From an uncultured Candidatus Cloacimonadota bacterium (lineage in GTDB: Bacteria; Cloacimonadota; Cloacimonadia; Cloacimonadales; TCS61): a DNA stretch of 54,865 nucleotides. The position numbers and the translations under genes were made by a program. This document shows, one piece after another, positions 1 through 54,865 of the stretch. The notes under the pieces were generated by a model. The model was not told the DNA's origin. It did not search any database and saw only the letters and a list, made by a program, of their open reading frames with translations. The number at the start of each line of letters is the position of its first letter. The first letter of the stretch is position 1. Location: contig CAZOCS010000002.1 of assembly GCA_964578365.1 (NCBI GenBank), positions 1 through 54,865 of the forward strand. The letters are read 5' to 3'.

Positions 1-1
1 A

Positions 2-745
2 GATCCGATCATCGAAATTAAACCAATAGAAACACAAGTTGATGATCTAATAAATGAGATCAATGAACGAACTGCCAAAAAAGAAAAAATATTAGTAACA
101 ACACTAACTAAAAGAATGGCAGAAGATCTGAGTGAATATTTAACTAAAGCAGGAATTCGAACCCGCTATCTGCACAGCGAGATCGGAACAATGGAACGAT
201 CTAAAATAATTAGAGAATTGCGCATGGATGAATTTGATGTTCTGGTTGGAATTAATCTTCTTCGAGAAGGTCTTGATCTTCCTGAAGTCTCTCTGGTTGC
301 AATTTTAGATGCCGATAAAGTAGGGTTCTTACGCTCGGCAAGATCACTCATCCAAACTGCTGGAAGAGCTTCCAGAAACACCAATGGAAAAGTGATTTTT
401 TATGCTGAAAAAATCTCCTCGGCTATGCAGGAAGCTATCTCTGAAACAGAGCGGAGAAGAGCCAAACAAATACAGTTTAATTTAGATAACAAAATTACTC
501 CACAAACTATTAAGAAAAACATTGACGACATAATGATTGCCACAACTGTTGCCGACGGTTATCAAAAATCTGGTAAAAATGATAAAAGATCAGATAGAGA
601 TAAGTTCAAAGAATATTTAGAGTTAGATTCCATAGAAAGTATTATGGAATTATTGGAAAAAGAAATGCATGAAGCATCGGAAAATCTAAATTTTGAGAAA
701 GCTGCTGAACTCAGAGACAGGATCTTTGAGCTTAAAGAACTATAG
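2..745 (+). CDS. uvrB: Excinuclease ABC subunit B, C-terminal part (5' end outside window)
   Basis: Frame is open from nt 2 ([43 protein letters not shown]). Helicase C-terminal motifs [33 protein letters not shown] and QTAGRASRN. Terminal UVR motif [15 protein letters not shown]. Confidence 0.95.
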
Positions 746-906
746 CTAGAGGTAATTGATACCAAAATGGACTCGCAAGACATCTGTTTTAATTTAACCC
801 AAAAACCAATTCAAGTTCCCAATAAAAGCAAATTAATAAAAATAAAAAATACAATAAAAATGGATATTAATGGTGAAAAAAATATTAATATCTATAAGGA
901 GCAGTA

Positions 907-1224
907 ATGCGTAAATCCCGGAAATCTGAGGATGTTGTAAAGTCCAAAGAGGGTACTGTCATACTAAGTGATGACACTACAGCGAAAATGGAAGTTGAGG
1001 TAAATAAAGTTGAATCGGTAGGTGATTATAAAGATTCTCCGGTTTATATTTATCATGACTGGTGTAAAAAATGTGGTATCTGCGCAAGTTTTTGTCCTAC
1101 TGGAACATTGGCAAGCAAGCTGGATGGCACACCTTATGTAAAGAATCCTGATAAATGCATTCATTGTGAATTGTGCGATAGACTTTGTCCTGATTTTGCA
1201 ATAACCGGTGCCAAGGAAAAATAG
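907..1224 (+). CDS. 2-oxoacid:ferredoxin oxidoreductase set 1, delta subunit (2x[4Fe-4S] ferredoxin)
   Basis: 105 aa. Two Cx2Cx2Cx3CP motifs (CKKCGICASFCP, CIHCELCDRLCP). AAGGAG upstream of ATG. Directly precedes the alpha subunit. Confidence 0.85.
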   Translation: MRKSRKSEDVVKSKEGTVILSDDTTAKMEVEVNKVESVGDYKDSPVYIYHDWCKKCGICASFCPTGTLASKLDGTPYVKNPDKCIHCELCDRLCPDFAITGAKEK

Positions 1225-1232
1225 GGGAAAGT

Positions 1233-2411
1233 ATGAGCGATAAAAGTATAAAAAAGAAAAATAAAATTGTTTTGATGCAAGGTAATGAAGCAATTGCCCG
1301 TGGTGCAATTGATGCAGGAGTAAATTTCTTTGGTGGCTATCCTATTACACCTTCCACTGAAATTGCAGAAATATGTTCTATTGAACTTCCCAAAAGAGGC
1401 GGAAAATTCATACAAATGGAAGATGAAATTGCCGGTATATCTTCTATTATCGGAGCATCATTAGCCGGTGCAAAAGCAATGACGGCAACTAGTGGTCCCG
1501 GTTTCTCCTTAATGATGGAAGGTATCGGCTTTGCTAAAATGACCGAAACTCCTTGTGTTGTTGTGAATGTGATGCGTGGAGGACCAAGTACCGGTTTACC
1601 AACCAAACCTTCACAAGGTGATATCATGCAATCTAAATGGGGAGATCATGGAGATTCACCTGCTATTGTTCTGTATCCGGACTCCGTAAAAGAATCTTAT
1701 GAACTTGCCATTCGCGCGGTTAATCTATCTGAGAAATACAGAACTTGTGTCGTTCTGCTTTCAGACGAAGTACTAGGACACATGCGAGAAGCTGTTGAAC
1801 TACCTGATTTGGAAAATGTTACTATTATTAATAGAATAAAACCGACAATTCCACCTGAGTGGTATAAACACTACGAAGATAAACCTAAATATATCCATCC
1901 TCTTGCCAGCTATGGTGAAGGATATCGTTTTCATGTTACAGGTCTTGCCCATGATGCATTGGGTTTTCCTACAAATAGATCTGATGAAGTTGAGATCATG
2001 ATGAGTAGATTGAAAAAGAAAATCTCACATAATTTGAAAGATCTTATTCAATATGAAAGTTTTCAGATGGAAGGGGCTAGAACAGCGATTTTTGCGGCTG
2101 GAATAACAGCCCGAGCAGCTAAGTCAGCAGTTATTAGAGCTCGTAAATCTGGAAGAAAAGTTGGTCTTATCCGACCGCTTACAATATGGCCATTTCCGGA
2201 AGACGCGATCAGAAAACACTTTAAAAACGTTAATACTATCATTGTTCCCGAGCTTAACCAGGGGCAATTTTTAAATGAAGTTAAAAGAGTAATGGGAAGT
2301 GTTTGGAATTATGAGGGCAGTAAATCTAAAAAGATAATTCCAATTCAGAAAGTTAATGGAGAACTTATTACGCCGGATGAAATTATCAACACTATGAAGG
2401 AGGTGAAATAA
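1233..2411 (+). CDS. 2-oxoacid:ferredoxin oxidoreductase set 1, alpha subunit (Kor/Vor-type)
   Basis: 392 aa. GNEAIARGAIDAGVNFFGGYPITPSTEI, TSGPGFSLM and RGGPSTGLPT motifs typical of OFOR alpha subunits. Substrate cannot be read from the sequence. Confidence 0.9.
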   Translation: MSDKSIKKKNKIVLMQGNEAIARGAIDAGVNFFGGYPITPSTEIAEICSIELPKRGGKFIQMEDEIAGISSIIGASLAGAKAMTATSGPGFSLMMEGIGFAKMTETPCVVVNVMRGGPSTGLPTKPSQGDIMQSKWGDHGDSPAIVLYPDSVKESYELAIRAVNLSEKYRTCVVLLSDEVLGHMREAVELPDLENVTIINRIKPTIPPEWYKHYEDKPKYIHPLASYGEGYRFHVTGLAHDALGFPTNRSDEVEIMMSRLKKKISHNLKDLIQYESFQMEGARTAIFAAGITARAAKSAVIRARKSGRKVGLIRPLTIWPFPEDAIRKHFKNVNTIIVPELNQGQFLNEVKRVMGSVWNYEGSKSKKIIPIQKVNGELITPDEIINTMKEVK

Positions 2412-2412
2412 A

Positions 2413-3258
2413 ATGCAGAAAATACATCAAAAACAAATACATAAGAAATATTTGAGACATAGAAAAAAATTCCCTCATGTATGGTGTCCCGGATGTAGTA
2501 ATGGTATAGTAATGGGTGCAATTATCCGTGCTATAGGTGAACTTGAATGGAAGAGAACAAATACAACAATGGTGTCAGGGATCGGGTGCTCCAGTAGGAT
2601 GCCTGTTTATGTGAATCTTAATACACTTCATTCCTTACATGGAAGAGCGATAGCCTATGCCACCGGAATTAAAATGTTCAAACCTGATATGGACGTTATG
2701 GTTGTTACCGGTGATGGTGACGCAACTGCAATTGGTGGAAACCATTTCATCCACGCAGCTCGAAGAAATATTAATCTTACGGTTATTCTTATTAATAATA
2801 ACATATATGGAATGACAGGTGGACAGTATTCACCCACAACTCCAACCGGAGATAAGGCAACAACAACCCCTTACGGTAATATAGATCCTACATTTGATAT
2901 ATGTGAACTGGCATTAGGCGCAGGTGCAACATTTGTTGCCAGAACCTCTGCTTACCATGCTGTAGAAGCTCATTCGTTTATCAAGCAGGGATTGGAACAT
3001 AAGGGATTTGCTTTGATCGAAGTGATAAGTGCCTGTCCTGTAATTTATGGTAAAATCAATATGAAGGGAGATGCTTCCTCGATGATGAAATCTATGAAAG
3101 AAAACATTCTTCCTATTCAAACATTCGATAAACTATCCGAAGAGAAGCAGGAAGGAAAATTGAAGCGTGGGATCTTCCGTAAAGAATTAAAACCTGAATA
3201 TACAGATCAGTATGCAAAACTTATTGATTCTGTTAACATGTCTAAAGGAGACAAGTAA
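2413..3258 (+). CDS. 2-oxoacid:ferredoxin oxidoreductase set 1, beta subunit (TPP-binding)
   Basis: 281 aa. WCPGCSNG near the N-terminus. TPP motif VVTGDGDATAIGGNHFIHAARRNINLTVILINNNIYGMTGGQ. AGGAGG RBS. Confidence 0.9.
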   Translation: MQKIHQKQIHKKYLRHRKKFPHVWCPGCSNGIVMGAIIRAIGELEWKRTNTTMVSGIGCSSRMPVYVNLNTLHSLHGRAIAYATGIKMFKPDMDVMVVTGDGDATAIGGNHFIHAARRNINLTVILINNNIYGMTGGQYSPTTPTGDKATTTPYGNIDPTFDICELALGAGATFVARTSAYHAVEAHSFIKQGLEHKGFALIEVISACPVIYGKINMKGDASSMMKSMKENILPIQTFDKLSEEKQEGKLKRGIFRKELKPEYTDQYAKLIDSVNMSKGDK

Positions 3259-3812
3259 TGGCTGATATTAAGAAGTTTAAAACAGAAATAAGACTTAGTG
3301 GTAGTGGTGGGCAAGGACTGATCACTGCTGGAATTATTCTGGCCAAAGCTGCTGTTTTAGATAAGGTTCGAGTTACCCAAACTCAAAGTTATGGTCCCGA
3401 ATCGCGCGGTGGTGCTTCTAGGGCAGATGTTATTATCAGCAATGCAACCTTCTATTATCCAGAGGCCACACATTTTGATGCTCTGCTTTCGCTGTCTCAA
3501 GAAGCTTGTGATAAATATAGTGATGCGTTGAAACCTGATGGTATTCTTATTGCAGACAGTACTTTTGTGAAGAACGTTGCTCTAATGGATTCTACAATTT
3601 ATGAATTTCCATTTACCGAAATTGCTATTGAAAAACTTGGTTCTGCTTTACCAACAAATATTATGACTCTTGGTTTTCTTGTAAGAAAAACTAATGTTGT
3701 AAGTGAAAAATCATTGAAAGAAGCTCTTAAAAATTCTGTTCGCCCACAGTTTTATGAAATGAATATAAAAGCTCTGAAAATTGGTTTTAAACTTGCTTCA
3801 GAAGATGAATGA
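3258..3812 (+). CDS. 2-oxoacid:ferredoxin oxidoreductase set 1, gamma subunit
   Basis: 184 aa. LSGSGGQGLITAG and SYGPESRGG motifs. ATG overlaps the beta stop (TAATG). Ends in TGA. Confidence 0.9.
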   Translation: MADIKKFKTEIRLSGSGGQGLITAGIILAKAAVLDKVRVTQTQSYGPESRGGASRADVIISNATFYYPEATHFDALLSLSQEACDKYSDALKPDGILIADSTFVKNVALMDSTIYEFPFTEIAIEKLGSALPTNIMTLGFLVRKTNVVSEKSLKEALKNSVRPQFYEMNIKALKIGFKLASEDE

Positions 3813-4026
3813 TCAGCTGGAGTATTTGTGCCCCAAAATAAAATCATATAGCTTTGAGTACAGATAACCTTTCTGATAATTTGAACGAGATAAGAGAGAA
3901 AGGTGTTCGGGTAATCGATAATACTCCAAGAAAAGAAGCACATAATGTGATATCTTTTTTTTACATCCTAAATCGACCCATGATGTTTTATTAGAATTGT
4001 GTGAGATAAAAAATATATTTACCTAA
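3811..4026 (+). pseudogene. Relic of a methylmalonyl-CoA epimerase (VOC/glyoxalase family) gene: 5'-truncated and frameshifted
   Basis: From 3845: HIALSTDNLSDNLNEIREKGVRVIDNTPRKEAHNVISFF. After a T8 run (3955-3962) a different frame continues from 3964 with HPKSTHDVLLELCEIKN, stop at 4024-4026. Together these look like the C-terminal ~55 residues of the epimerase (HIAF...KGVRLID..PR.GA....AFLHPKST.GVL.ELCE). No N-terminal half, no start codon. Confidence 0.55.
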
Positions 4027-4090
4027 TTCCATATATATGAGATTTTTAAGTTCATTAAGATATTGTGCAGATAAAAAAAATAAAGATGAT

Positions 4091-4170
4091 ATGAAATTTC
4101 TAATTGACAAGTAATTCTCAATTAGAAATTTCATCAACCATATTGTGAGGACTTAGGAATGAAATTTCAT
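4091..4170. promoter_or_regulatory. Palindromic operator-like sites built on ATGAAATTTCAT
   Basis: Perfect 17-bp inverted repeat ATGAAATTTCTAATTGA (4091-4107) / TCAATTAGAAATTTCAT (4118-4134) with a 10-nt spacer, enclosing a TTGACA hexamer (4106-4111). A third, self-complementary copy ATGAAATTTCAT lies at 4159-4170. Confidence 0.5.
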
Positions 4171-4300
4171 CCTTACATAAGGGGAAAAAATTGAATATCA
4201 GTCAGTCAATGAAACTGATTTATGATAGAAAATTGAATTTGTATTCAGATTGTGCAATAGCTATTCTGAATGTACTAATTGTTTAAAAAATAGATAAAAT

Positions 4301-4332
4301 GCAGTTTGTGAACATACAAACTGCTTTTTTTT
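4301..4332 (+). terminator. Rho-independent terminator-like hairpin 35 nt upstream of the second OFOR operon
   Basis: GCAGTTTGT (4301-4309), loop GAACAT, ACAAACTGC (4316-4324), then T8 (4325-4332). Confidence 0.7.
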
Positions 4333-4366
4333 ATCTTCGGATTTAATTATAGATGCAGGAGATTAT

Positions 4367-4642
4367 ATGAAATATTGGGAAAGACCTTTTGGTAAAGAGA
4401 AGCCTAAAACTGTTATTGGAGAAATTCATATTATCGATGACAGATGTAAAGGTTGTGGGTTTTGTATAGAATTCTGCCCAAATGGAGTATTAAAATTCTC
4501 TACAGGTTTCAATAAAAAAGGCTATCATCCACCAATTGTTGTTCAAATTGAGCAATGTGCTTTTGATGGTCTCTGTCAGTCTGTATGTCCGGATTCTGCA
4601 ATATTTATTGCACGACAGGAGGAAATGGATGAAAAAAAGTAA
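4367..4642 (+). CDS. 2-oxoacid:ferredoxin oxidoreductase set 2, delta subunit (2x[4Fe-4S] ferredoxin)
   Basis: 91 aa. CKGCGFCIEFCP plus a second, degenerate Cys motif (CAFDGLCQSVCP). AGGAGA RBS. Confidence 0.85.
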   Translation: MKYWERPFGKEKPKTVIGEIHIIDDRCKGCGFCIEFCPNGVLKFSTGFNKKGYHPPIVVQIEQCAFDGLCQSVCPDSAIFIARQEEMDEKK

Positions 4643-5789
4643 TTTTCATGGAGAATTTTTTATTCAAGGAAATATCGCCTGCGCAGAAGCTGCGCTTTCG
4701 GCAGGTTGCGGATTTTTTGGCGGATATCCTATAACTCCTGCTTCAGAAATAGCAGAAAGGATGGCACTTAGATTGCCGCAACTGGATGGAGTATTTATTC
4801 AATTTGAAGATGAGATAGCCTCTATGGCCTCCATACTCGGAGCGTCATGGGCAGGAGCGAAATCCATGACGGCAAGTTCAGGTCCGGGTATTTCATTAAT
4901 GTTAGAAAACATTGGTTTAGGAATGATGATGGAAGTACCTTGTGTGATAGTGAATGTGCAAAGAGGTTCACCATCTACAGGATTGCCAACAAGCTGGGGT
5001 CAATCTGATATTATGCAGGCCCGTTGGGGCTCACATGGTGATTACGGATCAATCTCTTTAGCTCCCAAATCACCTCAGGAGTATTACGATCTTACAGTTG
5101 TTGCATTCAATTTAGCAGAGAAATACAGACTTCCTGTTTTTGTAATGTCAGATGCAATAGTAGGACATATGACAGAAAAAGTACTTATACCACCTGTAGA
5201 AGAATTAGAAATTATTGAACGAAAATATACAAAGAAAAAACCGGGTAACTATAATCCTTATACAATTGAACCAGGGCAATGGGTGCCGGATTTTGCAAAA
5301 GCCGGAGACGGATATCTTTACCATTCAACAGGGCTCACACATGATGAACGCGGATATCCTGATATGAGTGAGAAATGTCATGTGAATCTTGTGAATAGAC
5401 TATTAGATAAAATTAATAAAAACGCAGATGACATTATCATGTTAGAAGAAAGAGATACTGAAGAAGCAGATGTGATCGTTATTTCATTTGGTATCACTTC
5501 CAGAACAGTGATCCCTGCTATAGTAGAAGCCAAAAAGAAAGGAATAAAGGTTGGCTATCTACGGTTAATAACAGTTTGGCCTTTCCCCGAAAAGCGCATT
5601 AGAGAACTCTCTAAGAAAATTGGTGGATTTGTTGTGCCGGAAATTAATATGGGACAAATAGTTTTGGAAGTAGAGCGTTGTTCCGGAGGTAATTGCAAAG
5701 TTATTTCACTTCCACATCCGGGAGGAGGCTTGCACAAAACCAAGGATGTTGTAAAAGCGATACAGGAGGCAGCTGATGCAAGACAATAG
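4629..5789 (+). CDS. 2-oxoacid:ferredoxin oxidoreductase set 2, alpha subunit
   Basis: 386 aa from ATG 4629 (AGGAGG 7 nt upstream). The 4536 start in the ORF track would overlap the delta gene by about 100 nt. FFGGYPITPASEI, SSGPGISLM and RGSPSTGLPT align along the whole length with the set 1 alpha subunit. Confidence 0.9.
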   Translation: MKKSNFHGEFFIQGNIACAEAALSAGCGFFGGYPITPASEIAERMALRLPQLDGVFIQFEDEIASMASILGASWAGAKSMTASSGPGISLMLENIGLGMMMEVPCVIVNVQRGSPSTGLPTSWGQSDIMQARWGSHGDYGSISLAPKSPQEYYDLTVVAFNLAEKYRLPVFVMSDAIVGHMTEKVLIPPVEELEIIERKYTKKKPGNYNPYTIEPGQWVPDFAKAGDGYLYHSTGLTHDERGYPDMSEKCHVNLVNRLLDKINKNADDIIMLEERDTEEADVIVISFGITSRTVIPAIVEAKKKGIKVGYLRLITVWPFPEKRIRELSKKIGGFVVPEINMGQIVLEVERCSGGNCKVISLPHPGGGLHKTKDVVKAIQEAADARQ

Positions 5790-6669
5790 TATAATCCCTG
5801 TACATCCTGAAGAAAATGATCTTAGAATGGATAGAATGCCTCACATCTGGTGTTCCGGTTGCGGATTAGGGATGATCGTTTCTGCATATATGAAAGGAGT
5901 GAAGCAAGCCGGGATCTCTGCCAAAAATGCTGCAGTTGTTTCCGGAATAGGATGTACCGGACGTGTAGCGGGTTATGTTAAGTTAGATTCATATCACACA
6001 ACTCACGGAAGAGCTATTCCCTTTGCAACAGGTTTAAAATTGGCCAATAGAAAGCTGAACGTGGCTGTAATTTCAGGTGATGGAGATCTTTTTGCAATTG
6101 GTGGAAACCATCTGATCCATGCTGCCCGAAGAAACGTAGATTTAAATGTAATATGCGTTAATAATTTCATTTACGGAATGACAGGTGGACAAAATGCACC
6201 AACTACTCCATTAGAAGCATACAGCTCTACAGCTCCATACGGAAACTATGAACAACCATTCAATCTTGTGGGAATGGCATCCGCTGCCGGAGCTTCTTAT
6301 GTTGCTCGTTGGACTTCAGCTCACACAAAAAGACTCACCGATTCAATTGCAGAGGGTATCAGCAAGCCTGGATTCAGCTTCATTGAAGTTGTATCACCTT
6401 GTCCAACTGTGTTCGCACGGAAAAATAAAGGTGGATCAGGACTGGATTTACTACAACAGTATTTGAAGAGATCAAAGATAGATCATACAGCTGATCCGAC
6501 TAAAATCCCATTAGACATGTCAAACGACATTATTTGCGGAGTGTTCCAAAATGAAGATAAGCCTACTTTCTGGGAAAATGTACAAAAAGGTACAGAAAGA
6601 AAAGTAAAAAAAACTTTAGAGTATAAAGTTACCAAAAGAAAAATGACCGGAAAGAGAGGTTTGAAATGA
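5776..6669 (+). CDS. 2-oxoacid:ferredoxin oxidoreductase set 2, beta subunit (TPP-binding)
   Basis: 297 aa. WCSGCGLG. VISGDGDLFAIGGNHLIHAARRNVDLNVICVNNFIYGMTGGQ. AGGAGG RBS. Overlaps the alpha stop. Confidence 0.9.
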   Translation: MQDNSIIPVHPEENDLRMDRMPHIWCSGCGLGMIVSAYMKGVKQAGISAKNAAVVSGIGCTGRVAGYVKLDSYHTTHGRAIPFATGLKLANRKLNVAVISGDGDLFAIGGNHLIHAARRNVDLNVICVNNFIYGMTGGQNAPTTPLEAYSSTAPYGNYEQPFNLVGMASAAGASYVARWTSAHTKRLTDSIAEGISKPGFSFIEVVSPCPTVFARKNKGGSGLDLLQQYLKRSKIDHTADPTKIPLDMSNDIICGVFQNEDKPTFWENVQKGTERKVKKTLEYKVTKRKMTGKRGLK

Positions 6670-7202
6670 GCAATAGAAATATTAAAATATCAGGTTTTGG
6701 TGGGCAGGGCGTTATTTTATCATCTTATATAACGGGTAAAGCTGCATCAATTTTTGATGGAATGAATGCTTCTATGACACAAGCCTACGGACCTGAAGCC
6801 AGGGGGGGAGCATGTAGTGCTCAGGTAGTAATTTCTTCTGATGAAGTTGATTATCCATTGGTTGATTCTGCAGATGTTTTGATCGCTCTTTCTCAAGAAG
6901 GTTATGATAAGTTTCTTTCGATTCTCAAGCCTGATGGAATTCTATGTTATGATGAAGATCTGGTAAAGGTGCTCCAATCTCACAATGGGATCATTGCAAA
7001 GAAGATTCCTGCGACCCGTATAGCCGAAGATCTTGGAAAAAAGATCGTTGCAAATATTGTAATGCTTGGTTTTGCGGTTGCTCAAGCAAATATCACTTCT
7101 TTTGAAGGAATGAGAGAAGCTATCTCGGAGTCCGTTCCCAAAAAATTCTTAGATTTGAATTTAAAAGCCTATCAGACGGGCTACGATCATAAAGGAGATT
7201 GA
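6666..7202 (+). CDS. 2-oxoacid:ferredoxin oxidoreductase set 2, gamma subunit
   Basis: 178 aa. ISGFGGQGVILSS and AYGPEARGG motifs. Overlaps the beta stop (ATGA). Ends in TGA 1 nt before the hdrC start. Confidence 0.9.
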   Translation: MSNRNIKISGFGGQGVILSSYITGKAASIFDGMNASMTQAYGPEARGGACSAQVVISSDEVDYPLVDSADVLIALSQEGYDKFLSILKPDGILCYDEDLVKVLQSHNGIIAKKIPATRIAEDLGKKIVANIVMLGFAVAQANITSFEGMREAISESVPKKFLDLNLKAYQTGYDHKGD

Positions 7203-7203
7203 T

Positions 7204-7611
7204 ATGTTTATAGAAATTTCCAAAAACGATATTAATAATGAATTAGTAAGAAAAATTCATGATCTTTCCGGACAGAACGTGTTTGATTGCTACCAGTGCG
7301 GAAATTGCTCTTCCGGCTGTCCTGTTGTAGAATACATGGATATCACCCCTAACCAGGTATTACGGCTTTCCCAATATGGAGCTGTCGACAGCATTCTGAA
7401 TAGTGAGACAATCTGGGTTTGTTCAACTTGTCTGCAATGTTCTACTCGCTGTCCTAAAGGAATAGATGTTGCAAGAGTGATGGAAGCCTTAAGAACAGTT
7501 AATTTGCGAGATGGAATTGGTGTGGTTGATCCTAAACATCTGGAAAATGAAAACGAAGAAGAATTGCCACCCATACTTTTGGTGTGTGCAATGCGAAAAC
7601 TTACGGGTTGA
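7204..7611 (+). CDS. hdrC: Heterodisulfide reductase subunit C-like 2x[4Fe-4S] protein
   Basis: 135 aa. CYQCGNCSSGCP and CSTCLQCSTRCP. Sits next to hdrB and hdrA. Confidence 0.85.
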   Translation: MFIEISKNDINNELVRKIHDLSGQNVFDCYQCGNCSSGCPVVEYMDITPNQVLRLSQYGAVDSILNSETIWVCSTCLQCSTRCPKGIDVARVMEALRTVNLRDGIGVVDPKHLENENEEELPPILLVCAMRKLTG

Positions 7612-7627
7612 TCTTGGGAGGAAATGA

Positions 7628-8506
7628 ATGAAATTACCATATTACCCCGGTTGTACACTTAAAGCGAATGCTAAGCATTTTGAGGATTCAGCTCAGGCAG
7701 CAATGGAAAAACTAGATTTTCAATTGGAAGAAATGAAGGATTGGGTTTGTTGCGGAACGGTATTCTCAATGACCAGTGATGACCTGATGCTGCAGCTCTC
7801 TTCTATTCGAAATCTATTACGAGCAGAAAAACAAGACCTAAAAGAATTAGTTACACTTTGCAGTATGTGCTACAATACATTAAAGCGTTCAAAAGATTTT
7901 GTCGAAGGAGATCCTGATAATCTGGAAAAGGTGAACAATTTTATGTATATGGAAGAGGCGGACTACAAAGGTCAGGTAGAAATATATCATCTTCTAACAA
8001 TTTTACGAGATCGTATAAAATTTGAAAACATAAGATCACAGGTAACAAATCCACTAAAATCACTCAAGCTAGGTGCATATTATGGTTGTTTACTGGTTCG
8101 TCCGCAAGAATATGCAATTGATGATTTTGAAGCACCTACAATTATGGAAGATCTGGTAGAAAATCTGGGAGCTGAATCCATAGAATTCCAGTTCAAATTG
8201 GAATGTTGTGGAGCTTATCAGACACTTACAAAAAAAGATATCAGTGTGAAAAGAGCATATGAGATTCTTGATTCTGCACAAAAAGCTGACTGTGAAGCGA
8301 TAATTACAAGTTGTCCCCTATGTGCTTATAATTTAGATTTCATGCAAAAAGAGATCGAAAAAGAATATGTGGAATTTAAGAAAATTCCAATCTTTTATTT
8401 TACTGAGCTTATGGCAATTGCGCTGGGAGCTGGCTGGAATAGCGACTGGGCTAAATTGCATGATGTAGATCCTGAACCATTATTACGAGAAAAGCAATTG
8501 ATCTAA
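7628..8506 (+). CDS. hdrB: Heterodisulfide reductase subunit B-like protein (two CCG domains)
   Basis: 292 aa. Two CCG-domain signatures: YPGC...WVCCG...CSMC and YYGC...ECCGA...CPLC. Confidence 0.85.
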   Translation: MKLPYYPGCTLKANAKHFEDSAQAAMEKLDFQLEEMKDWVCCGTVFSMTSDDLMLQLSSIRNLLRAEKQDLKELVTLCSMCYNTLKRSKDFVEGDPDNLEKVNNFMYMEEADYKGQVEIYHLLTILRDRIKFENIRSQVTNPLKSLKLGAYYGCLLVRPQEYAIDDFEAPTIMEDLVENLGAESIEFQFKLECCGAYQTLTKKDISVKRAYEILDSAQKADCEAIITSCPLCAYNLDFMQKEIEKEYVEFKKIPIFYFTELMAIALGAGWNSDWAKLHDVDPEPLLREKQLI

Positions 8507-8515
8507 GAGGATACA

Positions 8516-10462
8516 ATGAAAAGAATCGGAGTATTTATTTGTCATTGCGGTGTAAATATTGCCGGCACCGTTGATGTTGAACAACTTACAGAAAAACTAG
8601 CTGATTATCCGGGAGTTGCCCATATCGAGAATTACATGTTCATGTGTTCTGATCCAGGGCAAAACATTATTAAAAAAGCAATAAAGGATCATAAATTGGA
8701 TAGTGTTGTGGTGGCAGCCTGTTCACCAACTCTACATGAATCCACTTTCCAAAATGCTGTTTCTGAAGTTGACATTAACAAATATCAACTGGAAATTGGA
8801 AATATTCGTGAGCAGTGTAGCTGGGTTCATAGTAACAAAGAAGAGGGAACCAGAAAAGCAGAACTTATCATCAAAACTGCAGTGGAAAAAGCAAAACTGA
8901 ATCAATCGCTTGAACCGGTTTCAGCTCCGCTCACAAAACGAGTTCTTATTATTGGTGGTGGAATTGCAGGAATTCAAGCTGCTTTGGATATTGCAGATGG
9001 TGGCTACGAAGTTATCATGGTTGAAAAGAAACCATCAGTTGGTGGTCACATGATCCAACTCTCCGAAACTTTCCCAACTCTAGACTGTTCGCAATGTATT
9101 CTAACTCCCAAAATGGTCCAGCTTGGAAAGCACAAAAACATTAAACTTTATGTAAATAGTGAAATTGATGAGATCAGCGGATTCATGGGGAATTTCAAAG
9201 CAACCATCAAACGTAAACCGCAATATGTAGATCCTGAAATTTGCACTCTTTGTGATGATTGCACAAATGCTTGTCCTATTGTTGTTCCAAGTGAATACGA
9301 TGAAGGACTGGCTTACCGCAAAGCTATCTATGTTCCATTCCCGCAGGCTATACCCGCTTCCTATACAATAGACACAGAAAACTGTTTGGGATTTGATCCG
9401 ATTGCCTGTGGTGAATGCAAAAAAGCCTGTCTTGCAGAAGCAATTGATTATGATAAAAAGCCTGATACATTCGTTGAAGATATTGGTGCTGTGATCGTAG
9501 CTACCGGTTATGATCTGTATCCGGTGGAAAATATTCCTGAATATGGTTATGGAAAATATCCTGATGTGTTGAATGGATTACAGTTTGAGAGGATACTCTC
9601 AGCAACCGGACCAACAGGTGGTGAAATGTTGCGTCCCTCTGATGGGAAAATTCCTAAAGAGATCGTATTCATACAGTGTTCCGGTTCACGTGATCCCGAA
9701 CGACATAATCCATATTGTTCTAAGATATGCTGTATGTACACCTTAAAACATGCTAAACTTTACAAACATAAAGTTCACGACGGTCAACCTTACATTTTCT
9801 ACATAGATATTCGTTCAGGTGGAAAGAGATATGAGGAGTTTATCCAGGAAGGTGTTTCGGAAGACGGCATTGTTTACATACGTGGTAAAGTGGCCAAGAT
9901 ATATAAAAAGGGTGACAAAATGATAGTGCACGGTATGGATACACTTACCGGGCACAAAGTAAAGATCGAAGCAGATATGGTTGTTCTGGCTCAATCTATA
10001 GTTCCCAGTGAGGGAGCTGATAAACTTTTCAAAACGCTAAAACTGGGTACTGATAGTGATGGTTTCTTGAGCGAAGCACATCCAAAGTTAAGACCATTGG
10101 AGAGTTTACAATCCGGTTTCTATCTGGCAGGAGCAGGCCAGGGGCCAAAAGACATTCCCGAAGCTGTTTCTCAAGCTTCCGGAGCAGCTGCCAAGGTTTT
10201 AGCTTTGATGTCTAATGATGAAGTGATGCACGAACCGATCATAGCAACTGTTGATGAAAATATGTGCTCCGGATGCAGTATCTGCATCGGGACATGTCCT
10301 TATGGAGCGAGAGAATTAGATGAAGACAAGATAGCGATTGTGAACGAGATTTTGTGTGAAGGTTGTGGTGCCTGCATTAGTGCGTGTCCATCGGGTGCTT
10401 CTCAACAAAAGAACTTGACCGATGATCAGATCATGAACATGATAAATGTAATAATAAATTAA
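8516..10462 (+). CDS. hdrA: Heterodisulfide reductase subunit A-like FAD/FeS flavoprotein (bifurcating-type)
   Basis: 648 aa. N-terminal Cys cluster (FICHCGVNI). FAD fold VLIIGGGIAGIQAALDIADGGYEVIMVEKKPSVGGHM. Ferredoxin motifs CTLCDDCTNACP, CGECKKAC, CSGCSICIGTCP, CEGCGACISACP. Confidence 0.9.
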   Translation: MKRIGVFICHCGVNIAGTVDVEQLTEKLADYPGVAHIENYMFMCSDPGQNIIKKAIKDHKLDSVVVAACSPTLHESTFQNAVSEVDINKYQLEIGNIREQCSWVHSNKEEGTRKAELIIKTAVEKAKLNQSLEPVSAPLTKRVLIIGGGIAGIQAALDIADGGYEVIMVEKKPSVGGHMIQLSETFPTLDCSQCILTPKMVQLGKHKNIKLYVNSEIDEISGFMGNFKATIKRKPQYVDPEICTLCDDCTNACPIVVPSEYDEGLAYRKAIYVPFPQAIPASYTIDTENCLGFDPIACGECKKACLAEAIDYDKKPDTFVEDIGAVIVATGYDLYPVENIPEYGYGKYPDVLNGLQFERILSATGPTGGEMLRPSDGKIPKEIVFIQCSGSRDPERHNPYCSKICCMYTLKHAKLYKHKVHDGQPYIFYIDIRSGGKRYEEFIQEGVSEDGIVYIRGKVAKIYKKGDKMIVHGMDTLTGHKVKIEADMVVLAQSIVPSEGADKLFKTLKLGTDSDGFLSEAHPKLRPLESLQSGFYLAGAGQGPKDIPEAVSQASGAAAKVLALMSNDEVMHEPIIATVDENMCSGCSICIGTCPYGARELDEDKIAIVNEILCEGCGACISACPSGASQQKNLTDDQIMNMINVIIN

Positions 10463-10475
10463 TAAAGGTAGTAAA

Positions 10476-10901
10476 ATGAGAAAATTTGAACCAAAGATTG
10501 TTTGTTTTCTTTGTAAATGGTGTACATATGCAGGTGCAGATCTAGCGGGAACATCGCGGCAGCAATATCCACCCAATGGTGTGGTCATAAAAACACTTTG
10601 TTCTTCCAGGATAGATCCGGAACACATTTTATATGCCTTCCAACAAGGAAGTGATGGTGTTTTCATCGGGGGTTGTCATCCTGGTGATTGCCATTATCAA
10701 TCAGGAAATTACAAAACAAAAAGAAGAGTATTACTTCTACAAAGTATGATCAAGCAATTGGGTCTGGATTCAAAAAGGCTTCGGCTGGAATGGATTTCTG
10801 CCAGTGAAGGAAACAAATTTGCTAGTACAATGAAAGAATTCACTGAAACAATTCGCAATTTAGGACCCATTCCCAAATTGGATAATAGAGGAGGAGAATA
10901 G
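10476..10901 (+). CDS. mvhD: MvhD/FlpD-type hydrogenase-to-Hdr electron-transfer subunit
   Basis: 141 aa. KIVCFLCKWCTYAGADLAG...IKTLCSSRIDPEHILYAFQQGSDGVFIGGCHPGDCHY. Confidence 0.9.
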   Translation: MRKFEPKIVCFLCKWCTYAGADLAGTSRQQYPPNGVVIKTLCSSRIDPEHILYAFQQGSDGVFIGGCHPGDCHYQSGNYKTKRRVLLLQSMIKQLGLDSKRLRLEWISASEGNKFASTMKEFTETIRNLGPIPKLDNRGGE

Positions 10902-10904
10902 CAC

Positions 10905-11591
10905 ATGAGTGACAAAAGAGAAATGATAGACATCTATATTGGAGGAGAATTATTTCAGGTTCCTGAAGGCTCAACCATAATTTCCGCGATGGAATATGCG
11001 GGTTTCCAGCTAAAAAAGGGAGTTGGATGTCGTGAGGGTTATTGTGGTGCCTGCGCCACGGTTTATAGAGAAAAAGGAGATTATAAATTGAAGGGCGGTT
11101 TAGCTTGCCAAACAGTTGTAACAGATGGAATGGCCGTTGCTATGATCCCATTTGTTCCTGCTGAAAAACCAACTTATGATCTAGAAGAGCTCGAAGCTGA
11201 TGTGAGCACTTTCACCAAATTGTTCCCTACAGTATTCCGCTGTGTTTCCTGCAATACTTGCACAAAAGCTTGTCCACAGGAAATTCAAGTGATGGATTAT
11301 ATTCAAGCGATAATTCGTGGAGATATCGAACGCGCTGCTAACCTGTCTTTCGATTGTATTCGATGTGGACTCTGTGCTCTGCGCTGTCCAGCTGAGATCG
11401 TGCAATATAACAATGCCATCCTGGCTCGTCGATTGTATGCCAAATATTTGGCTCCTAGAAGCCCTGAATTGGAAGCCAGATTGGAAGAGTTGAAGGATAA
11501 AAAGTATGATAAAGAAATTATAGAATTGAAAAAAATGCCCAAAGATAAACTTTCCGAGAAGTATTACAGTCGGGAAATTAAAATTTCTTAA
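10905..11591 (+). CDS. Iron-sulfur subunit: N-terminal [2Fe-2S] ferredoxin fold plus two complete [4Fe-4S] motifs (FrdB/SdhB-like or HdrC-like)
   Basis: 228 aa. CREGYCGAC...C (Cx4Cx2C then a distal Cys). CVSCNTCTKACP and CIRCGLCALRCP. AGGAGGAG RBS. Immediately followed by the flavoprotein gene. Confidence 0.75.
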   Translation: MSDKREMIDIYIGGELFQVPEGSTIISAMEYAGFQLKKGVGCREGYCGACATVYREKGDYKLKGGLACQTVVTDGMAVAMIPFVPAEKPTYDLEELEADVSTFTKLFPTVFRCVSCNTCTKACPQEIQVMDYIQAIIRGDIERAANLSFDCIRCGLCALRCPAEIVQYNNAILARRLYAKYLAPRSPELEARLEELKDKKYDKEIIELKKMPKDKLSEKYYSREIKIS

Positions 11592-11604
11592 GCAGGAGAG
11601 AAAA

Positions 11605-13275
11605 ATGTATCCAGAATATATGATGGAATCGATCAAGATGGTCGAAAAGACCCGACCACAGCGTTTGGAACTTGCCAAAAAACATGGGAAAAAAGTTTTT
11701 CCTGGTATGACGGAACAGGAGAGGCAAGATGTTTTAGACAACAATCATCCCGATTATCAAAGTGATGCACTCAAGGAATTGAGAATCGGACCAAATAAAG
11801 GCGATAAGATGGTAAATGAAGTGGTTGATGTAATGGAGTCATACCCCCGTAATCACCCTGACACATTCGACCTGAAGAAAATAGATATAGAAACAGACGT
11901 ACTTATCATTGGAGCTGGTTCTGCCGGATTATCTGCAGCACTAGAAGCTTCAGATAGTAAGGCATCTGTAATGTTAATAACCAAGCTTCGTCTGGGAGAT
12001 TCTAATTCGATGATGGCTCAAGGTGGAATCCAGGCAGCCGATCAATTGGATGATAATCCGGTTTTACATTATCTTGATGTAATCGGTGGAGGTCACTTTG
12101 ACAACAAACCTGAATTGGTGGAAGCACTTGTAAAAGATGCAGCTCCATCCATTAAATGGTTAGAGGAACTCGGAGTAATGTTCGATAAAAACGATGATGG
12201 TTCGATGATGGTGAAATCCGGAGGTGGAACGTGTCGCAATAGAATGCATTCCGCTCGAGATTATACCGGAGCAGCTATATGCCGTGTCCTGCGTGATGAA
12301 GTAACCAACCGCCCGGATAAGATCAAGTATCATGAATACACTGCTGCTACAGAACTTATTCTGGATGACAAAGGAAATTGTGCCGGAGCGATCCTTTATC
12401 ATCTGGAAAACAAACAATATAGCATTGTGAAAGCTAAAACTGTGATAATGGCTACAGGTGGTTTCGGACGCTTACATATTCGTGGTTATGAAACATCAAA
12501 TCATTATGGAGCAACTGCTGATGGGCTGGTAATGGGCTATCGTGCCGGCGCAAAACTGATGTATATGGATTCGGTACAATATCATCCAACTGGTGCAGTT
12601 TTCCCGGAACAGATCGTTGGCTTCCTTTGCACAGAAAAAATAAGAGCATTAGGTGCGCAACCTGTCAATAAAGATGGGGAGCTTTTTGTGTATCCTTTGG
12701 AACCCAGAGATATTGAAGCCTCAGCTTTTATTAGAGAATGCAATAATGGATTGGGAGTAGAAACTCCATCTGGATTGAAAGGTATCTGGCTTGATACGCC
12801 ACTTATAGATTTGATCAGTGGTGAAGGATCGATAGAAAAATTTCTTCCTGCTATGCTGCGCCAATACAAACGTTTTGATATAGATGTCCGCAAATATCCA
12901 ATGCTTGTTTATCCAACATTACATTATCAGAATGGAGGATTAGAGATCAATGTCGATGCCGAAACATCCATTCCCGGACTTTATGTAGCAGGAGAAGCTT
13001 CAGGTGGAATTCATGGAAGAAATCGCCTGATGGGAAATTCCCAGCTCGACATAATTGTTTTTGGACGACGAGCCGGAATTAATGCAGCAGCAAAAGTTAA
13101 AAAAGGTATTAAACTTGGCAAATTAAGTTTGGATCATGTAATAAAATATATTAAAGAAGTAGATTCAATTGGTATAGATAAAAAACAGGTATCTCCTGTA
13201 ATTCTTCCTGATTATATTCCGGATCATGTGAAAGCAAAACAACTTTCATCGGAATATCAAGGGAACTTACTCTAA
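11605..13275 (+). CDS. Fumarate reductase / succinate dehydrogenase-family flavoprotein (soluble, probably non-covalent FAD)
   Basis: 556 aa. DVLIIGAGSAGLSAA. SMMAQGGI with Asn134 (12004-12006) where SdhA/FrdA carry the flavinylated His. TEKIRALG (catalytic Arg region). VQYHPTG. YVAGEASGGIHGRNRLMGNSQLDIIVFGRRAG. About 95-aa N-terminal extension before the Rossmann fold. Confidence 0.8.
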   Translation: MYPEYMMESIKMVEKTRPQRLELAKKHGKKVFPGMTEQERQDVLDNNHPDYQSDALKELRIGPNKGDKMVNEVVDVMESYPRNHPDTFDLKKIDIETDVLIIGAGSAGLSAALEASDSKASVMLITKLRLGDSNSMMAQGGIQAADQLDDNPVLHYLDVIGGGHFDNKPELVEALVKDAAPSIKWLEELGVMFDKNDDGSMMVKSGGGTCRNRMHSARDYTGAAICRVLRDEVTNRPDKIKYHEYTAATELILDDKGNCAGAILYHLENKQYSIVKAKTVIMATGGFGRLHIRGYETSNHYGATADGLVMGYRAGAKLMYMDSVQYHPTGAVFPEQIVGFLCTEKIRALGAQPVNKDGELFVYPLEPRDIEASAFIRECNNGLGVETPSGLKGIWLDTPLIDLISGEGSIEKFLPAMLRQYKRFDIDVRKYPMLVYPTLHYQNGGLEINVDAETSIPGLYVAGEASGGIHGRNRLMGNSQLDIIVFGRRAGINAAAKVKKGIKLGKLSLDHVIKYIKEVDSIGIDKKQVSPVILPDYIPDHVKAKQLSSEYQGNLL

Positions 13276-13290
13276 TATTTGGAGGGTTTG

Positions 13291-14298
13291 ATGGCAAAAC
13301 CTAAAGTTGCCTTTTATTGGTGTGCATCTTGTGGTGGCTGTGAAGAAGCGATCGTAGATCTGAACGAAGATATTTTAAAAGTGGCAGATCTGGTTAATAT
13401 TGTTTTCTGGCCATGCGCCATGGATTTTAAATATGAGGATGTGCGCAAAATGAAAGATGGAGAGATCACTGTCTCTTTCATTAATGGAGCAATTCGTACC
13501 GAAGAAAACGAAGAAATGGCAAAATTATTACGCAAAAAATCGCAGTTTGTTATTTCTTTTGGTGCCTGCTCTCACATGGGTGGAATTCCCGGATTAGGTA
13601 ATTTCTGGGATAAGGAAAGCATCTTCGAATCTTCTTATGGAGAATCTTGCCCATCTGTATTGAATCCTGATGGGATTGTACCTCTGGTTAGATCAAAAGT
13701 ATCTGAAGGTGAGCTTACTCTACCGGAATTTCATGATACTGTAAGAAGTCTGGATCAAGTAGTAGATGTAGATTATTATCTACCCGGTTGCTCTCCAGAA
13801 CCATACCTTACTATGAATGCAATTGTCAAATTGCTGTCAGGTGATCTTCCTGCCAAAGGAACAGTGTTGGCTCCGGCAAAATCAATGTGTGATATCTGCA
13901 GCAGAAGTGAAACAAAACCTGAAAAACTCAGTATTAAAGAGATCAAACGCGTAGCAACAGTACAACCAGATCCAGAAGAATGTTTCCTGGCTCAGGGCAT
14001 TATTTGTATGGGACCGGTTACCAGGTTTGGCTGCAAGGAAGAAGGAGATGGTCGCTGCATCAGTGCCAATATGCCATGCCGTGGTTGTTATGGACCACCC
14101 CCAGGCGTTAAAGATGTCGGTGCCAAAATGGTTTCGGCTCTGGCTTCCATTGTTGGATTGGAAGGTGAAGAAGAAATGAGTGATAATGATGTGCAAAGCC
14201 TGATGGATCAAATTCCCGATCCAGCAGGAACATTCTATCGTTTTTCCCTGCCAATTTCAATGATGAGAAGAAAACGTATGACAAGTGAGGAAAACTAA
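13291..14298 (+). CDS. mvhG: [NiFe] hydrogenase small subunit, cytoplasmic Mvh-type
   Basis: 335 aa from ATG 13291 (GGAGGG at 13281-13286). FYWCASCGGCEE proximal-cluster motif. C-terminal Cys-rich region (CDICS, CMGPVTRFGC, CISANMPCRGC). No twin-arginine signal. Confidence 0.85.
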   Translation: MAKPKVAFYWCASCGGCEEAIVDLNEDILKVADLVNIVFWPCAMDFKYEDVRKMKDGEITVSFINGAIRTEENEEMAKLLRKKSQFVISFGACSHMGGIPGLGNFWDKESIFESSYGESCPSVLNPDGIVPLVRSKVSEGELTLPEFHDTVRSLDQVVDVDYYLPGCSPEPYLTMNAIVKLLSGDLPAKGTVLAPAKSMCDICSRSETKPEKLSIKEIKRVATVQPDPEECFLAQGIICMGPVTRFGCKEEGDGRCISANMPCRGCYGPPPGVKDVGAKMVSALASIVGLEGEEEMSDNDVQSLMDQIPDPAGTFYRFSLPISMMRRKRMTSEEN

Positions 14299-14299
14299 G

Positions 14300-15763
14300 A
14301 TGTCAAAAAAAATAACTATAGATCCGATAACTAGATTGGAAGGTCATGGTAAAGTTGAGATATTCCTGGATGAGAAGGGGAATGCTACAAATGCATATTT
14401 ACAGGTTCCCGAACTTAAAGGATTTGAACAATTTTGCATAGGCAGACCTGTAGAAGAACTTCCTAGAATCACTCCGCGAATTTGCGGGGTTTGTCCTACT
14501 ACGCATCATATGGCTGCTACAAAAGCAGTTGATGCGGTTTATAATGTTGTTCCTACAGATACTGCTATCAAAGTACGCCGTGTGATTTATGATGCGTTCA
14601 TGATGGAAGATCATCTTCTGCATTTTTTCTTTTTAGGTGGACCTGATTTTGTGGTTGGTCCTGATGCACCTCCCGGGGAAAGAAACATACTTGGAGTTGT
14701 TGGAAAAGTTGGTGTTGAAATTGGAAAAAAGGTTATCGATATTCGTCGTAGATTACGGTCTGTTATCACAACATTGAGCGGAAGAGTAATTCATCCTGTG
14801 AGCGGACTTCCCGGTGGAGTTTCCAAAGGTATAACAGAAGAACAGAGAGTAGAATTTCTACAAATTGCTAAAGATAGTGTGGAATTTGCCAAGTTTACTT
14901 TGAAAGTTTTTGAAGATATTGTACTTAAAAATAAAACTTATGTAGATCTAATTGTAGGTGATATCTACAAACATAAAACTTATTACATGGGAATGGTGGA
15001 TGAGAACAATCATCCCGATTTTTATGATGGTAAGATCCGGGTTGTTGATCCCGATGGAAAAGAAATAGCCAAGTTTGCTCCTAAAGACTACCTGGATCAT
15101 ATTGTAGAACGTGTAGAACCGTGGAGCTATATAAAATTTCCATATTTAAAAAACGTAGGTTGGAAAGGTTTTGTGGACGGGAAAGACAGCGGTGTTTACC
15201 GAGTTGCACCCTTAGCAAGATTGAATGTAGCAGATGGAATGTCTACACCTCTAGCTCAAGCAGAATTTGAAAAAATGTTCTCAATTCTGGGTGGGAAACC
15301 TGCCCATAATACACTGGCTTTTCACTGGGCCAGATTAATAGAAGTAATGTTTGCTGCCGAACATATGGTTAAACTATTGAAAGACAAATCCATAACCAGC
15401 CCGGATATTCGTCGTATTCCTACAGAAACACCAAAAGAAGGAGTGGGAATTGTTGAAGCTCCCAGAGGTACTCTCATTCATCATTACAAAACAGATGAAC
15501 AGGGAATGGTTACGGGTGTGAATCTGATCGTGGCAACTGTAGGCAACTCTGCAGCTATGTCTATGTCTATAGCCAAAGCTGCTCAGAATCTTATAAAAAA
15601 TGGAGAAGTTAACGATAGTATTTTAAATATGGTAGAAATGGCCTTCCGTCCTTATGATCCTTGTTTGGCTTGTGCCACTCATTCACTTCCAGGTAAAATG
15701 CCACTGATGGTGAACGTATATGACAAGGACAAAAATAAACTTAAAACGATTACAAGGGATTAA
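14300..15763 (+). CDS. mvhA: [NiFe] hydrogenase large subunit, Mvh-type (group 3-like)
   Basis: 487 aa from ATG 14300. ITRLEGHG. N-terminal Ni-binding RICGVCPTTHH. C-terminal DPCLACATH followed by a 26-aa extension, the expected endopeptidase substrate. Confidence 0.9.
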   Translation: MSKKITIDPITRLEGHGKVEIFLDEKGNATNAYLQVPELKGFEQFCIGRPVEELPRITPRICGVCPTTHHMAATKAVDAVYNVVPTDTAIKVRRVIYDAFMMEDHLLHFFFLGGPDFVVGPDAPPGERNILGVVGKVGVEIGKKVIDIRRRLRSVITTLSGRVIHPVSGLPGGVSKGITEEQRVEFLQIAKDSVEFAKFTLKVFEDIVLKNKTYVDLIVGDIYKHKTYYMGMVDENNHPDFYDGKIRVVDPDGKEIAKFAPKDYLDHIVERVEPWSYIKFPYLKNVGWKGFVDGKDSGVYRVAPLARLNVADGMSTPLAQAEFEKMFSILGGKPAHNTLAFHWARLIEVMFAAEHMVKLLKDKSITSPDIRRIPTETPKEGVGIVEAPRGTLIHHYKTDEQGMVTGVNLIVATVGNSAAMSMSIAKAAQNLIKNGEVNDSILNMVEMAFRPYDPCLACATHSLPGKMPLMVNVYDKDKNKLKTITRD

Positions 15764-15809
15764 TAAAATTTGCGATGAAAGCAAAAAAGCAGGAAATTTA
15801 GAGAAATTG

Positions 15810-16262
15810 ATGAGTACTTTAGTTCTTGGTTTAGGAAACACTATTTTGTCTGATGATGGAGTAGGAATTCATATAGCATTTGAGATAAAAAAGAAGTGTG
15901 ATAATATCGATGTATTGGAAGCCAGTGCCGCCGGTTTTCGCGTGATCGACGAAATAATAGGTTATGATAAGCTCATCCTGATAGATTCTATCAAAACAGG
16001 TAAAGTTGAATCAGGAGGATTGCACAGATTCACTTTTGATGAATTCAGCAGAACAATGCATCATACGTCTCCACATGACATTAGCTTGTTCGAAGCATTT
16101 GATATAATGAAAAAAGAAAATGCTGATCTACCTACAAATATTAAAGTTTATGCTGTTGAAGTGGAAGACACATCCACTTTTTCAGAAAATTGCACACTCA
16201 AAGTTGCAGAGGTTATTCCCAAAGTAGCAGAGATCGTAATAATGGAAAATAATTTAACATAG
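15810..16262 (+). CDS. Hydrogenase maturation endopeptidase (HycI/FrhD family)
   Basis: 150 aa from ATG 15810. LVLGLGNTILSDDGVGIH start typical of the family. Lies directly downstream of the large subunit. Confidence 0.8.
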   Translation: MSTLVLGLGNTILSDDGVGIHIAFEIKKKCDNIDVLEASAAGFRVIDEIIGYDKLILIDSIKTGKVESGGLHRFTFDEFSRTMHHTSPHDISLFEAFDIMKKENADLPTNIKVYAVEVEDTSTFSENCTLKVAEVIPKVAEIVIMENNLT

Positions 16263-16275
16263 ATCCGGGGGTTCA

Positions 16276-17445
16276 ATGAACATTCATGAATATCAGGCGA
16301 AACAAATTTTTGCCGATCAGAATATACCAATTCAAGATGGAATAATGATAGAAGATGCTGCGGAGGCAAGAAATGCAGCTAATAAAATAGGTGGTAATTT
16401 CTGGGTTGTAAAAGCACAGATCCATGCTGGTGGACGAGGCAAGGGTGGCGGAGTAAAATTTGCTAAAACTTTGGACGAAGTAGAAAAATATGCTTCTGAT
16501 ATTTTAGGAATGACGCTAATTACACATCAAACCGGTCCTGCAGGAAGATTAGTTAAGAAGATATTTATCGCAGGTGGCGTGGATATAAAAAAAGAATATT
16601 ACCTGGGAATAGTTTTAGATAGAACATCTGAAATGCCGGTTATGATGGCTTCCACTGAAGGTGGAATGGAAATCGAAAAAGTAGCATCCGAAACACCAGA
16701 GAAGATCATCAAAGTAGGAATCGATCCGCTAATTGGTTTCAGAGCTTTCCATGCCGGAAAGCTGTCTTCCGGATTAAACCTTTCCAAAGAACAAATGAAG
16801 CACTTTGGTAAATTTGCAAAAGCTTTGTATGATGTATATTCAAATAATGATGCCAGCCTTATAGAAATAAATCCGCTGGTCCTTACTGCAGAAGATACTT
16901 TTTTAGCTTTGGATGCTAAAATGGGATTCGATGATAACGCTTTGTATCGTCATGCTGATCTTAGAGAAATGCTTGATCTGGACGAAGAAGAACCTACTGA
17001 ACTGGAAGCTGGTAAATACGGATTAAGCTATGTGAAACTGGATGGTAATGTTGGCTGCATGGTAAATGGTGCCGGATTGGCAATGTCTACCATGGACATC
17101 ATTAAATTGAATGGTGGTGATCCTGCAAACTTTTTAGATGTTGGTGGTGTAGCTAGCGCAGAAACAGTTGCAAAGGGTTTTGAAATTATATTGCAAGATA
17201 AAAATGTTAAGGCGATCTTTGTAAACATCTTCGGTGGAATCGTACGATGTGATCGTATTGCCAATGGTATTTTGGAAGCGACTAAAAAAATAGATGTAAA
17301 GGTTCCGCTTATTGTACGTTTGAACGGTACAAATTCTGAAGAAGCAGCAGAAATTCTCAAAGCAGCAAATATTGAGAATATAATTACAGCTAAAGACCTG
17401 GCCGATGGAGCTCAAAAAGCTGTTAATGCTGCAAGGGGTGTGTAA
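16276..17445 (+). CDS. sucC: Succinyl-CoA synthetase beta subunit
   Basis: 389 aa. [42 protein letters not shown]. Confidence 0.95.
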
Positions 17446-17447
17446 GC

Positions 17448-18317
17448 ATGAGTATATTAGTAAATAAAGATTCAAAAGTTATAGTGCAGGGTTTCACAGG
17501 AAAGGAAGGAACTTTCCATGCTCAGCAATGTATCGAATATGGTACTAATATTGTAGGTGGGGTTACACCGGGCAAAGGTGGGCAAATCCATCTGGGAAAA
17601 CCCGTTTTTAATTCTGTTCAAGATGCAATAGAAGAAGTTAAGGCAGATGTAAGCATTATTTTTGTACCACCAGCTTTCTCTGCAGACGCAGTGATGGAAG
17701 CAGCTGAGGCAGGCATTAAAGTGATCGTTTGTATTACAGAAGGCATCCCTGTTTCAGATATGATGATAGCAAAAAAATATGTTAAAAATAAGGGAGCAAT
17801 TTTAATTGGTCCTAATTGTCCGGGAATTATTAGTGCAGAGGAAACCAAAATTGGTATTATGCCGGGAGTAGTATTTAAAAAAGGGGATGTTGGAGTTATA
17901 TCAAAATCTGGAACCCTAACATACGAAGCAGCAAATCAGGTTGTTGAAGCAGGTTTAGGAATAACTACAGCTATTGGAATTGGCGGTGATCCAATTATTG
18001 GAACAACATATATCGATCTTTTAGAACTTTTTGAAAATGATTCTGAAACAAAAGCAATTGTTATGATCGGAGAAATTGGTGGAGATCTGGAGATACAAGC
18101 TGCTAAATATATAAGAAAGAATATTACGAAACCTGTTGTAGCATTTATTGCAGGACAAACCGCTCCTAAGGGAAAACGAATGGGCCACGCCGGTGCGATA
18201 ATTGCCGGCAGCAAAGGAACAGCCAAAGAGAAAATGGATGCTTTGGAAGCAGCTGATGTTCATGTTGTTGCTTCACCTGCTGATATTGGCAAGAAAGTAA
18301 AAGAGGTTCTTGGGTAA
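17448..18317 (+). CDS. sucD: Succinyl-CoA synthetase alpha subunit
   Basis: 289 aa. [22 protein letters not shown], phosphohistidine loop MGHAGAII. Confidence 0.95.
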
Positions 18318-18410
18318 TTTGTCACTATCCTACCTGTTGCTTGAAGTGTGAAAGCAGGATTGAAGGATAATAAAAGAATAAGAAATTTAAATAATTAATG
18401 AGGTGATCAA

Positions 18411-19256
18411 ATGCGAGAAGTGAATGTGAAAGATCTGATCCCAGTTGTAAAGAAACTTTGCATCGATGCCAATTATTATATGGGTGAAGATGTAATAGCC
18501 AAGATTAAAGAACTCAAAATGAAGGAAGAATCTCCAACAGCTAAAAGTGTTTTGGATATTTTATTAGAAAATTACGAATTAGCAGATAAGGAGCAAATGC
18601 CGATATGTCAGGATACAGGTATTGCTGTTGTCTTTGTTGAATTGGGACAAGATGTTCATTTGGTTGGCGGAGACTTTACCGAAACAATAAATGAAGGTGT
18701 TCGGCAAGGTTATCAAGATGGTTATTTACGTAAATCTATGGTTGCTGATCCAATAATAGATCGAATTAATACAAAAGATAATACACCGGCAATTATTTAT
18801 ACTGAGATCGTGCCTGGTGATAAGATCAAGATAACAATTGCTCCCAAAGGCGGTGGCAGTGAAAACATGAGCGAAGTGAAAATGATGAAAGCAGCAGACG
18901 GCATCAAAGGTGTTATCGATTTTGTTGTAGATCGCATTAGTAGGTCCGGAGGAAATCCATGTCCACCGATAGTTGTAGGAGTTGGTTTAGGTGGAAATTT
19001 TGAACAAAGTGCACTTCTTGCCAAGAAATCACTACTGCGTTCACTCACAGAAAGAAATCCAGATCCCAAATGGGCAAAGGTTGAAGAAGAAATATTAGAA
19101 AAGATCAATGATCTGGGGATCGGTCCGCAAGGACTAGGTGGCAGAACAACAGCCCTAGCTGTTCATATTCTTTCCAAACCGTGCCATATTGCTTCTATGC
19201 CGGTTGCGGTAAATGTTCAATGTCATGCTGCTCGGCATAAAAGTGCTGTGATATAA
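18411..19256 (+). CDS. Class I (Fe-S) fumarate hydratase, alpha (N-terminal domain) subunit
   Basis: 281 aa. MPICQDTGIAVVFVELG, PKGGGSENMS, GPQGLGG. Confidence 0.85.
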   Translation: MREVNVKDLIPVVKKLCIDANYYMGEDVIAKIKELKMKEESPTAKSVLDILLENYELADKEQMPICQDTGIAVVFVELGQDVHLVGGDFTETINEGVRQGYQDGYLRKSMVADPIIDRINTKDNTPAIIYTEIVPGDKIKITIAPKGGGSENMSEVKMMKAADGIKGVIDFVVDRISRSGGNPCPPIVVGVGLGGNFEQSALLAKKSLLRSLTERNPDPKWAKVEEEILEKINDLGIGPQGLGGRTTALAVHILSKPCHIASMPVAVNVQCHAARHKSAVI

Positions 19257-19266
19257 AGGAGAAAAC

Positions 19267-19815
19267 ATGGAAATATATTTAACGACACCCTTAAAAACTG
19301 AAGATCTGGAAAAACTGAAGATCGGAGATCAGGTTTATATTACCGGAACAGTTTACACAGGAAGAGATGCTGCTCATAAAAGACTTGTGGAACTTCTAGA
19401 AAAAGGAGAGCAGCTTCCCTTTGATGCAGAAGGACAAATCATCTATTATGTAGGACCTGCACCTGCTCCTCCCGGAAAACCAATCGGTTCTGCCGGACCC
19501 ACAACAAGCTATAGAATGGATCCCTATGCACCAGCTCTGCTAGATGCAGGTATGAAGGCCATGATCGGTAAAGGACCACGAGATCAATCTGTGATAGATT
19601 CGATGATAAAAAACAAAGCAGTTTACTTAGCCGCGGTTGGCGGAGCAGCAGTTGTTGTCGCCAAATCTATTAAAGAATCAAAAGTGATAGCATACGAAGA
19701 TCTGGGACCGGAAGCTATCCGTGAAATGAAAGTAGAGAACTTCCCATGCGTAGTAGCAAATGATGTAAATGGGAATGATATCTACAAAGCCGGTGTTGAA
19801 AAGTATAAAAGATAA
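19267..19815 (+). CDS. Class I (Fe-S) fumarate hydratase, beta (C-terminal domain) subunit
   Basis: 182 aa. ITGTVYTGRDAAHKRL, GPTTSYRMD, MIGKGPR. Confidence 0.85.
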   Translation: MEIYLTTPLKTEDLEKLKIGDQVYITGTVYTGRDAAHKRLVELLEKGEQLPFDAEGQIIYYVGPAPAPPGKPIGSAGPTTSYRMDPYAPALLDAGMKAMIGKGPRDQSVIDSMIKNKAVYLAAVGGAAVVVAKSIKESKVIAYEDLGPEAIREMKVENFPCVVANDVNGNDIYKAGVEKYKR

Positions 19816-19838
19816 AAATAATAAGGAGATTATGTAGA

Positions 19839-21293
19839 ATGGAAAAATTAAAGATCGATCTCACAAATTTAAATGAAGTTTTTCCTGATGATTTTTCGCA
19901 GGAACAAATTGCTAAAGGTAAAACGTTGTTTCTAAAAAAAATGTCGGAAGATGCTCACAAATTTTATGGTGGAAAGATCCAGACAGTGCCAAAAGCAGGA
20001 GTGTTTGGCTTTAACTGGTTTAACGTTTGGTACACACCGGGAGTTTCTAAAATATCCACAACGATACGTGATGATAACGACACAAGCTTTGATCTTTCCA
20101 ACCGTGGGAATCTGGTAGCTGTAGTAAGTGATTCCACACGTGTTTTGGGTGACGGTGATTGTACACCTCCTGGCGGACTTGGTGTGATGGAAGGAAAAGC
20201 TTTTTTGATGAAATACCTAGGCGGTGTAGATGCAGTAGCACTCTGTGTAGATAGTAAAGATGAAAATGGTATCAATGATCCTCAAAAAATAATTGATTTT
20301 GTGAAAATGTGCCAACACAGTTTTGGTGCAATTAATTTGGAAGATATCTCCCAACCAAACTGCTATAAAGTTTTAGACACACTTCGAGAAGAATGCGATA
20401 TCCCAGTTTGGCATGATGATGCACAAGGAACGGCATGTGTTACTTTGGCTGGTCTCATCAATGCGCTGAAGCTGGCAGAGAAAAAAATTGAAGATGTAAA
20501 GATCGCTATGTTGGGAGCAGGAGCTTCTAATACAACAATTGCCAGACTGATAATCGCTGCTGGTGGAGATCCTAAAAAAATGTATGTTTTTGATTCTAAA
20601 GGTGGATTACATACAGGTCGATCTGATATTGAAGCGGATAAACGTTTCTACAGAAAATGGGAACTTTGCGAAAGTACGAACCCAGAGAAGATCGATACAT
20701 TTGCCGATGCTTGTGTGGGAGCAGATGTGATGATAGCTCTTTCCAAACCGGGACCAGATACAGTTAAACCAGAATGGATAAAAACAATGGCAGATAAATC
20801 TATTGTATTTACATGTGCTAATCCTGTTCCGGAAATATATCCGTATGCAGCCAAAGAAGCCGGAGCTTTTATTGTTGCTACCGGTCGTGGGGATTTCCCA
20901 AATCAAGTAAATAATTCAATTGGATTTCCTGGTATACTAAAAGGTGCTTTAATGGTTCGCGCCAGAAAGGTAACCGATAATATGGCAATTGCCGCAGCAT
21001 ATTCTCTGGCAGATTATGCCGAGAAACGTGGAATCGATCCGGAGAACATAGTTCCAACAATGGATGAAGCCGGAGTATTTGCTGTAGAAGCTGCGGATGT
21101 TGCAATGCAGGCGATCAAAGAAGGTGTGGCTCGCGTAGAAATGACTTGGGATGAAGCATTCCAAAAAGCAAAAACTGACATTGAATACTCTCGAGGTATG
21201 ACCAAATTGATTATGGATAAAGGTTATATTGATTCACCTCCTGAAGACATGCTGCAAGAAGCAATTTCATGGGCTATAGATCAAGTTAAATAA
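19839..21293 (+). CDS. NAD(P)-dependent malic enzyme (short form, no PTA domain)
   Basis: 484 aa. VAVVSDSTRVLGDGD, GVMEGKAFLMK, FGAINLEDISQPNC, GAGASNTTIARL. Confidence 0.85.
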   Translation: MEKLKIDLTNLNEVFPDDFSQEQIAKGKTLFLKKMSEDAHKFYGGKIQTVPKAGVFGFNWFNVWYTPGVSKISTTIRDDNDTSFDLSNRGNLVAVVSDSTRVLGDGDCTPPGGLGVMEGKAFLMKYLGGVDAVALCVDSKDENGINDPQKIIDFVKMCQHSFGAINLEDISQPNCYKVLDTLREECDIPVWHDDAQGTACVTLAGLINALKLAEKKIEDVKIAMLGAGASNTTIARLIIAAGGDPKKMYVFDSKGGLHTGRSDIEADKRFYRKWELCESTNPEKIDTFADACVGADVMIALSKPGPDTVKPEWIKTMADKSIVFTCANPVPEIYPYAAKEAGAFIVATGRGDFPNQVNNSIGFPGILKGALMVRARKVTDNMAIAAAYSLADYAEKRGIDPENIVPTMDEAGVFAVEAADVAMQAIKEGVARVEMTWDEAFQKAKTDIEYSRGMTKLIMDKGYIDSPPEDMLQEAISWAIDQVK

Positions 21294-21307
21294 AATAGAC
21301 TATAAAG

Positions 21308-21344
21308 AAATAGGGGCGATTTATAAATCGCCCCTATTTTATTT
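21308..21344. terminator. Bidirectional terminator hairpin between convergent genes
   Basis: ATAGGGGCGA (21310-21319) pairs with TCGCCCCTAT (21328-21337). T-rich on both sides (TTTTATTT downstream on the + strand). Confidence 0.75.
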
Positions 21345-21370
21345 GAAACCTTTACTTCTCAATTTATGAT

Positions 21371-22381
21371 CTATTTCAATAGCATTATCTTACTTGAAAC
21401 TTCTAAAGAAGATGTTTTCAAACGCATAAAATAAACTCCACTGGCTTGTGGATTACCATGAGAATCCTTACCATCCCATGTGGTTGTAAATGTTCCTTCA
21501 CTCAGATGTTCATTAACAAGAGTAATAACATTGCGCCCTTTAACATCATAAATTGTAACTTCTACTGCTCCTGGCTCTTCAATGCTGAAATTAATAGTAG
21601 TGCTTGGATTGAAGGGATTCGGGAAATTCGAGATAGTTGTTTTCATTGGAGCAACTAAATTACTTGGTGATTCAACACTTGGAACCAAGTCAGGTAAGTT
21701 CACACGAGTAGTTTGGAAAACATGATGATTTGATCCATCCTCAACCCAGACAATGAGGATGATATTTTCCTGATCCCAGCTTTCATCCAACGTGGTTGTT
21801 ATCTGCATAGTATGAGAATTCCCCTGCATAGTAATATCTGTTCCCATATGGGTAGGAACCATATTACGATCTACAAAGTTCATAGTTTCATAATTTGGAC
21901 CGGTATAAGGAATATTTGTTTCTGTGATAACTACATGAACACGAGGATTAGGCATGTCTTCACCTTCATCCTTTTCAATGGAAATATCCAAGGTAAGTTC
22001 ATTGTCGGTGAGTGATCCTGTAAAATCGATCGTACAAGGAGCAACAGCTGCCATGCGTTCGTTAATGGTTGCTTCTAAAATTGCATGAGTATAAGGCCAT
22101 GTAGGTTCAGGAAGTCCATCGGGTAAAAGTGTAGGATACAAGCTAATTCCTAAAACATTAATCCTGCCCTCAGAACCAGTATGGGCAAATTCATCATTAT
22201 AATGATGATTTGCAACAGCAATAGAATAACCTTCAGCATACATTTGGTCTACCAGCGCCGCGGTAGCAGGGCAGGTACCTCACCAAGTTCCTGTGGCAAT
22301 TTCAAAAAGGACGAATTGCCTTTGTGCAGCATATCCGAAAATAGCTACTAATAAAAAAAGTAAAATTAATAATTTTTTCAT
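21371..22381 (-). CDS. Secreted thioredoxin-like T9SS cargo protein with in-frame TGA at codon 34 (candidate selenocysteine, U-x-x-C)
   Basis: ATG at 22381 preceded by GGAGGAAAAA. Signal peptide MKKLLILLFLLVAIFGYAAQ, then RQFVLFEIATGTW-TGA-GTCPATAALVDQM. The TGA is at 22282-22280, in frame with the 290-aa ORF of the track (starts at 22243). C-terminal sorting domain NFPNPFNPSTTINF...SGVYFMRL...KIMLLK. Confidence 0.65.
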
Positions 22382-22635
22382 TTTTCCTCCTTATTTTGTT
22401 GTAACATTAGATGCAACAATTGTTCCATATAGATAAGCTTTTTATTTTGTTTAGAAATTAATTATATAATTCCTATTATTTAAACAACAATAGATAAATA
22501 TTGTATAAAATTCAAAAAATTATCATACTCAATAAGACAGTTGGTAAATTGAGACTCAAAGAAATATGTACTCTTTTTTCTTTACAATAGCAGCGCAAAT
22601 TCACTGTTTGATTCATAATAAAAAGAGAGGTGTTT

Positions 22636-24330
22636 ATGAAAATTATTATTATTGTTCTAATTATGATGGTTAGTCTTACATTATTTGCTGGTAATTTCGA
22701 ATCATTTCCGGAATTTCAGACACACATAAAAAGTGAATCACAACGTGTTGCCGATATGGAGCTTCATAAGCAGATCAAACAAACCAAAGAGACGCGTGAA
22801 TATGAAATAGGCGATACCCATACTTATTGGCGCTATGACCTATCTGTAATGCCTCCCGGATGGATTCAGATCCCGGCAACATGTCGAGCTGTTGGAGAGC
22901 ATTGTTATGTGTTCGTGGCCGATGAAGAATGGCAAGTTACAATGGACGAAGCAGATGTTCAACAAGTATTCAATTACCTGGAATTTGAAACGATGAATGG
23001 CGACGATTATGGAGTTGTGGAAATGGATACTTTGCATTTTGGTGAGATGCCTGATGAACTGGATAATGATCCCAGGCTCATTGTATTTTATTCTGCTCTT
23101 GGTTCTTATGGCGGAAGCACATTTGATGGATATTTCAGTGCTTATGATCAAGTTACAGAAGCTGAAGCACAACTAATGAATCCACCCGGTCACAGCAATG
23201 AATGTGAGATGATCTATATGACCTGTCATCCATTGAATCCAACCGACCCGATAAGGATTTCTGTTCTTGCACATGAGTTGGAACATCTCATTCATTGGGG
23301 TGGTGATATTAATGAAGAGACTTGGGTAGATGAGGGTTTAGCAGAATTAGCAATGGTTTATTTCGGTATTCCGGATCCCATCTCTCAATTCAATAACAAT
23401 CCCGATAATTCTTTGAATACATGGAATCAGGATTGGGCGGATTATGTAAAAACTATGTTGTTTTTCACATATTTTGCAGAGCAATTTGATGATGGAACAA
23501 TCATCAAGGATTTGGTAAGCGAACCGTTAAATTCTATTTCGGGAATTTCTAATCAACTTGTAGAACATGGATACACAATTCCATTTGAAGCAATATTCAA
23601 TAACTGGACTATTGCAAATTATCTGGATGATCCGGAAGTTGAAGACGGACTATATAATTATGTAAATCTGGAACTTCCCAATTTTAATACAACTCATTAC
23701 CATGCAACATATCCTGCTTCGGGTAGTGGAACTACAAATCCGTGGGCAACTGATTATGCGAGATTGCTTCCTAATGGGCAGGATTTTACTCTGCATCTGG
23801 AAGCGAATCATCCTATTAATTTGGGTGTAATTCGCATGAGTGATGAAGTTGTAACTACAGTAGATTTTTTCAGTGTGGATGATGTGCTGGATATTGATCT
23901 ACCGGAAATGCCAGATGAATATATTCGAATGGTTCTCGTTTTTTCTAATGCAGCTAACTCTAACTTGATCTACAGTTATGAAATTTCTGAGAATACTGAT
24001 GCAGATGATAATATTGTAGAAACTGCAGATTTCAATTTGAAAAATTATCCTAATCCGTTCAATCCAACTACGACGATTAGTTTTGAAACCACAAACTCAC
24101 ACGAATTATCACGAATCGAAATCTATAACTTGAAAGGTCAGAAAGTGAAGAATCTTTCCACGAGCTCGTGTCATCCTGAGTTCATCGAAGGACGAGGGGA
24201 AGCACAATTTAGCATTACTTGGAACGGTGACGATAACAACGGGAAACCGGTTTCTTCGGGAATTTATTACTATAAGTTAGTTATTGATAATAAGGTGATT
24301 GATACAAAGAAAATGTTGTTGGTGAAATAG
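22636..24330 (+). CDS. Secreted HExxH zinc metalloprotease with T9SS C-terminal sorting domain
   Basis: 564 aa from ATG 22636 (AGAGAGG upstream). Signal peptide. LAHELEHLIHWGG...VDEGLAE (gluzincin-like). C-terminus NYPNPFNPTTTISF...SSGIYYYKL...KKMLLVK. Confidence 0.75.
   Translation: MKIIIIVLIMMVSLTLFAGNFESFPEFQTHIKSESQRVADMELHKQIKQTKETREYEIGDTHTYWRYDLSVMPPGWIQIPATCRAVGEHCYVFVADEEWQVTMDEADVQQVFNYLEFETMNGDDYGVVEMDTLHFGEMPDELDNDPRLIVFYSALGSYGGSTFDGYFSAYDQVTEAEAQLMNPPGHSNECEMIYMTCHPLNPTDPIRISVLAHELEHLIHWGGDINEETWVDEGLAELAMVYFGIPDPISQFNNNPDNSLNTWNQDWADYVKTMLFFTYFAEQFDDGTIIKDLVSEPLNSISGISNQLVEHGYTIPFEAIFNNWTIANYLDDPEVEDGLYNYVNLELPNFNTTHYHATYPASGSGTTNPWATDYARLLPNGQDFTLHLEANHPINLGVIRMSDEVVTTVDFFSVDDVLDIDLPEMPDEYIRMVLVFSNAANSNLIYSYEISENTDADDNIVETADFNLKNYPNPFNPTTTISFETTNSHELSRIEIYNLKGQKVKNLSTSSCHPEFIEGRGEAQFSITWNGDDNNGKPVSSGIYYYKLVIDNKVIDTKKMLLVK
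24168..24193 (+). repeat. Short form of the dispersed GTCAYCCTGAGT...ATCGAAGGA repeat embedded in-frame in the protease sorting domain
   Basis: GTGTCATCCTGAGTTCATCGAAGGAC encodes SCHPEFIEG. Its ends match both arms of the element at 49448-49550. Flanked by CTCGT/ACGAG. Confidence 0.55.
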
Positions 24331-24374
24331 TAAAGAATCCACAAATTTGATAGAGAGGTGGATTTGGGTAACAA

Positions 24375-25091
24375 CTATTCTGACTCCATCCTCTCTATTA
24401 TATCAATTATATGCTCAACCTTTTCAGCAACAAATTCAGGTTGAACCTTCCATTCTGAAATATTAGTATCAGAATCATAAAGTGCACCAATGCTGATAAC
24501 CTTGAGATCACTTCCATTCTCTTTAAAAACCTTATTAGCATTAATTGCACAGCGTATATCGGTTTCGTGGTCACCAATGTAAATAACAATACCACTTTTG
24601 TGAAGAACTAACTCATTGATACATTGCAGTAATCCATCCGGTTCGGGTTTTTGTTCGCTAGAGCCAACTTCTTCATAACCCAGAATACAATTGAAATGTT
24701 TCAACATTTTACTTTTCTGTAAAAACTGTCTGATATTTTCTCTGGAATTCTGAGAAACTATCCCTTGTGGATATATTTTTAATAACATTATAACTTCTGT
24801 GATCCCCTTATAAAATGGAACTTTAGTTTCATCTTTAAGCTGAAACTCCGACCATAATTTTCCGGCCTTGTTTATTTCATTTTCATTCAGATCAAATTCA
24901 TTCTTATAAAGAGCACGCCAATTCTTTGCATTTTTAGTTACAATCCGGTAATTATTCAGATTTGTTAGAGAATGGATATTTTCCGGTATTTTGCCGGTAA
25001 TATGCTCGATGATCTTTCTGGTTACATTCAGATTTTTGATGTGTGTATCAACCAGTGTTCCATCATAATCCCAGATAACAGCTTTTATCAT
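24375..25091 (-). CDS. HAD-superfamily hydrolase (phosphatase-like)
   Basis: 238 aa. Motif I VIWDYDGTLVDT. Motif IV-like IYIGDHETDIRCA. Confidence 0.75.
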   Translation of the reverse strand: MIKAVIWDYDGTLVDTHIKNLNVTRKIIEHITGKIPENIHSLTNLNNYRIVTKNAKNWRALYKNEFDLNENEINKAGKLWSEFQLKDETKVPFYKGITEVIMLLKIYPQGIVSQNSRENIRQFLQKSKMLKHFNCILGYEEVGSSEQKPEPDGLLQCINELVLHKSGIVIYIGDHETDIRCAINANKVFKENGSDLKVISIGALYDSDTNISEWKVQPEFVAEKVEHIIDIIERMESE

Positions 25092-25753
25092 TTACTCTTT
25101 CCATAAATATGTTTCATGTCGGGAGCTTCGGTACAATAATAATGTACCCAGATATAAATATGCTGGAATAAAGCAGCAATAAGTGCCGGTTTGGAAAATA
25201 ACAAAAGTCCGGGTATCCACAAGATAAGAAGTCCGAATTTATACATTGCATTATTAGAAAATCTGAAGATGCCTTTTTTCACAAATGGAGTATCAGAAAA
25301 TGATCTATCAAAATGATCAATGCCATATGCTCGTTTAAAACCGAAATATCTTAACACTGAATACATTAGATAAAACACGATCATAGAAAGTAAAATAACT
25401 AAAGAATAGGAGATAGCAGGCTGAAGAGAAATAGAATTTTTACTTGAGATCCCAAGCGCAATTATAAACAGTAATCTAGGCACAAACATGATAGTAAATC
25501 CTACTGAATAAATATAGAATCCAGCTTTGCCAAATATCCTGGAAATATAAGAATAGTATAATTCCAACCGCCAGACGATTAACACATAAACCTGGTGTAC
25601 TATTGCAATTCCAACAGAACAGATCAACCACACTTTTGTAGTGATACCCCAGAAATTTCCATCAAGAAGAGAATTTTTGAGAAGTGCAATGACTCCGTAA
25701 ATTAGAATTGCTACTGAGATCAAATGCCATAGTTGTTTTTCAAATATTTTCAT
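25088..25753 (-). CDS. Polytopic membrane protein, PEMT/ICMT-like methyltransferase family (tentative)
   Basis: 221 aa with about 5 hydrophobic helices. C-terminal KKGIFRFSNNAMYKFGLLILW...HYYCTEAPDMKHIYG resembles the G.Y...R.P.Y...EE..L...FG region of that family. Overlaps both neighbours by 4 nt. Confidence 0.45.
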   Translation of the reverse strand: MKIFEKQLWHLISVAILIYGVIALLKNSLLDGNFWGITTKVWLICSVGIAIVHQVYVLIVWRLELYYSYISRIFGKAGFYIYSVGFTIMFVPRLLFIIALGISSKNSISLQPAISYSLVILLSMIVFYLMYSVLRYFGFKRAYGIDHFDRSFSDTPFVKKGIFRFSNNAMYKFGLLILWIPGLLLFSKPALIAALFQHIYIWVHYYCTEAPDMKHIYGKSK

Positions 25754-26556
25754 TTATCCTCATATTGAGTTCTATAGCTCAGTGTTCCATTCTTATATTC
25801 ATATATCCTAAAGGAAGGCTGTCGGCCAAATCTATTTGTTACAGAAGCTGAAACATACAACGGAATATTACCGATCCAATGCTGTTCACTACCGTGAAAA
25901 TGTCCTGCCAATATAGCTATCACATTATATGAATTTAATGTTTTTTCCCACCGATCTCTGTTCTCATTCTCCCAACCATCATGCATTGTGTTATTATAAA
26001 AAAAACCTACCGAAGGAATATGATGAAATACTATTACAGGTTTACCGCTGGTTTTTTTAAGTGCTTTCTCAAGCTCAAAGAATGGGTCATAATCTTCTAC
26101 AGAAAACGAATATGCAAGTGGGTCAGAATAGAGCCCGATAAACGATACTTCATCAAACTCTTTTACGAATATCAGATCACCAAAATACTCTTGAAAAATA
26201 TCTATTTCTTCCTCTAGATGTTCTTGGAAAATATCGTGATTACCGGGGATGTATAAAAGAGGTGCCTCTAATTCACTCAGTACTCTCACTGCTTTTATAA
26301 CATTAGTTGTATCTCTCATTCCATCTTGTAAAATATCACCAGTATGTATCACAAATTTAATATCCATTGGAAGCTTATTGATCTGCTTAACCAGGTTTTG
26401 TGTGATCTCCAGATTAGTTCCCTTTCCAATATGAGTATCAGCTATCTGAACAAAATAAAAAGGATTAGTTTCCTGACTATATAATTGAAAGAATAAGATA
26501 TTAATAAAGAGAACGATAATCAATATTGTTATAGCTCTATTTTTTTGGTTGAACAT
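25750..26556 (-). CDS. Calcineurin-like metallophosphoesterase with signal peptide/anchor
   Basis: 268 aa. QIADTHIG, HTGDI, GNHD, FHHIP, GHFH. Confidence 0.8.
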   Translation of the reverse strand: MFNQKNRAITILIIVLFINILFFQLYSQETNPFYFVQIADTHIGKGTNLEITQNLVKQINKLPMDIKFVIHTGDILQDGMRDTTNVIKAVRVLSELEAPLLYIPGNHDIFQEHLEEEIDIFQEYFGDLIFVKEFDEVSFIGLYSDPLAYSFSVEDYDPFFELEKALKKTSGKPVIVFHHIPSVGFFYNNTMHDGWENENRDRWEKTLNSYNVIAILAGHFHGSEQHWIGNIPLYVSASVTNRFGRQPSFRIYEYKNGTLSYRTQYEDK

Positions 26557-26583
26557 TAATTTCTCCCATGATTATTAATAAGA

Positions 26584-27270
26584 TTATTCTTTTGCGCCTG
26601 ATTCCTTAAGCAGGGTTATGATATCTGCATGCTCTTCTTCAACAGCGATACTTAAAGGTGTATCTCCTTGTGCTTTTGCATTTACATCAGCATCTACCGA
26701 GATCAAATATTCAACGACTTCGATCTTCCCCCATCTTACGGCAAACATCAGAGCGGTGTATCCTGTTCCATCCTGGGTTACTAATGCATAATTTACATCC
26801 ATTCCTTTATCAATGAGAAACTTAACTGCATCCAGTGATCCGCTATCGGAAAGAACACCAAAGATTGCCTTGATCAATGCGTTTACACCATCTTGTGCAA
26901 TAGGATTAATATCGGCACCTTTTTCTATAAGTAGTTCCATTATTTCAGTAGTCTTAGCGCTTTCTGCTGCCCACATCAACGGAGTGTAATCCCCATGTCC
27001 TTTTAGGTTCACATCTGCTCCATTATCCAATAAAAATTGTACCATATCGATAGAATTATTTCTACAAGCTAAACTCAATAAGCTGGCTTGATAATTTTCT
27101 ACACCTGTTAAATTTGGATCCAAACCTCCATCAAAAAGTTTTTGCAGCGCATCAAAGTCATTTTTATACACAGCATTAGAAGCATCAGATATCTCATCAC
27201 CAAATACAACTTGAATACTGATAATAAATAAGACTAAAATACAAAAAACAATTCTCTTACGAAGTTTCAT
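26584..27270 (-). CDS. Secreted ankyrin-repeat protein
   Basis: 228 aa from ATG 27270 (GGGAGGA upstream). Signal peptide MKLRKRIVFCILVLFIISIQVVFG. Repeats such as LLDNGADVNLKGHGDYTPLMWAA, LIEKGADINP, LISVDADVNAKAQGDTPLSIAV. Confidence 0.8.
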   Translation of the reverse strand: MKLRKRIVFCILVLFIISIQVVFGDEISDASNAVYKNDFDALQKLFDGGLDPNLTGVENYQASLLSLACRNNSIDMVQFLLDNGADVNLKGHGDYTPLMWAAESAKTTEIMELLIEKGADINPIAQDGVNALIKAIFGVLSDSGSLDAVKFLIDKGMDVNYALVTQDGTGYTALMFAVRWGKIEVVEYLISVDADVNAKAQGDTPLSIAVEEEHADIITLLKESGAKE

Positions 27271-27431
27271 AATAACTCCTCCCTTCATTTGTTAGATGAA
27301 ACGTGTCAATCAGATCAATTTGAAACAACCTTCCTAAACCAAATTTACTTTATCGATAGGTCAAGCTAAAATTATACTTGCACGTTTATTATGTAATTTC
27401 AAAGTGTTTTACAGGATACAGGAGAATTATT

Positions 27432-30170
27432 GTGAGAAAGAAACTATACTTGATCGATGGAACGGCCTTTATTTACAGAGCGTTTTTTGCTTTTATACGT
27501 AATCCTCTATATAATAGTAAGGGGCAGAATACGAGTGCTATTTTCGGTACAATAAATTCATTTATAAAACTGGTAGAAGATTTTAGTCCGGAACATATTG
27601 CCATCTCTTTTGATAGAAAAGAAAAAACCTTCCGTCATGATATCACAGATACATACAAAGCCAACAGACCGCCAGCACCGGATGAACTTCATCAACAGGT
27701 TGAACCTATAAAGGAATTCTTTGCAGCTATTGGCCTGCAGGATATTTCCAAAGCCGGTTATGAAGCTGATGATGTTATAGCCACCTTAGCTGAGAAATAT
27801 AAAAACAAGTTTGATATTGTTATTGTGTCCGGTGATAAAGATTTTGCACAATTGGTGGAAGATAGGGTAACACTTTATGATCCCAAGAAAAGCACAGCCT
27901 TAAAAGCAGAAAATATCAAAGCAAAGTATGATGTAAACCCAGAACAGTTTATAGATTACTTGGCTATTTGTGGTGATAGTGCCGATAATATTCCGGGAGT
28001 AAAGGGGATCGGACCCAAAGGAGCTTCTAAATTATTGAATGAATTTGAAACTCTGGATGGTATTTATGAAAATCTTGAAAAGATACAAGCTAAGGGAATT
28101 TTAGAGAAGTTAACCCAGCACAAAGAAGATGCATATCTTTCTAAAAAATTGGTTACGATCATTCGTGATGTCCCTATTAAGATACCAGATGAAGAACTTA
28201 CTTTTGATAAAAATAAATTACAGAACGGTATAGCTATTTTGAATAGTTTTGAGCTTTCATCAATTGCTAAGAAGATAAAAAAAATATTTTCTCAATCAAA
28301 TACTGAACCGAAAGTAAAAGAGGTGCTAAGCTTCACACAAGAATTTGATTTTAATACGAATGGAACGGAACTGAAATATCAAACAATTCTTACCGATACA
28401 AAAGAGAGTTTTGCTAAGATGCTTACAATGCTTGAAGCAGCTGACATAGTTGCTTTCGATACAGAGACAACCTCTAAAGATCCGCATTTGGCTGAACTGG
28501 TCGGAATTTCAATTTGTGCAGATGTGAATAGATCACACTATATTCCACTTAAGCATCAGATGGCCCAAAATCTTGATCCTGAGGAAGTTCTTACTCAATT
28601 GGAAAAATTACTCAAAGGCAAGATACTTGTTGCTCATAATTCTAAATATGACCTGCTTATTTTAGAAAATGCAGGTTGGAAGATCGAAGAAAATATTTTC
28701 GATACAATGATCGCACACTATCTGATAAATCCAACTTCCAGACACTCACTGGCAAATTGTGCATTAGAAGAATTTGGGCATGAGATGATACCGATCTCCG
28801 AGCTCATAGGAAAAGGCAAAAAACAAATAACATTTGATCTGGTTCCAACTGATCAAGCGGCTAAATATGCTGCTGAAGATGCTTATGTAACCTTTAAATT
28901 ATACAACAGCTATTTAGAAAAATTAAGGAAAAATGAACTTTATGAATTGTTCCAAACTATTGAACTACCTCTTGTTTATGTGCTAGGTAGTATGGAAAAA
29001 AATGGTGTTTACGTTGATAAAGGAATATTAGCTGAATTTTCGAAACGAAATCAGAAAAAGTTGGGTGAACTGACTAAAGAAATATACAAGCTTGCAGGAT
29101 CACAATTTAATCTGAATTCACCACAACAGCTTTCTAAAGTGTTATTTGAAGATCTGGGGATCAAGCCGGAGAAAAAAATAAAAACAGGATTTTCCACAAA
29201 TATTACAGTTCTGGAATCTTTGGCAAAAGAGCATGAAATAGCCAGACTTCTAATTGAATACAGACAGATCTCAAAACTGGAATCAACTTATGTCTCTGCT
29301 ATTCCTGAACTTATCAATCCGAAATCGGGTAGAGTACATTCATCATTCAATCAGACGGTTGCCTCAACCGGAAGGCTATCTTCTTCCAACCCGAATATGC
29401 AGAATATTCCCATACGCACAGAGATGGGTAGAGAGATTCGAAAAGCATTTTGCGCAAGCGATAATGACCATGTGATCCTGTCTGCGGATTATTCTCAGAT
29501 CGAGCTTCGCATTTTGGCAGTTTTATCTGGTGATGATAAGATGATAGATGCTTTTAATAACAAGCAGGATATTCATCGAGAGACTGCCTGCATTGTGTTT
29601 GATGTTGATAAAGAGGACGTTACAGCTGATCAGCGGAGATATGCAAAGATCATTAATTTTGGACTCATGTATGGAATGGGATCCTTCCGGATCTCGCAGG
29701 AACTTGAAATCTCACGCACAGAAGCTAAAGAATTTATAGAAAATTATTTCAGCAAATTTCCAACTATTAAGGAATATATTCATTCCGGTATTCAGCAGGC
29801 AACTATAGATGGATTTGTTACAACAATTTATGGCAGGAAGCTTTTTCTGCCAGATCTTTACAGTTCCAATAAAATGCTGGCAGAAGGAGCAAAGCGTGTT
29901 GCAACCAATATGCCCATCCAGGGAAGTGCGGCGGATATCATCAAAGTTGCCATGATCTCATTACATAAAAGAATTAAGAATAATTTTGATATAAAAATGA
30001 TAATTCAAGTCCATGATGAACTTGTTTTTGAAATACGAAAAGATAAACTGGAAGAAGCCAAAAAACTTATTAGAGAAGAGATGGAAAAAGCAATACCCCA
30101 AAAATATAGTTACATAGTTCCACTTATCGTTGATGTGGGAGTTGGTCAGAACTGGTATGAAGCACATTAG
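27432..30170 (+). CDS. polA: DNA polymerase I (5'-3' exo, 3'-5' exo and polymerase domains)
   Basis: 912 aa from GTG 27432 (AGGAGA upstream). LYLIDGTAFIYRAFFA, GDKDFAQL, ExoI VAFDTETTS, RVHSSFNQTVASTGRLSSSNPNMQNIP, LSADYSQIELRILA, QVHDELVFE. Confidence 0.95.
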   Translation: MRKKLYLIDGTAFIYRAFFAFIRNPLYNSKGQNTSAIFGTINSFIKLVEDFSPEHIAISFDRKEKTFRHDITDTYKANRPPAPDELHQQVEPIKEFFAAIGLQDISKAGYEADDVIATLAEKYKNKFDIVIVSGDKDFAQLVEDRVTLYDPKKSTALKAENIKAKYDVNPEQFIDYLAICGDSADNIPGVKGIGPKGASKLLNEFETLDGIYENLEKIQAKGILEKLTQHKEDAYLSKKLVTIIRDVPIKIPDEELTFDKNKLQNGIAILNSFELSSIAKKIKKIFSQSNTEPKVKEVLSFTQEFDFNTNGTELKYQTILTDTKESFAKMLTMLEAADIVAFDTETTSKDPHLAELVGISICADVNRSHYIPLKHQMAQNLDPEEVLTQLEKLLKGKILVAHNSKYDLLILENAGWKIEENIFDTMIAHYLINPTSRHSLANCALEEFGHEMIPISELIGKGKKQITFDLVPTDQAAKYAAEDAYVTFKLYNSYLEKLRKNELYELFQTIELPLVYVLGSMEKNGVYVDKGILAEFSKRNQKKLGELTKEIYKLAGSQFNLNSPQQLSKVLFEDLGIKPEKKIKTGFSTNITVLESLAKEHEIARLLIEYRQISKLESTYVSAIPELINPKSGRVHSSFNQTVASTGRLSSSNPNMQNIPIRTEMGREIRKAFCASDNDHVILSADYSQIELRILAVLSGDDKMIDAFNNKQDIHRETACIVFDVDKEDVTADQRRYAKIINFGLMYGMGSFRISQELEISRTEAKEFIENYFSKFPTIKEYIHSGIQQATIDGFVTTIYGRKLFLPDLYSSNKMLAEGAKRVATNMPIQGSAADIIKVAMISLHKRIKNNFDIKMIIQVHDELVFEIRKDKLEEAKKLIREEMEKAIPQKYSYIVPLIVDVGVGQNWYEAH

Positions 30171-30201
30171 AAAATTAGGGATTAGGAATTAGGGATTAGG
30201 G
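30166..30201 (+). repeat. Heptamer microsatellite ATTAGRR (ATTAGAA-A-ATTAGGG-ATTAGGA-ATTAGGG-ATTAGGG) starting on the polA TAG stop
   Basis: Read directly. Ends 17 nt before the deoD ATG, just upstream of AAAGGAGG. Confidence 0.8.
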
Positions 30202-30218
30202 ATAGAAAGGAGGATACT

Positions 30219-30923
30219 ATGAGTTTACACATTGAAGCAAAAAAAGGAGAGATCGCAGAAACCATACTTTTGCCGGGAGATCCGTTACGAGCAAAATTTG
30301 TGGCAGAGAATTTTTTGGAAGATGCAATATGTTATAATAAAGTACGTAATATTTTTGGTTATACGGGAACATATAAAGGTAAAAGAATTTCTGTGCAGGG
30401 AACGGGAATGGGAATTCCTTCAATGTCTATCTATGTTACTGAACTTATAAAAGATTACGGTGTAAAGAACCTTGTAAGGATTGGAAGTTGCGGAGCCATA
30501 AAACCGGAAATAAATTTACGGGATGTGATATTAGCCGAAGGAGCATCTACAGATTCCCAAACTAATAAACTTGTTTTTGGCGGAGCAGATTTTGCGGCAA
30601 TTGCCAATTTTGAGTTACTATTAAAAGCTTATAATGTAGTAAAAGAGAAAAAAAAACAGGTTCATGTTGGAAATGTTCTGTCATCTGATATTTTCTATTC
30701 TGATGATCCTGACTTTTGGAAGATCTGGGCAAAATATGGGATTTTGGGAATTGATATGGAAGCTACTGCGCTCTACAGTATTGCTGCAAAATATGGTGTA
30801 AATGCTCTAACGATCCTCACAGTTAGTGATCAAATTATCCGAGGAGAAGCAGCAACCAGTGAAGAGAGGCAAACAGGATTTAGTAAAATGATAGAGATTG
30901 CCTTGGAAACAGTTAGCAAATAA
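30219..30923 (+). CDS. deoD: Purine nucleoside phosphorylase, DeoD type
   Basis: 234 aa. [62 protein letters not shown]. Confidence 0.9.
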
Positions 30924-30934
30924 ATGGAGTACTT

Positions 30935-31966
30935 ATGAAAAAGAAGTTTATAAAATTAGCAGTAGATCACACGGAAAAATTATGTAAGATCCCGAGCCCA
31001 AGTGGATTTACAAAATTTGCTACAGATCACCTTATCAAAGAATGCAAAAAAATGGGATTCAAGTCCAAGATGTCTCGCAAACAATCTGTTCTTGTGGATA
31101 TTGGTGGAAAAGGAGAACCTGTGGTTTTAGCAGCTCATGTAGACACTTTAGGTGCAATGGTCCGCTCAATAAAATCTAATGGGAGATTACGTTTTACTAA
31201 GATCGGTGGTTATCCCGGGAATAATGTAGAAGCAGAAAATTGTGTTATTCATACCAGGGACGGGAAAAAATATTCTGGTGCGTTCCAATTGAATAATCCT
31301 GCTGCTCATGTGAATCGTGAGCTTGGAAAAGAAAAACGCACTGATGAAACAATGGAAGTTGTAATAGATGAAAAGGTGAGCAGTATTAAAGATGTAGAAA
31401 AGCTAGGAATATCTACAGGAGATTTTATCTCACTTGATCCACGCACGATAGTTACAAAATCTGGTTTTATAAAAAGCCGACACTTAGATGATAAAGCAAG
31501 TGCTGGAATATTATTAGCTTTAGCACAAATGGTTGCGGATAATGATATCAGTTTAAGTAGAAAAGTTTATTTGCTTTTTACTACATATGAAGAAGTCGGA
31601 CATGGTGGTTCGTCTGGAGTTCCTAAGGATGCTGTTGAGATGATCTCAATTGATATGGGAGCTGTAGGAGATGACTTGAAAACAGATGAACATAAGGTTT
31701 CCATTTGTGCAAAAGATTCCGGAGGTCCATACGACTATGACGTAACTACAAAACTTATACAATTGGCAAAAGAGAATAAGTTGAATTATGCTGTAGATAT
31801 TTATCCGTATTATGGATCGGATGTTGAAGCAACATTACGTGCTGGCTATGATATTAAACATGCTCTTATCGGACCTGGTGTAGCAGCCTCTCACGGTTAT
31901 GAAAGAACTCATTCTGAAGGATTGGAAAATACACTGAAGTTACTGGAATTGTATCTGAGAGATTAG
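30935..31966 (+). CDS. M42-family aminopeptidase (FrvX/YsdC-like)
   Basis: 343 aa. PSPSGFT, AAHVDTLGAMV, HLDDKASAG, TTYEEVGHGGS. Typical M42 layout. Confidence 0.75.
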   Translation: MKKKFIKLAVDHTEKLCKIPSPSGFTKFATDHLIKECKKMGFKSKMSRKQSVLVDIGGKGEPVVLAAHVDTLGAMVRSIKSNGRLRFTKIGGYPGNNVEAENCVIHTRDGKKYSGAFQLNNPAAHVNRELGKEKRTDETMEVVIDEKVSSIKDVEKLGISTGDFISLDPRTIVTKSGFIKSRHLDDKASAGILLALAQMVADNDISLSRKVYLLFTTYEEVGHGGSSGVPKDAVEMISIDMGAVGDDLKTDEHKVSICAKDSGGPYDYDVTTKLIQLAKENKLNYAVDIYPYYGSDVEATLRAGYDIKHALIGPGVAASHGYERTHSEGLENTLKLLELYLRD

Positions 31967-31989
31967 AATTTAGATATTAGAAATTAGAT
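31962..31989 (+). repeat. Heptamer microsatellite ATTAGAA-TTTAGAT-ATTAGAA-ATTAGAT starting on the M42 TAG stop
   Basis: Read directly. Same ATTAGAA unit overlapping a TAG stop as at 30166. Confidence 0.75.
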
Positions 31990-32053
31990 TTCGAAGAAAT
32001 AAAATAATCACGTATTCTGAAAAATAATCTGAATGAATTCCATTAACCGATAA

Positions 32054-32335
32054 CTAGTATTTTCTTTTTTTCTCTTTTCTAATGTTACCACTGCTATTCA
32101 GTTCTGCACCGCAATTGGGGCACGTACAACCACCGTAAAGTGCTTGATTTTGATTTAACGGTTTTCTGATTCTGGGTAATTTTGTTCCACACTTAGCACA
32201 ATATCTTGGTTTGATTATAAGAAAGAAAAAGATAAAAATTGCTAAACAAAAAGTTGAGTAAAAGAGAATATTTACCCAATGGGTAGTAGGTTTTCCAATT
32301 CCAATGAAGTTATTAAGATAAAATCCAATTGCACA
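32054..32335 (-). CDS. Possible small membrane-anchored zinc-ribbon protein; no canonical start codon in frame
   Basis: Open frame (- strand) encodes ...HWVNILFYSTFCLAIFIFFFLIIKPRYCAKCGTKLPRIRKPLNQNQALYGGCTCPNCGAELNSSGNIRKEKKRKY*. One TM helix plus CxxC-x20-CxxC. I find no ATG/GTG/TTG in frame. Confidence 0.3.
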   Translation of the reverse strand, partial: CAIGFYLNNFIGIGKPTTHWVNILFYSTFCLAIFIFFFLIIKPRYCAKCGTKLPRIRKPLNQNQALYGGCTCPNCGAELNSSGNIRKEKKRKY

Positions 32336-32346
32336 TTAATTAGAAT

Positions 32347-33096
32347 TTACCATCCACCAGAAGCACCACCGCCACCGAAGCCACCGCCACCGCCTGAGAA
32401 TCCACCAAATCCTCCACCAAATCCGCTGCTGCCTCTGCTGCGTCCACCACCACTTAACATGCTGCCCAGGAATAAGGCTGTAAACAATCCGCCTCTTCTT
32501 CTTCCCAGTCCACCAAAAACGAACATGAATAAGAAAATGATAAGTCCAAATGGGATCTGCTTACGCTTTCCTGCCTTTTGCTGTTGATTATACTTTGCAA
32601 GCTCTTCATCAGTGATCTCAAAATTTTCTGTGACAAGACCACTGATTGCAAGAAGTCCGTTTGTGATCCCACCGGTAAAATCTCCCTTTTTAAAACCGGG
32701 AACCATATAATTCCTGATAATATATCCACTCTTTGCATCGGTGATAATTGATTCGAGCCCATAACCAACTTCAATACGGATCTTCTTCTCATTTAATGCA
32801 ACAAGCAATAGAACACCATTATCATATTCTTTCTGACCCAGTTTCCAAGTTTGAGCAACTCTCAGGGAATAATCTTCTAAATTTTCACCTTGCAATGAAG
32901 AGATGGTAAGCAGTGCAACCTGTGAGGAAGTTTTAGCTTCAACATCACGCAAGAGTGCCTCTAATTTCTCCTCATCTTTAGAATTAATTATGTTAGCATA
33001 GTCATTGACTGCACTTTTTAATTTTGGAACATCCAGAGATAATAAAGTACTTCCCAACAAAACAAACACAATTGATATTATTATTATCTTTTTCAT
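32347..33096 (-). CDS. TPM-domain protein (YgcG-like) with signal peptide, TM helix and Gly-rich tail
   Basis: 249 aa from ATG 33096 (GGAGA upstream; the stop of the upstream gene is at 33098-33100). VNDYANII...QVALLTI...GVLLLVALNEKKIRIEVGYGLE. Tail GGGFGGFSGGGGGFGGGGASGGW. Confidence 0.8.
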   Translation of the reverse strand: MKKIIIISIVFVLLGSTLLSLDVPKLKSAVNDYANIINSKDEEKLEALLRDVEAKTSSQVALLTISSLQGENLEDYSLRVAQTWKLGQKEYDNGVLLLVALNEKKIRIEVGYGLESIITDAKSGYIIRNYMVPGFKKGDFTGGITNGLLAISGLVTENFEITDEELAKYNQQQKAGKRKQIPFGLIIFLFMFVFGGLGRRRGGLFTALFLGSMLSGGGRSRGSSGFGGGFGGFSGGGGGFGGGGASGGW

Positions 33097-33097
33097 T

Positions 33098-33772
33098 TTA
33101 TTTCTCCAGGATATCGATATCATCAGTTAGTTCATTCTTGTCATCAGTTTGGATGGGGAAGTGCTCTGCTAGCAGATTTCCGCACTCGTTGATAGATTCC
33201 ACAAGATGGTCGGCAATCTCTTTTCGTCTGATACCCGTGAGAATGTTATCTACAATATTCTGCCATTTTTCTGGTGAGATCTTATCATTTATTCCGCTGT
33301 CTGCCAGCAGTTCTACTCTTCGTTCCATAATAGAAATAAAGATCAAAATTCCGGTTCGATCTTTAGTGTTATAAACTCCAGATTCCATAAAATATCTAGT
33401 TGCCCTTTCCCTAACCTTGCGGTTTCTTAGTTTCTTAGGAACGATCAGCCGGTCGATGCTGGAAATATTCCCGATAAAATAGAAGATAGTGATCACAATG
33501 AAGGTAGAAAATCCATAGAACATAACTAGATAATTCACTGAATAATCCCAGAATTTTTCTTGCAGCAGTTGTTCAATATTGCCTACAAAGAACATCATTA
33601 CAATAAAGTATAAAAACCCGATTATTACTGCGAACATCAATTCATAGATAGCATAATTGTAGCTTTCTTTTATCATGGCTGTGGCTATCTCTCCCGAAGT
33701 TTTACCCTCTGCATTTTTTACAGCTGAGCTTATTTTTTTCATATCATCTTTGTTTAATTTGAAACCTGACAT
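33098..33772 (-). CDS. TPM-domain membrane protein
   Basis: 224 aa. IKNAEGKTSGEI, two TM helices, TGILIFISIMERRVELLADSGINDKI. Confidence 0.75.
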   Translation of the reverse strand: MSGFKLNKDDMKKISSAVKNAEGKTSGEIATAMIKESYNYAIYELMFAVIIGFLYFIVMMFFVGNIEQLLQEKFWDYSVNYLVMFYGFSTFIVITIFYFIGNISSIDRLIVPKKLRNRKVRERATRYFMESGVYNTKDRTGILIFISIMERRVELLADSGINDKISPEKWQNIVDNILTGIRRKEIADHLVESINECGNLLAEHFPIQTDDKNELTDDIDILEK

Positions 33773-33876
33773 CTCAATACTCCTTTATTCTTACCCGCTA
33801 AACACGAGAAGACTAGAACAAATTTATACCTCATTTCCCTTTCGCGTTCTTTGGTGTATTTCGCGGGAATTTCTTA

Positions 33877-34488
33877 CTAAAATTCTACCTTTGGTGCTTC
33901 CTCGGCACCTTCAGTAGATTTGAAATATTGTTTTTCATCGAAGCCGAACATATTTGCAAGAATAACTTTTGGGAACATCTTGATATATGTATTGTAAAAT
34001 CTGGCAGCTTCGTTAAATCTTTTACGTTCAACTGCGATACGGTTCTCCGTTCCTTCCAGCTGATCTTGCAGAGCAAGGAAATTCTGATTAGCTTTGAGAT
34101 CGGGATATTTTTCCATAACAACCATCAATCTTTGCAACGCTCCACCCAGACTGCTTTGGGCTTGCTGGAATTTTTGGAACATAGCCGGATCATTAAGTAC
34201 TTGATCGGAAATATTGAAAGTTCCTCCAGCTTTTGCACGAGCTTCTGTAACTGCAGTAAATGTTTCTTTTTCGTGTGCAGCATAACCCTTCACGGTATTA
34301 ACAAGATTAGGGATAAGATCATATCTACGTTGATATACATTCTCAACCTGACTCCATTTTTCTTTAACGCCTTCATCTAATTTTACCATATTGTTGTAAG
34401 TTCCAATTATACTGGAAATCATTATAATTATAAGAATAACTACTACGCCGATAGCAATTAGGCAACCCTTCTTTGCATTTTTACTCAT
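33877..34488 (-). CDS. lemA: LemA family protein
   Basis: 203 aa. N-terminal TM helix. YNNMVKLDEGVKEKWSQVENVYQRRYDLIPNLV...EGTENRIAVERKRFNEAARFYNTYIKMFP. Confidence 0.9.
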   Translation of the reverse strand: MSKNAKKGCLIAIGVVVILIIIMISSIIGTYNNMVKLDEGVKEKWSQVENVYQRRYDLIPNLVNTVKGYAAHEKETFTAVTEARAKAGGTFNISDQVLNDPAMFQKFQQAQSSLGGALQRLMVVMEKYPDLKANQNFLALQDQLEGTENRIAVERKRFNEAARFYNTYIKMFPKVILANMFGFDEKQYFKSTEGAEEAPKVEF

Positions 34489-34500
34489 TATTATCTCCTT

Positions 34501-35085
34501 TTATTGTAATAATCCTTCATCAAAATCTGTACCGAGATAACTCGGCCAGTCTGCCCATGAACCTTCCTGTTCATCACCATCACTAAAAATAAGCCTGTAA
34601 TCTCTGCTTTGGTGTATATCAATAAAAATATATGTCTTATAACTTGTTACTCTATATTTCCAGATCTGATATTCTTTTTGTGCAAACTTTGTACCTGTTC
34701 CTGTATTCAATTTCAATATTTCAAATGGTTTACCATGTTTGATATAAACTCTACCAATATCTGTTTTCCAACCTTTACTGAAATGTGAATAATGATCATT
34801 GCAATATCTAATTCTTGTAATTACTTCCATAAGAAACTCATTGCTTTCTGTTGCCGGATTTGGATCTTGTGCTTCCCAAAAAGCTGAAATATATTCCCAT
34901 TTATATTCCTTATCAAGTTTCTTGTAGTACTTCCTCTGATTTGGAGATAGGAAGTAGCTTACAAGCTTATATTCATCTTTCAGATCATCGAATACATGAC
35001 CTTTTTTTTGGAAGGTTGGAGCTGGATCTGCTGAAATACCAATAAATAATCCAGCTAAAATTAAAATAAATAGAACTTTTTTCAT
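34501..35085 (-). CDS. GWxTD-domain secreted protein (paralog 1)
   Basis: 194 aa from ATG 35085 (GGAGGT upstream). Signal peptide. FWEAQDPNP, KGWKTDIGRVYIKHGKP. Confidence 0.75.
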   Translation of the reverse strand: MKKVLFILILAGLFIGISADPAPTFQKKGHVFDDLKDEYKLVSYFLSPNQRKYYKKLDKEYKWEYISAFWEAQDPNPATESNEFLMEVITRIRYCNDHYSHFSKGWKTDIGRVYIKHGKPFEILKLNTGTGTKFAQKEYQIWKYRVTSYKTYIFIDIHQSRDYRLIFSDGDEQEGSWADWPSYLGTDFDEGLLQ

Positions 35086-35089
35086 CTTA

Positions 35090-35683
35090 TTACCTCCAAT
35101 AATGTAACGATTCCTCATCAAAAGTTGAGTCAAGTAGATTCTCCCAATATTCTTTCGAACCACCTTGTTTATCACCATCCCAGAAAACAAGTCTAAAATC
35201 TCCATGCTGCTGTAGATCTATAAATAAGAAAGTTTGATAATTTGAAATAACATATTTCCAGATTTGATAATCTTTTGGTTTTAGTACACTAATATGCTCG
35301 GTAGTTAATTCTAATACTTCAAACGGCTCACCAAGCATGATATGAACTTTGCCCATATCTGTTTTCCAACCTTTCTTAAAATGCGAAAAATGTTTGTTTG
35401 AATATTTAATTCTGGTGATGATTTCCTGCTGGAATTCATTGTCCGCTGTTTTCGGATTTGGATCTTGTACTTTCCAAAAAGCAAAAAGAAATTCCCATTT
35501 GTCTTCTATTTTAAGTGTTTTGTAATACTTTTTCTGATTTGTATTAAGAAAATAACTTACAAGCTTGTATTCATCTTTCAAATCACTAAAAACATGACCC
35601 TCTTTTTGGGGAAGCATGATATGCTCTGCAGAAATCCCAAGAGATATCCCAAATAAAATTACTATAAGTAATATTCTTTTCAT
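35090..35683 (-). CDS. GWxTD-domain secreted protein (paralog 2)
   Basis: 197 aa. Signal peptide. FWKVQDPNP, KGWKTDMGKVHIMLGEP. Alignable with paralog 1 over its full length. Confidence 0.75.
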   Translation of the reverse strand: MKRILLIVILFGISLGISAEHIMLPQKEGHVFSDLKDEYKLVSYFLNTNQKKYYKTLKIEDKWEFLFAFWKVQDPNPKTADNEFQQEIITRIKYSNKHFSHFKKGWKTDMGKVHIMLGEPFEVLELTTEHISVLKPKDYQIWKYVISNYQTFLFIDLQQHGDFRLVFWDGDKQGGSKEYWENLLDSTFDEESLHYWR

Positions 35684-36597
35684 CTAACCTTTTTTCTTTT
35701 ATAGCTAATTTCTACGACTGCCAGGATCATTATTGCTGCACTGATCCACTGTACTGGTGAAAGTATATGATGATTAATAAAATAATCAAAAATTATTGCT
35801 GAGATTGGAAAGAACAGCTCGCAGATCGTAGAGACAATGGCTTTCACTTTATTCAGCCCATAATAAAATAGGAATATCGCTCCTGATCCTGTGGTTACTG
35901 CAATAATAAGAAAGAATATCCAGTTTGTAGGTGTAACATTTTGGAACTCACCTAGTTGCCCTATGATCAATATATAGATCAACATGAAAAGAGTTGTAAA
36001 ACCAAATCGGAAAAAGTTAGTTGTGTAATAGGGTAATCTTGTTAGAGCTTGTTTGCCTAGAACAGTAGCGCTTCCAAATGAGAATGCTGCTACAAGAGCC
36101 CAAAGAGCTGCTTGGATCAAAGGTGCATCTTCACTCATATTTGGCTTTTTGAATCCGAAGGTTAGAAAATAACTAGCGATAATTGCCAGTAATCCCCAAA
36201 AGATAAATCTCGGCTTAATTTTTTCTTTCAGGAAGATCGCTGCTAAGGTAATTGCAAAAATTGGCTGAAGTTTTTGAAGCAATACAATTACCGAAAGATG
36301 ATCAAAATGAACCAGGAATAAAGCTTTAACAATTGCTAATGTTCCAAGAGCTCCTCCGAAAAAAGCAATTCCACCCAGAAGTAGAAAATCTGCTTTTGTA
36401 AACTGTTTTAGCCTTTTATATTCTTTGAAGAGAAATGTATTCATTAATACAAATGGTACGAAATGAAGCATGAAAACTACAAATCCGACATTTAGATTAT
36501 ATAGACGTGGAGTTAAAACCACACCATCAAAACCCCACATAGTTGCCGCCAGTATTATCGCTGTGGCTCCGATATATCTTTTTTTAATTTCTTCCAT
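35680..36597 (-). CDS. EamA/DMT-family transporter
   Basis: 305 aa with about 10 TM helices in two similar halves. Stop overlaps the next gene's start. Confidence 0.7.
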   Translation of the reverse strand: MEEIKKRYIGATAIILAATMWGFDGVVLTPRLYNLNVGFVVFMLHFVPFVLMNTFLFKEYKRLKQFTKADFLLLGGIAFFGGALGTLAIVKALFLVHFDHLSVIVLLQKLQPIFAITLAAIFLKEKIKPRFIFWGLLAIIASYFLTFGFKKPNMSEDAPLIQAALWALVAAFSFGSATVLGKQALTRLPYYTTNFFRFGFTTLFMLIYILIIGQLGEFQNVTPTNWIFFLIIAVTTGSGAIFLFYYGLNKVKAIVSTICELFFPISAIIFDYFINHHILSPVQWISAAIMILAVVEISYKRKKVR

Positions 36598-36672
36598 TTT
36601 TTATTCCCTTAATTTTGTTGGTCTCTACATTGATCTGACTCTCTACTAACTCACATTTTTTTTCACCGTAAG

Positions 36673-37800
36673 TCATGTCTTACTGATCTTATAAATAATA
36701 TTCCTATCTTCCTGATAAGCCAGCATTTTTTTTAGGCAATCATTTTTGGCTCCCAGAAATTCAGGAGGGAACAGCCCCTTTTCTTGATAATCACCATTTA
36801 GAACAAGCTCAACAGCAGATGTACAGGAGTAACCAGTTGTTCGAGCCATAGATGACGTATGAGTTTCTTCATCAAATTTGTCAAAAAGTTCATAAATGTA
36901 TTTCACCTCTTTATTGTTCTCAATACCGGAAATGATTATTTTCATAACAGTGAATTCTGGTTCATCATCTTCCAGTTTCCATTTTGAGATCAGCAGTTTG
37001 GATGTAAGATCGATCGGACGAACCTGCTTTCCATTAATTTCTACTTCTTCAGTTTGGAAGAATCCGTAATCCTTCAGTAGTTTAATTTGATCAATATAAC
37101 CCGGATACCGAAGAGTCTTCTCTTTCATGTTGGGAATTTTCATTGTTTTGATAAGTGAGCGTAAGCCATCAGTATTAAATGCTTCCAGAGTTCCAACATC
37201 TTCGAACTCGATCAACTCAGTATCAGATAACGCAGGTTTGATAACTATCTTACCATTTTCTACAAATTGCGCAGGTCGGATATATTCTTCAATTACATCT
37301 ATAGGTGAAAATGGTGCTTTATATTGGAAAGGAAGAGTTCTTTTTAAAGGAAGTCCACCCACATAAAATTCAAAATTCTCAACAGTCATTATTGTGTTAT
37401 GATAACCCAGAATAACATTACTCATTCCAGGTGCAACACCGCAATCCATTATGGCGGTAATGTTATGTTTTTTTGCCAGGGCATCAAGCTGCAGGGCATC
37501 TTCCGGGAAGAAAGCAATATCAACCACATCTTTACCCGATTCTATTATCGTCTTCAATGTTTCAAATCCCATAAACCCGGGAACAGCGCTCACGACAAGA
37601 TCAGAATCTTTTATTATATTCTTAACATTTTCTTTGTTAGAAAGGTCAGTCTTTATTGTATCAATATTATCAAATTTTTCCAGTTTTGTTAAACTTTCAT
37701 CACAAATATCTGCTGCAATAATATTGTGCTTTATAGATAGATCTATGGCAATTGCTCTTCCCACCATTCCTGCACCGAGAACAACTATTTTATTCTTCAT
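36673..37800 (-). CDS. Saccharopine dehydrogenase-family NAD(P) oxidoreductase (short form)
   Basis: 375 aa. KIVVLGAGMVGRAIAIDL Rossmann fold, DCGVAPGMSN. Confidence 0.65.
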   Translation of the reverse strand: MKNKIVVLGAGMVGRAIAIDLSIKHNIIAADICDESLTKLEKFDNIDTIKTDLSNKENVKNIIKDSDLVVSAVPGFMGFETLKTIIESGKDVVDIAFFPEDALQLDALAKKHNITAIMDCGVAPGMSNVILGYHNTIMTVENFEFYVGGLPLKRTLPFQYKAPFSPIDVIEEYIRPAQFVENGKIVIKPALSDTELIEFEDVGTLEAFNTDGLRSLIKTMKIPNMKEKTLRYPGYIDQIKLLKDYGFFQTEEVEINGKQVRPIDLTSKLLISKWKLEDDEPEFTVMKIIISGIENNKEVKYIYELFDKFDEETHTSSMARTTGYSCTSAVELVLNGDYQEKGLFPPEFLGAKNDCLKKMLAYQEDRNIIYKISKT

Positions 37801-37842
37801 TTTTCTCCAATTCTTTCTTTAAAATTATTTGTGTTAAAAAAC

Positions 37843-40071
37843 CTAGATCATCTCACCAGCAAATTCTTCACCATTACGTACAAAAATTGTTGTTTTTAGT
37901 CCATCAGAAAGCTCTTTCAATCTTGATAAATAATCTTTTTCTTCACCCTCAAGTGGAAGCTTAAGTCCCATAAATACAAGATTGGCATTTCTGCTATATT
38001 CATGAATGATTTCGGTAATAGATTTATCCTGAGGTTTTATTATTATTTGTGGTTCGGCTTTGATGCGTACTTCATCGATCATGTCTTGCACATTTTCCAT
38101 CATGAATTCACGATCTTCTTCTCTCAGGATAATTGTATGAATTATGATCTTAGCATTTTTCCATTCATCGTTTAGGCTGAGTAGATGAGCAAGCAGAAGC
38201 ATTAGATCACCATTGCTATGTTTACCACGCCACCAGATATCCATTCTATCCCGACCTGTTTTTTCAGTTAATTCATTCATTCGAACTAATAATGAACTTT
38301 TTTGCAATCCGGTAATTGTTCTGATAGTTTTAAGCATGGAGATCATTCTTTTCTTTTTATCTGACCAGCCAAACATGATCGTATTTGAGTTAAGCCCAGC
38401 AATACCATTAGCCTGTGTAATATTAATAGTTCCACTTTCAAACTGAGAAACAACATTTACTTCATTGAAGGCAAGTATTCCTGCTTGTTCCAATGTTTCG
38501 TCCATCTTTTCAGTTTCTCTTTTAATGTCGATCTCATTTTTCTTTAGATTACCGATTATCATGTTGCATACAGTTAATATTCCACGACGTTGATTAAAGA
38601 AATTTGCTAATTGAACCAGCGATAAACGTTTCTTCACATCACCTGCAAAAACCAGTATATTAGGTCTCCAGTTGCGAGGATCATTCTCATGCTTTCTTAA
38701 ATTCAAAAGGGCAAACCGAGCCAAAGTGCCCCAAAATCCTGCTCTCACGTCTCCCCATTCCTTCCGCATTGAACGCTTTCGTAAGATCCAGAATAAAATA
38801 ATTTCAAATGCAATTGCCAAAATACAAGCTATAGGGCTTATTAGAAACATTACAGCGATTGCTCCGAATGAACCAAGCAATGAGACAAACCAGGGAACTT
38901 TTACTTTTGGGCGGTATGATGCATCCCCGGTAAGATTTTCGATAGCTGCGCTGAAATTTATCATAACATAAAGAGTGAGGAACAAAATAGTAACAAATTC
39001 AGCAACTGTATTCAAATCTCCAAGACCAACAGCTACAAGAGCAATTGTGCCACTTATCCAGGTAGAAATAGTAGGTTGCCCCGTTTTGGAAAGCTTTGCC
39101 AGGAAAGAAGGAGCCAGTTTGTCCTGAGCGAGTGACTGCAAAACTCTGGGACCACCCAAAACACTACCAAAAGCAGATGATAAGATCGCTCCAAAAATAC
39201 CGGGAATAACCAGTAATGCTCCTAAGAAGGCTATTTTACCCCAGGTTTCAACTCCGGTAGAAGCAAATTCTTGCGGACTCATTTTGGCAGTAAAAGCTAA
39301 TACAACAGGAATGAATAGATAAACTAGCATCCCTGTAGAGACAGCTAATAAAGTTCCTTTGGGAATTGATTTGCGGGGATCTTTTAAATCTCCACTCATT
39401 CCTATTCCGGCTGTAAATCCTGTGACGGCAGGAAAAAAAACTGCAAAAACATACCAGAAACCCTTGGGAGCCGTACGGAATGTTGCAGTCATTTCAGGAC
39501 TATGAGTTTCTCCAAGAAGCACACCAGCCAGAAGTGCTATAATGGATAATCCAACAGCTATCATAATTGGAATTTGCAGCCTTAGTACAAGTGAAGCGCT
39601 TTTACCTGACAGAATGGTTATCCCCACAATGATGACTGCAGTAATTAATTGTATCATGTGAGCTGGAATGATCCCTAATGAAGCAGGCCAGAACATCATA
39701 ATAGCTTCTGCCAGACCGAAACTGTAAAAGGTGATGCTGAGTGTTCTGCACAAATACAATGGAATTCCAATTGCTCCACCCAACTCTAAACCTAAACTGC
39801 GGGAGATCATAAAGTACTCTCCACCTACGCCAACGCGCATATTAGTTGCAATTGCTGAAGCACTGAGTGTAGTGATAAAAGTGATAGAACTGGCTAAAAC
39901 TACTATGAGTAATGTAAAACCAAGTCCTACATTTCCTAGAACCCAGCCAAACCTGAGATACATGATAAGACCAAGAATTGTGAGAACGCTGGGAGTGTAC
40001 ACACCCAGGAATGTGCCAAATTTCTCTACAACTAGATTACTATTTTCACCAACATTAATTTCATTTTTCAT
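37843..40071 (-). CDS. APC-superfamily permease resembling cation-chloride cotransporters (SLC12-like), with a large cytoplasmic C-terminal domain
   Basis: 742 aa. About 12 TM helices in the first ~450 aa (FGTFLGVYTPSVLTILGLIMYLRFGWV), then a ~290-aa soluble domain. Confidence 0.6.
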   Translation of the reverse strand: MKNEINVGENSNLVVEKFGTFLGVYTPSVLTILGLIMYLRFGWVLGNVGLGFTLLIVVLASSITFITTLSASAIATNMRVGVGGEYFMISRSLGLELGGAIGIPLYLCRTLSITFYSFGLAEAIMMFWPASLGIIPAHMIQLITAVIIVGITILSGKSASLVLRLQIPIMIAVGLSIIALLAGVLLGETHSPEMTATFRTAPKGFWYVFAVFFPAVTGFTAGIGMSGDLKDPRKSIPKGTLLAVSTGMLVYLFIPVVLAFTAKMSPQEFASTGVETWGKIAFLGALLVIPGIFGAILSSAFGSVLGGPRVLQSLAQDKLAPSFLAKLSKTGQPTISTWISGTIALVAVGLGDLNTVAEFVTILFLTLYVMINFSAAIENLTGDASYRPKVKVPWFVSLLGSFGAIAVMFLISPIACILAIAFEIILFWILRKRSMRKEWGDVRAGFWGTLARFALLNLRKHENDPRNWRPNILVFAGDVKKRLSLVQLANFFNQRRGILTVCNMIIGNLKKNEIDIKRETEKMDETLEQAGILAFNEVNVVSQFESGTINITQANGIAGLNSNTIMFGWSDKKKRMISMLKTIRTITGLQKSSLLVRMNELTEKTGRDRMDIWWRGKHSNGDLMLLLAHLLSLNDEWKNAKIIIHTIILREEDREFMMENVQDMIDEVRIKAEPQIIIKPQDKSITEIIHEYSRNANLVFMGLKLPLEGEEKDYLSRLKELSDGLKTTIFVRNGEEFAGEMI

Positions 40072-40126
40072 TGATGCCTTAAATAATGGTTAAAGATATT
40101 TGTGTCAAATTAAAGTGGGCTCGTTC

Positions 40127-40166
40127 GGAAAAAATAAGACGGCTTCCACATAAAGTATGGAAGCCG
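40127..40166 (-). terminator. Rho-independent terminator after the thiolase gene
   Basis: On the - strand: CGGCTTCCA-TACTTTATG-TGGAAGCCG followed by TCTTATTTTTTCC. Confidence 0.8.
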
Positions 40167-40193
40167 CAACAATTTATTATTGTTTGTAAGGGT

Positions 40194-41396
40194 TTAAACC
40201 TTCTCGAGTACAACCGCAATACCCTGTCCAACACCAATGCACATTGTACAAAGTGCCATTTTTAAATCTGATCGCTGCATTTGATAAAACGCTGTAGTAA
40301 TCAATCTTGCCCCGCTCATTCCAAGTGGATGTCCAAGTGCTATTGCACCACCAAGAGGATTTATTCGGGGATCGTTATCCGAAAGACCAAATTCACGAGA
40401 ACAAGCTAATGATTGTGAAGCAAAAGCTTCATTAAGTTCTATAATGTCCAAATCATCAAATGTAAGATCTAAACGTTTAAGCAGTTTATTAGTAGCCGGA
40501 ACCGGCCCTATTCCCATAATACGAGGCGGAACGCCTGCTGTTTCCATTCCAAGAATTTTAACTTTTGGAGTTAATCCATATTTCTTCACAGCATTTTCAG
40601 ATGCTATAATTAAAGCTGCAGCACCATCGTTAATACCGGAAGCATTACCAGCTGTAATTGATCCGTGTTCACCGGAAATAACTCTTAAAGATGCTAATTT
40701 TTCTAGTGATGTAAGTCTGAGATGCTCATCTTTATTAACCGTTAACGGATCACCTTTACGCTGAGGAATAGTAACCGGAATTATTTCATCATCAAACATT
40801 CCACTATTTTGAGCATCAAGAGCCTTTTGCTGGCTCCAATGAGCAAATTTATCTTGGTCTTCACGACTGATTTCAAATTCTTTTGCTATGTTTTCCGCAG
40901 TCATGATCAATGGATCGGTACCAAATTTTTTATTAAAGATCTTATTAATGAAACGCCACCCAATTGTAGTGTCGTGTACTTCCGGAGCTCTTGAGAAAGC
41001 CTTTAGTGGTTTTCCCATAACATATGGAGCGCGTGACATACTTTCTACTCCTCCGGCAATGATCAACTCCGCTTCACCAGCTTTAATGGCTCTTGCAGCA
41101 GTACCGACAGCATCCATTCCCGAACCGCAAAGTCTGTTTATTGTAGATCCTGGAATAGTTTCTGAAAACCCAGCTAGTAAGGAAGCCATTCTAGCAACAT
41201 TACGATTATCTTCACCTGCCTGGTTAGCACATCCCATAAGGATGTCATCTACAGCAAGCCAGTCAATATCAGGATTTCTTTTTACAAGTTCCCTTAAAGG
41301 GATCGCTGCCAGGTCATCAGGTCGGATTGATGAAAGGCCGCCACCATATCGTCCTACAGGAGTTCTTATTGCATCACAAATAAATACTTCAGTCAT
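40194..41396 (-). CDS. Acetyl-CoA C-acetyltransferase / 3-ketoacyl-CoA thiolase
   Basis: 400 aa. VFICDAIRTPVGRYGG, active-site NRLCGSGMDA, GNASGINDGAAA, CIGVGQGIA. Confidence 0.9.
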   Translation of the reverse strand: MTEVFICDAIRTPVGRYGGGLSSIRPDDLAAIPLRELVKRNPDIDWLAVDDILMGCANQAGEDNRNVARMASLLAGFSETIPGSTINRLCGSGMDAVGTAARAIKAGEAELIIAGGVESMSRAPYVMGKPLKAFSRAPEVHDTTIGWRFINKIFNKKFGTDPLIMTAENIAKEFEISREDQDKFAHWSQQKALDAQNSGMFDDEIIPVTIPQRKGDPLTVNKDEHLRLTSLEKLASLRVISGEHGSITAGNASGINDGAAALIIASENAVKKYGLTPKVKILGMETAGVPPRIMGIGPVPATNKLLKRLDLTFDDLDIIELNEAFASQSLACSREFGLSDNDPRINPLGGAIALGHPLGMSGARLITTAFYQMQRSDLKMALCTMCIGVGQGIAVVLEKV

Positions 41397-41426
41397 ATTT
41401 TTTACCTCATATCAATTATTTTTATT

Positions 41427-42767
41427 TTAGAGTTCGGGTTTAATAAATTTAAAACCATTAAGCATTGCTCTGGTGAGTATATCAACTTCCTTCTGTGTGA
41501 TAGCAGTTGAAAACATGCAGGTACAAGTGTTAACCATCATTATTTTTTCATCAATAAAAAGATAATCGAGTAATTTTTTTATTAAGAGCGATGTTTCTTT
41601 TGTTTGGAACGCTTCGCGGTAAGTGGTTGGTGGTGTTTCCGTTAGGTGAATGCGGAACATTGAGCCAGCACCGGTAATTGAAACAGGAACATCGGCAATT
41701 TTAATTGCTTCTCTAATTTGACTAATTGCTCTCTGGGTTAAGGCATTTAAATCTAAAACGGCTTGTTCATCAAATAATTCCATAGCAACGCGTCCTGCCG
41801 TCATTGTTATTGGGTTGGCAGAAAAAGTACCTGAATGTGGAAATAGAAGTTTACTTTCGCTTGGATCGAGTACTTTCATAATATCTGCTCTACCGGCAAG
41901 AGCACCAACCGGGAAACCACCGCCTATCATTTTTCCCAAGGCAGTAAGATCTGGTTTTACGGGATAGTTTTCTTGTGTACCGCTGTAATTTACGCGTAAT
42001 GTAACAACTTCATCGAATACAAGCAAAGCACCATTTTTACGGGTCCATTTGTATAAGGCTTCAATAAAATCTGTATTTGCTTTAATAAGCCCTACTCGAT
42101 GCGGGACAGGATCAATTAAAACGCATGCTATATCTTCAGCATGCTGATCTAAAATGGAAATAGTTCTTTCGATATCATTAAAAGGAAATATTATCACATC
42201 ATCTAGAACGCCTTGAGGAGTACCATTTGCAAGGGGAACACTATTGGGTTTATCTAAATCTCCCCAATTTGATGGATTGGCTTTTTGGCTAATCTCTGCA
42301 AAGTCGTAAGTGCCATGATAAGCTCCTTCGGCTTTGGCGATTTTAGGTTTGCCAGTATAGGCTCTTGAAGCCTTGATCATAGTCATTACAGCCTCAGTTC
42401 CAGAATTAACAAAACGTATCTTATCAAATCCCGGAACTCTAGCACACAATAGTTGTGCAAAAGCAACTTCAACTTCGGTAGCCATTGTGTAAGCTGTTCC
42501 TTTCTGTAATTGTTCAGTAACTGCATTCACTATCTGAGGATTTGCATGACCATGGATCAATGAAGCCATATTATTTGCAAAGTCTATACGCTGAATGCCA
42601 TCGATATCATTTACATAACATCCGGAAGCTTTTGAAACATAATATGGATGTGGTTTACGAAAAATTGTATTTCTGCTCACACCACCGGGAAGTACATTGC
42701 AAGCTTGCTTATATATCTCTTCGCTTGTATGTGTCTTCCCTTTTGAATCTATGTTTTTAATAGTCAT
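41427..42767 (-). CDS. Class III PLP aminotransferase, glutamate-1-semialdehyde 2,1-aminomutase (HemL)-like
   Basis: 446 aa. LPGGVSRN, VNSGTEAVM, FDEVVTLR, PLP-lysine motif LGKMIGGGFPVGA. Confidence 0.8.
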   Translation of the reverse strand: MTIKNIDSKGKTHTSEEIYKQACNVLPGGVSRNTIFRKPHPYYVSKASGCYVNDIDGIQRIDFANNMASLIHGHANPQIVNAVTEQLQKGTAYTMATEVEVAFAQLLCARVPGFDKIRFVNSGTEAVMTMIKASRAYTGKPKIAKAEGAYHGTYDFAEISQKANPSNWGDLDKPNSVPLANGTPQGVLDDVIIFPFNDIERTISILDQHAEDIACVLIDPVPHRVGLIKANTDFIEALYKWTRKNGALLVFDEVVTLRVNYSGTQENYPVKPDLTALGKMIGGGFPVGALAGRADIMKVLDPSESKLLFPHSGTFSANPITMTAGRVAMELFDEQAVLDLNALTQRAISQIREAIKIADVPVSITGAGSMFRIHLTETPPTTYREAFQTKETSLLIKKLLDYLFIDEKIMMVNTCTCMFSTAITQKEVDILTRAMLNGFKFIKPEL

Positions 42768-42794
42768 AATATTAATTGATCCTCCAAAAATCAG

Positions 42795-43466
42795 CTAATA
42801 ATATTTAGCATAATACTGATTCAGTTTTGCACCGGTATTTTGCTGTAAATATTCAAAAGTAACCTCAGGGGCAAGTTCTCTTACAAAAAGACCATTTTCA
42901 GTAATATCAAGTATAGCCAGATTAGTATAAATTCTATTAACGACACCTTTACCGGTGAGTGGATAAGTACATTTCTCAACTATTTTAGGATCACCTTTTT
43001 TGGTTAGATGCTGCGTGATAACAAATATTGTTTTAACTCCGGCAACCAGGTCCATCGCCCCACCTACAGCAGGTATTGTACCGGGCTTTCCGGTTGACCA
43101 ATTTGCCAGATCACCTTCTTCAGAAACCTGAAAAGCACCTAAAACACAAATATCAATATGACTGCCACGGATCATAGTAAAGCTGTCTGCATGATGGAAG
43201 AAACAAGCACCGGGAATGGCGGTTATACATTTTTTCCCGGCATTAATTAATTCGGGGTCTTCTTTGCCACTTTCAGGAACCTGGCCCATGCCAAGCAAAC
43301 CATTTTCTGTATGATAAATAACTTCTCTTCCCTCGGGCACAAAACCTGCAACTAATTCAGGCATACCTATCCCAAGATTAACATAAGAACCATCTGGAAT
43401 ATCAAATGCTGCCTTTTGTGCCATTTGATTTCTATCCCAACCAACTTTCTTTTCCGTTATTGGCAT
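42795..43466 (-). CDS. 3-oxoacid CoA-transferase subunit B
   Basis: 223 aa. YVNLGIGMP, HTENGLLG, IPAVGGAMDLV. Confidence 0.85.
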   Translation of the reverse strand: MPITEKKVGWDRNQMAQKAAFDIPDGSYVNLGIGMPELVAGFVPEGREVIYHTENGLLGMGQVPESGKEDPELINAGKKCITAIPGACFFHHADSFTMIRGSHIDICVLGAFQVSEEGDLANWSTGKPGTIPAVGGAMDLVAGVKTIFVITQHLTKKGDPKIVEKCTYPLTGKGVVNRIYTNLAILDITENGLFVRELAPEVTFEYLQQNTGAKLNQYYAKYY

Positions 43467-44173
43467 GGATACCTCCTGTCTTCAGCAACGAGTTTAGATT
43501 CAGCTTCGGGATTTGTAACTTCTACAACTTTTGTTACAAATAATCCTGGAGTTACAACGATCTCTGGATCGATCTTGCCAGGTTCAACTATTTTTTTTGC
43601 CTGAACAATAGTTGTATTGGCAGCAGTACACATAATAGGACCAAAATTTCTGGCAGTTTTATTATAAGTTAAATTCCCATATCTATCAGCAACGTTGCAT
43701 TTCACTAATGAAAAATCTGCCTTTATAGCATGTTCCATCACATAAGTTTTACCATCAAAAACACGAGCCTCTTTTCCTTCAGCCAGCGGAGTATTAACGG
43801 AGCTGGGTGTAAAGAAAGCAGGAATGCCTGCACCTCCTGCTCTTATCCGTTCTGCAAGTGTTCCTTGTGGAACAAGCTCAAGTTCTATTTCATTCTTATA
43901 ATACAAATCTGGGAAGACCGTGGAATTAGCAGTTCTAGGAAAGGAACAGACCATTTTCTTTACTTGCTTATTCTCAATAAGTGCAGCAAGCCCTACATGA
44001 CCGCTTCCCGTATTATTGCTAACAACGGTTAGATCTTTTGCACCGTGATCTATCAAAGCATGGATCAATTCAATAGGGCTGCCTGCTTCTCCGAATCCAC
44101 TGATCAATACAACAGCACCATCAAAAATATCTGCAACTGCTTCCGCTGTTGATTTTACAATCTTATTTATCAT
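43457..44173 (-). CDS. 3-oxoacid CoA-transferase subunit A
   Basis: 238 aa. DGAVVLISGFGEAGSPIELI, LVPQGTLAERIRAGGAGIPAFFT. Overlaps subunit B by 10 nt. Confidence 0.85.
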   Translation of the reverse strand: MINKIVKSTAEAVADIFDGAVVLISGFGEAGSPIELIHALIDHGAKDLTVVSNNTGSGHVGLAALIENKQVKKMVCSFPRTANSTVFPDLYYKNEIELELVPQGTLAERIRAGGAGIPAFFTPSSVNTPLAEGKEARVFDGKTYVMEHAIKADFSLVKCNVADRYGNLTYNKTARNFGPIMCTAANTTIVQAKKIVEPGKIDPEIVVTPGLFVTKVVEVTNPEAESKLVAEDRRYPCQ

Positions 44174-44203
44174 TGATTTATCTCCTTGAAATTAATTTAA
44201 TCA

Positions 44204-45811
44204 TTATTTTTTCAATCTTTTTTCTAAAATTTCTTGAAGAGAATTTTCTGTATTCTTCAAATCATCTTCGTAGAAATGCTTATCTGTATCAAATGGTTCA
44301 AGATTTGCAATTGTATTTTCTTTCTCATCATATTTTGCTAAGAAAACCTTGTCCATCCACTTCATGTTTCTAGCTTCATTAAATTTAAGAGCAAATGCAG
44401 TTTCACCGTTTACTTCAACTTCTCCCAGTAATGAGATCTTTCCGGCTGAAGAAGTCATTGTAATATATCTTGATGGACGGTTTATTGATGGTAAAGATCT
44501 GTAAACCTTACTGAAAACTTCATTAATATCTGCAACAGGTACAGTGAAATAATGGTGTTCACCGGTTGGACGGGCACAATACATAGAATGAAAACCGATC
44601 GACAGTATTGCTAGAATGTTTCCAAGGTCTATCCAGTTTTGAGCAGAACGATCAACATCAACTTTGCCATTTTCATCTGTAAATAAGCTGATATGATTCA
44701 TTATCGGGCTTTGGCTTTTAAGGACAACACCTGCTGCTCTAAGTCTGCGGATCGCTGCAATTGTGCTAATATTCAAGAGTTCTCTAGGGGTAGATATATG
44801 TGCCATCCATACAACCTGAAGTCCATTGTTGTTTAGTTTTTTTAACAGATCTAACATTTTATTATAATCACTGCTCAAGATCATTTCTGGAGCGAAAGTA
44901 AGTGCTCTGGTTCCTAGACGCAAGGTTCTAATATGCATAAGGGCAGGATCCTCAATTAACGGCAGGACATACTGTTCAAATCTCTCAAAACTCATTTTAC
45001 CCGCATCTCCACCGGTTATGAGCACATCAGTAATTTCGTTATGCAATGCTAAATAATCGTGAACCTGTTTAATCTCTCTTTGGATGAACATATCTTCATC
45101 ACCACGAACCTGAGCATGACGGAAACAGTAACTACAGAATGCAAAACAGCTTTGTGTTGTTTGATCAAAAAGAAGAATACATTGCGGATATTTATGCTGA
45201 CAACCATCAAGGATCTCCAATTCTCCATTTTCATTTTCGAACCAGGGTTTATTTAAAAGTTGTTTGCCATCGTGTGGATTTGTCATCTTCATATATTCTT
45301 TAATAATTGTATTTCTTTCAACATCAGTTTTTGCTTCAGTATATAATTTTACGGTTTCAGCTTGTATCATTTCCGGTTGTGGAAAAACAAGTTGAAAGAG
45401 AGAATCATCAGCGAAATTATCCCAATTTATTGTATTCAGAACATGCTTAGTAGCTAAAAAGCGGTAAACTTGAATAAAAAGTTCTCGTGCCTTTATATGC
45501 CCGATATCAATTCCATTTTTGTGCAAGACTTCAACAATTTCCCTAAAACCCTTTAACCCAGCATAATGCTCTTTACCAGTAAATAGAAACTTAGAAGATT
45601 CCATTATACCTGAATAGTTGGTGAAGCAAGAATGCAATCTTGATAACAAACCAGTAGGCAGAAGATCTTCTTTTTCGATGTTCACTTTAATATCATCAGA
45701 ATAATTGTATCGATCTATCATTTTTTTTACATCAGAAGTCTGAATATCTATTTTCTTAACAGAATTTCTTGCTTCAGGGTTCTCTTGAATTGTGTCTTGA
45801 ATTGTAGCCAT
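44204..45811 (-). CDS. KamA-family radical-SAM aminomutase (lysine 2,3-aminomutase-like) with a long N-terminal extension
   Basis: 535 aa. HKYPQCILLFDQTTQSCFAFCSYCFRH (CxxxCxxC cluster motif in KamA context). VLITGGDAG. About 190 aa precede the core. Confidence 0.7.
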   Translation of the reverse strand: MATIQDTIQENPEARNSVKKIDIQTSDVKKMIDRYNYSDDIKVNIEKEDLLPTGLLSRLHSCFTNYSGIMESSKFLFTGKEHYAGLKGFREIVEVLHKNGIDIGHIKARELFIQVYRFLATKHVLNTINWDNFADDSLFQLVFPQPEMIQAETVKLYTEAKTDVERNTIIKEYMKMTNPHDGKQLLNKPWFENENGELEILDGCQHKYPQCILLFDQTTQSCFAFCSYCFRHAQVRGDEDMFIQREIKQVHDYLALHNEITDVLITGGDAGKMSFERFEQYVLPLIEDPALMHIRTLRLGTRALTFAPEMILSSDYNKMLDLLKKLNNNGLQVVWMAHISTPRELLNISTIAAIRRLRAAGVVLKSQSPIMNHISLFTDENGKVDVDRSAQNWIDLGNILAILSIGFHSMYCARPTGEHHYFTVPVADINEVFSKVYRSLPSINRPSRYITMTSSAGKISLLGEVEVNGETAFALKFNEARNMKWMDKVFLAKYDEKENTIANLEPFDTDKHFYEDDLKNTENSLQEILEKRLKK

Positions 45812-45827
45812 AATTGCTCCTATATTA

Positions 45828-54745: not shown

Positions 54746-54865
54746 ATTGATCTCCTTAAGTACATTAATTTATTTATTGCTCCGATGATTTTTGATAGAG
54801 TTAAATCTGACAAGTTTTTTAACTTGGTAAATTCAAAAAAAATAGTAGAATCGCAGGAAATTTGT

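Follow-up and report, generated by a model that had tools for sequence, protein, structure and literature searches.

The 54,865-nt window analysed here, from an uncultured Candidatus Cloacimonadota bacterium, carries an operon of 18 tightly spaced genes in one direction (4367–21293, + strand; ORF list with Pfam/NCBIfam assignment), in the order korDABG, hdrC-hdrB-hdrA-mvhD, FrdB-like FeS subunit, FrdA-like flavoprotein, mvhG-mvhA-protease, sucCD, fumAB and malic enzyme (Table 1). Its best explanation, which we hold with moderate confidence, is H2-driven electron bifurcation at HdrA to fumarate and ferredoxin (Fd), with the ferredoxin feeding the co-encoded 2-oxoacid:ferredoxin oxidoreductase (OFOR). 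The FeS subunit and the flavoprotein, with non-covalent FAD, would form a cytoplasmic, quinone-independent fumarate reductase, wired via HdrC/HdrB, HdrA and MvhD to the Mvh-type [NiFe] hydrogenase in a physical complex. Electron pairs from H2 would pass through MvhG and MvhD to the HdrA flavin and be bifurcated there, the high-potential electron moving via HdrC, HdrB, the FeS subunit and FAD directly to fumarate, without a thiol, and the low-potential electron to ferredoxin. The most likely reaction would be 2 H2 + fumarate + Fd(ox) -> succinate + Fd(red), which a thermodynamic calculation gave as exergonic down to ~0.004–0.08 Pa H2. Genome-based proposals with the same logic have been published (PMC8542988, PMC6315080, PMC11636981).

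Junctions within the block either overlap or leave gaps of at most ~47 nt, with a single 93-nt exception (18318–18410), and a hairpin scan (4301–21339) placed strong hairpins at the two ends only. The first marks the upstream boundary, as either a terminator of the preceding unit or a leader structure, and the second is a bidirectional terminator common to the malic enzyme side and the convergent gene at 21371–22243. Terminator-like matches inside the block were weak (5–8 bp stems), with a total of 13 compared to 13.5 ± 3.8 in shuffled sequence. The operon is real and its arrangement far beyond chance; the same gene set was found again in related genomes. An earlier note on this DNA had described a tightly packed, co-directional block lacking an internal T-tract hairpin, which agrees with these data, but its count of 19 + strand genes was one too high. 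Its gene identities, among them the Mvh-type hydrogenase, were all upheld by Pfam and NCBIfam profiles, as was its methylmalonyl-CoA epimerase relic upstream (3854–4010), which matched TIGR03081 (E=1e-10) once one frameshift was repaired and has an intact orthologue at the corresponding position of the related locus L003. The remainder of the window resembles an amino-acid fermenter, and no ATP-citrate lyase was found within the window.

Table 1. Genes and flanking hairpins of the operon, with window coordinates and supporting matches
Feature	Coordinates	Strand	Evidence or remark
Hairpin, 10-bp stem then T8	4301..4332	+	35 nt upstream of korD
korD, OFOR delta, 2x[4Fe-4S] ferredoxin domain	4367..4642	+	Fer4, Fer4_7
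korA, OFOR alpha	4536..5789	+	POR_N, PFOR_II; NF006412 547 bits vs cut-off 411
korB, OFOR beta, TPP-binding	5776..6669	+	Top NCBIfam 2-oxoglutarate:Fd oxidoreductase beta, score < cut-off
korG, OFOR gamma	6666..7202	+	Profile matches
hdrC, heterodisulfide-reductase-type 2x[4Fe-4S] subunit	7204..7611	+	HdrC TIGR03290, QmoC
hdrB, CCG-domain subunit	7628..8506	+	CCG x2; CoB_CoM_SS_B 170 bits, MFR_anch_SdhE 162 bits
hdrA, FAD/FeS subunit	8516..10462	+	8rvu_a 711 bits, residues 3-648, full-length alignment to solved HdrA
mvhD, [2Fe-2S] adaptor hydrogenase-HdrA	10476..10901	+	FlpD 177 bits; VhuD
FrdB/SdhB-like FeS subunit	10905..11591	+	Profiles; alignment with E. coli FrdB and SdhB
FrdA/SdhA-like flavoprotein, FAD_binding_2	11605..13275	+	Profiles, alignments, fold search
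mvhG, [NiFe]-hydrogenase small subunit	13279..14298	+	Oxidored_q6; VhuG 185 bits; alternative ATG start 13291
mvhA, [NiFe]-hydrogenase large subunit, Mvh/group 3c type	14285..15763	+	VhuA 432 bits; 5odc_F MvhA 410 bits
Hydrogenase maturation endopeptidase	15720..16262	+	HycI; TIGR00072 95 bits, > cut-off
sucC, ADP-forming succinate-CoA ligase beta	16276..17445	+	NF001913 570 bits vs cut-off 370
sucD, succinate-CoA ligase alpha	17448..18317	+	Profile match
Class I (Fe-S) fumarate hydratase alpha	18411..19256	+	NF004885 417 bits vs cut-off 276
Class I fumarate hydratase beta	19267..19815	+	Fumerase_C
NAD(P)-dependent malic enzyme, malate <-> pyruvate + CO2	19839..21293	+	malic, Malic_M
14-bp palindromic GC-rich hairpin	21308..21339	.	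15 nt past malic enzyme stop codon

The mechanical korA reading frame begins at a TTG codon, and translation probably starts close to 4650, since family alignments begin only at residue 40. By sequence, the OFOR substrate is probably 2-oxoglutarate, with the 2-oxoglutarate-specific NCBIfam models scoring under their cut-offs for its subunits. All Mvh/Hdr and Frd-like subunits are intact, and each is nearest to its methanogen Mvh/Hdr or Frd/Sdh counterpart. The six subunit types of methanogen MvhADG-HdrABC (5ODC, 8RVU), complexes in which HdrA is the bifurcating flavoprotein, are all present in the window and align over their full length. MvhA has the RxCGxC and DPCxxCxxH motifs and ends in a tail that serves its proteolytic maturation, and the top-ranking NCBIfam family and solved chain were VhuA and 5odc_F (MvhA), respectively. 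Since the host is bacterial and without a methanogenesis context, and the FrdAB-like pair lies between mvhD and mvhG, the high-potential acceptor is probably fumarate rather than the CoM-S-S-CoB of the methanogen complex.

The FeS subunit has the [2Fe-2S] ligands C42/C47/C50/C68, an additional C-terminal tail of ~65 aa and two complete CxxCxxCxxxCP motifs, from which a [4Fe-4S] cluster is predicted in place of the quinone-proximal [3Fe-4S] of quinone-linked enzymes. Methanothermobacter TfrAB (Heim et al. 1998) is likewise soluble and quinone-independent, with a FrdA-like subunit and FeS clusters, and its TfrB amounts to FeS-like, HdrC-like and HdrB-like parts joined in one polypeptide: TfrB profile positions 21–86, 118–227 (the mid-part, also matched by the hdrC product) and 263–474 correspond consecutively to the FeS protein, HdrC and HdrB of the window, a Rosetta-stone argument. 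The window proteins score far under the cut-offs for TfrA and TfrB. The flavoprotein is without the C-terminal helical domain (~130 aa) and carries 95 extra aa at its N-terminus, an extension that is conserved in, and specific to, its family. Neither Pfam nor alignment to FrdB and SdhB of E. coli found a thiol-oxidising CCG domain in the FeS subunit. HdrB is the only CCG protein encoded, and therefore a thiol made by Hdr would lack an encoded re-oxidation site. HdrB is equally similar to methanogen HdrB and to SdhE of type-E fumarate reductases, and at its two non-cubane cluster sites, each with a CX(n)CCX(n)CXXC motif, it keeps ten out of ten cysteines (aligned to 8rvu_b). These cysteines, and TfrA being the nearest named family of the flavoprotein, would suit an unlikely alternative in which Mvh-HdrABC bifurcates to ferredoxin and some bacterial disulfide (a low-molecular-weight thiol or a DsrC-like protein) and the fumarate reductase re-oxidises the thiol, in parallel to Mvh-Hdr plus TfrAB in methanogens. 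However, the operon has no counterpart of the TfrB half that oxidises thiols, no DsrC-like or thiol-biosynthesis gene lies within it, and CoM and CoB are not known from these bacteria. Such a mechanism was drawn by Williams et al. 2021 (PMC8542988), and thiols or DsrC are invoked in published models.

Gene neighbourhoods were compared for 82 loci with the FeS-flavoprotein pair from about ten phyla, 34 of which had flanks of 6 kb or more on each side. Genes for Hdr were located within 10 kb of the pair in 62/82 loci and in 27/34 of those with long flanks, in several gene orders and phyla. The complete Mvh, Hdr and Frd-like set recurred in two gene orders, one in Cloacimonadota and the other in Neomarinimicrobiota, Fidelibacterota and Stahlbacteria. 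The electron-input modules are interchangeable while Hdr, FeS subunit and flavoprotein stay: Mvh in the window, FlxABCD (as FlxDCBA) in Aminicenantes and Gallionella, and an HdrA-MvhD fusion in loci L005/L010. This conservation supports a functional tie of the Frd-like pair to Hdr/MvhD, as the earlier note, which also suggested such a neighbourhood search, had proposed. The pair was without a nearby hdr gene in 7/34 long-flank loci, and none was found in the available flank of the close relatives L003/L033; it may therefore work with other partners. We consider it quite unlikely that the two enzymes share the operon only since both serve one reductive pathway, with an autonomous fumarate reductase dependent on ferredoxin (or another carrier) next to a separate Mvh-Hdr enzyme for H2 and ferredoxin or another acceptor. 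The stand-alone pairs (e.g. L001, L011, L013, L014, L035, L063) are in line with this, as is the window flavoprotein being nearer to that of Hdr-less L003/L033 (84% identity) than to other Mvh-cassette Cloacimonadota (65–69%). Against it, the FeS gene is directly preceded by hdrB in 12 loci and by mvhD in 10 loci, in tight and recurrent junctions (in the window, 3 nt from mvhD to FeS and 3–15 nt from flavoprotein to mvhG), the neighbourhood is kept across phyla although gene order is reshuffled, and Hdr would be left without an encoded high-potential acceptor.

The flavoprotein has Asn134 at the position of the covalent-FAD histidine (FrdA His44/SdhA His45), and its FAD is predicted to be non-covalent. 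Succinate oxidation depends on covalently bound flavin, as established with E. coli FrdA His44 mutants. Non-covalent FAD and a [4Fe-4S] replacing the [3Fe-4S] cluster are what a low-potential enzyme that reduces fumarate without quinone should have. The earlier note had offered both directions, and H2 + fumarate + Fd(ox) would still be the best reading. In the reverse, succinate and the Fd(red) from 2-oxoglutarate oxidation would be jointly oxidised with H2 evolution by Mvh, allowing, if true, membrane-independent succinate oxidation in syntrophic propionate, C4 or glutamate degradation. The stoichiometry fits, with the 2-oxoglutarate:ferredoxin oxidoreductase (OGOR) supplying exactly the required Fd(red), Cloacimonadota are discussed in the literature as syntrophic propionate oxidisers, the epimerase remnant lies upstream, and the calculation made this direction feasible below ~2.5 Pa H2 at a succinate:fumarate ratio of 1000 and Fd at -500 mV. 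We nevertheless regard it as distinctly unlikely, as in characterised enzymes non-covalent FAD accompanies fumarate reduction alone, published reductive TCA (rTCA) clusters of autotrophs contain the same module, the decayed epimerase indicates that this locus does not keep up a link to methylmalonyl-CoA, and less than 0.01–0.08 Pa H2 would be required at equal succinate and fumarate.

The flavoprotein is predicted to be a fumarate/succinate enzyme, as the earlier note had it, and not an L-aspartate oxidase. The bit scores fall under the curated cut-off of every named NCBIfam family (TfrA, the highest, 317 vs 718; nadB 264 vs 453), which together with the missing C-terminal domain and unique N-terminal extension could indicate another substrate, such as L-aspartate (NadB-like) or another enoate or dicarboxylate, but this is very improbable given that all seven fumarate/succinate catalytic positions (H327, T343, E344, R347, R368, H440, R474) are invariant, the column of the functional NadB residue Glu121 is Gly, a FrdB-like partner absent from NadB is present, a fold search ranked Frd/Sdh structures first and NadB 49th, and fumarase and succinyl-CoA synthetase genes adjoin.

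The gene arrangement, which the earlier note did not recognise, is already known: it was published from genomes in 2021 and is widely conserved. In the same phylum, Williams et al. 2021 (Front Microbiol, PMC8542988) described a Ca. Celaenobacter cluster with the same gene set (TFR, OGOR, fumarase, succinyl-CoA synthetase, group 3c Mvh and Hdr), read as a functional link by which H2 drives the rTCA cycle. [quoted passage not shown] For the Flx version, Rubin-Blum et al. 2019 (PMC6315080) described a flxABCD-hdrABC-korABCD-tfrAB rTCA cluster in Ca. Endoriftia and Thioflavicoccus mobilis and suggested that OGOR and fumarate reductase receive the bifurcated electrons directly; co-expression of the cluster was found by Mitchell et al. 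2024 (PMC11636981), with tfrAB expression in Endoriftia diverged from the rest. The electron donor is hypothesised to be NADH via FlxABC in those clusters and H2 via MvhAG in the window. A biochemically characterised complex of this type is indeed not known, and PMC13147460 (2026) continues to present it as a suggestion. In the Flx version, genes of the same FeS/flavoprotein family are interspersed among hdrCB, korDABG and hdrA-mvhD(flxD), an arrangement that we found in ~20 loci of Proteobacteria as well as in loci of the Aminicenantes type. By description, the window also resembles the soluble five-subunit NADH-dependent fumarate reductase of Hydrogenobacter thermophilus, said to have been reported by Miura et al. 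in 2008, which reportedly consists of cytoplasmic FrdAB with extra FeS/Hdr-like and flavoprotein subunits and acts in the rTCA cycle, with NADH as donor, no hydrogenase attached and no bifurcation reported.

Observations that weigh against H2-driven bifurcation to fumarate and ferredoxin are the hdr-less pairs, the retained disulfide-site cysteines of HdrB, the 2-oxoglutarate models under cut-off, the window's lack of ATP-citrate lyase, its otherwise fermenter-like content and the divergent tfrAB expression in Endoriftia. On this best explanation, Fd(red) would be used by the OFOR to carboxylate succinyl-CoA, any excess could be drawn on by Rnf, and the carbon steps would be provided by malic enzyme, fumarase and succinyl-CoA synthetase. 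The operon would by itself encode an entire reductive branch, driven by H2 and leading from pyruvate/malate to 2-oxoglutarate, as part of an rTCA cycle.

The genes under study form a block of 18 co-directional genes according to the ORF listing and profile searches; the earlier note had counted 19, and its description of the layout stands (see the table below). Neighbouring genes overlap or are separated by a few to ~47 nt, with as single exception the 93 nt upstream of the fumarase gene, a gap which contained no hairpin with a T-tract. Strong hairpins were located only at the block edges, with a 10-bp stem followed by T8 on the upstream side and a 14-bp palindrome on the downstream side, and terminator-like hits inside the block were short and did not exceed the shuffle expectation, in agreement with the earlier observation that no T-tract hairpin interrupts the block. 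A promoter-consensus scan of the window (71 hits versus 59.9 ± 8.4 expected) was uninformative on internal promoters, and an Rfam scan of the whole window gave no hits, thus providing neither an RNA element nor an rRNA as regulatory or taxonomic clue.

Features of the block and its flanks, in order along the window
Feature	Position	Strand	Description
uvrB 3′ end	116-745		upstream of block
Second OFOR	907-3812	+	complete (delta, alpha, beta, gamma), directly after uvrB 3′ end
mce remnant	3854-4010	+	decayed 3′ part, within ~555-nt spacer 3813-4366
Upstream hairpin	4301-4332		block edge
Block	4367-21293	+	18 genes
korD-korA-korB-korG		+	first in block; four-subunit 2-oxoacid:ferredoxin oxidoreductase (OFOR)
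hdrC, hdrB, hdrA, mvhD		+	after korG; from profile searches
FeS protein	10905-11591	+	after mvhD; 228 aa
Flavoprotein	11605-13275	+	after FeS protein; 556 aa, FAD_binding_2
[NiFe] hydrogenase small subunit, large subunit, maturation protease		+	after flavoprotein
sucC, sucD		+	after maturation protease
Class I fumarase (two subunits), malic enzyme		+	block end
Downstream hairpin	21308-21339		block edge
Secreted protein	21371-22243	-	T9SS C-terminal sorting domain
Secreted protein	22630-24330	+	T9SS C-terminal sorting domain
Amino-acid catabolism genes	~36673-47147	-	run of genes

This arrangement, which the earlier note did not recognise as a characterised complex, is already on record, since Williams et al. 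2021 (PMC8542988) reported the cluster in Ca. Celaenobacter and inferred an H2-driven rTCA cycle, and Rubin-Blum et al. 2019 (PMC6315080) described the version with the NADH-linked Flx module in Endoriftia and Thioflavicoccus. As in these Hdr-linked Kor/Tfr-like rTCA clusters, korDABG, hdrABC/mvhD and the genes for the FeS protein and flavoprotein are interleaved co-directionally in the window and accompanied by an input module; ATP-citrate lyase was not seen within the 55 kb. The window adds one more member to a system already predicted from genomes, and nothing new in kind. The Flx cluster was found to be co-expressed, with tfrAB behaving unlike the other genes (Mitchell et al. 2024, PMC11636981), and a 2026 survey (PMC13147460) still gives it the status of an untested suggestion, while a 2025 review of the Cloacimonadota places MvhADG-HdrABC in 'Clade B' and makes no link to fumarate reduction. 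New here are a survey over ~10 phyla showing swappable input modules, evidence that thiol:fumarate reductase (TFR) is an imprecise label, the cofactor features, and an argument for thiol-free wiring.

The flavoprotein was aligned with authentic E. coli FrdA, SdhA and NadB from the MG1655 record, and keeps the whole fumarate/succinate site of FrdA and SdhA (H327, T343, E344, R347, R368, H440 and R474, corresponding to H232, T244, E245, R248, R287, H355 and R390 of E. coli FrdA), with the seven catalytic residues invariant across 24 family members. Asn134 occupies the position of the covalent-FAD (8α-histidyl) His of FrdA and SdhA, the column of NadB Glu121 holds a Gly, and the ~130-aa C-terminal helical domain is lacking. 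Ranking by NCBIfam score gave TfrA as the best family (NF004900, 317 bits versus a cut-off of 718, profile positions 6-406 of 546), and nadB (TIGR00551) scored 264 bits with a cut-off of 453. Solved Frd/Sdh flavoproteins ranked first by both sequence and fold, with NadB 49th by fold, and the Frd/Sdh fold class is confirmed at moderate confidence by an AlphaFold2 monomer prediction (pLDDT 67.7, TM ~0.5 to Frd/Sdh). The protein also carries a conserved N-terminal extension of 95 aa, which matched 274 clusters among 1.84 billion representative proteins, without an informative fusion partner in that search; among the matches listed, many of them short, the extension was at or near the N-terminus of the matching protein, save in one long repetitive protein. 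The extension is family-specific.

The FeS protein is a FrdB/SdhB homologue in which the [2Fe-2S] ligands are present and the CxxCxxCxxxCP motif occurs twice in full; the second copy therefore predicts a [4Fe-4S] cluster where quinone-linked enzymes have a [3Fe-4S] cluster. It matches TfrB only at positions 21-86, and the Pfam-type profile search detected no CCG domain (the Cys motif domain of HdrB) in it. No membrane-anchor gene was found within the operon. Three known enzymes were rejected as identities for the pair. L-aspartate oxidase does not fit the sub-cut-off nadB score, the Gly in the Glu121 column or the presence of the FeS partner in 75/82 related loci, and the earlier assignment to the fumarate type is borne out by the retained catalytic residues and the low rank of NadB by fold. 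Quinol:fumarate reductase or SQR does match in its catalytic residues, but is contradicted by the Asn for His, the full [4Fe-4S] motif and the lack of an anchor gene. A bona fide TfrAB was rejected on the sub-cut-off TfrA score, the absent C-terminal domain and an FeS subunit without two CCG domains, all of which speaks for TFR being an imprecise label. In characterised Frd/Sdh enzymes, non-covalent FAD goes with loss of succinate oxidation, and the cofactor features predict a low-potential, fumarate-reducing enzyme.

All components of an Mvh (group 3c)-HdrABC complex were found in the block. Residues 3-648 of HdrA align to solved methanogen HdrA (8rvu_a, 711 bits; 5odc_A, 697 bits), with a TrxR-like FAD domain and N-terminal, inserted and C-terminal FeS domains. 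HdrB contains two CCG domains in which all ten Cys of the non-cubane [4Fe-4S] sites align with 8rvu_b, HdrC has Fer4 dicluster hits (2x[4Fe-4S]), and MvhD is a clean FlpD domain (177 bits). The Mvh-type/group 3c assignment of the hydrogenase is based on the best NCBIfam families, VhuA for the large and VhuG for the small subunit, and on the best solved chain for the large subunit (MvhA 5odc_F, 410 bits); the maturation protease scored above the TIGR00072 cut-off. Against the NCBIfam equivalog models of methanogen HdrA, HdrB and HdrC, the window proteins stayed below the cut-offs, and the score of HdrB with its methanogen namesake was equalled by that with SdhE, the CCG subunit of type-E fumarate reductases.

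One genome per species was scanned, which gave 80 loci encoding a flavoprotein of 59-92% identity, distributed over Cloacimonadota, Neomarinimicrobiota, Fidelibacterota, Delongbacteria, Stahlbacteria, Aminicenantes/Acidobacteria and Myxococcales, as well as Gallionella, Sideroxydans, Sulfuricella, Hydrogenophilales and other proteobacterial lineages. The 18 proteins were mapped onto these and two loci fetched earlier, and genes within 10 kb of the flavoprotein gene were counted. The FeS gene was present in 75 of the 82 loci, kor genes in 32 and hydrogenase genes in 20, and the gene-neighbourhood search, suggested earlier as a check, placed an hdr gene near the pair in 62 of the 82 loci, and in 27 of the 34 with ≥6 kb on both sides. 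The closest homologues (79-92% identity) were from Cloacimonadota MAGs, and one of these, the closest relative (L016), has the entire gene order with proteins 76-96% identical (flavoprotein 92%). Its mvhA-protease and fumA-fumB spacing (10140-12556 and 15092-16456) is ~0.5-0.9 kb wider than in the window, which suggests small insertions.

Five architectures were distinguished. The window's cassette, korDABG-hdrCBA-mvhD-FeS-Flav-mvhGA-protease (Flav, flavoprotein), was shared with several Cloacimonadota and present in L007, L016, L028, L030, L042 and L043, while Neomarinimicrobiota, Fidelibacterota and Stahlbacteria have mvhGA-hdrCBA-mvhD-(protease)-FeS-Flav-mae. The Flx version reads FeS-Flav-(rubrerythrin)-hdrCB-korDABG-hdrA-flxDCBA in Proteobacteria and hdrB-korDABG-hdrA-flxDCBA-FeS-Flav in Aminicenantes, with Flx confirmed by Pfam in two loci (L060 and L061) and assigned by identical synteny in the others. 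In this version, hdrC is separated from the flavoprotein gene by a rubrerythrin/ferritin-like gene (11734-12267 in L061, and likewise in other proteobacterial loci), as in the published Endoriftia cluster, and its product may protect oxygen-sensitive enzymes. In a fourth architecture, hydrogenase and Flx genes are both missing from the neighbourhood, and hdrC-hdrB-FeS-Flav comes after a gene for an HdrA-MvhD fusion; the 793-aa fusion (5604-7985 in L005, also in L010, L018, L020 and L022, among others) occurs in other Cloacimonadota, Delongbacteria and unclassified MAGs. Finally, 7 of the 34 long loci have FeS-Flav without an hdr gene nearby. Such pairs, often with malic enzyme and lacking hdr within 10 kb (L001, L011, L013, L014, L035 and L063), include cases on contigs of 0.7-4.4 Mb.

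The strongest evidence for a joint function of Hdr and the fumarate-reductase-like pair is that the gene set is kept in varied orders and with interchangeable input heads. A Rosetta-stone argument adds to this link, as consecutive stretches of the single TfrB polypeptide are matched by the FeS protein, HdrC and HdrB in turn. The alternative that Hdr-Mvh and the FeS-Flav pair are co-expressed only, and not physically joined, is kept alive by the occurrence of the stand-alone pairs.

The relic of a methylmalonyl-CoA epimerase gene (mce) recognised earlier was recovered upstream of the block; with a single frameshift in a T-run repaired, it matches the profile at positions 81-129 of 129. A related locus (L003) has an intact 134-aa orthologue (62% identity) at the same position, between the OFOR gamma and FeS genes (8570-8974), which suggests that the Hdr/Kor cassette arrived beside an older OFOR-mce-FeS-Flav-sucCD-fumAB arrangement. 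The uvrB-OFOR context is also present in L003 and L005. Downstream of the block, the T9SS sorting domains (Por_Secre_tail, FlgD_ig) of the secreted proteins, one of which carries an Omp28 domain, are a lineage marker of the FCB group and Cloacimonadota. The run of amino-acid catabolism genes encodes a saccharopine-dehydrogenase-like protein, an amino-acid permease/SLC12 protein, a thiolase, a class III aminotransferase and an AlaDh_PNT_N protein, next to two ORFs of ~230 aa and one of 535 aa without Pfam hit; the run may represent a lysine-type fermentation cluster, as would suit an organism that ferments amino acids.

In the proposed mechanism, which is the most economical one, MvhAG would oxidise H2 and MvhD would hand the electrons to the HdrA flavin, where the pair would be split, with the downhill electron passing via HdrC and HdrB to the FrdB-like subunit, FAD and fumarate, and the uphill electron reducing ferredoxin. 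Reduced ferredoxin would be consumed by the co-encoded OFOR in the reductive carboxylation of succinyl-CoA, with malic enzyme, fumarase and succinyl-CoA synthetase leading from pyruvate to succinyl-CoA. A thiol shuttle between Hdr and the fumarate reductase would be in line with the fully intact HdrB site, but direct wiring is favoured over it because the operon has a single CCG protein and no gene for a carrier protein, and because the thiol-oxidising domain by which TfrB is defined is missing from the FeS subunit. Both directions had been raised in the earlier note, and the forward, H2-bifurcating reading, matching the published proposals, is the best available: at 1-10 Pa H2 it was computed to release 12-39 kJ per 2 H2, with 0.004-0.08 Pa as the lower limit of feasibility. 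The confurcating reverse reaction, suggested for syntrophy, is improbable because of its thermodynamics (at equal succinate and fumarate it requires <0.01-0.08 Pa H2, and it becomes possible at ~2.5 Pa only if succinate exceeds fumarate 1000-fold and ferredoxin is at -500 mV), the non-covalent FAD predicted from the Asn, and the presence of the same module in the published rTCA clusters of autotrophs.

With direct wiring and the forward direction, we tentatively put forward one soluble super-complex, in which thiol-free flavin-based bifurcation would use fumarate as high-potential acceptor and the non-cubane clusters of HdrB would relay electrons to the FrdAB-like module instead of reducing a disulfide. 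The complex would be one of a modular enzyme family, spread over ~10 phyla, with Mvh (H2), Flx (NADH) or HdrA-MvhD fusion as interchangeable heads, and in fermenters such as this Cloacimonadota bacterium could support a membrane- and quinone-independent 'fumarate respiration', conserving energy via reduced ferredoxin and Rnf.

The comparative data sharpen the published hypothesis with three swappable input modules, non-covalent FAD, [4Fe-4S] in place of [3Fe-4S] and no second CCG domain. To our knowledge, heterodisulfide-type acceptors are the only ones for which Hdr has been shown to carry out flavin-based bifurcation, and the cluster family names a concrete candidate acceptor, fumarate, for bacterial HdrABC-MvhADG and Flx-Hdr systems. 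The fumarate couple lies at about +33 mV, and fumarate as acceptor would let H2 reduce ferredoxin at sub-pascal H2, and would explain both fumarate reduction and the supply of ferredoxin to the 2-oxoglutarate version of OFOR in rTCA or reductive-branch organisms without low-potential quinones.

What the first reader, a model, noticed from the sequence alone, without database searches (positions are those of the whole stretch)
10905..13275. Atypical soluble Frd/Sdh-like module: no flavinylation His, 95-aa N-terminal extension, FeS partner with two complete 4Fe-4S motifs, no membrane anchor
SEEN: the flavoprotein has DSNSMMAQGGI where SdhA/FrdA have RSHTV(A/S)AQGG, so Asn134 (12004-12006) replaces the His that carries covalent 8-alpha-FAD. 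The catalytic-region motifs TEKIRALG, VQYHPTG and HGRNRLMGNS are retained. About 95 residues (MYPEYMMESIKMVEKTRPQRLELAKKHGKK...) precede the DVLIIGAGSAG fold, and the start is well supported (AGGAGA RBS, 13 nt after the previous stop). The FeS partner has a Cx4Cx2C...C [2Fe-2S] motif plus two full Cx2Cx2Cx3CP motifs, whereas classical SdhB/FrdB has an incomplete third motif for the [3Fe-4S] cluster. No SdhC/D-like hydrophobic genes are adjacent. ESTABLISHED: covalent flavinylation raises the FAD potential and is needed for efficient succinate oxidation. Non-covalent FAD is typical of soluble fumarate reductases and L-aspartate oxidase. INFERENCE: this favours the fumarate-reducing direction, with electrons delivered from Hdr/MvhD FeS chains rather than quinol. 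The N-terminal extension may be the docking element.
Basis: partly seen in the sequence, partly recalled or inferred. Interest (0 to 1): 0.75.

Follow-up and report, generated by a model that had tools for sequence, protein, structure and literature searches.

The report
Hydrogenase/Hdr-linked soluble fumarate reductase module
Two adjacent genes encode a membrane-free fumarate reductase, most likely fed by a hydrogen-oxidising, electron-splitting Hdr complex within a reverse-TCA operon; genome papers have already described this arrangement, but nobody has tested it biochemically.

Summary
The 556-aa flavoprotein has Asn134 where FrdA/SdhA have the flavinylation His. It keeps every fumarate-site residue, carries a 97-aa N-terminal extension and has only a short C-terminal tail. 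Its 228-aa FeS partner has one [2Fe-2S] and two complete [4Fe-4S] motifs. No membrane anchor lies in the tightly packed 18-gene operon.

These features are the norm of a large family (59-92% identity across many phyla). Asn134, the catalytic set and all 12 FeS cysteines are invariant. The pair is always adjacent, and 63 of 83 loci hold HdrABC/MvhD genes within 10 kb, often with 2-oxoacid:ferredoxin oxidoreductase. The donor module varies.

Best reading: a soluble fumarate reductase acts as the high-potential acceptor of a bifurcating H2-oxidising Mvh-Hdr complex. The reduced ferredoxin feeds the 2-oxoacid synthase of a reductive TCA branch.

This cluster type is already in the genome literature as "thiol:fumarate reductase TfrAB" (Williams 2021; Rubin-Blum 2019). 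I found no biochemical study. That annotation is imprecise: the pair fails the TfrA score cut-off and the FeS subunit lacks TfrB's thiol-oxidising CCG domains.

It is a new member of a predicted but uncharacterised kind; moderate interest.

The parts
10905..11591 (+). FeS subunit (228 aa): an SdhB/FrdB-like [2Fe-2S] N-domain, a compact 2x[4Fe-4S] domain and a charged helical C-terminal tail. It has no CCG domain.
   Evidence: Pfam Fer2/Fer2_4 plus Fer4 dicluster families. The 12 Cys are invariant in 76/76, and C42/47/50/68 align with FrdB C58/63/66/78. The dicluster part is most like the polyferredoxin modules FwdF and MvhB. Matches to SdhB/FrdB are only weak, E 3e-5 to 2e-3.
11605..13275 (+). 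Flavoprotein (556 aa) of the fumarate reductase superfamily. It has Asn134 at the flavinylation site, a 97-aa N-terminal extension, a complete fumarate site and a truncated C-terminus.
   Evidence: PF00890 over residues 98-479. PDB alignments. Invariant residues. AlphaFold2 pTM 0.78, and Foldseek top hits are E. coli FrdA and M. smegmatis Sdh1 SdhA.
12004..12006 (+). Asn134 codon, at the position of the His that carries 8-alpha-FAD in FrdA/SdhA.
   Evidence: Asn in 83/83 family members.
7204..7611 (+). HdrC-like 2x[4Fe-4S] subunit
   Evidence: Fer4_8/Fer4_17 and the NCBIfam HdrC models, below cut-offs. Eight Cys in two CxxCxxCxxxC motifs.
7628..8506 (+). HdrB-like subunit with two intact CCG motifs
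   Evidence: PF02754 in two copies. Full-length match to methanogen HdrB chains 8rvu_b and 5odc_B. Cys at 9/41/42/78/81 and 154/193/194/229/232. It scores about equally against HdrB (170 bits) and against SdhE, the CCG subunit of methylmenaquinol:fumarate reductase (162 bits).
8516..10462 (+). HdrA, the FAD- and FeS-containing electron-bifurcating subunit
   Evidence: 710 bits over the full length to 8rvu_a, and 697 bits to 5odc_A. NCBIfam HdrA2 model 813 bits.
10476..10901 (+). MvhD ([2Fe-2S] connector between the hydrogenase and HdrA)
   Evidence: PF02662, 177 bits.
13279..15763 (+). MvhG and MvhA: small and large subunits of a group 3c-type cytoplasmic [NiFe] hydrogenase
   Evidence: NCBIfam VhuG (185 bits) and VhuA (432 bits). 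The RICGVCPTTH and DPCLACATH motifs are visible in the translation.
15720..16262 (+). Hydrogenase maturation protease
   Evidence: TIGR00072, 95 bits, above its cut-off.
4367..7202 (+). Four-subunit 2-oxoacid:ferredoxin oxidoreductase: delta 4367-4642, alpha ~4629-5789, beta 5776-6669, gamma 6666-7202. It is the proposed consumer of the reduced ferredoxin.
   Evidence: NCBIfam PRK08659 alpha, 547 bits against a cut-off of 411. The 2-oxoglutarate-specific models score below their cut-offs. Delta ORF.
16276..21293 (+). SucC, SucD, fumarate hydratase alpha and beta, and malic enzyme: the neighbouring steps of the C4 branch
   Evidence: NCBIfam SucC 570 bits and fumarate hydratase 417 bits, both above cut-offs. 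Malic-enzyme models score below their cut-offs.

Best explanation
Genes 10905-11591 and 11605-13275 encode the FeS and FAD subunits of a cytoplasmic, quinone-independent fumarate reductase. It serves as the high-potential terminal module of the MvhADG-HdrABC complex encoded around it.

Proposed electron path:
- H2 is oxidised by MvhAG, and electrons pass through MvhD to the bifurcating FAD of HdrA.
- One electron goes downhill through HdrC (and probably the HdrB clusters) into the [4Fe-4S]/[2Fe-2S] chain of the FeS subunit. From there it reaches the non-covalently bound FAD, where fumarate is reduced to succinate.
- The other electron goes uphill to ferredoxin.

Overall: 2 H2 + fumarate + Fd(ox) -> succinate + Fd(red) + 2 H+.

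The reduced ferredoxin is used by the co-encoded KorDABG for reductive carboxylation of succinyl-CoA. The operon (malic enzyme, fumarase, Frd, SucCD, Kor) therefore forms a reductive C4-to-C5 branch in which the exergonic step pays for the endergonic one.

Shown here: the sequence features, the family-wide invariance and the conserved neighbourhood.
Inferred: the substrate, the physical complex, the route through HdrB, bifurcation and the direction.
For: Enzyme type:
- Fumarate reductase fold and full catalytic set, invariant in 83/83.
- NadB-specific Glu121 is replaced by Gly in 82/83.
- Asn134 is invariant, so no 8-alpha-histidyl FAD.

FeS partner:
- The FeS gene lies directly upstream in all 78 loci that hold enough upstream DNA.
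- One relative is a natural FeS::flavoprotein fusion.

Link to Hdr:
- 63 of 83 loci have Hdr/MvhD genes within 10 kb; 55 have HdrB, 35 have Kor and 21 have the Mvh hydrogenase.
- This holds in at least three different gene orders: Cloacimonadota, Marinimicrobia/Fidelibacterota, and Betaproteobacteria/Gammaproteobacteria/Aminicenantes.
- The donor module changes while the pair stays. Mvh hydrogenase is here. Fer4_22 (Flx-type) proteins follow MvhD in Proteobacteria. A NuoF-like subunit partners a 45%-identical subfamily.

Window operon:
- HdrA, HdrB and MvhD are canonical.
- The frd pair sits between mvhD and mvhG in an operon with gaps of 3-13 nt around it and no membrane protein.

Thermodynamics (my calculation from standard potentials):
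- About -70 kJ per reaction with fumarate, against about -36 kJ with CoM-S-S-CoB.

Published proposals of the same idea from genomes: PMC6315080 (with its Supplementary Note 3), PMC8542988, PMC7282089 and PMC13147460.
Against: - There is no experimental evidence for any member. I found none in five literature searches, and a 2026 review still calls for verification.
- Twenty of 83 loci show no Hdr gene within 10 kb. Some of these sit on long contigs (L002, L012, L014, L015, L064), so the pair can evidently work with other partners.
- HdrB keeps both CCG motifs, which fits real disulfide chemistry (the thiol-shuttle rival).
- No complex model could be computed, so no cluster-to-cluster distances are known.
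- The FeS subunit model was poor (pLDDT 58).
- Kor substrate specificity is not established. Only the generic 2-oxoacid model passes its cut-off.
- No ATP-citrate lyase lies in the window, so a full reverse TCA cycle is not shown here.
Confidence: 0.55

Rival explanations
1. Split thiol:fumarate reductase with a diffusible carrier. Mvh-HdrABC reduces a disulfide: an unknown low-molecular-weight heterodisulfide, or a DsrC/TusA-like protein. The resulting thiols are re-oxidised to drive fumarate reduction, as CoM-SH and CoB-SH do in archaeal TfrAB.
For: - The best NCBIfam match of the flavoprotein is TfrA (317 bits).
- A genuine TfrA also lacks the His.
- HdrB keeps both CCG motifs.
- HdrC, HdrB and the FeS protein each match a different part of the TfrB model.
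- A TusA gene follows the pair in L003.
- This is the model drawn in PMC8542988 and offered as one option in PMC6315080.
Against: - The FeS subunit has no CCG domain, so the pair alone cannot oxidise thiols.
- The window holds a single HdrB. That one protein would have to serve both the disulfide-reducing and the thiol-oxidising side.
- From general knowledge, bacteria are not known to make CoM-S-S-CoB.
- No carrier gene lies in the window operon.
- The score is far below the TfrA cut-off of 718, and the match covers only positions 6-406 of the 546-position profile.
Confidence: 0.2
2. The pair is a stand-alone soluble fumarate reductase. It takes electrons from free reduced ferredoxin or another soluble donor. 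Its position next to Hdr/Mvh reflects co-regulation of a pathway, not a physical complex.
For: - Loci with the pair but no Hdr within 10 kb on long contigs: L002, L014 and L015 (pair plus malic enzyme only), L012 and L064.
- The related subfamily with a NuoF-like partner shows the pair can use other donors.
Against: - Hdr adjacency is kept across distant phyla despite rearranged gene orders.
- In the window the pair is inserted between mvhD and mvhG, two subunits of one complex, with gaps of 3 nt.
- Burning low-potential ferredoxin on fumarate would waste energy in an operon that also needs ferredoxin for Kor.
Confidence: 0.13
3. The module runs oxidatively as a succinate dehydrogenase. Electrons from succinate and from reduced ferredoxin (made by Kor) are confurcated to H2, as part of syntrophic amino-acid or propionate oxidation by a Cloacimonadota fermenter.
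For: - Cloacimonadota are usually described as fermenters or syntrophs, and propionate oxidation has been proposed for them (PMC12590816).
- The stoichiometry fits: one Fd(red) from Kor per succinate.
- All the enzymes in the operon are in principle reversible.
Against: - Non-covalent FAD. From established knowledge, E. coli FrdA His44 variants reduce fumarate but barely oxidise succinate.
- On my calculation the reaction is exergonic only below about 0.1 Pa H2, which is under the usual methanogenic H2 thresholds.
- The same module occurs in lithoautotrophic Proteobacteria, in reverse-TCA-type clusters (PMC6315080).
Confidence: 0.07
4. The substrate is not fumarate. The flavoprotein is an L-aspartate-oxidase-like enzyme, or a reductase for another unsaturated acid.
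For: - NadB shares the whole His/Arg set, so these residues alone do not separate fumarate reductase from NadB.
- The NCBIfam NadB model scores 264 bits, not far below TfrA at 317.
- The nearest clade in the tree is a group of ~400-aa proteins of unknown function.
Against: - Gly stands at the NadB Glu121 position.
- An obligatory FeS partner is present, which NadB lacks.
- Fumarase and succinyl-CoA synthetase genes lie in the same operon.
- The score is below the NadB cut-off of 453.
Confidence: 0.05

Closest known systems
'TfrAB' pairs in Hdr-linked reverse-TCA gene clusters: Ca. Celaenobacter (Cloacimonadota; Williams et al. 2021, PMC8542988); Ca. Endoriftia, the Escarpia symbiont and Thioflavicoccus mobilis (Rubin-Blum et al. 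2019, PMC6315080; Mitchell et al. 2024, PMC11636981)
   Same: - Same gene content. PMC8542988 describes TFR and OGOR genes clustered with fumarase, succinyl-CoA synthetase, Mvh [NiFe] hydrogenase and Hdr. That is the window's operon.
- The proteobacterial loci I fetched match the layout of PMC6315080: the pair, rubrerythrin, hdrCB, kor, hdrA, then the MvhD/FlxD gene and Fer4_22 (Flx-type) proteins.
   Different: - These are genome annotations only.
- I could not compare sequences with the published organisms directly, so identity of the family rests on layout.
- As far as I could find, those papers do not describe the Asn site, the N-terminal extension, the truncated C-terminus or the missing CCG domain.
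Archaeal thiol:fumarate reductase TfrAB (Methanothermobacter; Heim et al. 1998, cited from memory and through PMC6315080)
   Same: - Soluble, with no anchor.
- No His at the flavinylation site: a true TfrA, P0182, has Gly plus an inserted Cys.
- One [2Fe-2S] and two [4Fe-4S] motifs.
- It is the best-scoring curated model for the flavoprotein.
   Different: - The TfrA model scores 317 bits against a cut-off of 718, and only profile positions 6-406 of 546 match.
- TfrA has no N-terminal extension and has a ~140-aa C-terminal domain.
- TfrB (488-position model) carries the two CCG domains that oxidise the thiols. The 228-aa partner here has none.
MvhADG-HdrABC, the H2:CoM-S-S-CoB,ferredoxin oxidoreductase of methanogens (PDB 5odc, 8rvu)
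   Same: HdrA, HdrB, HdrC, MvhD, MvhG and MvhA are all present and collinear with the solved subunits.
   Different: - A bacterial host, with no known CoM-S-S-CoB.
- An Frd-like pair is inserted between mvhD and mvhG.
- The proposed high-potential acceptor is fumarate, not a heterodisulfide.
Membrane-bound quinol:fumarate reductase and succinate:quinone reductase (E. coli FrdABCD, SdhCDAB)
   Same: The flavoprotein fold and all substrate-binding and proton-transfer residues. The [2Fe-2S] domain of the FeS subunit aligns.
   Different: - No flavinylation His.
- No PF02910 C-terminal domain.
- A second complete [4Fe-4S] motif instead of the [3Fe-4S] motif.
- The dicluster domain is of polyferredoxin type.
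- No membrane subunits.
Five-subunit soluble NADH-dependent fumarate reductase of Hydrogenobacter thermophilus (Miura et al. 2008; paper not held, cited through PMC13147460 and from memory)
   Same: A soluble, quinone-independent, multi-subunit fumarate reductase serving the reductive TCA cycle. It is the only such enzyme with biochemistry.
   Different: - Its donor is NADH and bifurcation was not reported.
- Its genes are scattered.
- I could not compare sequences, so the relationship to this family is untested.
MetFV-HdrABC-MvhD methylene-tetrahydrofolate reductase complex of Moorella thermoacetica, and FlxABCD-HdrABC of sulfate reducers (from memory; Flx-Hdr also cited in PMC6315080 and PMC5947623)
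   Same: They set a precedent: the bacterial HdrABC-MvhD platform can be combined with different donor or acceptor modules.
   Different: The attached modules are different. In neither case is fumarate the acceptor.

Membership tests
Thiol:fumarate reductase TfrAB | Flavoprotein reaches the curated TfrA equivalog score (NF004900, cut-off 718 bits) over the full profile | tested here: not met
   317 bits, covering profile positions 6-406 of 546. A true TfrA (P0182) scores 765 bits.
Thiol:fumarate reductase TfrAB | FeS subunit fused to two HdrB-like CCG domains, the thiol-oxidation site | tested here: not met
   The 228-aa protein has no PF02754 hit. The TfrB model matches with E 5e-9, the best stretch being residues 17-82.
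Thiol:fumarate reductase TfrAB | No His at the flavinylation site; one [2Fe-2S] and two [4Fe-4S] motifs | tested here: met
   Asn134 here; Gly in TfrA P0182. Cys motifs.
Thiol:fumarate reductase TfrAB | Fumarate reduction driven by CoM-SH plus CoB-SH | not testable with these tools
   Needs an enzyme assay.
Complex II type fumarate reductase / succinate dehydrogenase | His carrying covalent 8-alpha-FAD | tested here: not met
   Asn134, invariant in 83/83.
Complex II type fumarate reductase / succinate dehydrogenase | Dicarboxylate-binding and proton-transfer residues (FrdA H232, T234, E245, R248, R287, H355, R390) | tested here: met
   H327, T329, E344, R347, R368, H440, R474, all invariant.
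Complex II type fumarate reductase / succinate dehydrogenase | SdhB-type FeS subunit with a [3Fe-4S] motif, plus the flavoprotein C-terminal domain (PF02910) | tested here: not met
   Two full CxxCxxCxxxCP motifs. Fer2/Fer2_4 rather than SdhB-type Fer2_3, and no PF02910. Below every curated SdhA/FrdA cut-off.
Complex II type fumarate reductase / succinate dehydrogenase | Hydrophobic membrane anchor subunit(s) in the operon | tested here: not met
   No membrane-helix-like segment in any genuine product, and no room between the genes.
L-aspartate oxidase NadB | Curated NadB score (TIGR00551, cut-off 452.75), Glu121, and no FeS partner | tested here: not met
   263.6 bits. Gly at the Glu121 column in 82/83. 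FeS partner present in 78/78 informative loci.
MvhADG-HdrABC electron-bifurcating complex | Full-length HdrA, HdrB with two CCG motifs, HdrC, MvhD, and a [NiFe] hydrogenase large and small subunit encoded together | tested here: met
   The [NiFe] ligand motifs are visible.
MvhADG-HdrABC electron-bifurcating complex | Heterodisulfide as the high-potential acceptor; H2-dependent coupled ferredoxin reduction | not testable with these tools
   Needs biochemistry.
Hdr-linked soluble fumarate reductase of reverse-TCA clusters (genomic prediction, PMC6315080 / PMC8542988) | A two-gene Frd-like pair co-located with hdrABC/mvhD (or flxD) and a four-subunit 2-oxoacid:ferredoxin oxidoreductase | tested here: met
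   Window operon. The same association holds in 63/83 loci for Hdr and 35/83 for Kor.

The most novel reading that the evidence does not exclude
The operon may build one supercomplex, Mvh-Hdr-Frd and possibly Kor. It would be the first HdrA-based bifurcating enzyme with fumarate as the high-potential acceptor.
- HdrB would act as an electron relay to a docked Frd module, as CCG subunits may do in type E succinate dehydrogenases, rather than as a disulfide reductase.
- Low-potential electrons would be channelled directly to the 2-oxoacid synthase.
Probability: 0.3. Interest if true: 0.8.

Novelty: new member of a known kind. Interest (0 to 1): 0.45.

Why it matters
If the proposed mechanism holds, it would answer two questions about anaerobes without quinones and some lithoautotrophs. 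First, how do they reduce fumarate in a reductive TCA branch? Second, how do they obtain the low-potential ferredoxin that 2-oxoacid synthases need? The energy released by fumarate reduction would no longer be wasted. It would add a new acceptor, a C=C bond of a central metabolite, to the HdrA bifurcation platform.

There is also a practical point. At least 585 species-representative genomes carry this pair. [quoted passage not shown] The last name implies a thiol chemistry that the pair cannot perform on its own.

Tried and rejected
Rejected readings:
- NadB-like. Rejected on the score below cut-off, Gly at the Glu121 position, the FeS partner and the operon context.
- AprAB-like. No AprA family model appears among the 25 best NCBIfam matches shown (68 matched in all), and the full fumarate-binding set is present. 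No AprA sequence was aligned directly.
- True TfrAB membership. Rejected.

Tried without result:
- Pfam scans of the N-terminal extension, the flavoprotein C-terminal tail and the FeS tail at E<=10 found nothing.
- The AlphaFold2 model of the FeS subunit was too poor to use (pLDDT 58). I did not run a fold search on it.
- The flavoprotein model has low confidence around the FAD site (133-165, 192-220, 470-478). No coordinates are returned, so I could not see where the N-terminal extension packs.
- Miura 2008 and the Koendjbiharie 2019 preprint are not in the library. Whether the H. thermophilus and P. thermosuccinogenes enzymes belong to this family is therefore unverified.
- Cluster look-ups gave almost no organism names.
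- The neighbour-joining tree is crude. It uses corrected p-distances with 40 bootstraps, and the sister group has support in only 23 of 40.


Full report
**What is in the window**

The finding lies inside one long plus-strand operon. From the gene order is:
- KorD (4367-4642), KorA (~4629-5789), KorB, KorG
- HdrC (7204-7611), HdrB (7628-8506), HdrA (8516-10462), MvhD (10476-10901)
- the FeS protein (10905-11591) and the flavoprotein (11605-13275)
- MvhG, MvhA, a hydrogenase maturation protease
- SucC, SucD, fumarate hydratase alpha and beta, and a malic enzyme (to 21293)

From korA onward, gaps are at most 23 nt, with one exception of 93 nt; korD overlaps korA. No genuine product has a membrane-helix-like segment. 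A second four-subunit 2-oxoacid:ferredoxin oxidoreductase lies just upstream at 907-3812. The closest relatives come from Cloacimonadota MAGs.

**Checking the observation**

- Flavinylation site. HMMER alignments to solved SdhA/FrdA chains and a MAFFT alignment with E. coli FrdA, SdhA and NadB put Asn134 (12004-12006) in the column of the flavinylation His.
- Catalytic residues. FrdA H232, T234, E245, R248, R287, H355 and R390 correspond to H327, T329, E344, R347, R368, H440 and R474.
- N-terminal extension. The FAD-binding domain starts at residue 98. Residues 1-97 match no Pfam family. They are kept at full length in all homologues, and residues 1-20 are among the better conserved stretches. 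AlphaFold2 models them as ordered.
- Start codon. It has an AGGAGA ribosome-binding site and sits 13 nt after the FeS stop.
- FeS protein. It has Cx4Cx2C...C and two CxxCxxCxxxCP motifs.

- The flavoprotein lacks the usual C-terminal domain. Only 57 residues follow position 500, against 129-186 in E. coli NadB, SdhA and FrdA.
- The di-cluster part of the FeS protein resembles polyferredoxin modules (FwdF, MvhB) more than SdhB. Its [2Fe-2S] domain does align with FrdB and SdhB.

**These features define a large family**

A scan of one genome per GTDB species found at least 585 relatives. The best 80 are 59-92% identical over the full length. They come from Cloacimonadota, Marinimicrobia/Fidelibacterota, Delongbacteria, Aminicenantes/Acidobacteria, Myxococcales, Stahlbacteria, Beta- and Gammaproteobacteria (Gallionella, Sideroxydans, Sulfuricella, Hydrogenophilales) and a Rhodospirillales MAG.

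Asn134 and the seven catalytic residues are invariant in 83/83. The 12 cysteines are invariant in 76/76.

A search of 1.8 billion cluster representatives shows a steep drop in score. One representative of the same family scores 679 bits. Subfamilies at 43-47% identity that keep the N-terminal extension score 425-508 bits. Everything else is at about 35-41% identity.

In a neighbour-joining tree of the core domain the extension-bearing proteins form their own clade. They are about equally distant (36-38% identity) from NadB-like, TfrA-like and His-bearing Sdh/Frd proteins. A group of ~400-aa proteins is the sister in 23 of 40 bootstraps.

Asn at the His position is common among the non-covalent relatives.

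**Which curated families it fails to join**

The flavoprotein is below every curated cut-off:

| Model | Score (bits) | Cut-off (bits) |
|---|---|---|
| TfrA | 317 | 718 |
| SdhA/FrdA subfamily | 273 | 567 |
| NadB | 264 | 453 |

- A true TfrA (P0182, 765 bits) has Gly plus an inserted Cys at the His site. It has no N-terminal extension and carries a 140-residue C-terminal domain.
- From general knowledge, NadB's Glu121 binds the amino group of aspartate. It is Gly here in 82/83.
- The FeS protein lacks the CCG domains that make TfrB a thiol oxidase.

So 'thiol:fumarate reductase' is the nearest name, but it is not a correct membership.

**Context**

- The FeS gene lies directly upstream of the flavoprotein gene in all 78 loci with enough upstream DNA.
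- One relative is a natural fusion. FeS residues 7-218 are joined to flavoprotein residues 24-534.
- 63 of 83 loci carry Hdr/MvhD genes within 10 kb. 55 have HdrB, 35 have Kor and 21 have the Mvh hydrogenase.

Gene orders differ between lineages:

| Lineage | Gene order |
|---|---|
| Cloacimonadota (as in the window) | Kor-HdrCBA-MvhD-pair-MvhGA |
| Marinimicrobia | MvhGA-HdrCBA-MvhD-protease-pair-malic enzyme |
| Proteobacteria | pair-(rubrerythrin)-HdrCB-Kor-HdrA-MvhD, followed by Fer4_22 (Flx-type) proteins |
| Aminicenantes | HdrB-Kor-HdrA-MvhD-pair |

In the proteobacterial loci, malate dehydrogenase and PFOR lie upstream.

A 45%-identical subfamily in marine Gammaproteobacteria has FeS-flavoprotein-NuoF-like instead. 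A short relative without the extension has no FeS partner.

The picture is a conserved catalytic pair that plugs into interchangeable soluble donor modules, most often the HdrABC/MvhD platform. Some loci on long contigs lack Hdr nearby (L002, L012, L014, L015, L064), so the link is strong but not obligatory.

**The Hdr/Mvh part is canonical**

- HdrA matches the solved methanogen HdrA over its whole length (710 bits).
- HdrB matches methanogen HdrB over its whole length, with both CCG cysteine sets intact.
- MvhD, MvhG and MvhA have their signatures.
- HdrB scores about as well against SdhE, the CCG subunit of methylmenaquinol:fumarate reductase, as against methanogen HdrB (162 against 170 bits). 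This is a reminder that CCG proteins already partner Sdh/Frd dimers elsewhere.

**Mechanism**

The best-supported reading has these steps:
- MvhAG oxidises H2.
- HdrA bifurcates the electrons.
- The high-potential electron travels through HdrC, probably HdrB, and the FeS subunit to a non-covalent FAD that reduces fumarate.
- The low-potential electron reduces ferredoxin, which Kor uses.

I calculated the energetics from standard potentials: H+/H2 -414 mV, fumarate/succinate about +33 mV, ferredoxin about -500 mV. The reaction 2 H2 + fumarate + Fd(ox) yields about -70 kJ. With CoM-S-S-CoB (-140 mV) it yields about -36 kJ. The reverse reaction becomes feasible only below roughly 0.1 Pa H2. Together with the missing flavinylation His, this favours the reductive direction. 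From established knowledge, E. coli FrdA His44 variants keep fumarate reduction but lose succinate oxidation.

What is shown: sequence features, invariance and synteny. What is inferred: substrate, physical complex, route and bifurcation.

The main rival is a thiol/disulfide shuttle. It is weakened by the lack of CCG domains in the FeS subunit and by there being a single HdrB in the window. The intact CCG motifs of HdrB keep it alive.

**What was already known**

- Williams et al. 2021 (PMC8542988) describe this cluster in Ca. Celaenobacter. TFR and OGOR sit together with fumarase, succinyl-CoA synthetase, Mvh and Hdr. They propose an H2-driven reverse TCA cycle.
- Rubin-Blum et al. 2019 (PMC6315080) describe tfrAB interspersed with hdrABC-flxABCD and korABCD in tubeworm symbionts and Thioflavicoccus mobilis. 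They put forward both the shuttle model and the direct-bifurcation model.
- Mitchell et al. 2024 add co-expression data.
- A 2019 preprint, cited in PMC7282089, proposes a bifurcation-linked fumarate reductase in Pseudoclostridium thermosuccinogenes.
- A 2025 survey of Cloacimonadota reports the Mvh-Hdr complex in 'Clade B' but does not mention the embedded pair.
- A 2026 review still lists the idea as unverified.
- I found no biochemical or structural study.

**Verdict**

One fusion suggests the extension lies next to the FeS tail.

This is a new member of a kind already predicted from genomes but never characterised. What this analysis adds:
- the family-wide invariance of the diagnostic residues
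- the failure of TfrAB membership
- the polyferredoxin-like di-cluster domain
- the truncated C-terminus
- the fusion protein
- the interchangeable donor modules

Noticed in passing
window 4367-4642 (+): The KorD (delta) subunit of the Hdr-adjacent 2-oxoacid:ferredoxin oxidoreductase has CxxCxxCxxxCP as its first motif. Its second motif is CAFDGLCQSVCP, that is CxxDxxCxxxCP, with Asp where the second Cys is expected. This suggests a [3Fe-4S] cluster or an Asp-ligated cluster. The listed KorA ORF (TTG at 4536) probably starts at the ATG at 4629.
   Followed up: partly
window 907-3812 (+): A second four-subunit 2-oxoacid:ferredoxin oxidoreductase (delta 907-1224, alpha 1233-2411, beta 2413-3258, gamma 3258-3812) lies in tandem upstream of the Kor-Hdr-Frd operon. 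Both alpha subunits pass only the generic 2-oxoacid model, so which one is the 2-oxoglutarate enzyme is open.
   Followed up: partly
L062-L083 (for example L077 9217-21354, L063, L069): MAGs of Gallionella, Sideroxydans, Sulfuricella, Hydrogenophilales, Nitrosomonadales and some Gammaproteobacteria carry the same pair at about 60% identity. These lineages are known as Calvin-cycle lithoautotrophs. The layout is pair-rubrerythrin-HdrCB-Kor-HdrA-MvhD followed by Fer4_22 proteins, with malate dehydrogenase, PFOR and a citrate-lyase-like domain upstream. This is a reverse-TCA-type cluster like the one reported for tubeworm symbionts.
   Followed up: partly
L087 5250-7433 (protein P0122, 727 aa): A natural fusion of the FeS subunit to the flavoprotein, in an NCBI assembly (GCA_054283745.1). 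The first ~23 residues of the N-terminal extension are missing. There are no Hdr genes in the 5 kb upstream.
   Followed up: partly
L088-L090 7366-10891; L091 8001-10357: Two more distant subfamilies keep the N-terminal extension and the FeS partner. One, in marine Gammaproteobacteria, is followed by a NuoF-like NADH-binding subunit (Complex1_51K). The other, with the FeS gene downstream, includes a protein of Prochlorococcus sp. MIT 1201.
   Followed up: no
proteins P0182, P0201, P0217, P0219, P0226, P0232: Genuine TfrA-type proteins have Gly followed by an inserted Cys (GG-CT or SG-CT) at the position of the flavinylation His. I do not know whether this Cys has a role.
   Followed up: no
L092 5001-6236 (protein P0158): The ~400-aa relatives, which are the nearest clade to this family, lack both terminal additions and the FeS partner. 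This one sits between an ATP-grasp enzyme and a Lyase_1 (fumarase/aspartase family) gene in a sugar-modification-like cluster. Its function is unknown.
   Followed up: no
window 21371-22243 (-) and 22630-24330 (+): The protein at 22630-24330 has a type IX secretion C-terminal sorting domain by Pfam. The C-terminus of the protein at 21371-22243 looks like one by eye only and was not scanned. This would fit an FCB-group-like cell envelope.
   Followed up: no

What the first reader, a model, noticed from the sequence alone, without database searches (positions are those of the whole stretch)
21371..22381. In-frame TGA at the first Cys position of a thioredoxin-like CxxC motif in a T9SS cargo protein: candidate selenoprotein
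SEEN: a strong start (GGAGGAAAAA-ATG at 22381) opens a signal peptide, then FVLFEIATGTW-TGA-GTCP. The TGA (22282-22280) is exactly in frame with the 290-aa ORF that begins at 22243, giving U34-G-T-C37. The downstream ORF alone has a T9SS sorting domain but no signal peptide, so it is only exportable if translation starts at 22381 and reads through. 13 nt after the UGA the mRNA can form CUACC(G)-loop-(U)GGUAG, which puts a G-rich apical loop about 19-25 nt from the UGA. TGA is a normal stop elsewhere in the window (3810-3812, 7200-7202, 7609-7611), so this is not a recoded genetic code. selU at 50731-51759 shows that the organism uses selenium. ESTABLISHED: bacterial selenoproteins very often carry Sec in UxxC/CxxU redox motifs of thioredoxin folds, with a SECIS hairpin immediately 3' of the UGA. 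By my recollection, relatives of this protein type carry TGTWCxxCP at this spot. INFERENCE: this is a secreted or outer-surface Sec-containing thiol-disulfide oxidoreductase, which would be unusual for T9SS cargo.
Basis: partly seen in the sequence, partly recalled or inferred. Interest (0 to 1): 0.75.

Follow-up and report, generated by a model that had tools for sequence, protein, structure and literature searches.

The report
Selenocysteine in a secreted HBP35-like oxidoreductase
This gene from an uncultured anaerobe (Cloacimonadota) almost certainly uses an in-frame UGA to place selenocysteine in the redox motif of a thioredoxin-like protein exported by the type IX secretion system; public databases miss this and truncate the gene, but it belongs to a selenoprotein superfamily known since 2008.

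Summary
The gene is one 336-codon CDS (22381-21371, minus strand) made of a signal peptide, FVLFEIATGTW-UGA-GTCP, an Omp28-like domain and a T9SS sorting domain.

The UGA is very likely a selenocysteine codon.
- It is kept in frame in 12 distinct orthologues (51-94% identity) from independent metagenomes, and the frame upstream of it evolves like coding sequence.
- More distant homologues read ...ATGTWCQYCP, with Cys in that column.
- A conserved 7-bp hairpin with an invariant GGN triloop starts 20 nt after the UGA. It meets the published bacterial SECIS geometry and shows compensatory changes.
- TGA is a normal stop elsewhere in the window.
- The organism is a Cloacimonadota member and encodes MnmH/SelU. 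A contig carrying an orthologue also carries SelB. The literature describes a Cloacimonetes-type tRNA-Sec.

The thing is not new in kind. NCBIfam NF045500, "Omp28-related selenoprotein", is the GOS_C family of Zhang and Gladyshev (2008). It has the same UxxC in the homologous column (hhalign 98.6%). However, the window protein scores 51 bits against a cutoff of 200, and GOS_C lacks a T9SS tail.

The closest characterised relative is P. gingivalis HBP35. It is a T9SS cargo with proven thioredoxin activity that depends on C48 and C51, and C48 aligns with U34. A redox-active T9SS cargo is therefore not unusual; the selenocysteine is the new part.

Verdict: a genuine, unannotated selenoprotein and a new member of a known kind. 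Interest is moderate.

The parts
21371..22381 (-). Complete selenoprotein CDS: 336 codons including UGA-Sec at codon 34; stop TAG at 21373-21371
   Evidence: The same read-through architecture is conserved in 12 distinct orthologues.
22386..22390 (-). Shine-Dalgarno GGAGG, 4 nt upstream of the ATG at 22381
22325..22381 (-). Sec-type signal peptide (residues 1-19, MKKLLILLFLLVAIFGYAA; likely cleaved after the A-x-A-like GYA/YAA). No lipobox Cys.
   Evidence: Inspection and hydropathy. Orthologues keep the n-h-c form and the terminal 'AA' although 18 of 19 columns vary. No SignalP run was available.
22280..22282 (-). In-frame UGA, predicted Sec34
   Evidence: Invariant in 12 distinct sequences. 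The column holds Cys in distant homologues, and it aligns with HBP35 C48.
22271..22282 (-). U34-G-T-C37 redox motif (UxxC), followed by the invariant P38
   Evidence: Alignment A3: C16(U), C19 and P20 are invariant across Sec forms, Cys forms and GOS_C.
22249..22266 (-). bSECIS-like hairpin CUACC-GC-GGC-GC-U-GGUAG. Seven base pairs with one bulged U on the 3' side. GGC triloop at 22259-22257, 20 nt after the UGA.
   Evidence: All 12 Sec forms fold to the same hairpin with a GGN triloop at the same distance. There are compensatory changes at two pairs. The GCG codons used here are rare in this genome.
22097..22321 (-). Thioredoxin-like N-terminal domain (about residues 21-95), including the invariant H59 and the Y-P83-T 'cis-Pro'-like loop
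   Evidence: The family profile hits MJ0307-type thioredoxin 1fo5 (E 8e-7) and HBP35 5y1a (E 5e-9). The AF2 model of Cys homologue P0014 has beta-CxxC-alpha-beta-alpha-beta topology.
21698..22153 (-). Omp28-like beta-sandwich domain (residues 77-228)
   Evidence: PF11551 at 38.8 bits, above the gathering score of 34.9. PDB 2r2c Omp28: E 4e-7 by profile and TM 0.73 by Foldseek.
21383..21625 (-). T9SS type A C-terminal sorting domain (residues 253-333; the protein ends ...KIMLLK)
   Evidence: PF18962 31.3 against 27; TIGR04183 42.4 against 23; FlgD_ig 37.1 against 27.
21308..21339 (-). Intrinsic terminator (14-bp stem plus T tract) 32 nt after the stop codon, between convergent genes
50731..51759 (-). 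Context: mnmH/selU, tRNA 2-selenouridine synthase. It shows the organism makes and uses selenophosphate.
   Evidence: NF008750 at 379.8 bits (cutoff 241) and TIGR03167 at 350 bits.

Best explanation
The gene is a single 336-codon CDS. Its UGA at codon 34 is read as selenocysteine.

Proposed decoding mechanism. While the ribosome is at the UGA, a hairpin 14-31 nt downstream (7 bp, GGC triloop 20 nt after the UGA) acts as a bacterial SECIS. It recruits SelB-GTP-Sec-tRNA(Sec), which inserts Sec instead of terminating.

Proposed route of the product. The pre-protein is exported through SecYEG by its N-terminal signal peptide. It folds in the periplasm into an HBP35-like two-domain body: a thioredoxin-like domain carrying U34-G-T-C37, plus an Omp28-like beta-sandwich. 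Its C-terminal sorting domain then takes it across the outer membrane by the type IX secretion system. There it is either anchored to the surface or released.

Proposed activity. The selenol-thiol UxxC pair would act as a thiol-disulfide oxidoreductase, most likely a reductase like HBP35, working on extracellular or surface substrates of this anaerobic amino-acid fermenter.

Shown here: the UGA and frame are conserved; the column alternates Sec and Cys; the hairpin is conserved and covaries; the domain architecture; homology to HBP35, Omp28 and GOS_C.

Inferred, not shown: actual Sec insertion; T9SS transit; the redox activity and its substrates.
For: 1. Conservation of the UGA. It is in frame in 12 distinct orthologous sequences at 51-94% amino-acid identity, from independent ENA, JGI, Logan and NCBI assemblies.

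2. Coding signature upstream. In the 14 codons before the UGA, 13 of 14 third positions vary, against 7 and 5 at positions 1 and 2. Pairwise codon differences are 346 synonymous to 178 non-synonymous. The signal peptide keeps its form while its sequence drifts.

3. Sec/Cys column. Homologues at 23-33% identity from Lentimicrobiaceae, Bacteroidales and others read VLFEIATGTWCQYCP. C/U, C+3 and P+4 are invariant in alignment A3.

4. SECIS.
- All 12 Sec forms fold to a 7-bp hairpin with a GG[C/U/A] triloop starting exactly 20 nt after the UGA.
- There are compensatory changes: U-A to G-C in L007 and L024, and C-G / A-U / U-G at a second pair. L004 and L021 carry three coordinated changes that shift the register to a perfect 7-bp stem.
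- In the fixed register 86.9% of cells are paired, against 25-51% for slid controls. Only 6-7 of 500 shuffles reach the observed values.
- The element meets the published bSECIS geometry: loop of 3-9 nt, stem of 4-16 bp, G in the first two loop positions, spacing of 16-37 nt (PMC13188914).
- GCG makes up only 6.7% of Ala codons in this window, yet GCG-GCG sits in the hairpin and the first GCG is invariant.

5. The genetic code is standard: 11 of 50 ORFs stop at TGA.

6. Selenium trait. MnmH is in the window. SelB is on the contig of orthologue L003. A Cloacimonetes-type tRNA-Sec is described in PMC5330540.

7. Family.
- hhalign of the Sec clade against GOS_C gives 98.6% probability, E 1e-15, with the U columns aligned.
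- GOS_C is a published UxxC selenoprotein family with a Trx-like fold (PMC2398784).
- The family profile hits HBP35 5y1a at E 5e-9, with C48 on the U column. Foldseek with a modelled Cys homologue hits 5y1a at E 3e-10.
- HBP35 has Trx activity that depends on C48 and C51, and it is T9SS cargo (PMC2907840, PMC3120885).

8. Only translation from ATG 22381 gives a signal peptide, and a T9SS cargo needs one.
Against: - selA, selB, selD and tRNA-Sec are not in this 54.9-kb contig, so the machinery in this particular genome is inferred.
- The hairpin is not unusually stable. The single-sequence fold of the window gives z = +0.61 against shuffles, and its minimum-energy structure is a competing, non-conserved fold. 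The core hairpin is only -5.1 to -9.0 kcal/mol.
- Cys-form homologues also form assorted hairpins in this GC-rich stretch, although without a conserved GGN loop or position.
- Much of the nucleotide conservation in the hairpin is confounded with conservation of the peptide ATAALVD. Only two pairs covary.
- No Rfam family matches.
- The curated selenoprotein model NF045500 is matched far below its cutoff (51 against 200 bits).
- The structure model was of a Cys homologue (P0014), not of the window protein, and its CxxC loop had low confidence.
- There are no proteomic or 75Se data.
Confidence: 0.87

Rival explanations
1. The gene is a nonsense-mutated pseudogene, or the TGA is a sequencing or assembly error in place of TGC/TGT.
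For: Gene callers and NCBI annotate only the 290-aa downstream ORF. One orthologue (L010, MAG GCA_008633355.1) also carries a frameshift and a divergent GTYPT-U-PACP motif.
Against: The TGA is identical in 12 distinct sequences from independent samples and assemblers, down to 51% identity. Both sides are under purifying selection, and the signal peptide and start codon are retained. A pseudogene would not keep frame, start and hairpin over that divergence.
Confidence: 0.02
2. The UGA is a real stop. The locus would then make a 33-residue peptide (signal peptide plus 14 residues) and, by reinitiation at ATG 22243, a cytoplasmic 290-aa protein. This would parallel the internal-start cytoplasmic isoforms reported for HBP35.
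For: HBP35 does yield 27- and 29-kDa cytoplasmic forms from internal starts (PMC2907840). An ATG lies 12 codons after the UGA in most orthologues.
Against: - That ATG is not invariant; L024 and L025 have ATT.
- No Shine-Dalgarno sequence precedes it.
- The 290-aa product would carry a T9SS sorting domain but no signal peptide, so it could not reach the T9SS.
- It would also lack the first beta-strand and the active-site Cys equivalents of its Trx-like domain.
- Conservation of U-x-x-C-P and the 12 codons between UGA and ATG at the amino-acid level is unexplained if they are untranslated.
Confidence: 0.04
3. The UGA is read through without selenium. This could be near-cognate Trp-tRNA or Cys-tRNA, or a Cys-charged tRNA-Sec-like species. 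The hairpin would then act only as a read-through stimulator.
For: Cys would be functionally adequate at this position, as the Cys-form homologues show. Variant tRNA-Sec structures exist in this phylum (PMC5330540). One ENA record of a GOS_C protein is translated with W at the UGA (P0124), but that is a translation-table artefact rather than evidence.
Against: - If Cys were the product, a TGY codon would be simpler. Long-term retention of UGA together with a SECIS-geometry hairpin with a GG loop is the signature of SelB-dependent decoding.
- The organism invests in selenium metabolism (MnmH), and a relative has SelB.
- The homologous GOS_C family is an accepted selenoprotein family (PMC13188914).
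Confidence: 0.05
4. The organism uses a reassigned code in which UGA is a sense codon (code 4 Trp or code 25 Gly).
For: None beyond the in-frame UGA itself.
Against: Eleven of 50 ORFs in the window terminate at TGA, including well-conserved enzymes whose profile matches end at those stops. No other gene in the window has an internal in-frame TGA.
Confidence: 0.01

Closest known systems
HBP35 (35-kDa hemin-binding protein) of Porphyromonas gingivalis, PDB 5Y1A
   Same: Same three-part architecture: signal peptide, then an N-terminal thioredoxin-like domain with W-C-x-x-C-P fused to an Omp28-like beta-sandwich, then a T9SS C-terminal sorting domain. It is the best PDB hit of the family profile (E 5e-9 over 210 columns) and of the modelled homologue (Foldseek E 3e-10). 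HBP35 C48 and C51 align with U34 and C37. Experiments show that HBP35 reduces insulin disulfides better than E. coli Trx, that this depends on C48 and C51, that it complements E. coli dsbA, and that it is secreted by the T9SS and glycosylated on the surface (PMC2907840, PMC3120885).
   Different: HBP35 has Cys, not Sec, and comes from Bacteroidota. Sequence identity is low: the window protein alone does not hit it, and the Sec-clade profile reaches only E 0.0035. The hemin-binding role of HBP35 has not been tested or inferred here.
Omp28-related selenoprotein, NCBIfam NF045500 = 'Hypothetical protein GOS_C' (Zhang and Gladyshev 2008)
   Same: It is homologous over about 208 columns (hhalign 98.6%, E 1e-15). 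It has a signal peptide, a Trx-like fold and UxxC with Sec in the same alignment column (VxVEDFTGLN-U-PYCP against VLFEIATGTW-U-GTCP). It has a small SECIS hairpin with a G-first triloop about 19-20 nt after the UGA. Gene callers truncate it in the same way.
   Different: The window protein scores 51 bits against the curated cutoff of 200, and its clade scores about 50 bits. True GOS_C sequences score 337-575 bits. Identity is about 20%. GOS_C proteins end in thrombospondin-3 repeats plus a dockerin-like module and have no T9SS sorting domain. They are marine (GOS, TARA). The SECIS sequence differs. The nearest relatives of the window clade outside itself are Cys forms with T9SS tails (28-33% identity), not GOS_C (19-21%). 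Sec may therefore have arisen independently.
Omp28 outer-membrane lipoprotein family (Pfam PF11551; NCBIfam NF033782; PDB 2R2C)
   Same: The central beta-sandwich domain matches PF11551 above its gathering score. It also matches 2r2c.
   Different: The protein is not a lipoprotein, since it has no lipobox Cys. It scores 33.7 bits against the NF033782 cutoff of 150. It also carries a T9SS tail and Sec.
Sec-containing thioredoxin-fold oxidoreductases with UxxC (Trx, Grx, DsbA-like, thiol:disulfide interchange proteins)
   Same: Sec replaces the N-terminal nucleophilic Cys of the CxxC motif at the start of helix alpha1 of a Trx-like fold. A bSECIS lies immediately downstream (PMC13188914 Table 1 and Fig. 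2).
   Different: Those proteins are cytoplasmic or periplasmic single-domain proteins. This one is fused to an Omp28-like domain and a T9SS signal, so it is predicted to be on the cell surface or extracellular.

Membership tests
Bacterial selenoprotein gene (Sec-UGA plus bSECIS) | In-frame UGA conserved among orthologues, with coding sequence on both sides | tested here: met
   12 distinct sequences at 51-94% identity. Coding signature upstream of the UGA.
Bacterial selenoprotein gene (Sec-UGA plus bSECIS) | Cys-containing homologues with Cys aligned to the UGA | tested here: met
   L013-L019, L027, P0014 and P0019 read GTWC-x-x-CP. HBP35 C48 also aligns there.
Bacterial selenoprotein gene (Sec-UGA plus bSECIS) | bSECIS geometry: apical loop of 3-9 nt, upper stem of 4-16 bp, G in the first two loop positions, 16-37 nt between UGA and loop (PMC13188914 Fig. 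2) | tested here: met
   Loop GGC (3 nt), 7-bp stem with one bulge, 20 nt spacing. The same holds in all 12 Sec forms.
Bacterial selenoprotein gene (Sec-UGA plus bSECIS) | bSECIS free energy of -7.5 kcal/mol or lower | tested here: inconclusive
   The core hairpin is -5.1 to -9.0 kcal/mol (-6.8 in the window). The 51-nt stretch from the UGA is -13.9, but through a partly different fold. The z-score against shuffles is +0.61.
Bacterial selenoprotein gene (Sec-UGA plus bSECIS) | Genome encodes SelA, SelB, SelD and tRNA-Sec | not testable with these tools
   None of these is in the 54.9-kb contig. Indirect evidence: MnmH in the window, SelB next to orthologue L003, and a Cloacimonetes-type tRNA-Sec in the literature.
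Bacterial selenoprotein gene (Sec-UGA plus bSECIS) | Selenium physically present at the UGA-encoded residue | not testable with these tools
   Needs 75Se labelling or mass spectrometry.
NCBIfam NF045500 Omp28-related selenoprotein (GOS_C) | HMM score at or above the curated cutoff of 200 bits | tested here: not met
   51.2 bits for the window protein and 50.4 for orthologue L004. GOS_C sequences score 337, 434 and 575 bits.
NCBIfam NF045500 Omp28-related selenoprotein (GOS_C) | UxxC with Sec in the homologous column of a Trx-like N-terminal domain | tested here: met
   hhalign 98.6%, with TGTWC(U)GTCP aligned on TGLNC(U)PYCP. BLASTP E 1e-5.
NCBIfam NF045500 Omp28-related selenoprotein (GOS_C) | C-terminal thrombospondin-3 and dockerin-like region (model positions about 280-377) | tested here: not met
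   The window protein has a T9SS sorting domain there instead. GOS_C members show no TIGR04183 hit.
Pfam PF11551 Omp28 | HMM score at or above the gathering threshold of 34.9 bits | tested here: met
   38.8 bits over residues 77-228.
NCBIfam NF033782 Omp28 family outer membrane lipoprotein | HMM score at or above 150 bits, and a lipoprotein signal peptide | tested here: not met
   33.7 bits. The signal peptide ends FGYAAQ with no Cys.
T9SS type A cargo | C-terminal sorting domain (TIGR04183 / PF18962) above cutoff, at the extreme C-terminus | tested here: met
   TIGR04183 42.4 against 23; PF18962 31.3 against 27; residues 253-333 of 336.
T9SS type A cargo | N-terminal Sec signal peptide for periplasmic entry | tested here: met
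   It is present only if translation starts at 22381 and reads through the UGA. This was judged by inspection, not by SignalP.
T9SS type A cargo | Organism encodes the T9SS machinery (PorK/L/M/N, Sov, PorU/V) | not tested
   The machinery is not in the window. A second CTD-bearing protein is adjacent (22630-24330). The literature lists Cloacimonadota among FCB phyla that may have a T9SS (PMC11285876).
HBP35-like thioredoxin-fold T9SS cargo | Trx-like domain with CxxC, Omp28-like domain and CTD, homologous to 5Y1A | tested here: met
   Family profile E 5e-9 over chain residues 35-268. Sec-clade-only profile E 0.0035. Foldseek with the modelled Cys homologue E 3e-10.
HBP35-like thioredoxin-fold T9SS cargo | Disulfide-reductase activity and hemin binding | not testable with these tools
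   Biochemical properties, shown only for P. gingivalis HBP35 (PMC2907840).

The most novel reading that the evidence does not exclude
This clade could be the first recognised case of a selenoprotein delivered to the cell surface or the medium by the type IX secretion system, that is, an extracellular selenol-based disulfide reductase. It may have arisen by a Cys-to-Sec switch independent of the marine GOS_C family, because its nearest outgroups are Cys forms. In an anaerobic amino-acid fermenter it could reduce disulfides of extracellular protein substrates ahead of proteolysis; a T9SS-sorted HExxH protein is encoded divergently next door. Alternatively it could serve HBP35-like cofactor acquisition.
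Probability: 0.4. Interest if true: 0.55.

Novelty: new member of a known kind. Interest (0 to 1): 0.4.

Why it matters
1. Annotation. Every public copy of this gene that I found is truncated to the ORF after the UGA and named only 'T9SS type A sorting domain-containing protein'. Its signal peptide and active site are therefore lost. The curated selenoprotein model NF045500 does not capture this clade, so a sister model or a lower cutoff would fix a systematic mis-annotation in Cloacimonadota MAGs.

2. Biology. The finding links two literatures that do not currently cite each other. One is the orphan 'GOS_C' selenoprotein family, whose function is unknown. The other is the experimentally characterised HBP35, which has thioredoxin activity, surface display through the T9SS and a role in heme utilisation. 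The link gives GOS_C-type selenoproteins a testable functional hypothesis.

3. Localisation. If T9SS export is confirmed, selenoproteins would extend to the outer surface of FCB-group bacteria. The literature searched here holds no paper connecting the T9SS with selenoproteins.

The mechanism of Sec insertion itself is conventional.

Tried and rejected
- Rfam. The gathering-threshold scan of the whole window and the permissive scan of 22150-22400 found no SECIS family. The only hits were chance matches to rliB and a snoRNA.
- ARAGORN. No tRNA or tRNA-Sec was found in the window or in 14 related loci.
- Single-sequence folding. It gave no significant stability (z = +0.61), and its minimum-energy structure is a non-conserved competitor. 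Stability was therefore dropped as an argument in favour of conservation and covariation.
- Homologue search with the N-terminal domain only. It returned just 7 proteins, because of word-index limits.
- Structure prediction of the window protein.
  - I modelled the Cys homologue P0014 instead.
- phmmer of the window protein alone against the PDB. It found only FlgD-like hits on the CTD, so a family profile was needed.
- Look-up of U-containing full-length sequences. An X-substituted L012 sequence is not in the collection.
- Other selenoprotein genes in the window. I found none. The HdrA, MvhD-like and NiFe hydrogenase genes are Cys forms (DPCLAC in the large subunit), and no other ORF pair is joined by a TGA.
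- Literature searches. 'Omp28 + selenoprotein', 'Cloacimonas + selenocysteine' and 'type IX secretion + selenoprotein' returned nothing relevant.
- Rejected explanations: pseudogene, sequencing error, code reassignment, and stop followed by reinitiation. See the rival explanations.
Full report
**1. Observation**

On the minus strand, GGAGG (22390-22386) precedes ATG 22381. The frame reads MKKLLILLFLLVAIFGYAAQRQFVLFEIATGTW-TGA-GTCPATAALVDQMYAEGY... and runs without another stop to TAG at 21373-21371. The TGA at 22282-22280 is codon 34. The ORF that gene callers report starts at Met47 (22243).

A six-frame scan for ORF pairs joined by one TGA returned seven candidates. This is the only one that corresponds to coding sequence on both sides; the other six lie in frames that overlap real genes or join unrelated ORFs.

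Eleven of 50 ORFs in the window end in TGA, so the genetic code is standard. The ORF at 50731-51759 is MnmH/SelU (379.8 bits, cutoff 241). Every descriptive statement in the finding is therefore confirmed.

**2. What the protein is**

With U replaced by C for searching, the 336-aa product matches three families above their cutoffs:
- Pfam Omp28: PF11551, 38.8 bits against 34.9, residues 77-228.
- The T9SS sorting domain: PF18962, 31.3 against 27; TIGR04183, 42.4 against 23; residues 253-333.
- FlgD_ig.

NCBIfam also gave a sub-threshold hit to NF045500, 'Omp28-related selenoprotein' (51 bits, cutoff 200).

A family profile (A3) searched against PDB sequences found three relevant hits:
- P. gingivalis HBP35 (5y1a), E 5e-9, over profile positions 5-214 and chain residues 35-268. 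HBP35's VVLEVFTAEW-C48-GY-C51-P lies on the U-x-x-C-P columns.
- Omp28 (2r2c), E 4e-7, for the C-terminal half.
- MJ0307-type thioredoxin (1fo5), E 8e-7, for the first 80 residues.

A profile of the Sec clade alone keeps the same two top hits, but weakly (E 0.0035 and 0.017).

It shows beta-[CxxC]-alpha-beta-alpha-beta...alpha followed by a beta-sandwich, with pLDDT of 55-91 over residues 50-240. Foldseek ranks HBP35 first (E 2.9e-10) and Omp28 at TM 0.73.

Across Sec forms, Cys forms and GOS_C, the invariant residues are the U/C, C+3, P+4, a His (H59) and the Pro of G-I-x-x-Y-P-T. From my own knowledge, that last motif resembles the thioredoxin cis-Pro loop.

**3. Is the UGA decoded?**

(a) Orthologues. 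All close database homologues start at the same Met after the UGA. Reading their contigs upstream shows the same signal peptide, RQ[FY]VLFE[IV]xTGTW, the TGA and then [GP]xCP. This holds in L001, L002, L003, L004-L006, L007, L008, L009, L011, L012, L020, L021, and L024 and L025. L010 keeps the TGA but has a divergent motif. That makes 12 distinct sequences at 51-94% identity from ENA, JGI, Logan and NCBI assemblies.

(b) Coding signature upstream.
- In the 14 codons before the UGA, 13 third positions vary, against 7 and 5 at positions 1 and 2.
- Pairwise codon differences are 346 synonymous to 178 non-synonymous.
- The signal peptide varies in 18 of 19 columns but keeps its K/R-rich start, hydrophobic core and terminal 'AA'.

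(c) Sec/Cys pair. Homologues at 23-33% identity read VLFEIATGTW-C-QYCP. They come from Lentimicrobiaceae, Bacteroidales and other MAGs (L013-L019, L027, P0014, P0019).

(d) SECIS.
- The RNA CUAC-N-GC-GGN-GC-U-N-GUAG (window 22266-22249) folds in all 12 Sec forms. It makes a 7-bp hairpin with at most one 3'-side bulge, and a GG[C/U/A] triloop begins 20 nt after the UGA.
- Two pairs carry compensatory changes: U-A to G-C in L007 and L024, and C-G / A-U / U-G at the second pair.
- L004 and L021 carry three coordinated substitutions that slide the register into a perfect 7-bp stem.
- In the fixed register 86.9% of cells pair, against 25-51% when the partner is slid by 1-3 columns. Only 6-7 of 500 column shuffles reach the observed values.
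- The geometry satisfies the published bSECIS model (PMC13188914 Fig. 2).
- GCG accounts for 6.7% of Ala codons in the window, yet GCG-GCG forms the top of the stem and the first GCG is invariant.

Caveats on the SECIS.
- The hairpin is not unusually stable (z = +0.61).
- The window's full-length minimum-energy fold is a competing, non-conserved structure.
- Cys forms also make miscellaneous hairpins in this GC-rich stretch, though with no common loop or position.
- Peptide conservation (ATAALVD) explains part of the nucleotide conservation.
- No Rfam family matches.

(e) Selenium trait.
- The window encodes MnmH, which needs selenophosphate.
- The contig of orthologue L003 encodes SelB. The 646-aa product carries the SelB beta-barrel and WHD3 Pfam domains, and its C-terminal fragment hits TIGR00475.
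- The taxon is Candidatus Cloacimonadota (L011 at 94% and L012 at 89% identity). A 'Cloacimonetes type' tRNA-Sec is described for it (PMC5330540).
- SelA, SelB, SelD and tRNA-Sec are not on this contig. Their presence in this genome is inferred, not shown.

**4. Mechanism**

Shown: the architecture, the conservation and the SECIS-like element.

Inferred:
- SelB-GTP-Sec-tRNA(Sec) binds the hairpin and inserts Sec at codon 34.
- The signal peptide directs SecYEG export.
- The CTD directs T9SS translocation and probably PorU-type cleavage and surface attachment, as shown for HBP35 (PMC3120885).
- U34 and C37 form a selenol-thiol redox pair. It would act as a disulfide reductase or isomerase on the outside of an anaerobe. 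The precedent is rHBP35, which reduces insulin faster than E. coli thioredoxin in a manner that depends on C48 and C51, and which complements dsbA (PMC2907840).

The substrate is unknown. A divergently transcribed neighbour (22630-24330) is another T9SS-tailed protein with an HELEH motif. This suggests, weakly, a link with extracellular proteolysis.

**5. Rivals**

- Pseudogene or sequencing error is excluded by (a) and (b).
- Code reassignment is excluded by stop-codon usage.
- Stop plus reinitiation at Met47 is unlikely for several reasons.
  - That ATG is ATT in L024 and L025.
  - It has no Shine-Dalgarno sequence.
  - The product would carry a T9SS tail without a signal peptide.
  - The 12 codons between UGA and ATG are conserved as protein.
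- Selenium-independent read-through cannot be excluded computationally. It does not explain why UGA and a SelB-type hairpin are kept where TGY would do.

**6. Comparison with what is known**

NF045500 is the 'Hypothetical protein GOS_C' family (UxxC) in Table 1 of the 2026 review (PMC13188914). [quoted passage not shown]

GOS_C sequences taken from that paper's supplement score 337 and 434 bits on NF045500. They align with the window protein at 20% identity (E 1e-5). Profile against profile, the match is 98.6% probability (E 1e-15), with the two Sec positions in the same column.

The window clade differs from GOS_C in several ways.
- It scores only about 50 bits on the curated model.
- GOS_C proteins end in thrombospondin-3 repeats and a dockerin-like module, with no T9SS tail.
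- Their SECIS (CGCGA-GUU-UCGCG) differs in sequence although its geometry is similar.
- The nearest outgroups of the window clade are Cys forms with T9SS tails (28-33% identity), not GOS_C (19-21%).

Membership verdicts:
- Member of Pfam Omp28.
- Member of the T9SS type A cargo class, by sorting-domain criteria.
- HBP35-like in architecture.
- Not a member of the NF045500 equivalog.
- Works like a UxxC Trx-fold selenoprotein.

**7. Novelty and score**

The kind of thing (a UxxC selenoprotein of the Omp28/HBP35 superfamily with a conventional bSECIS) is known. A redox-active T9SS cargo is also known.

New here:
- A Sec form of the T9SS-sorted branch, in Cloacimonadota.
- Public annotation misses it: MCK5051046.1 and its cluster mates are 290-aa 'T9SS type A sorting domain-containing protein'.
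- The link between orphan GOS_C selenoproteins and the characterised HBP35.

No paper in the searched library connects the T9SS with selenoproteins.

I rate it a new member of a known kind, with interest 0.4. My confidence that the UGA encodes Sec is about 0.87.

Noticed in passing
window 22630-24330 (+): The divergently transcribed neighbour is a 566-aa protein with a signal-peptide-like N-terminus, an HExxH motif (VLAHELEHLIHWGGD) and a T9SS sorting domain, but no Pfam catalytic-domain hit. It may be a novel secreted metallopeptidase. A similar 554-aa CTD protein is the neighbour in L001.
   Followed up: partly
window 7204-16262 (+): Gene cluster of an HdrC-like ferredoxin, HdrB-like CCG protein, HdrA (648 aa), MvhD/VhuD-like protein, an Fe-S protein, a TfrA-like fumarate-reductase flavoprotein, VhuG/VhuA-like [NiFe] hydrogenase subunits and a maturation protease. 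It looks like a hydrogenase/heterodisulfide-reductase-type complex coupled to a fumarate-reductase-like flavoprotein. The hydrogenase large subunit has DPCLAC (Cys, not Sec). The cluster is syntenic in MAG GCA_008633355.1 (L010).
   Followed up: partly
window 34501-35205 and 35090-35683 (-): Two overlapping ORFs each hit the GWxTD domain (PF20094). This could be a frameshifted or split gene, or a programmed overlap.
   Followed up: no
window 26584-27288 (-): A 234-aa protein made almost entirely of ankyrin repeats (Ank_2, 204 bits), which is uncommon in free-living bacteria.
   Followed up: no
window 44204-45811 (-): A 535-aa ORF with no Pfam hit, inside a cluster that looks like amino-acid (lysine-type) fermentation genes: saccharopine-dehydrogenase-like proteins, a class III aminotransferase, a thiolase and CoA-transferase subunits (36673-48542).
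   Followed up: no
L010 9747-10060 (MAG GCA_008633355.1, SWBY01001666.1): This orthologue keeps the in-frame TGA but reads GTYPT-U-PACP instead of GTGTW-U-GTCP. It also has a frameshift about 30 codons downstream. It is either a decaying copy or an assembly error.
   Followed up: partly
L028-L031 2443-2985: In marine GOS_C (NF045500) loci, a 180-aa Redoxin/AhpC-TSA/thioredoxin-family (TlpA-like) gene lies immediately downstream of the selenoprotein gene, followed by a DUF6029 protein. It could be a redox partner. The window gene has no such neighbour.
   Followed up: no
P0124 (ENA) against the GOS_C reads: One public GOS_C-family protein is deposited full-length with W at the Sec position (FTGLN-W-PYCP). 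The UGA was evidently translated as Trp, which is an annotation artefact and could mislead Cys/Sec column analyses.
   Followed up: no
Sec-form orthologues L004, L009, L012 (419 aa) and L008 (513 aa), against the window (336 aa): The clade varies by zero, one or two Fn3-like modules of about 83 aa inserted between the Omp28-like domain and the T9SS tail. L007 (P0013) instead continues into an unrelated NamZ_N-like C-terminus and may be chimeric.
   Followed up: partly
window 1-54865: The window is a complete public contig. The exact 290-aa ORF is recorded on a contig of 54,865 bp in NCBI and Logan.
   Followed up: no
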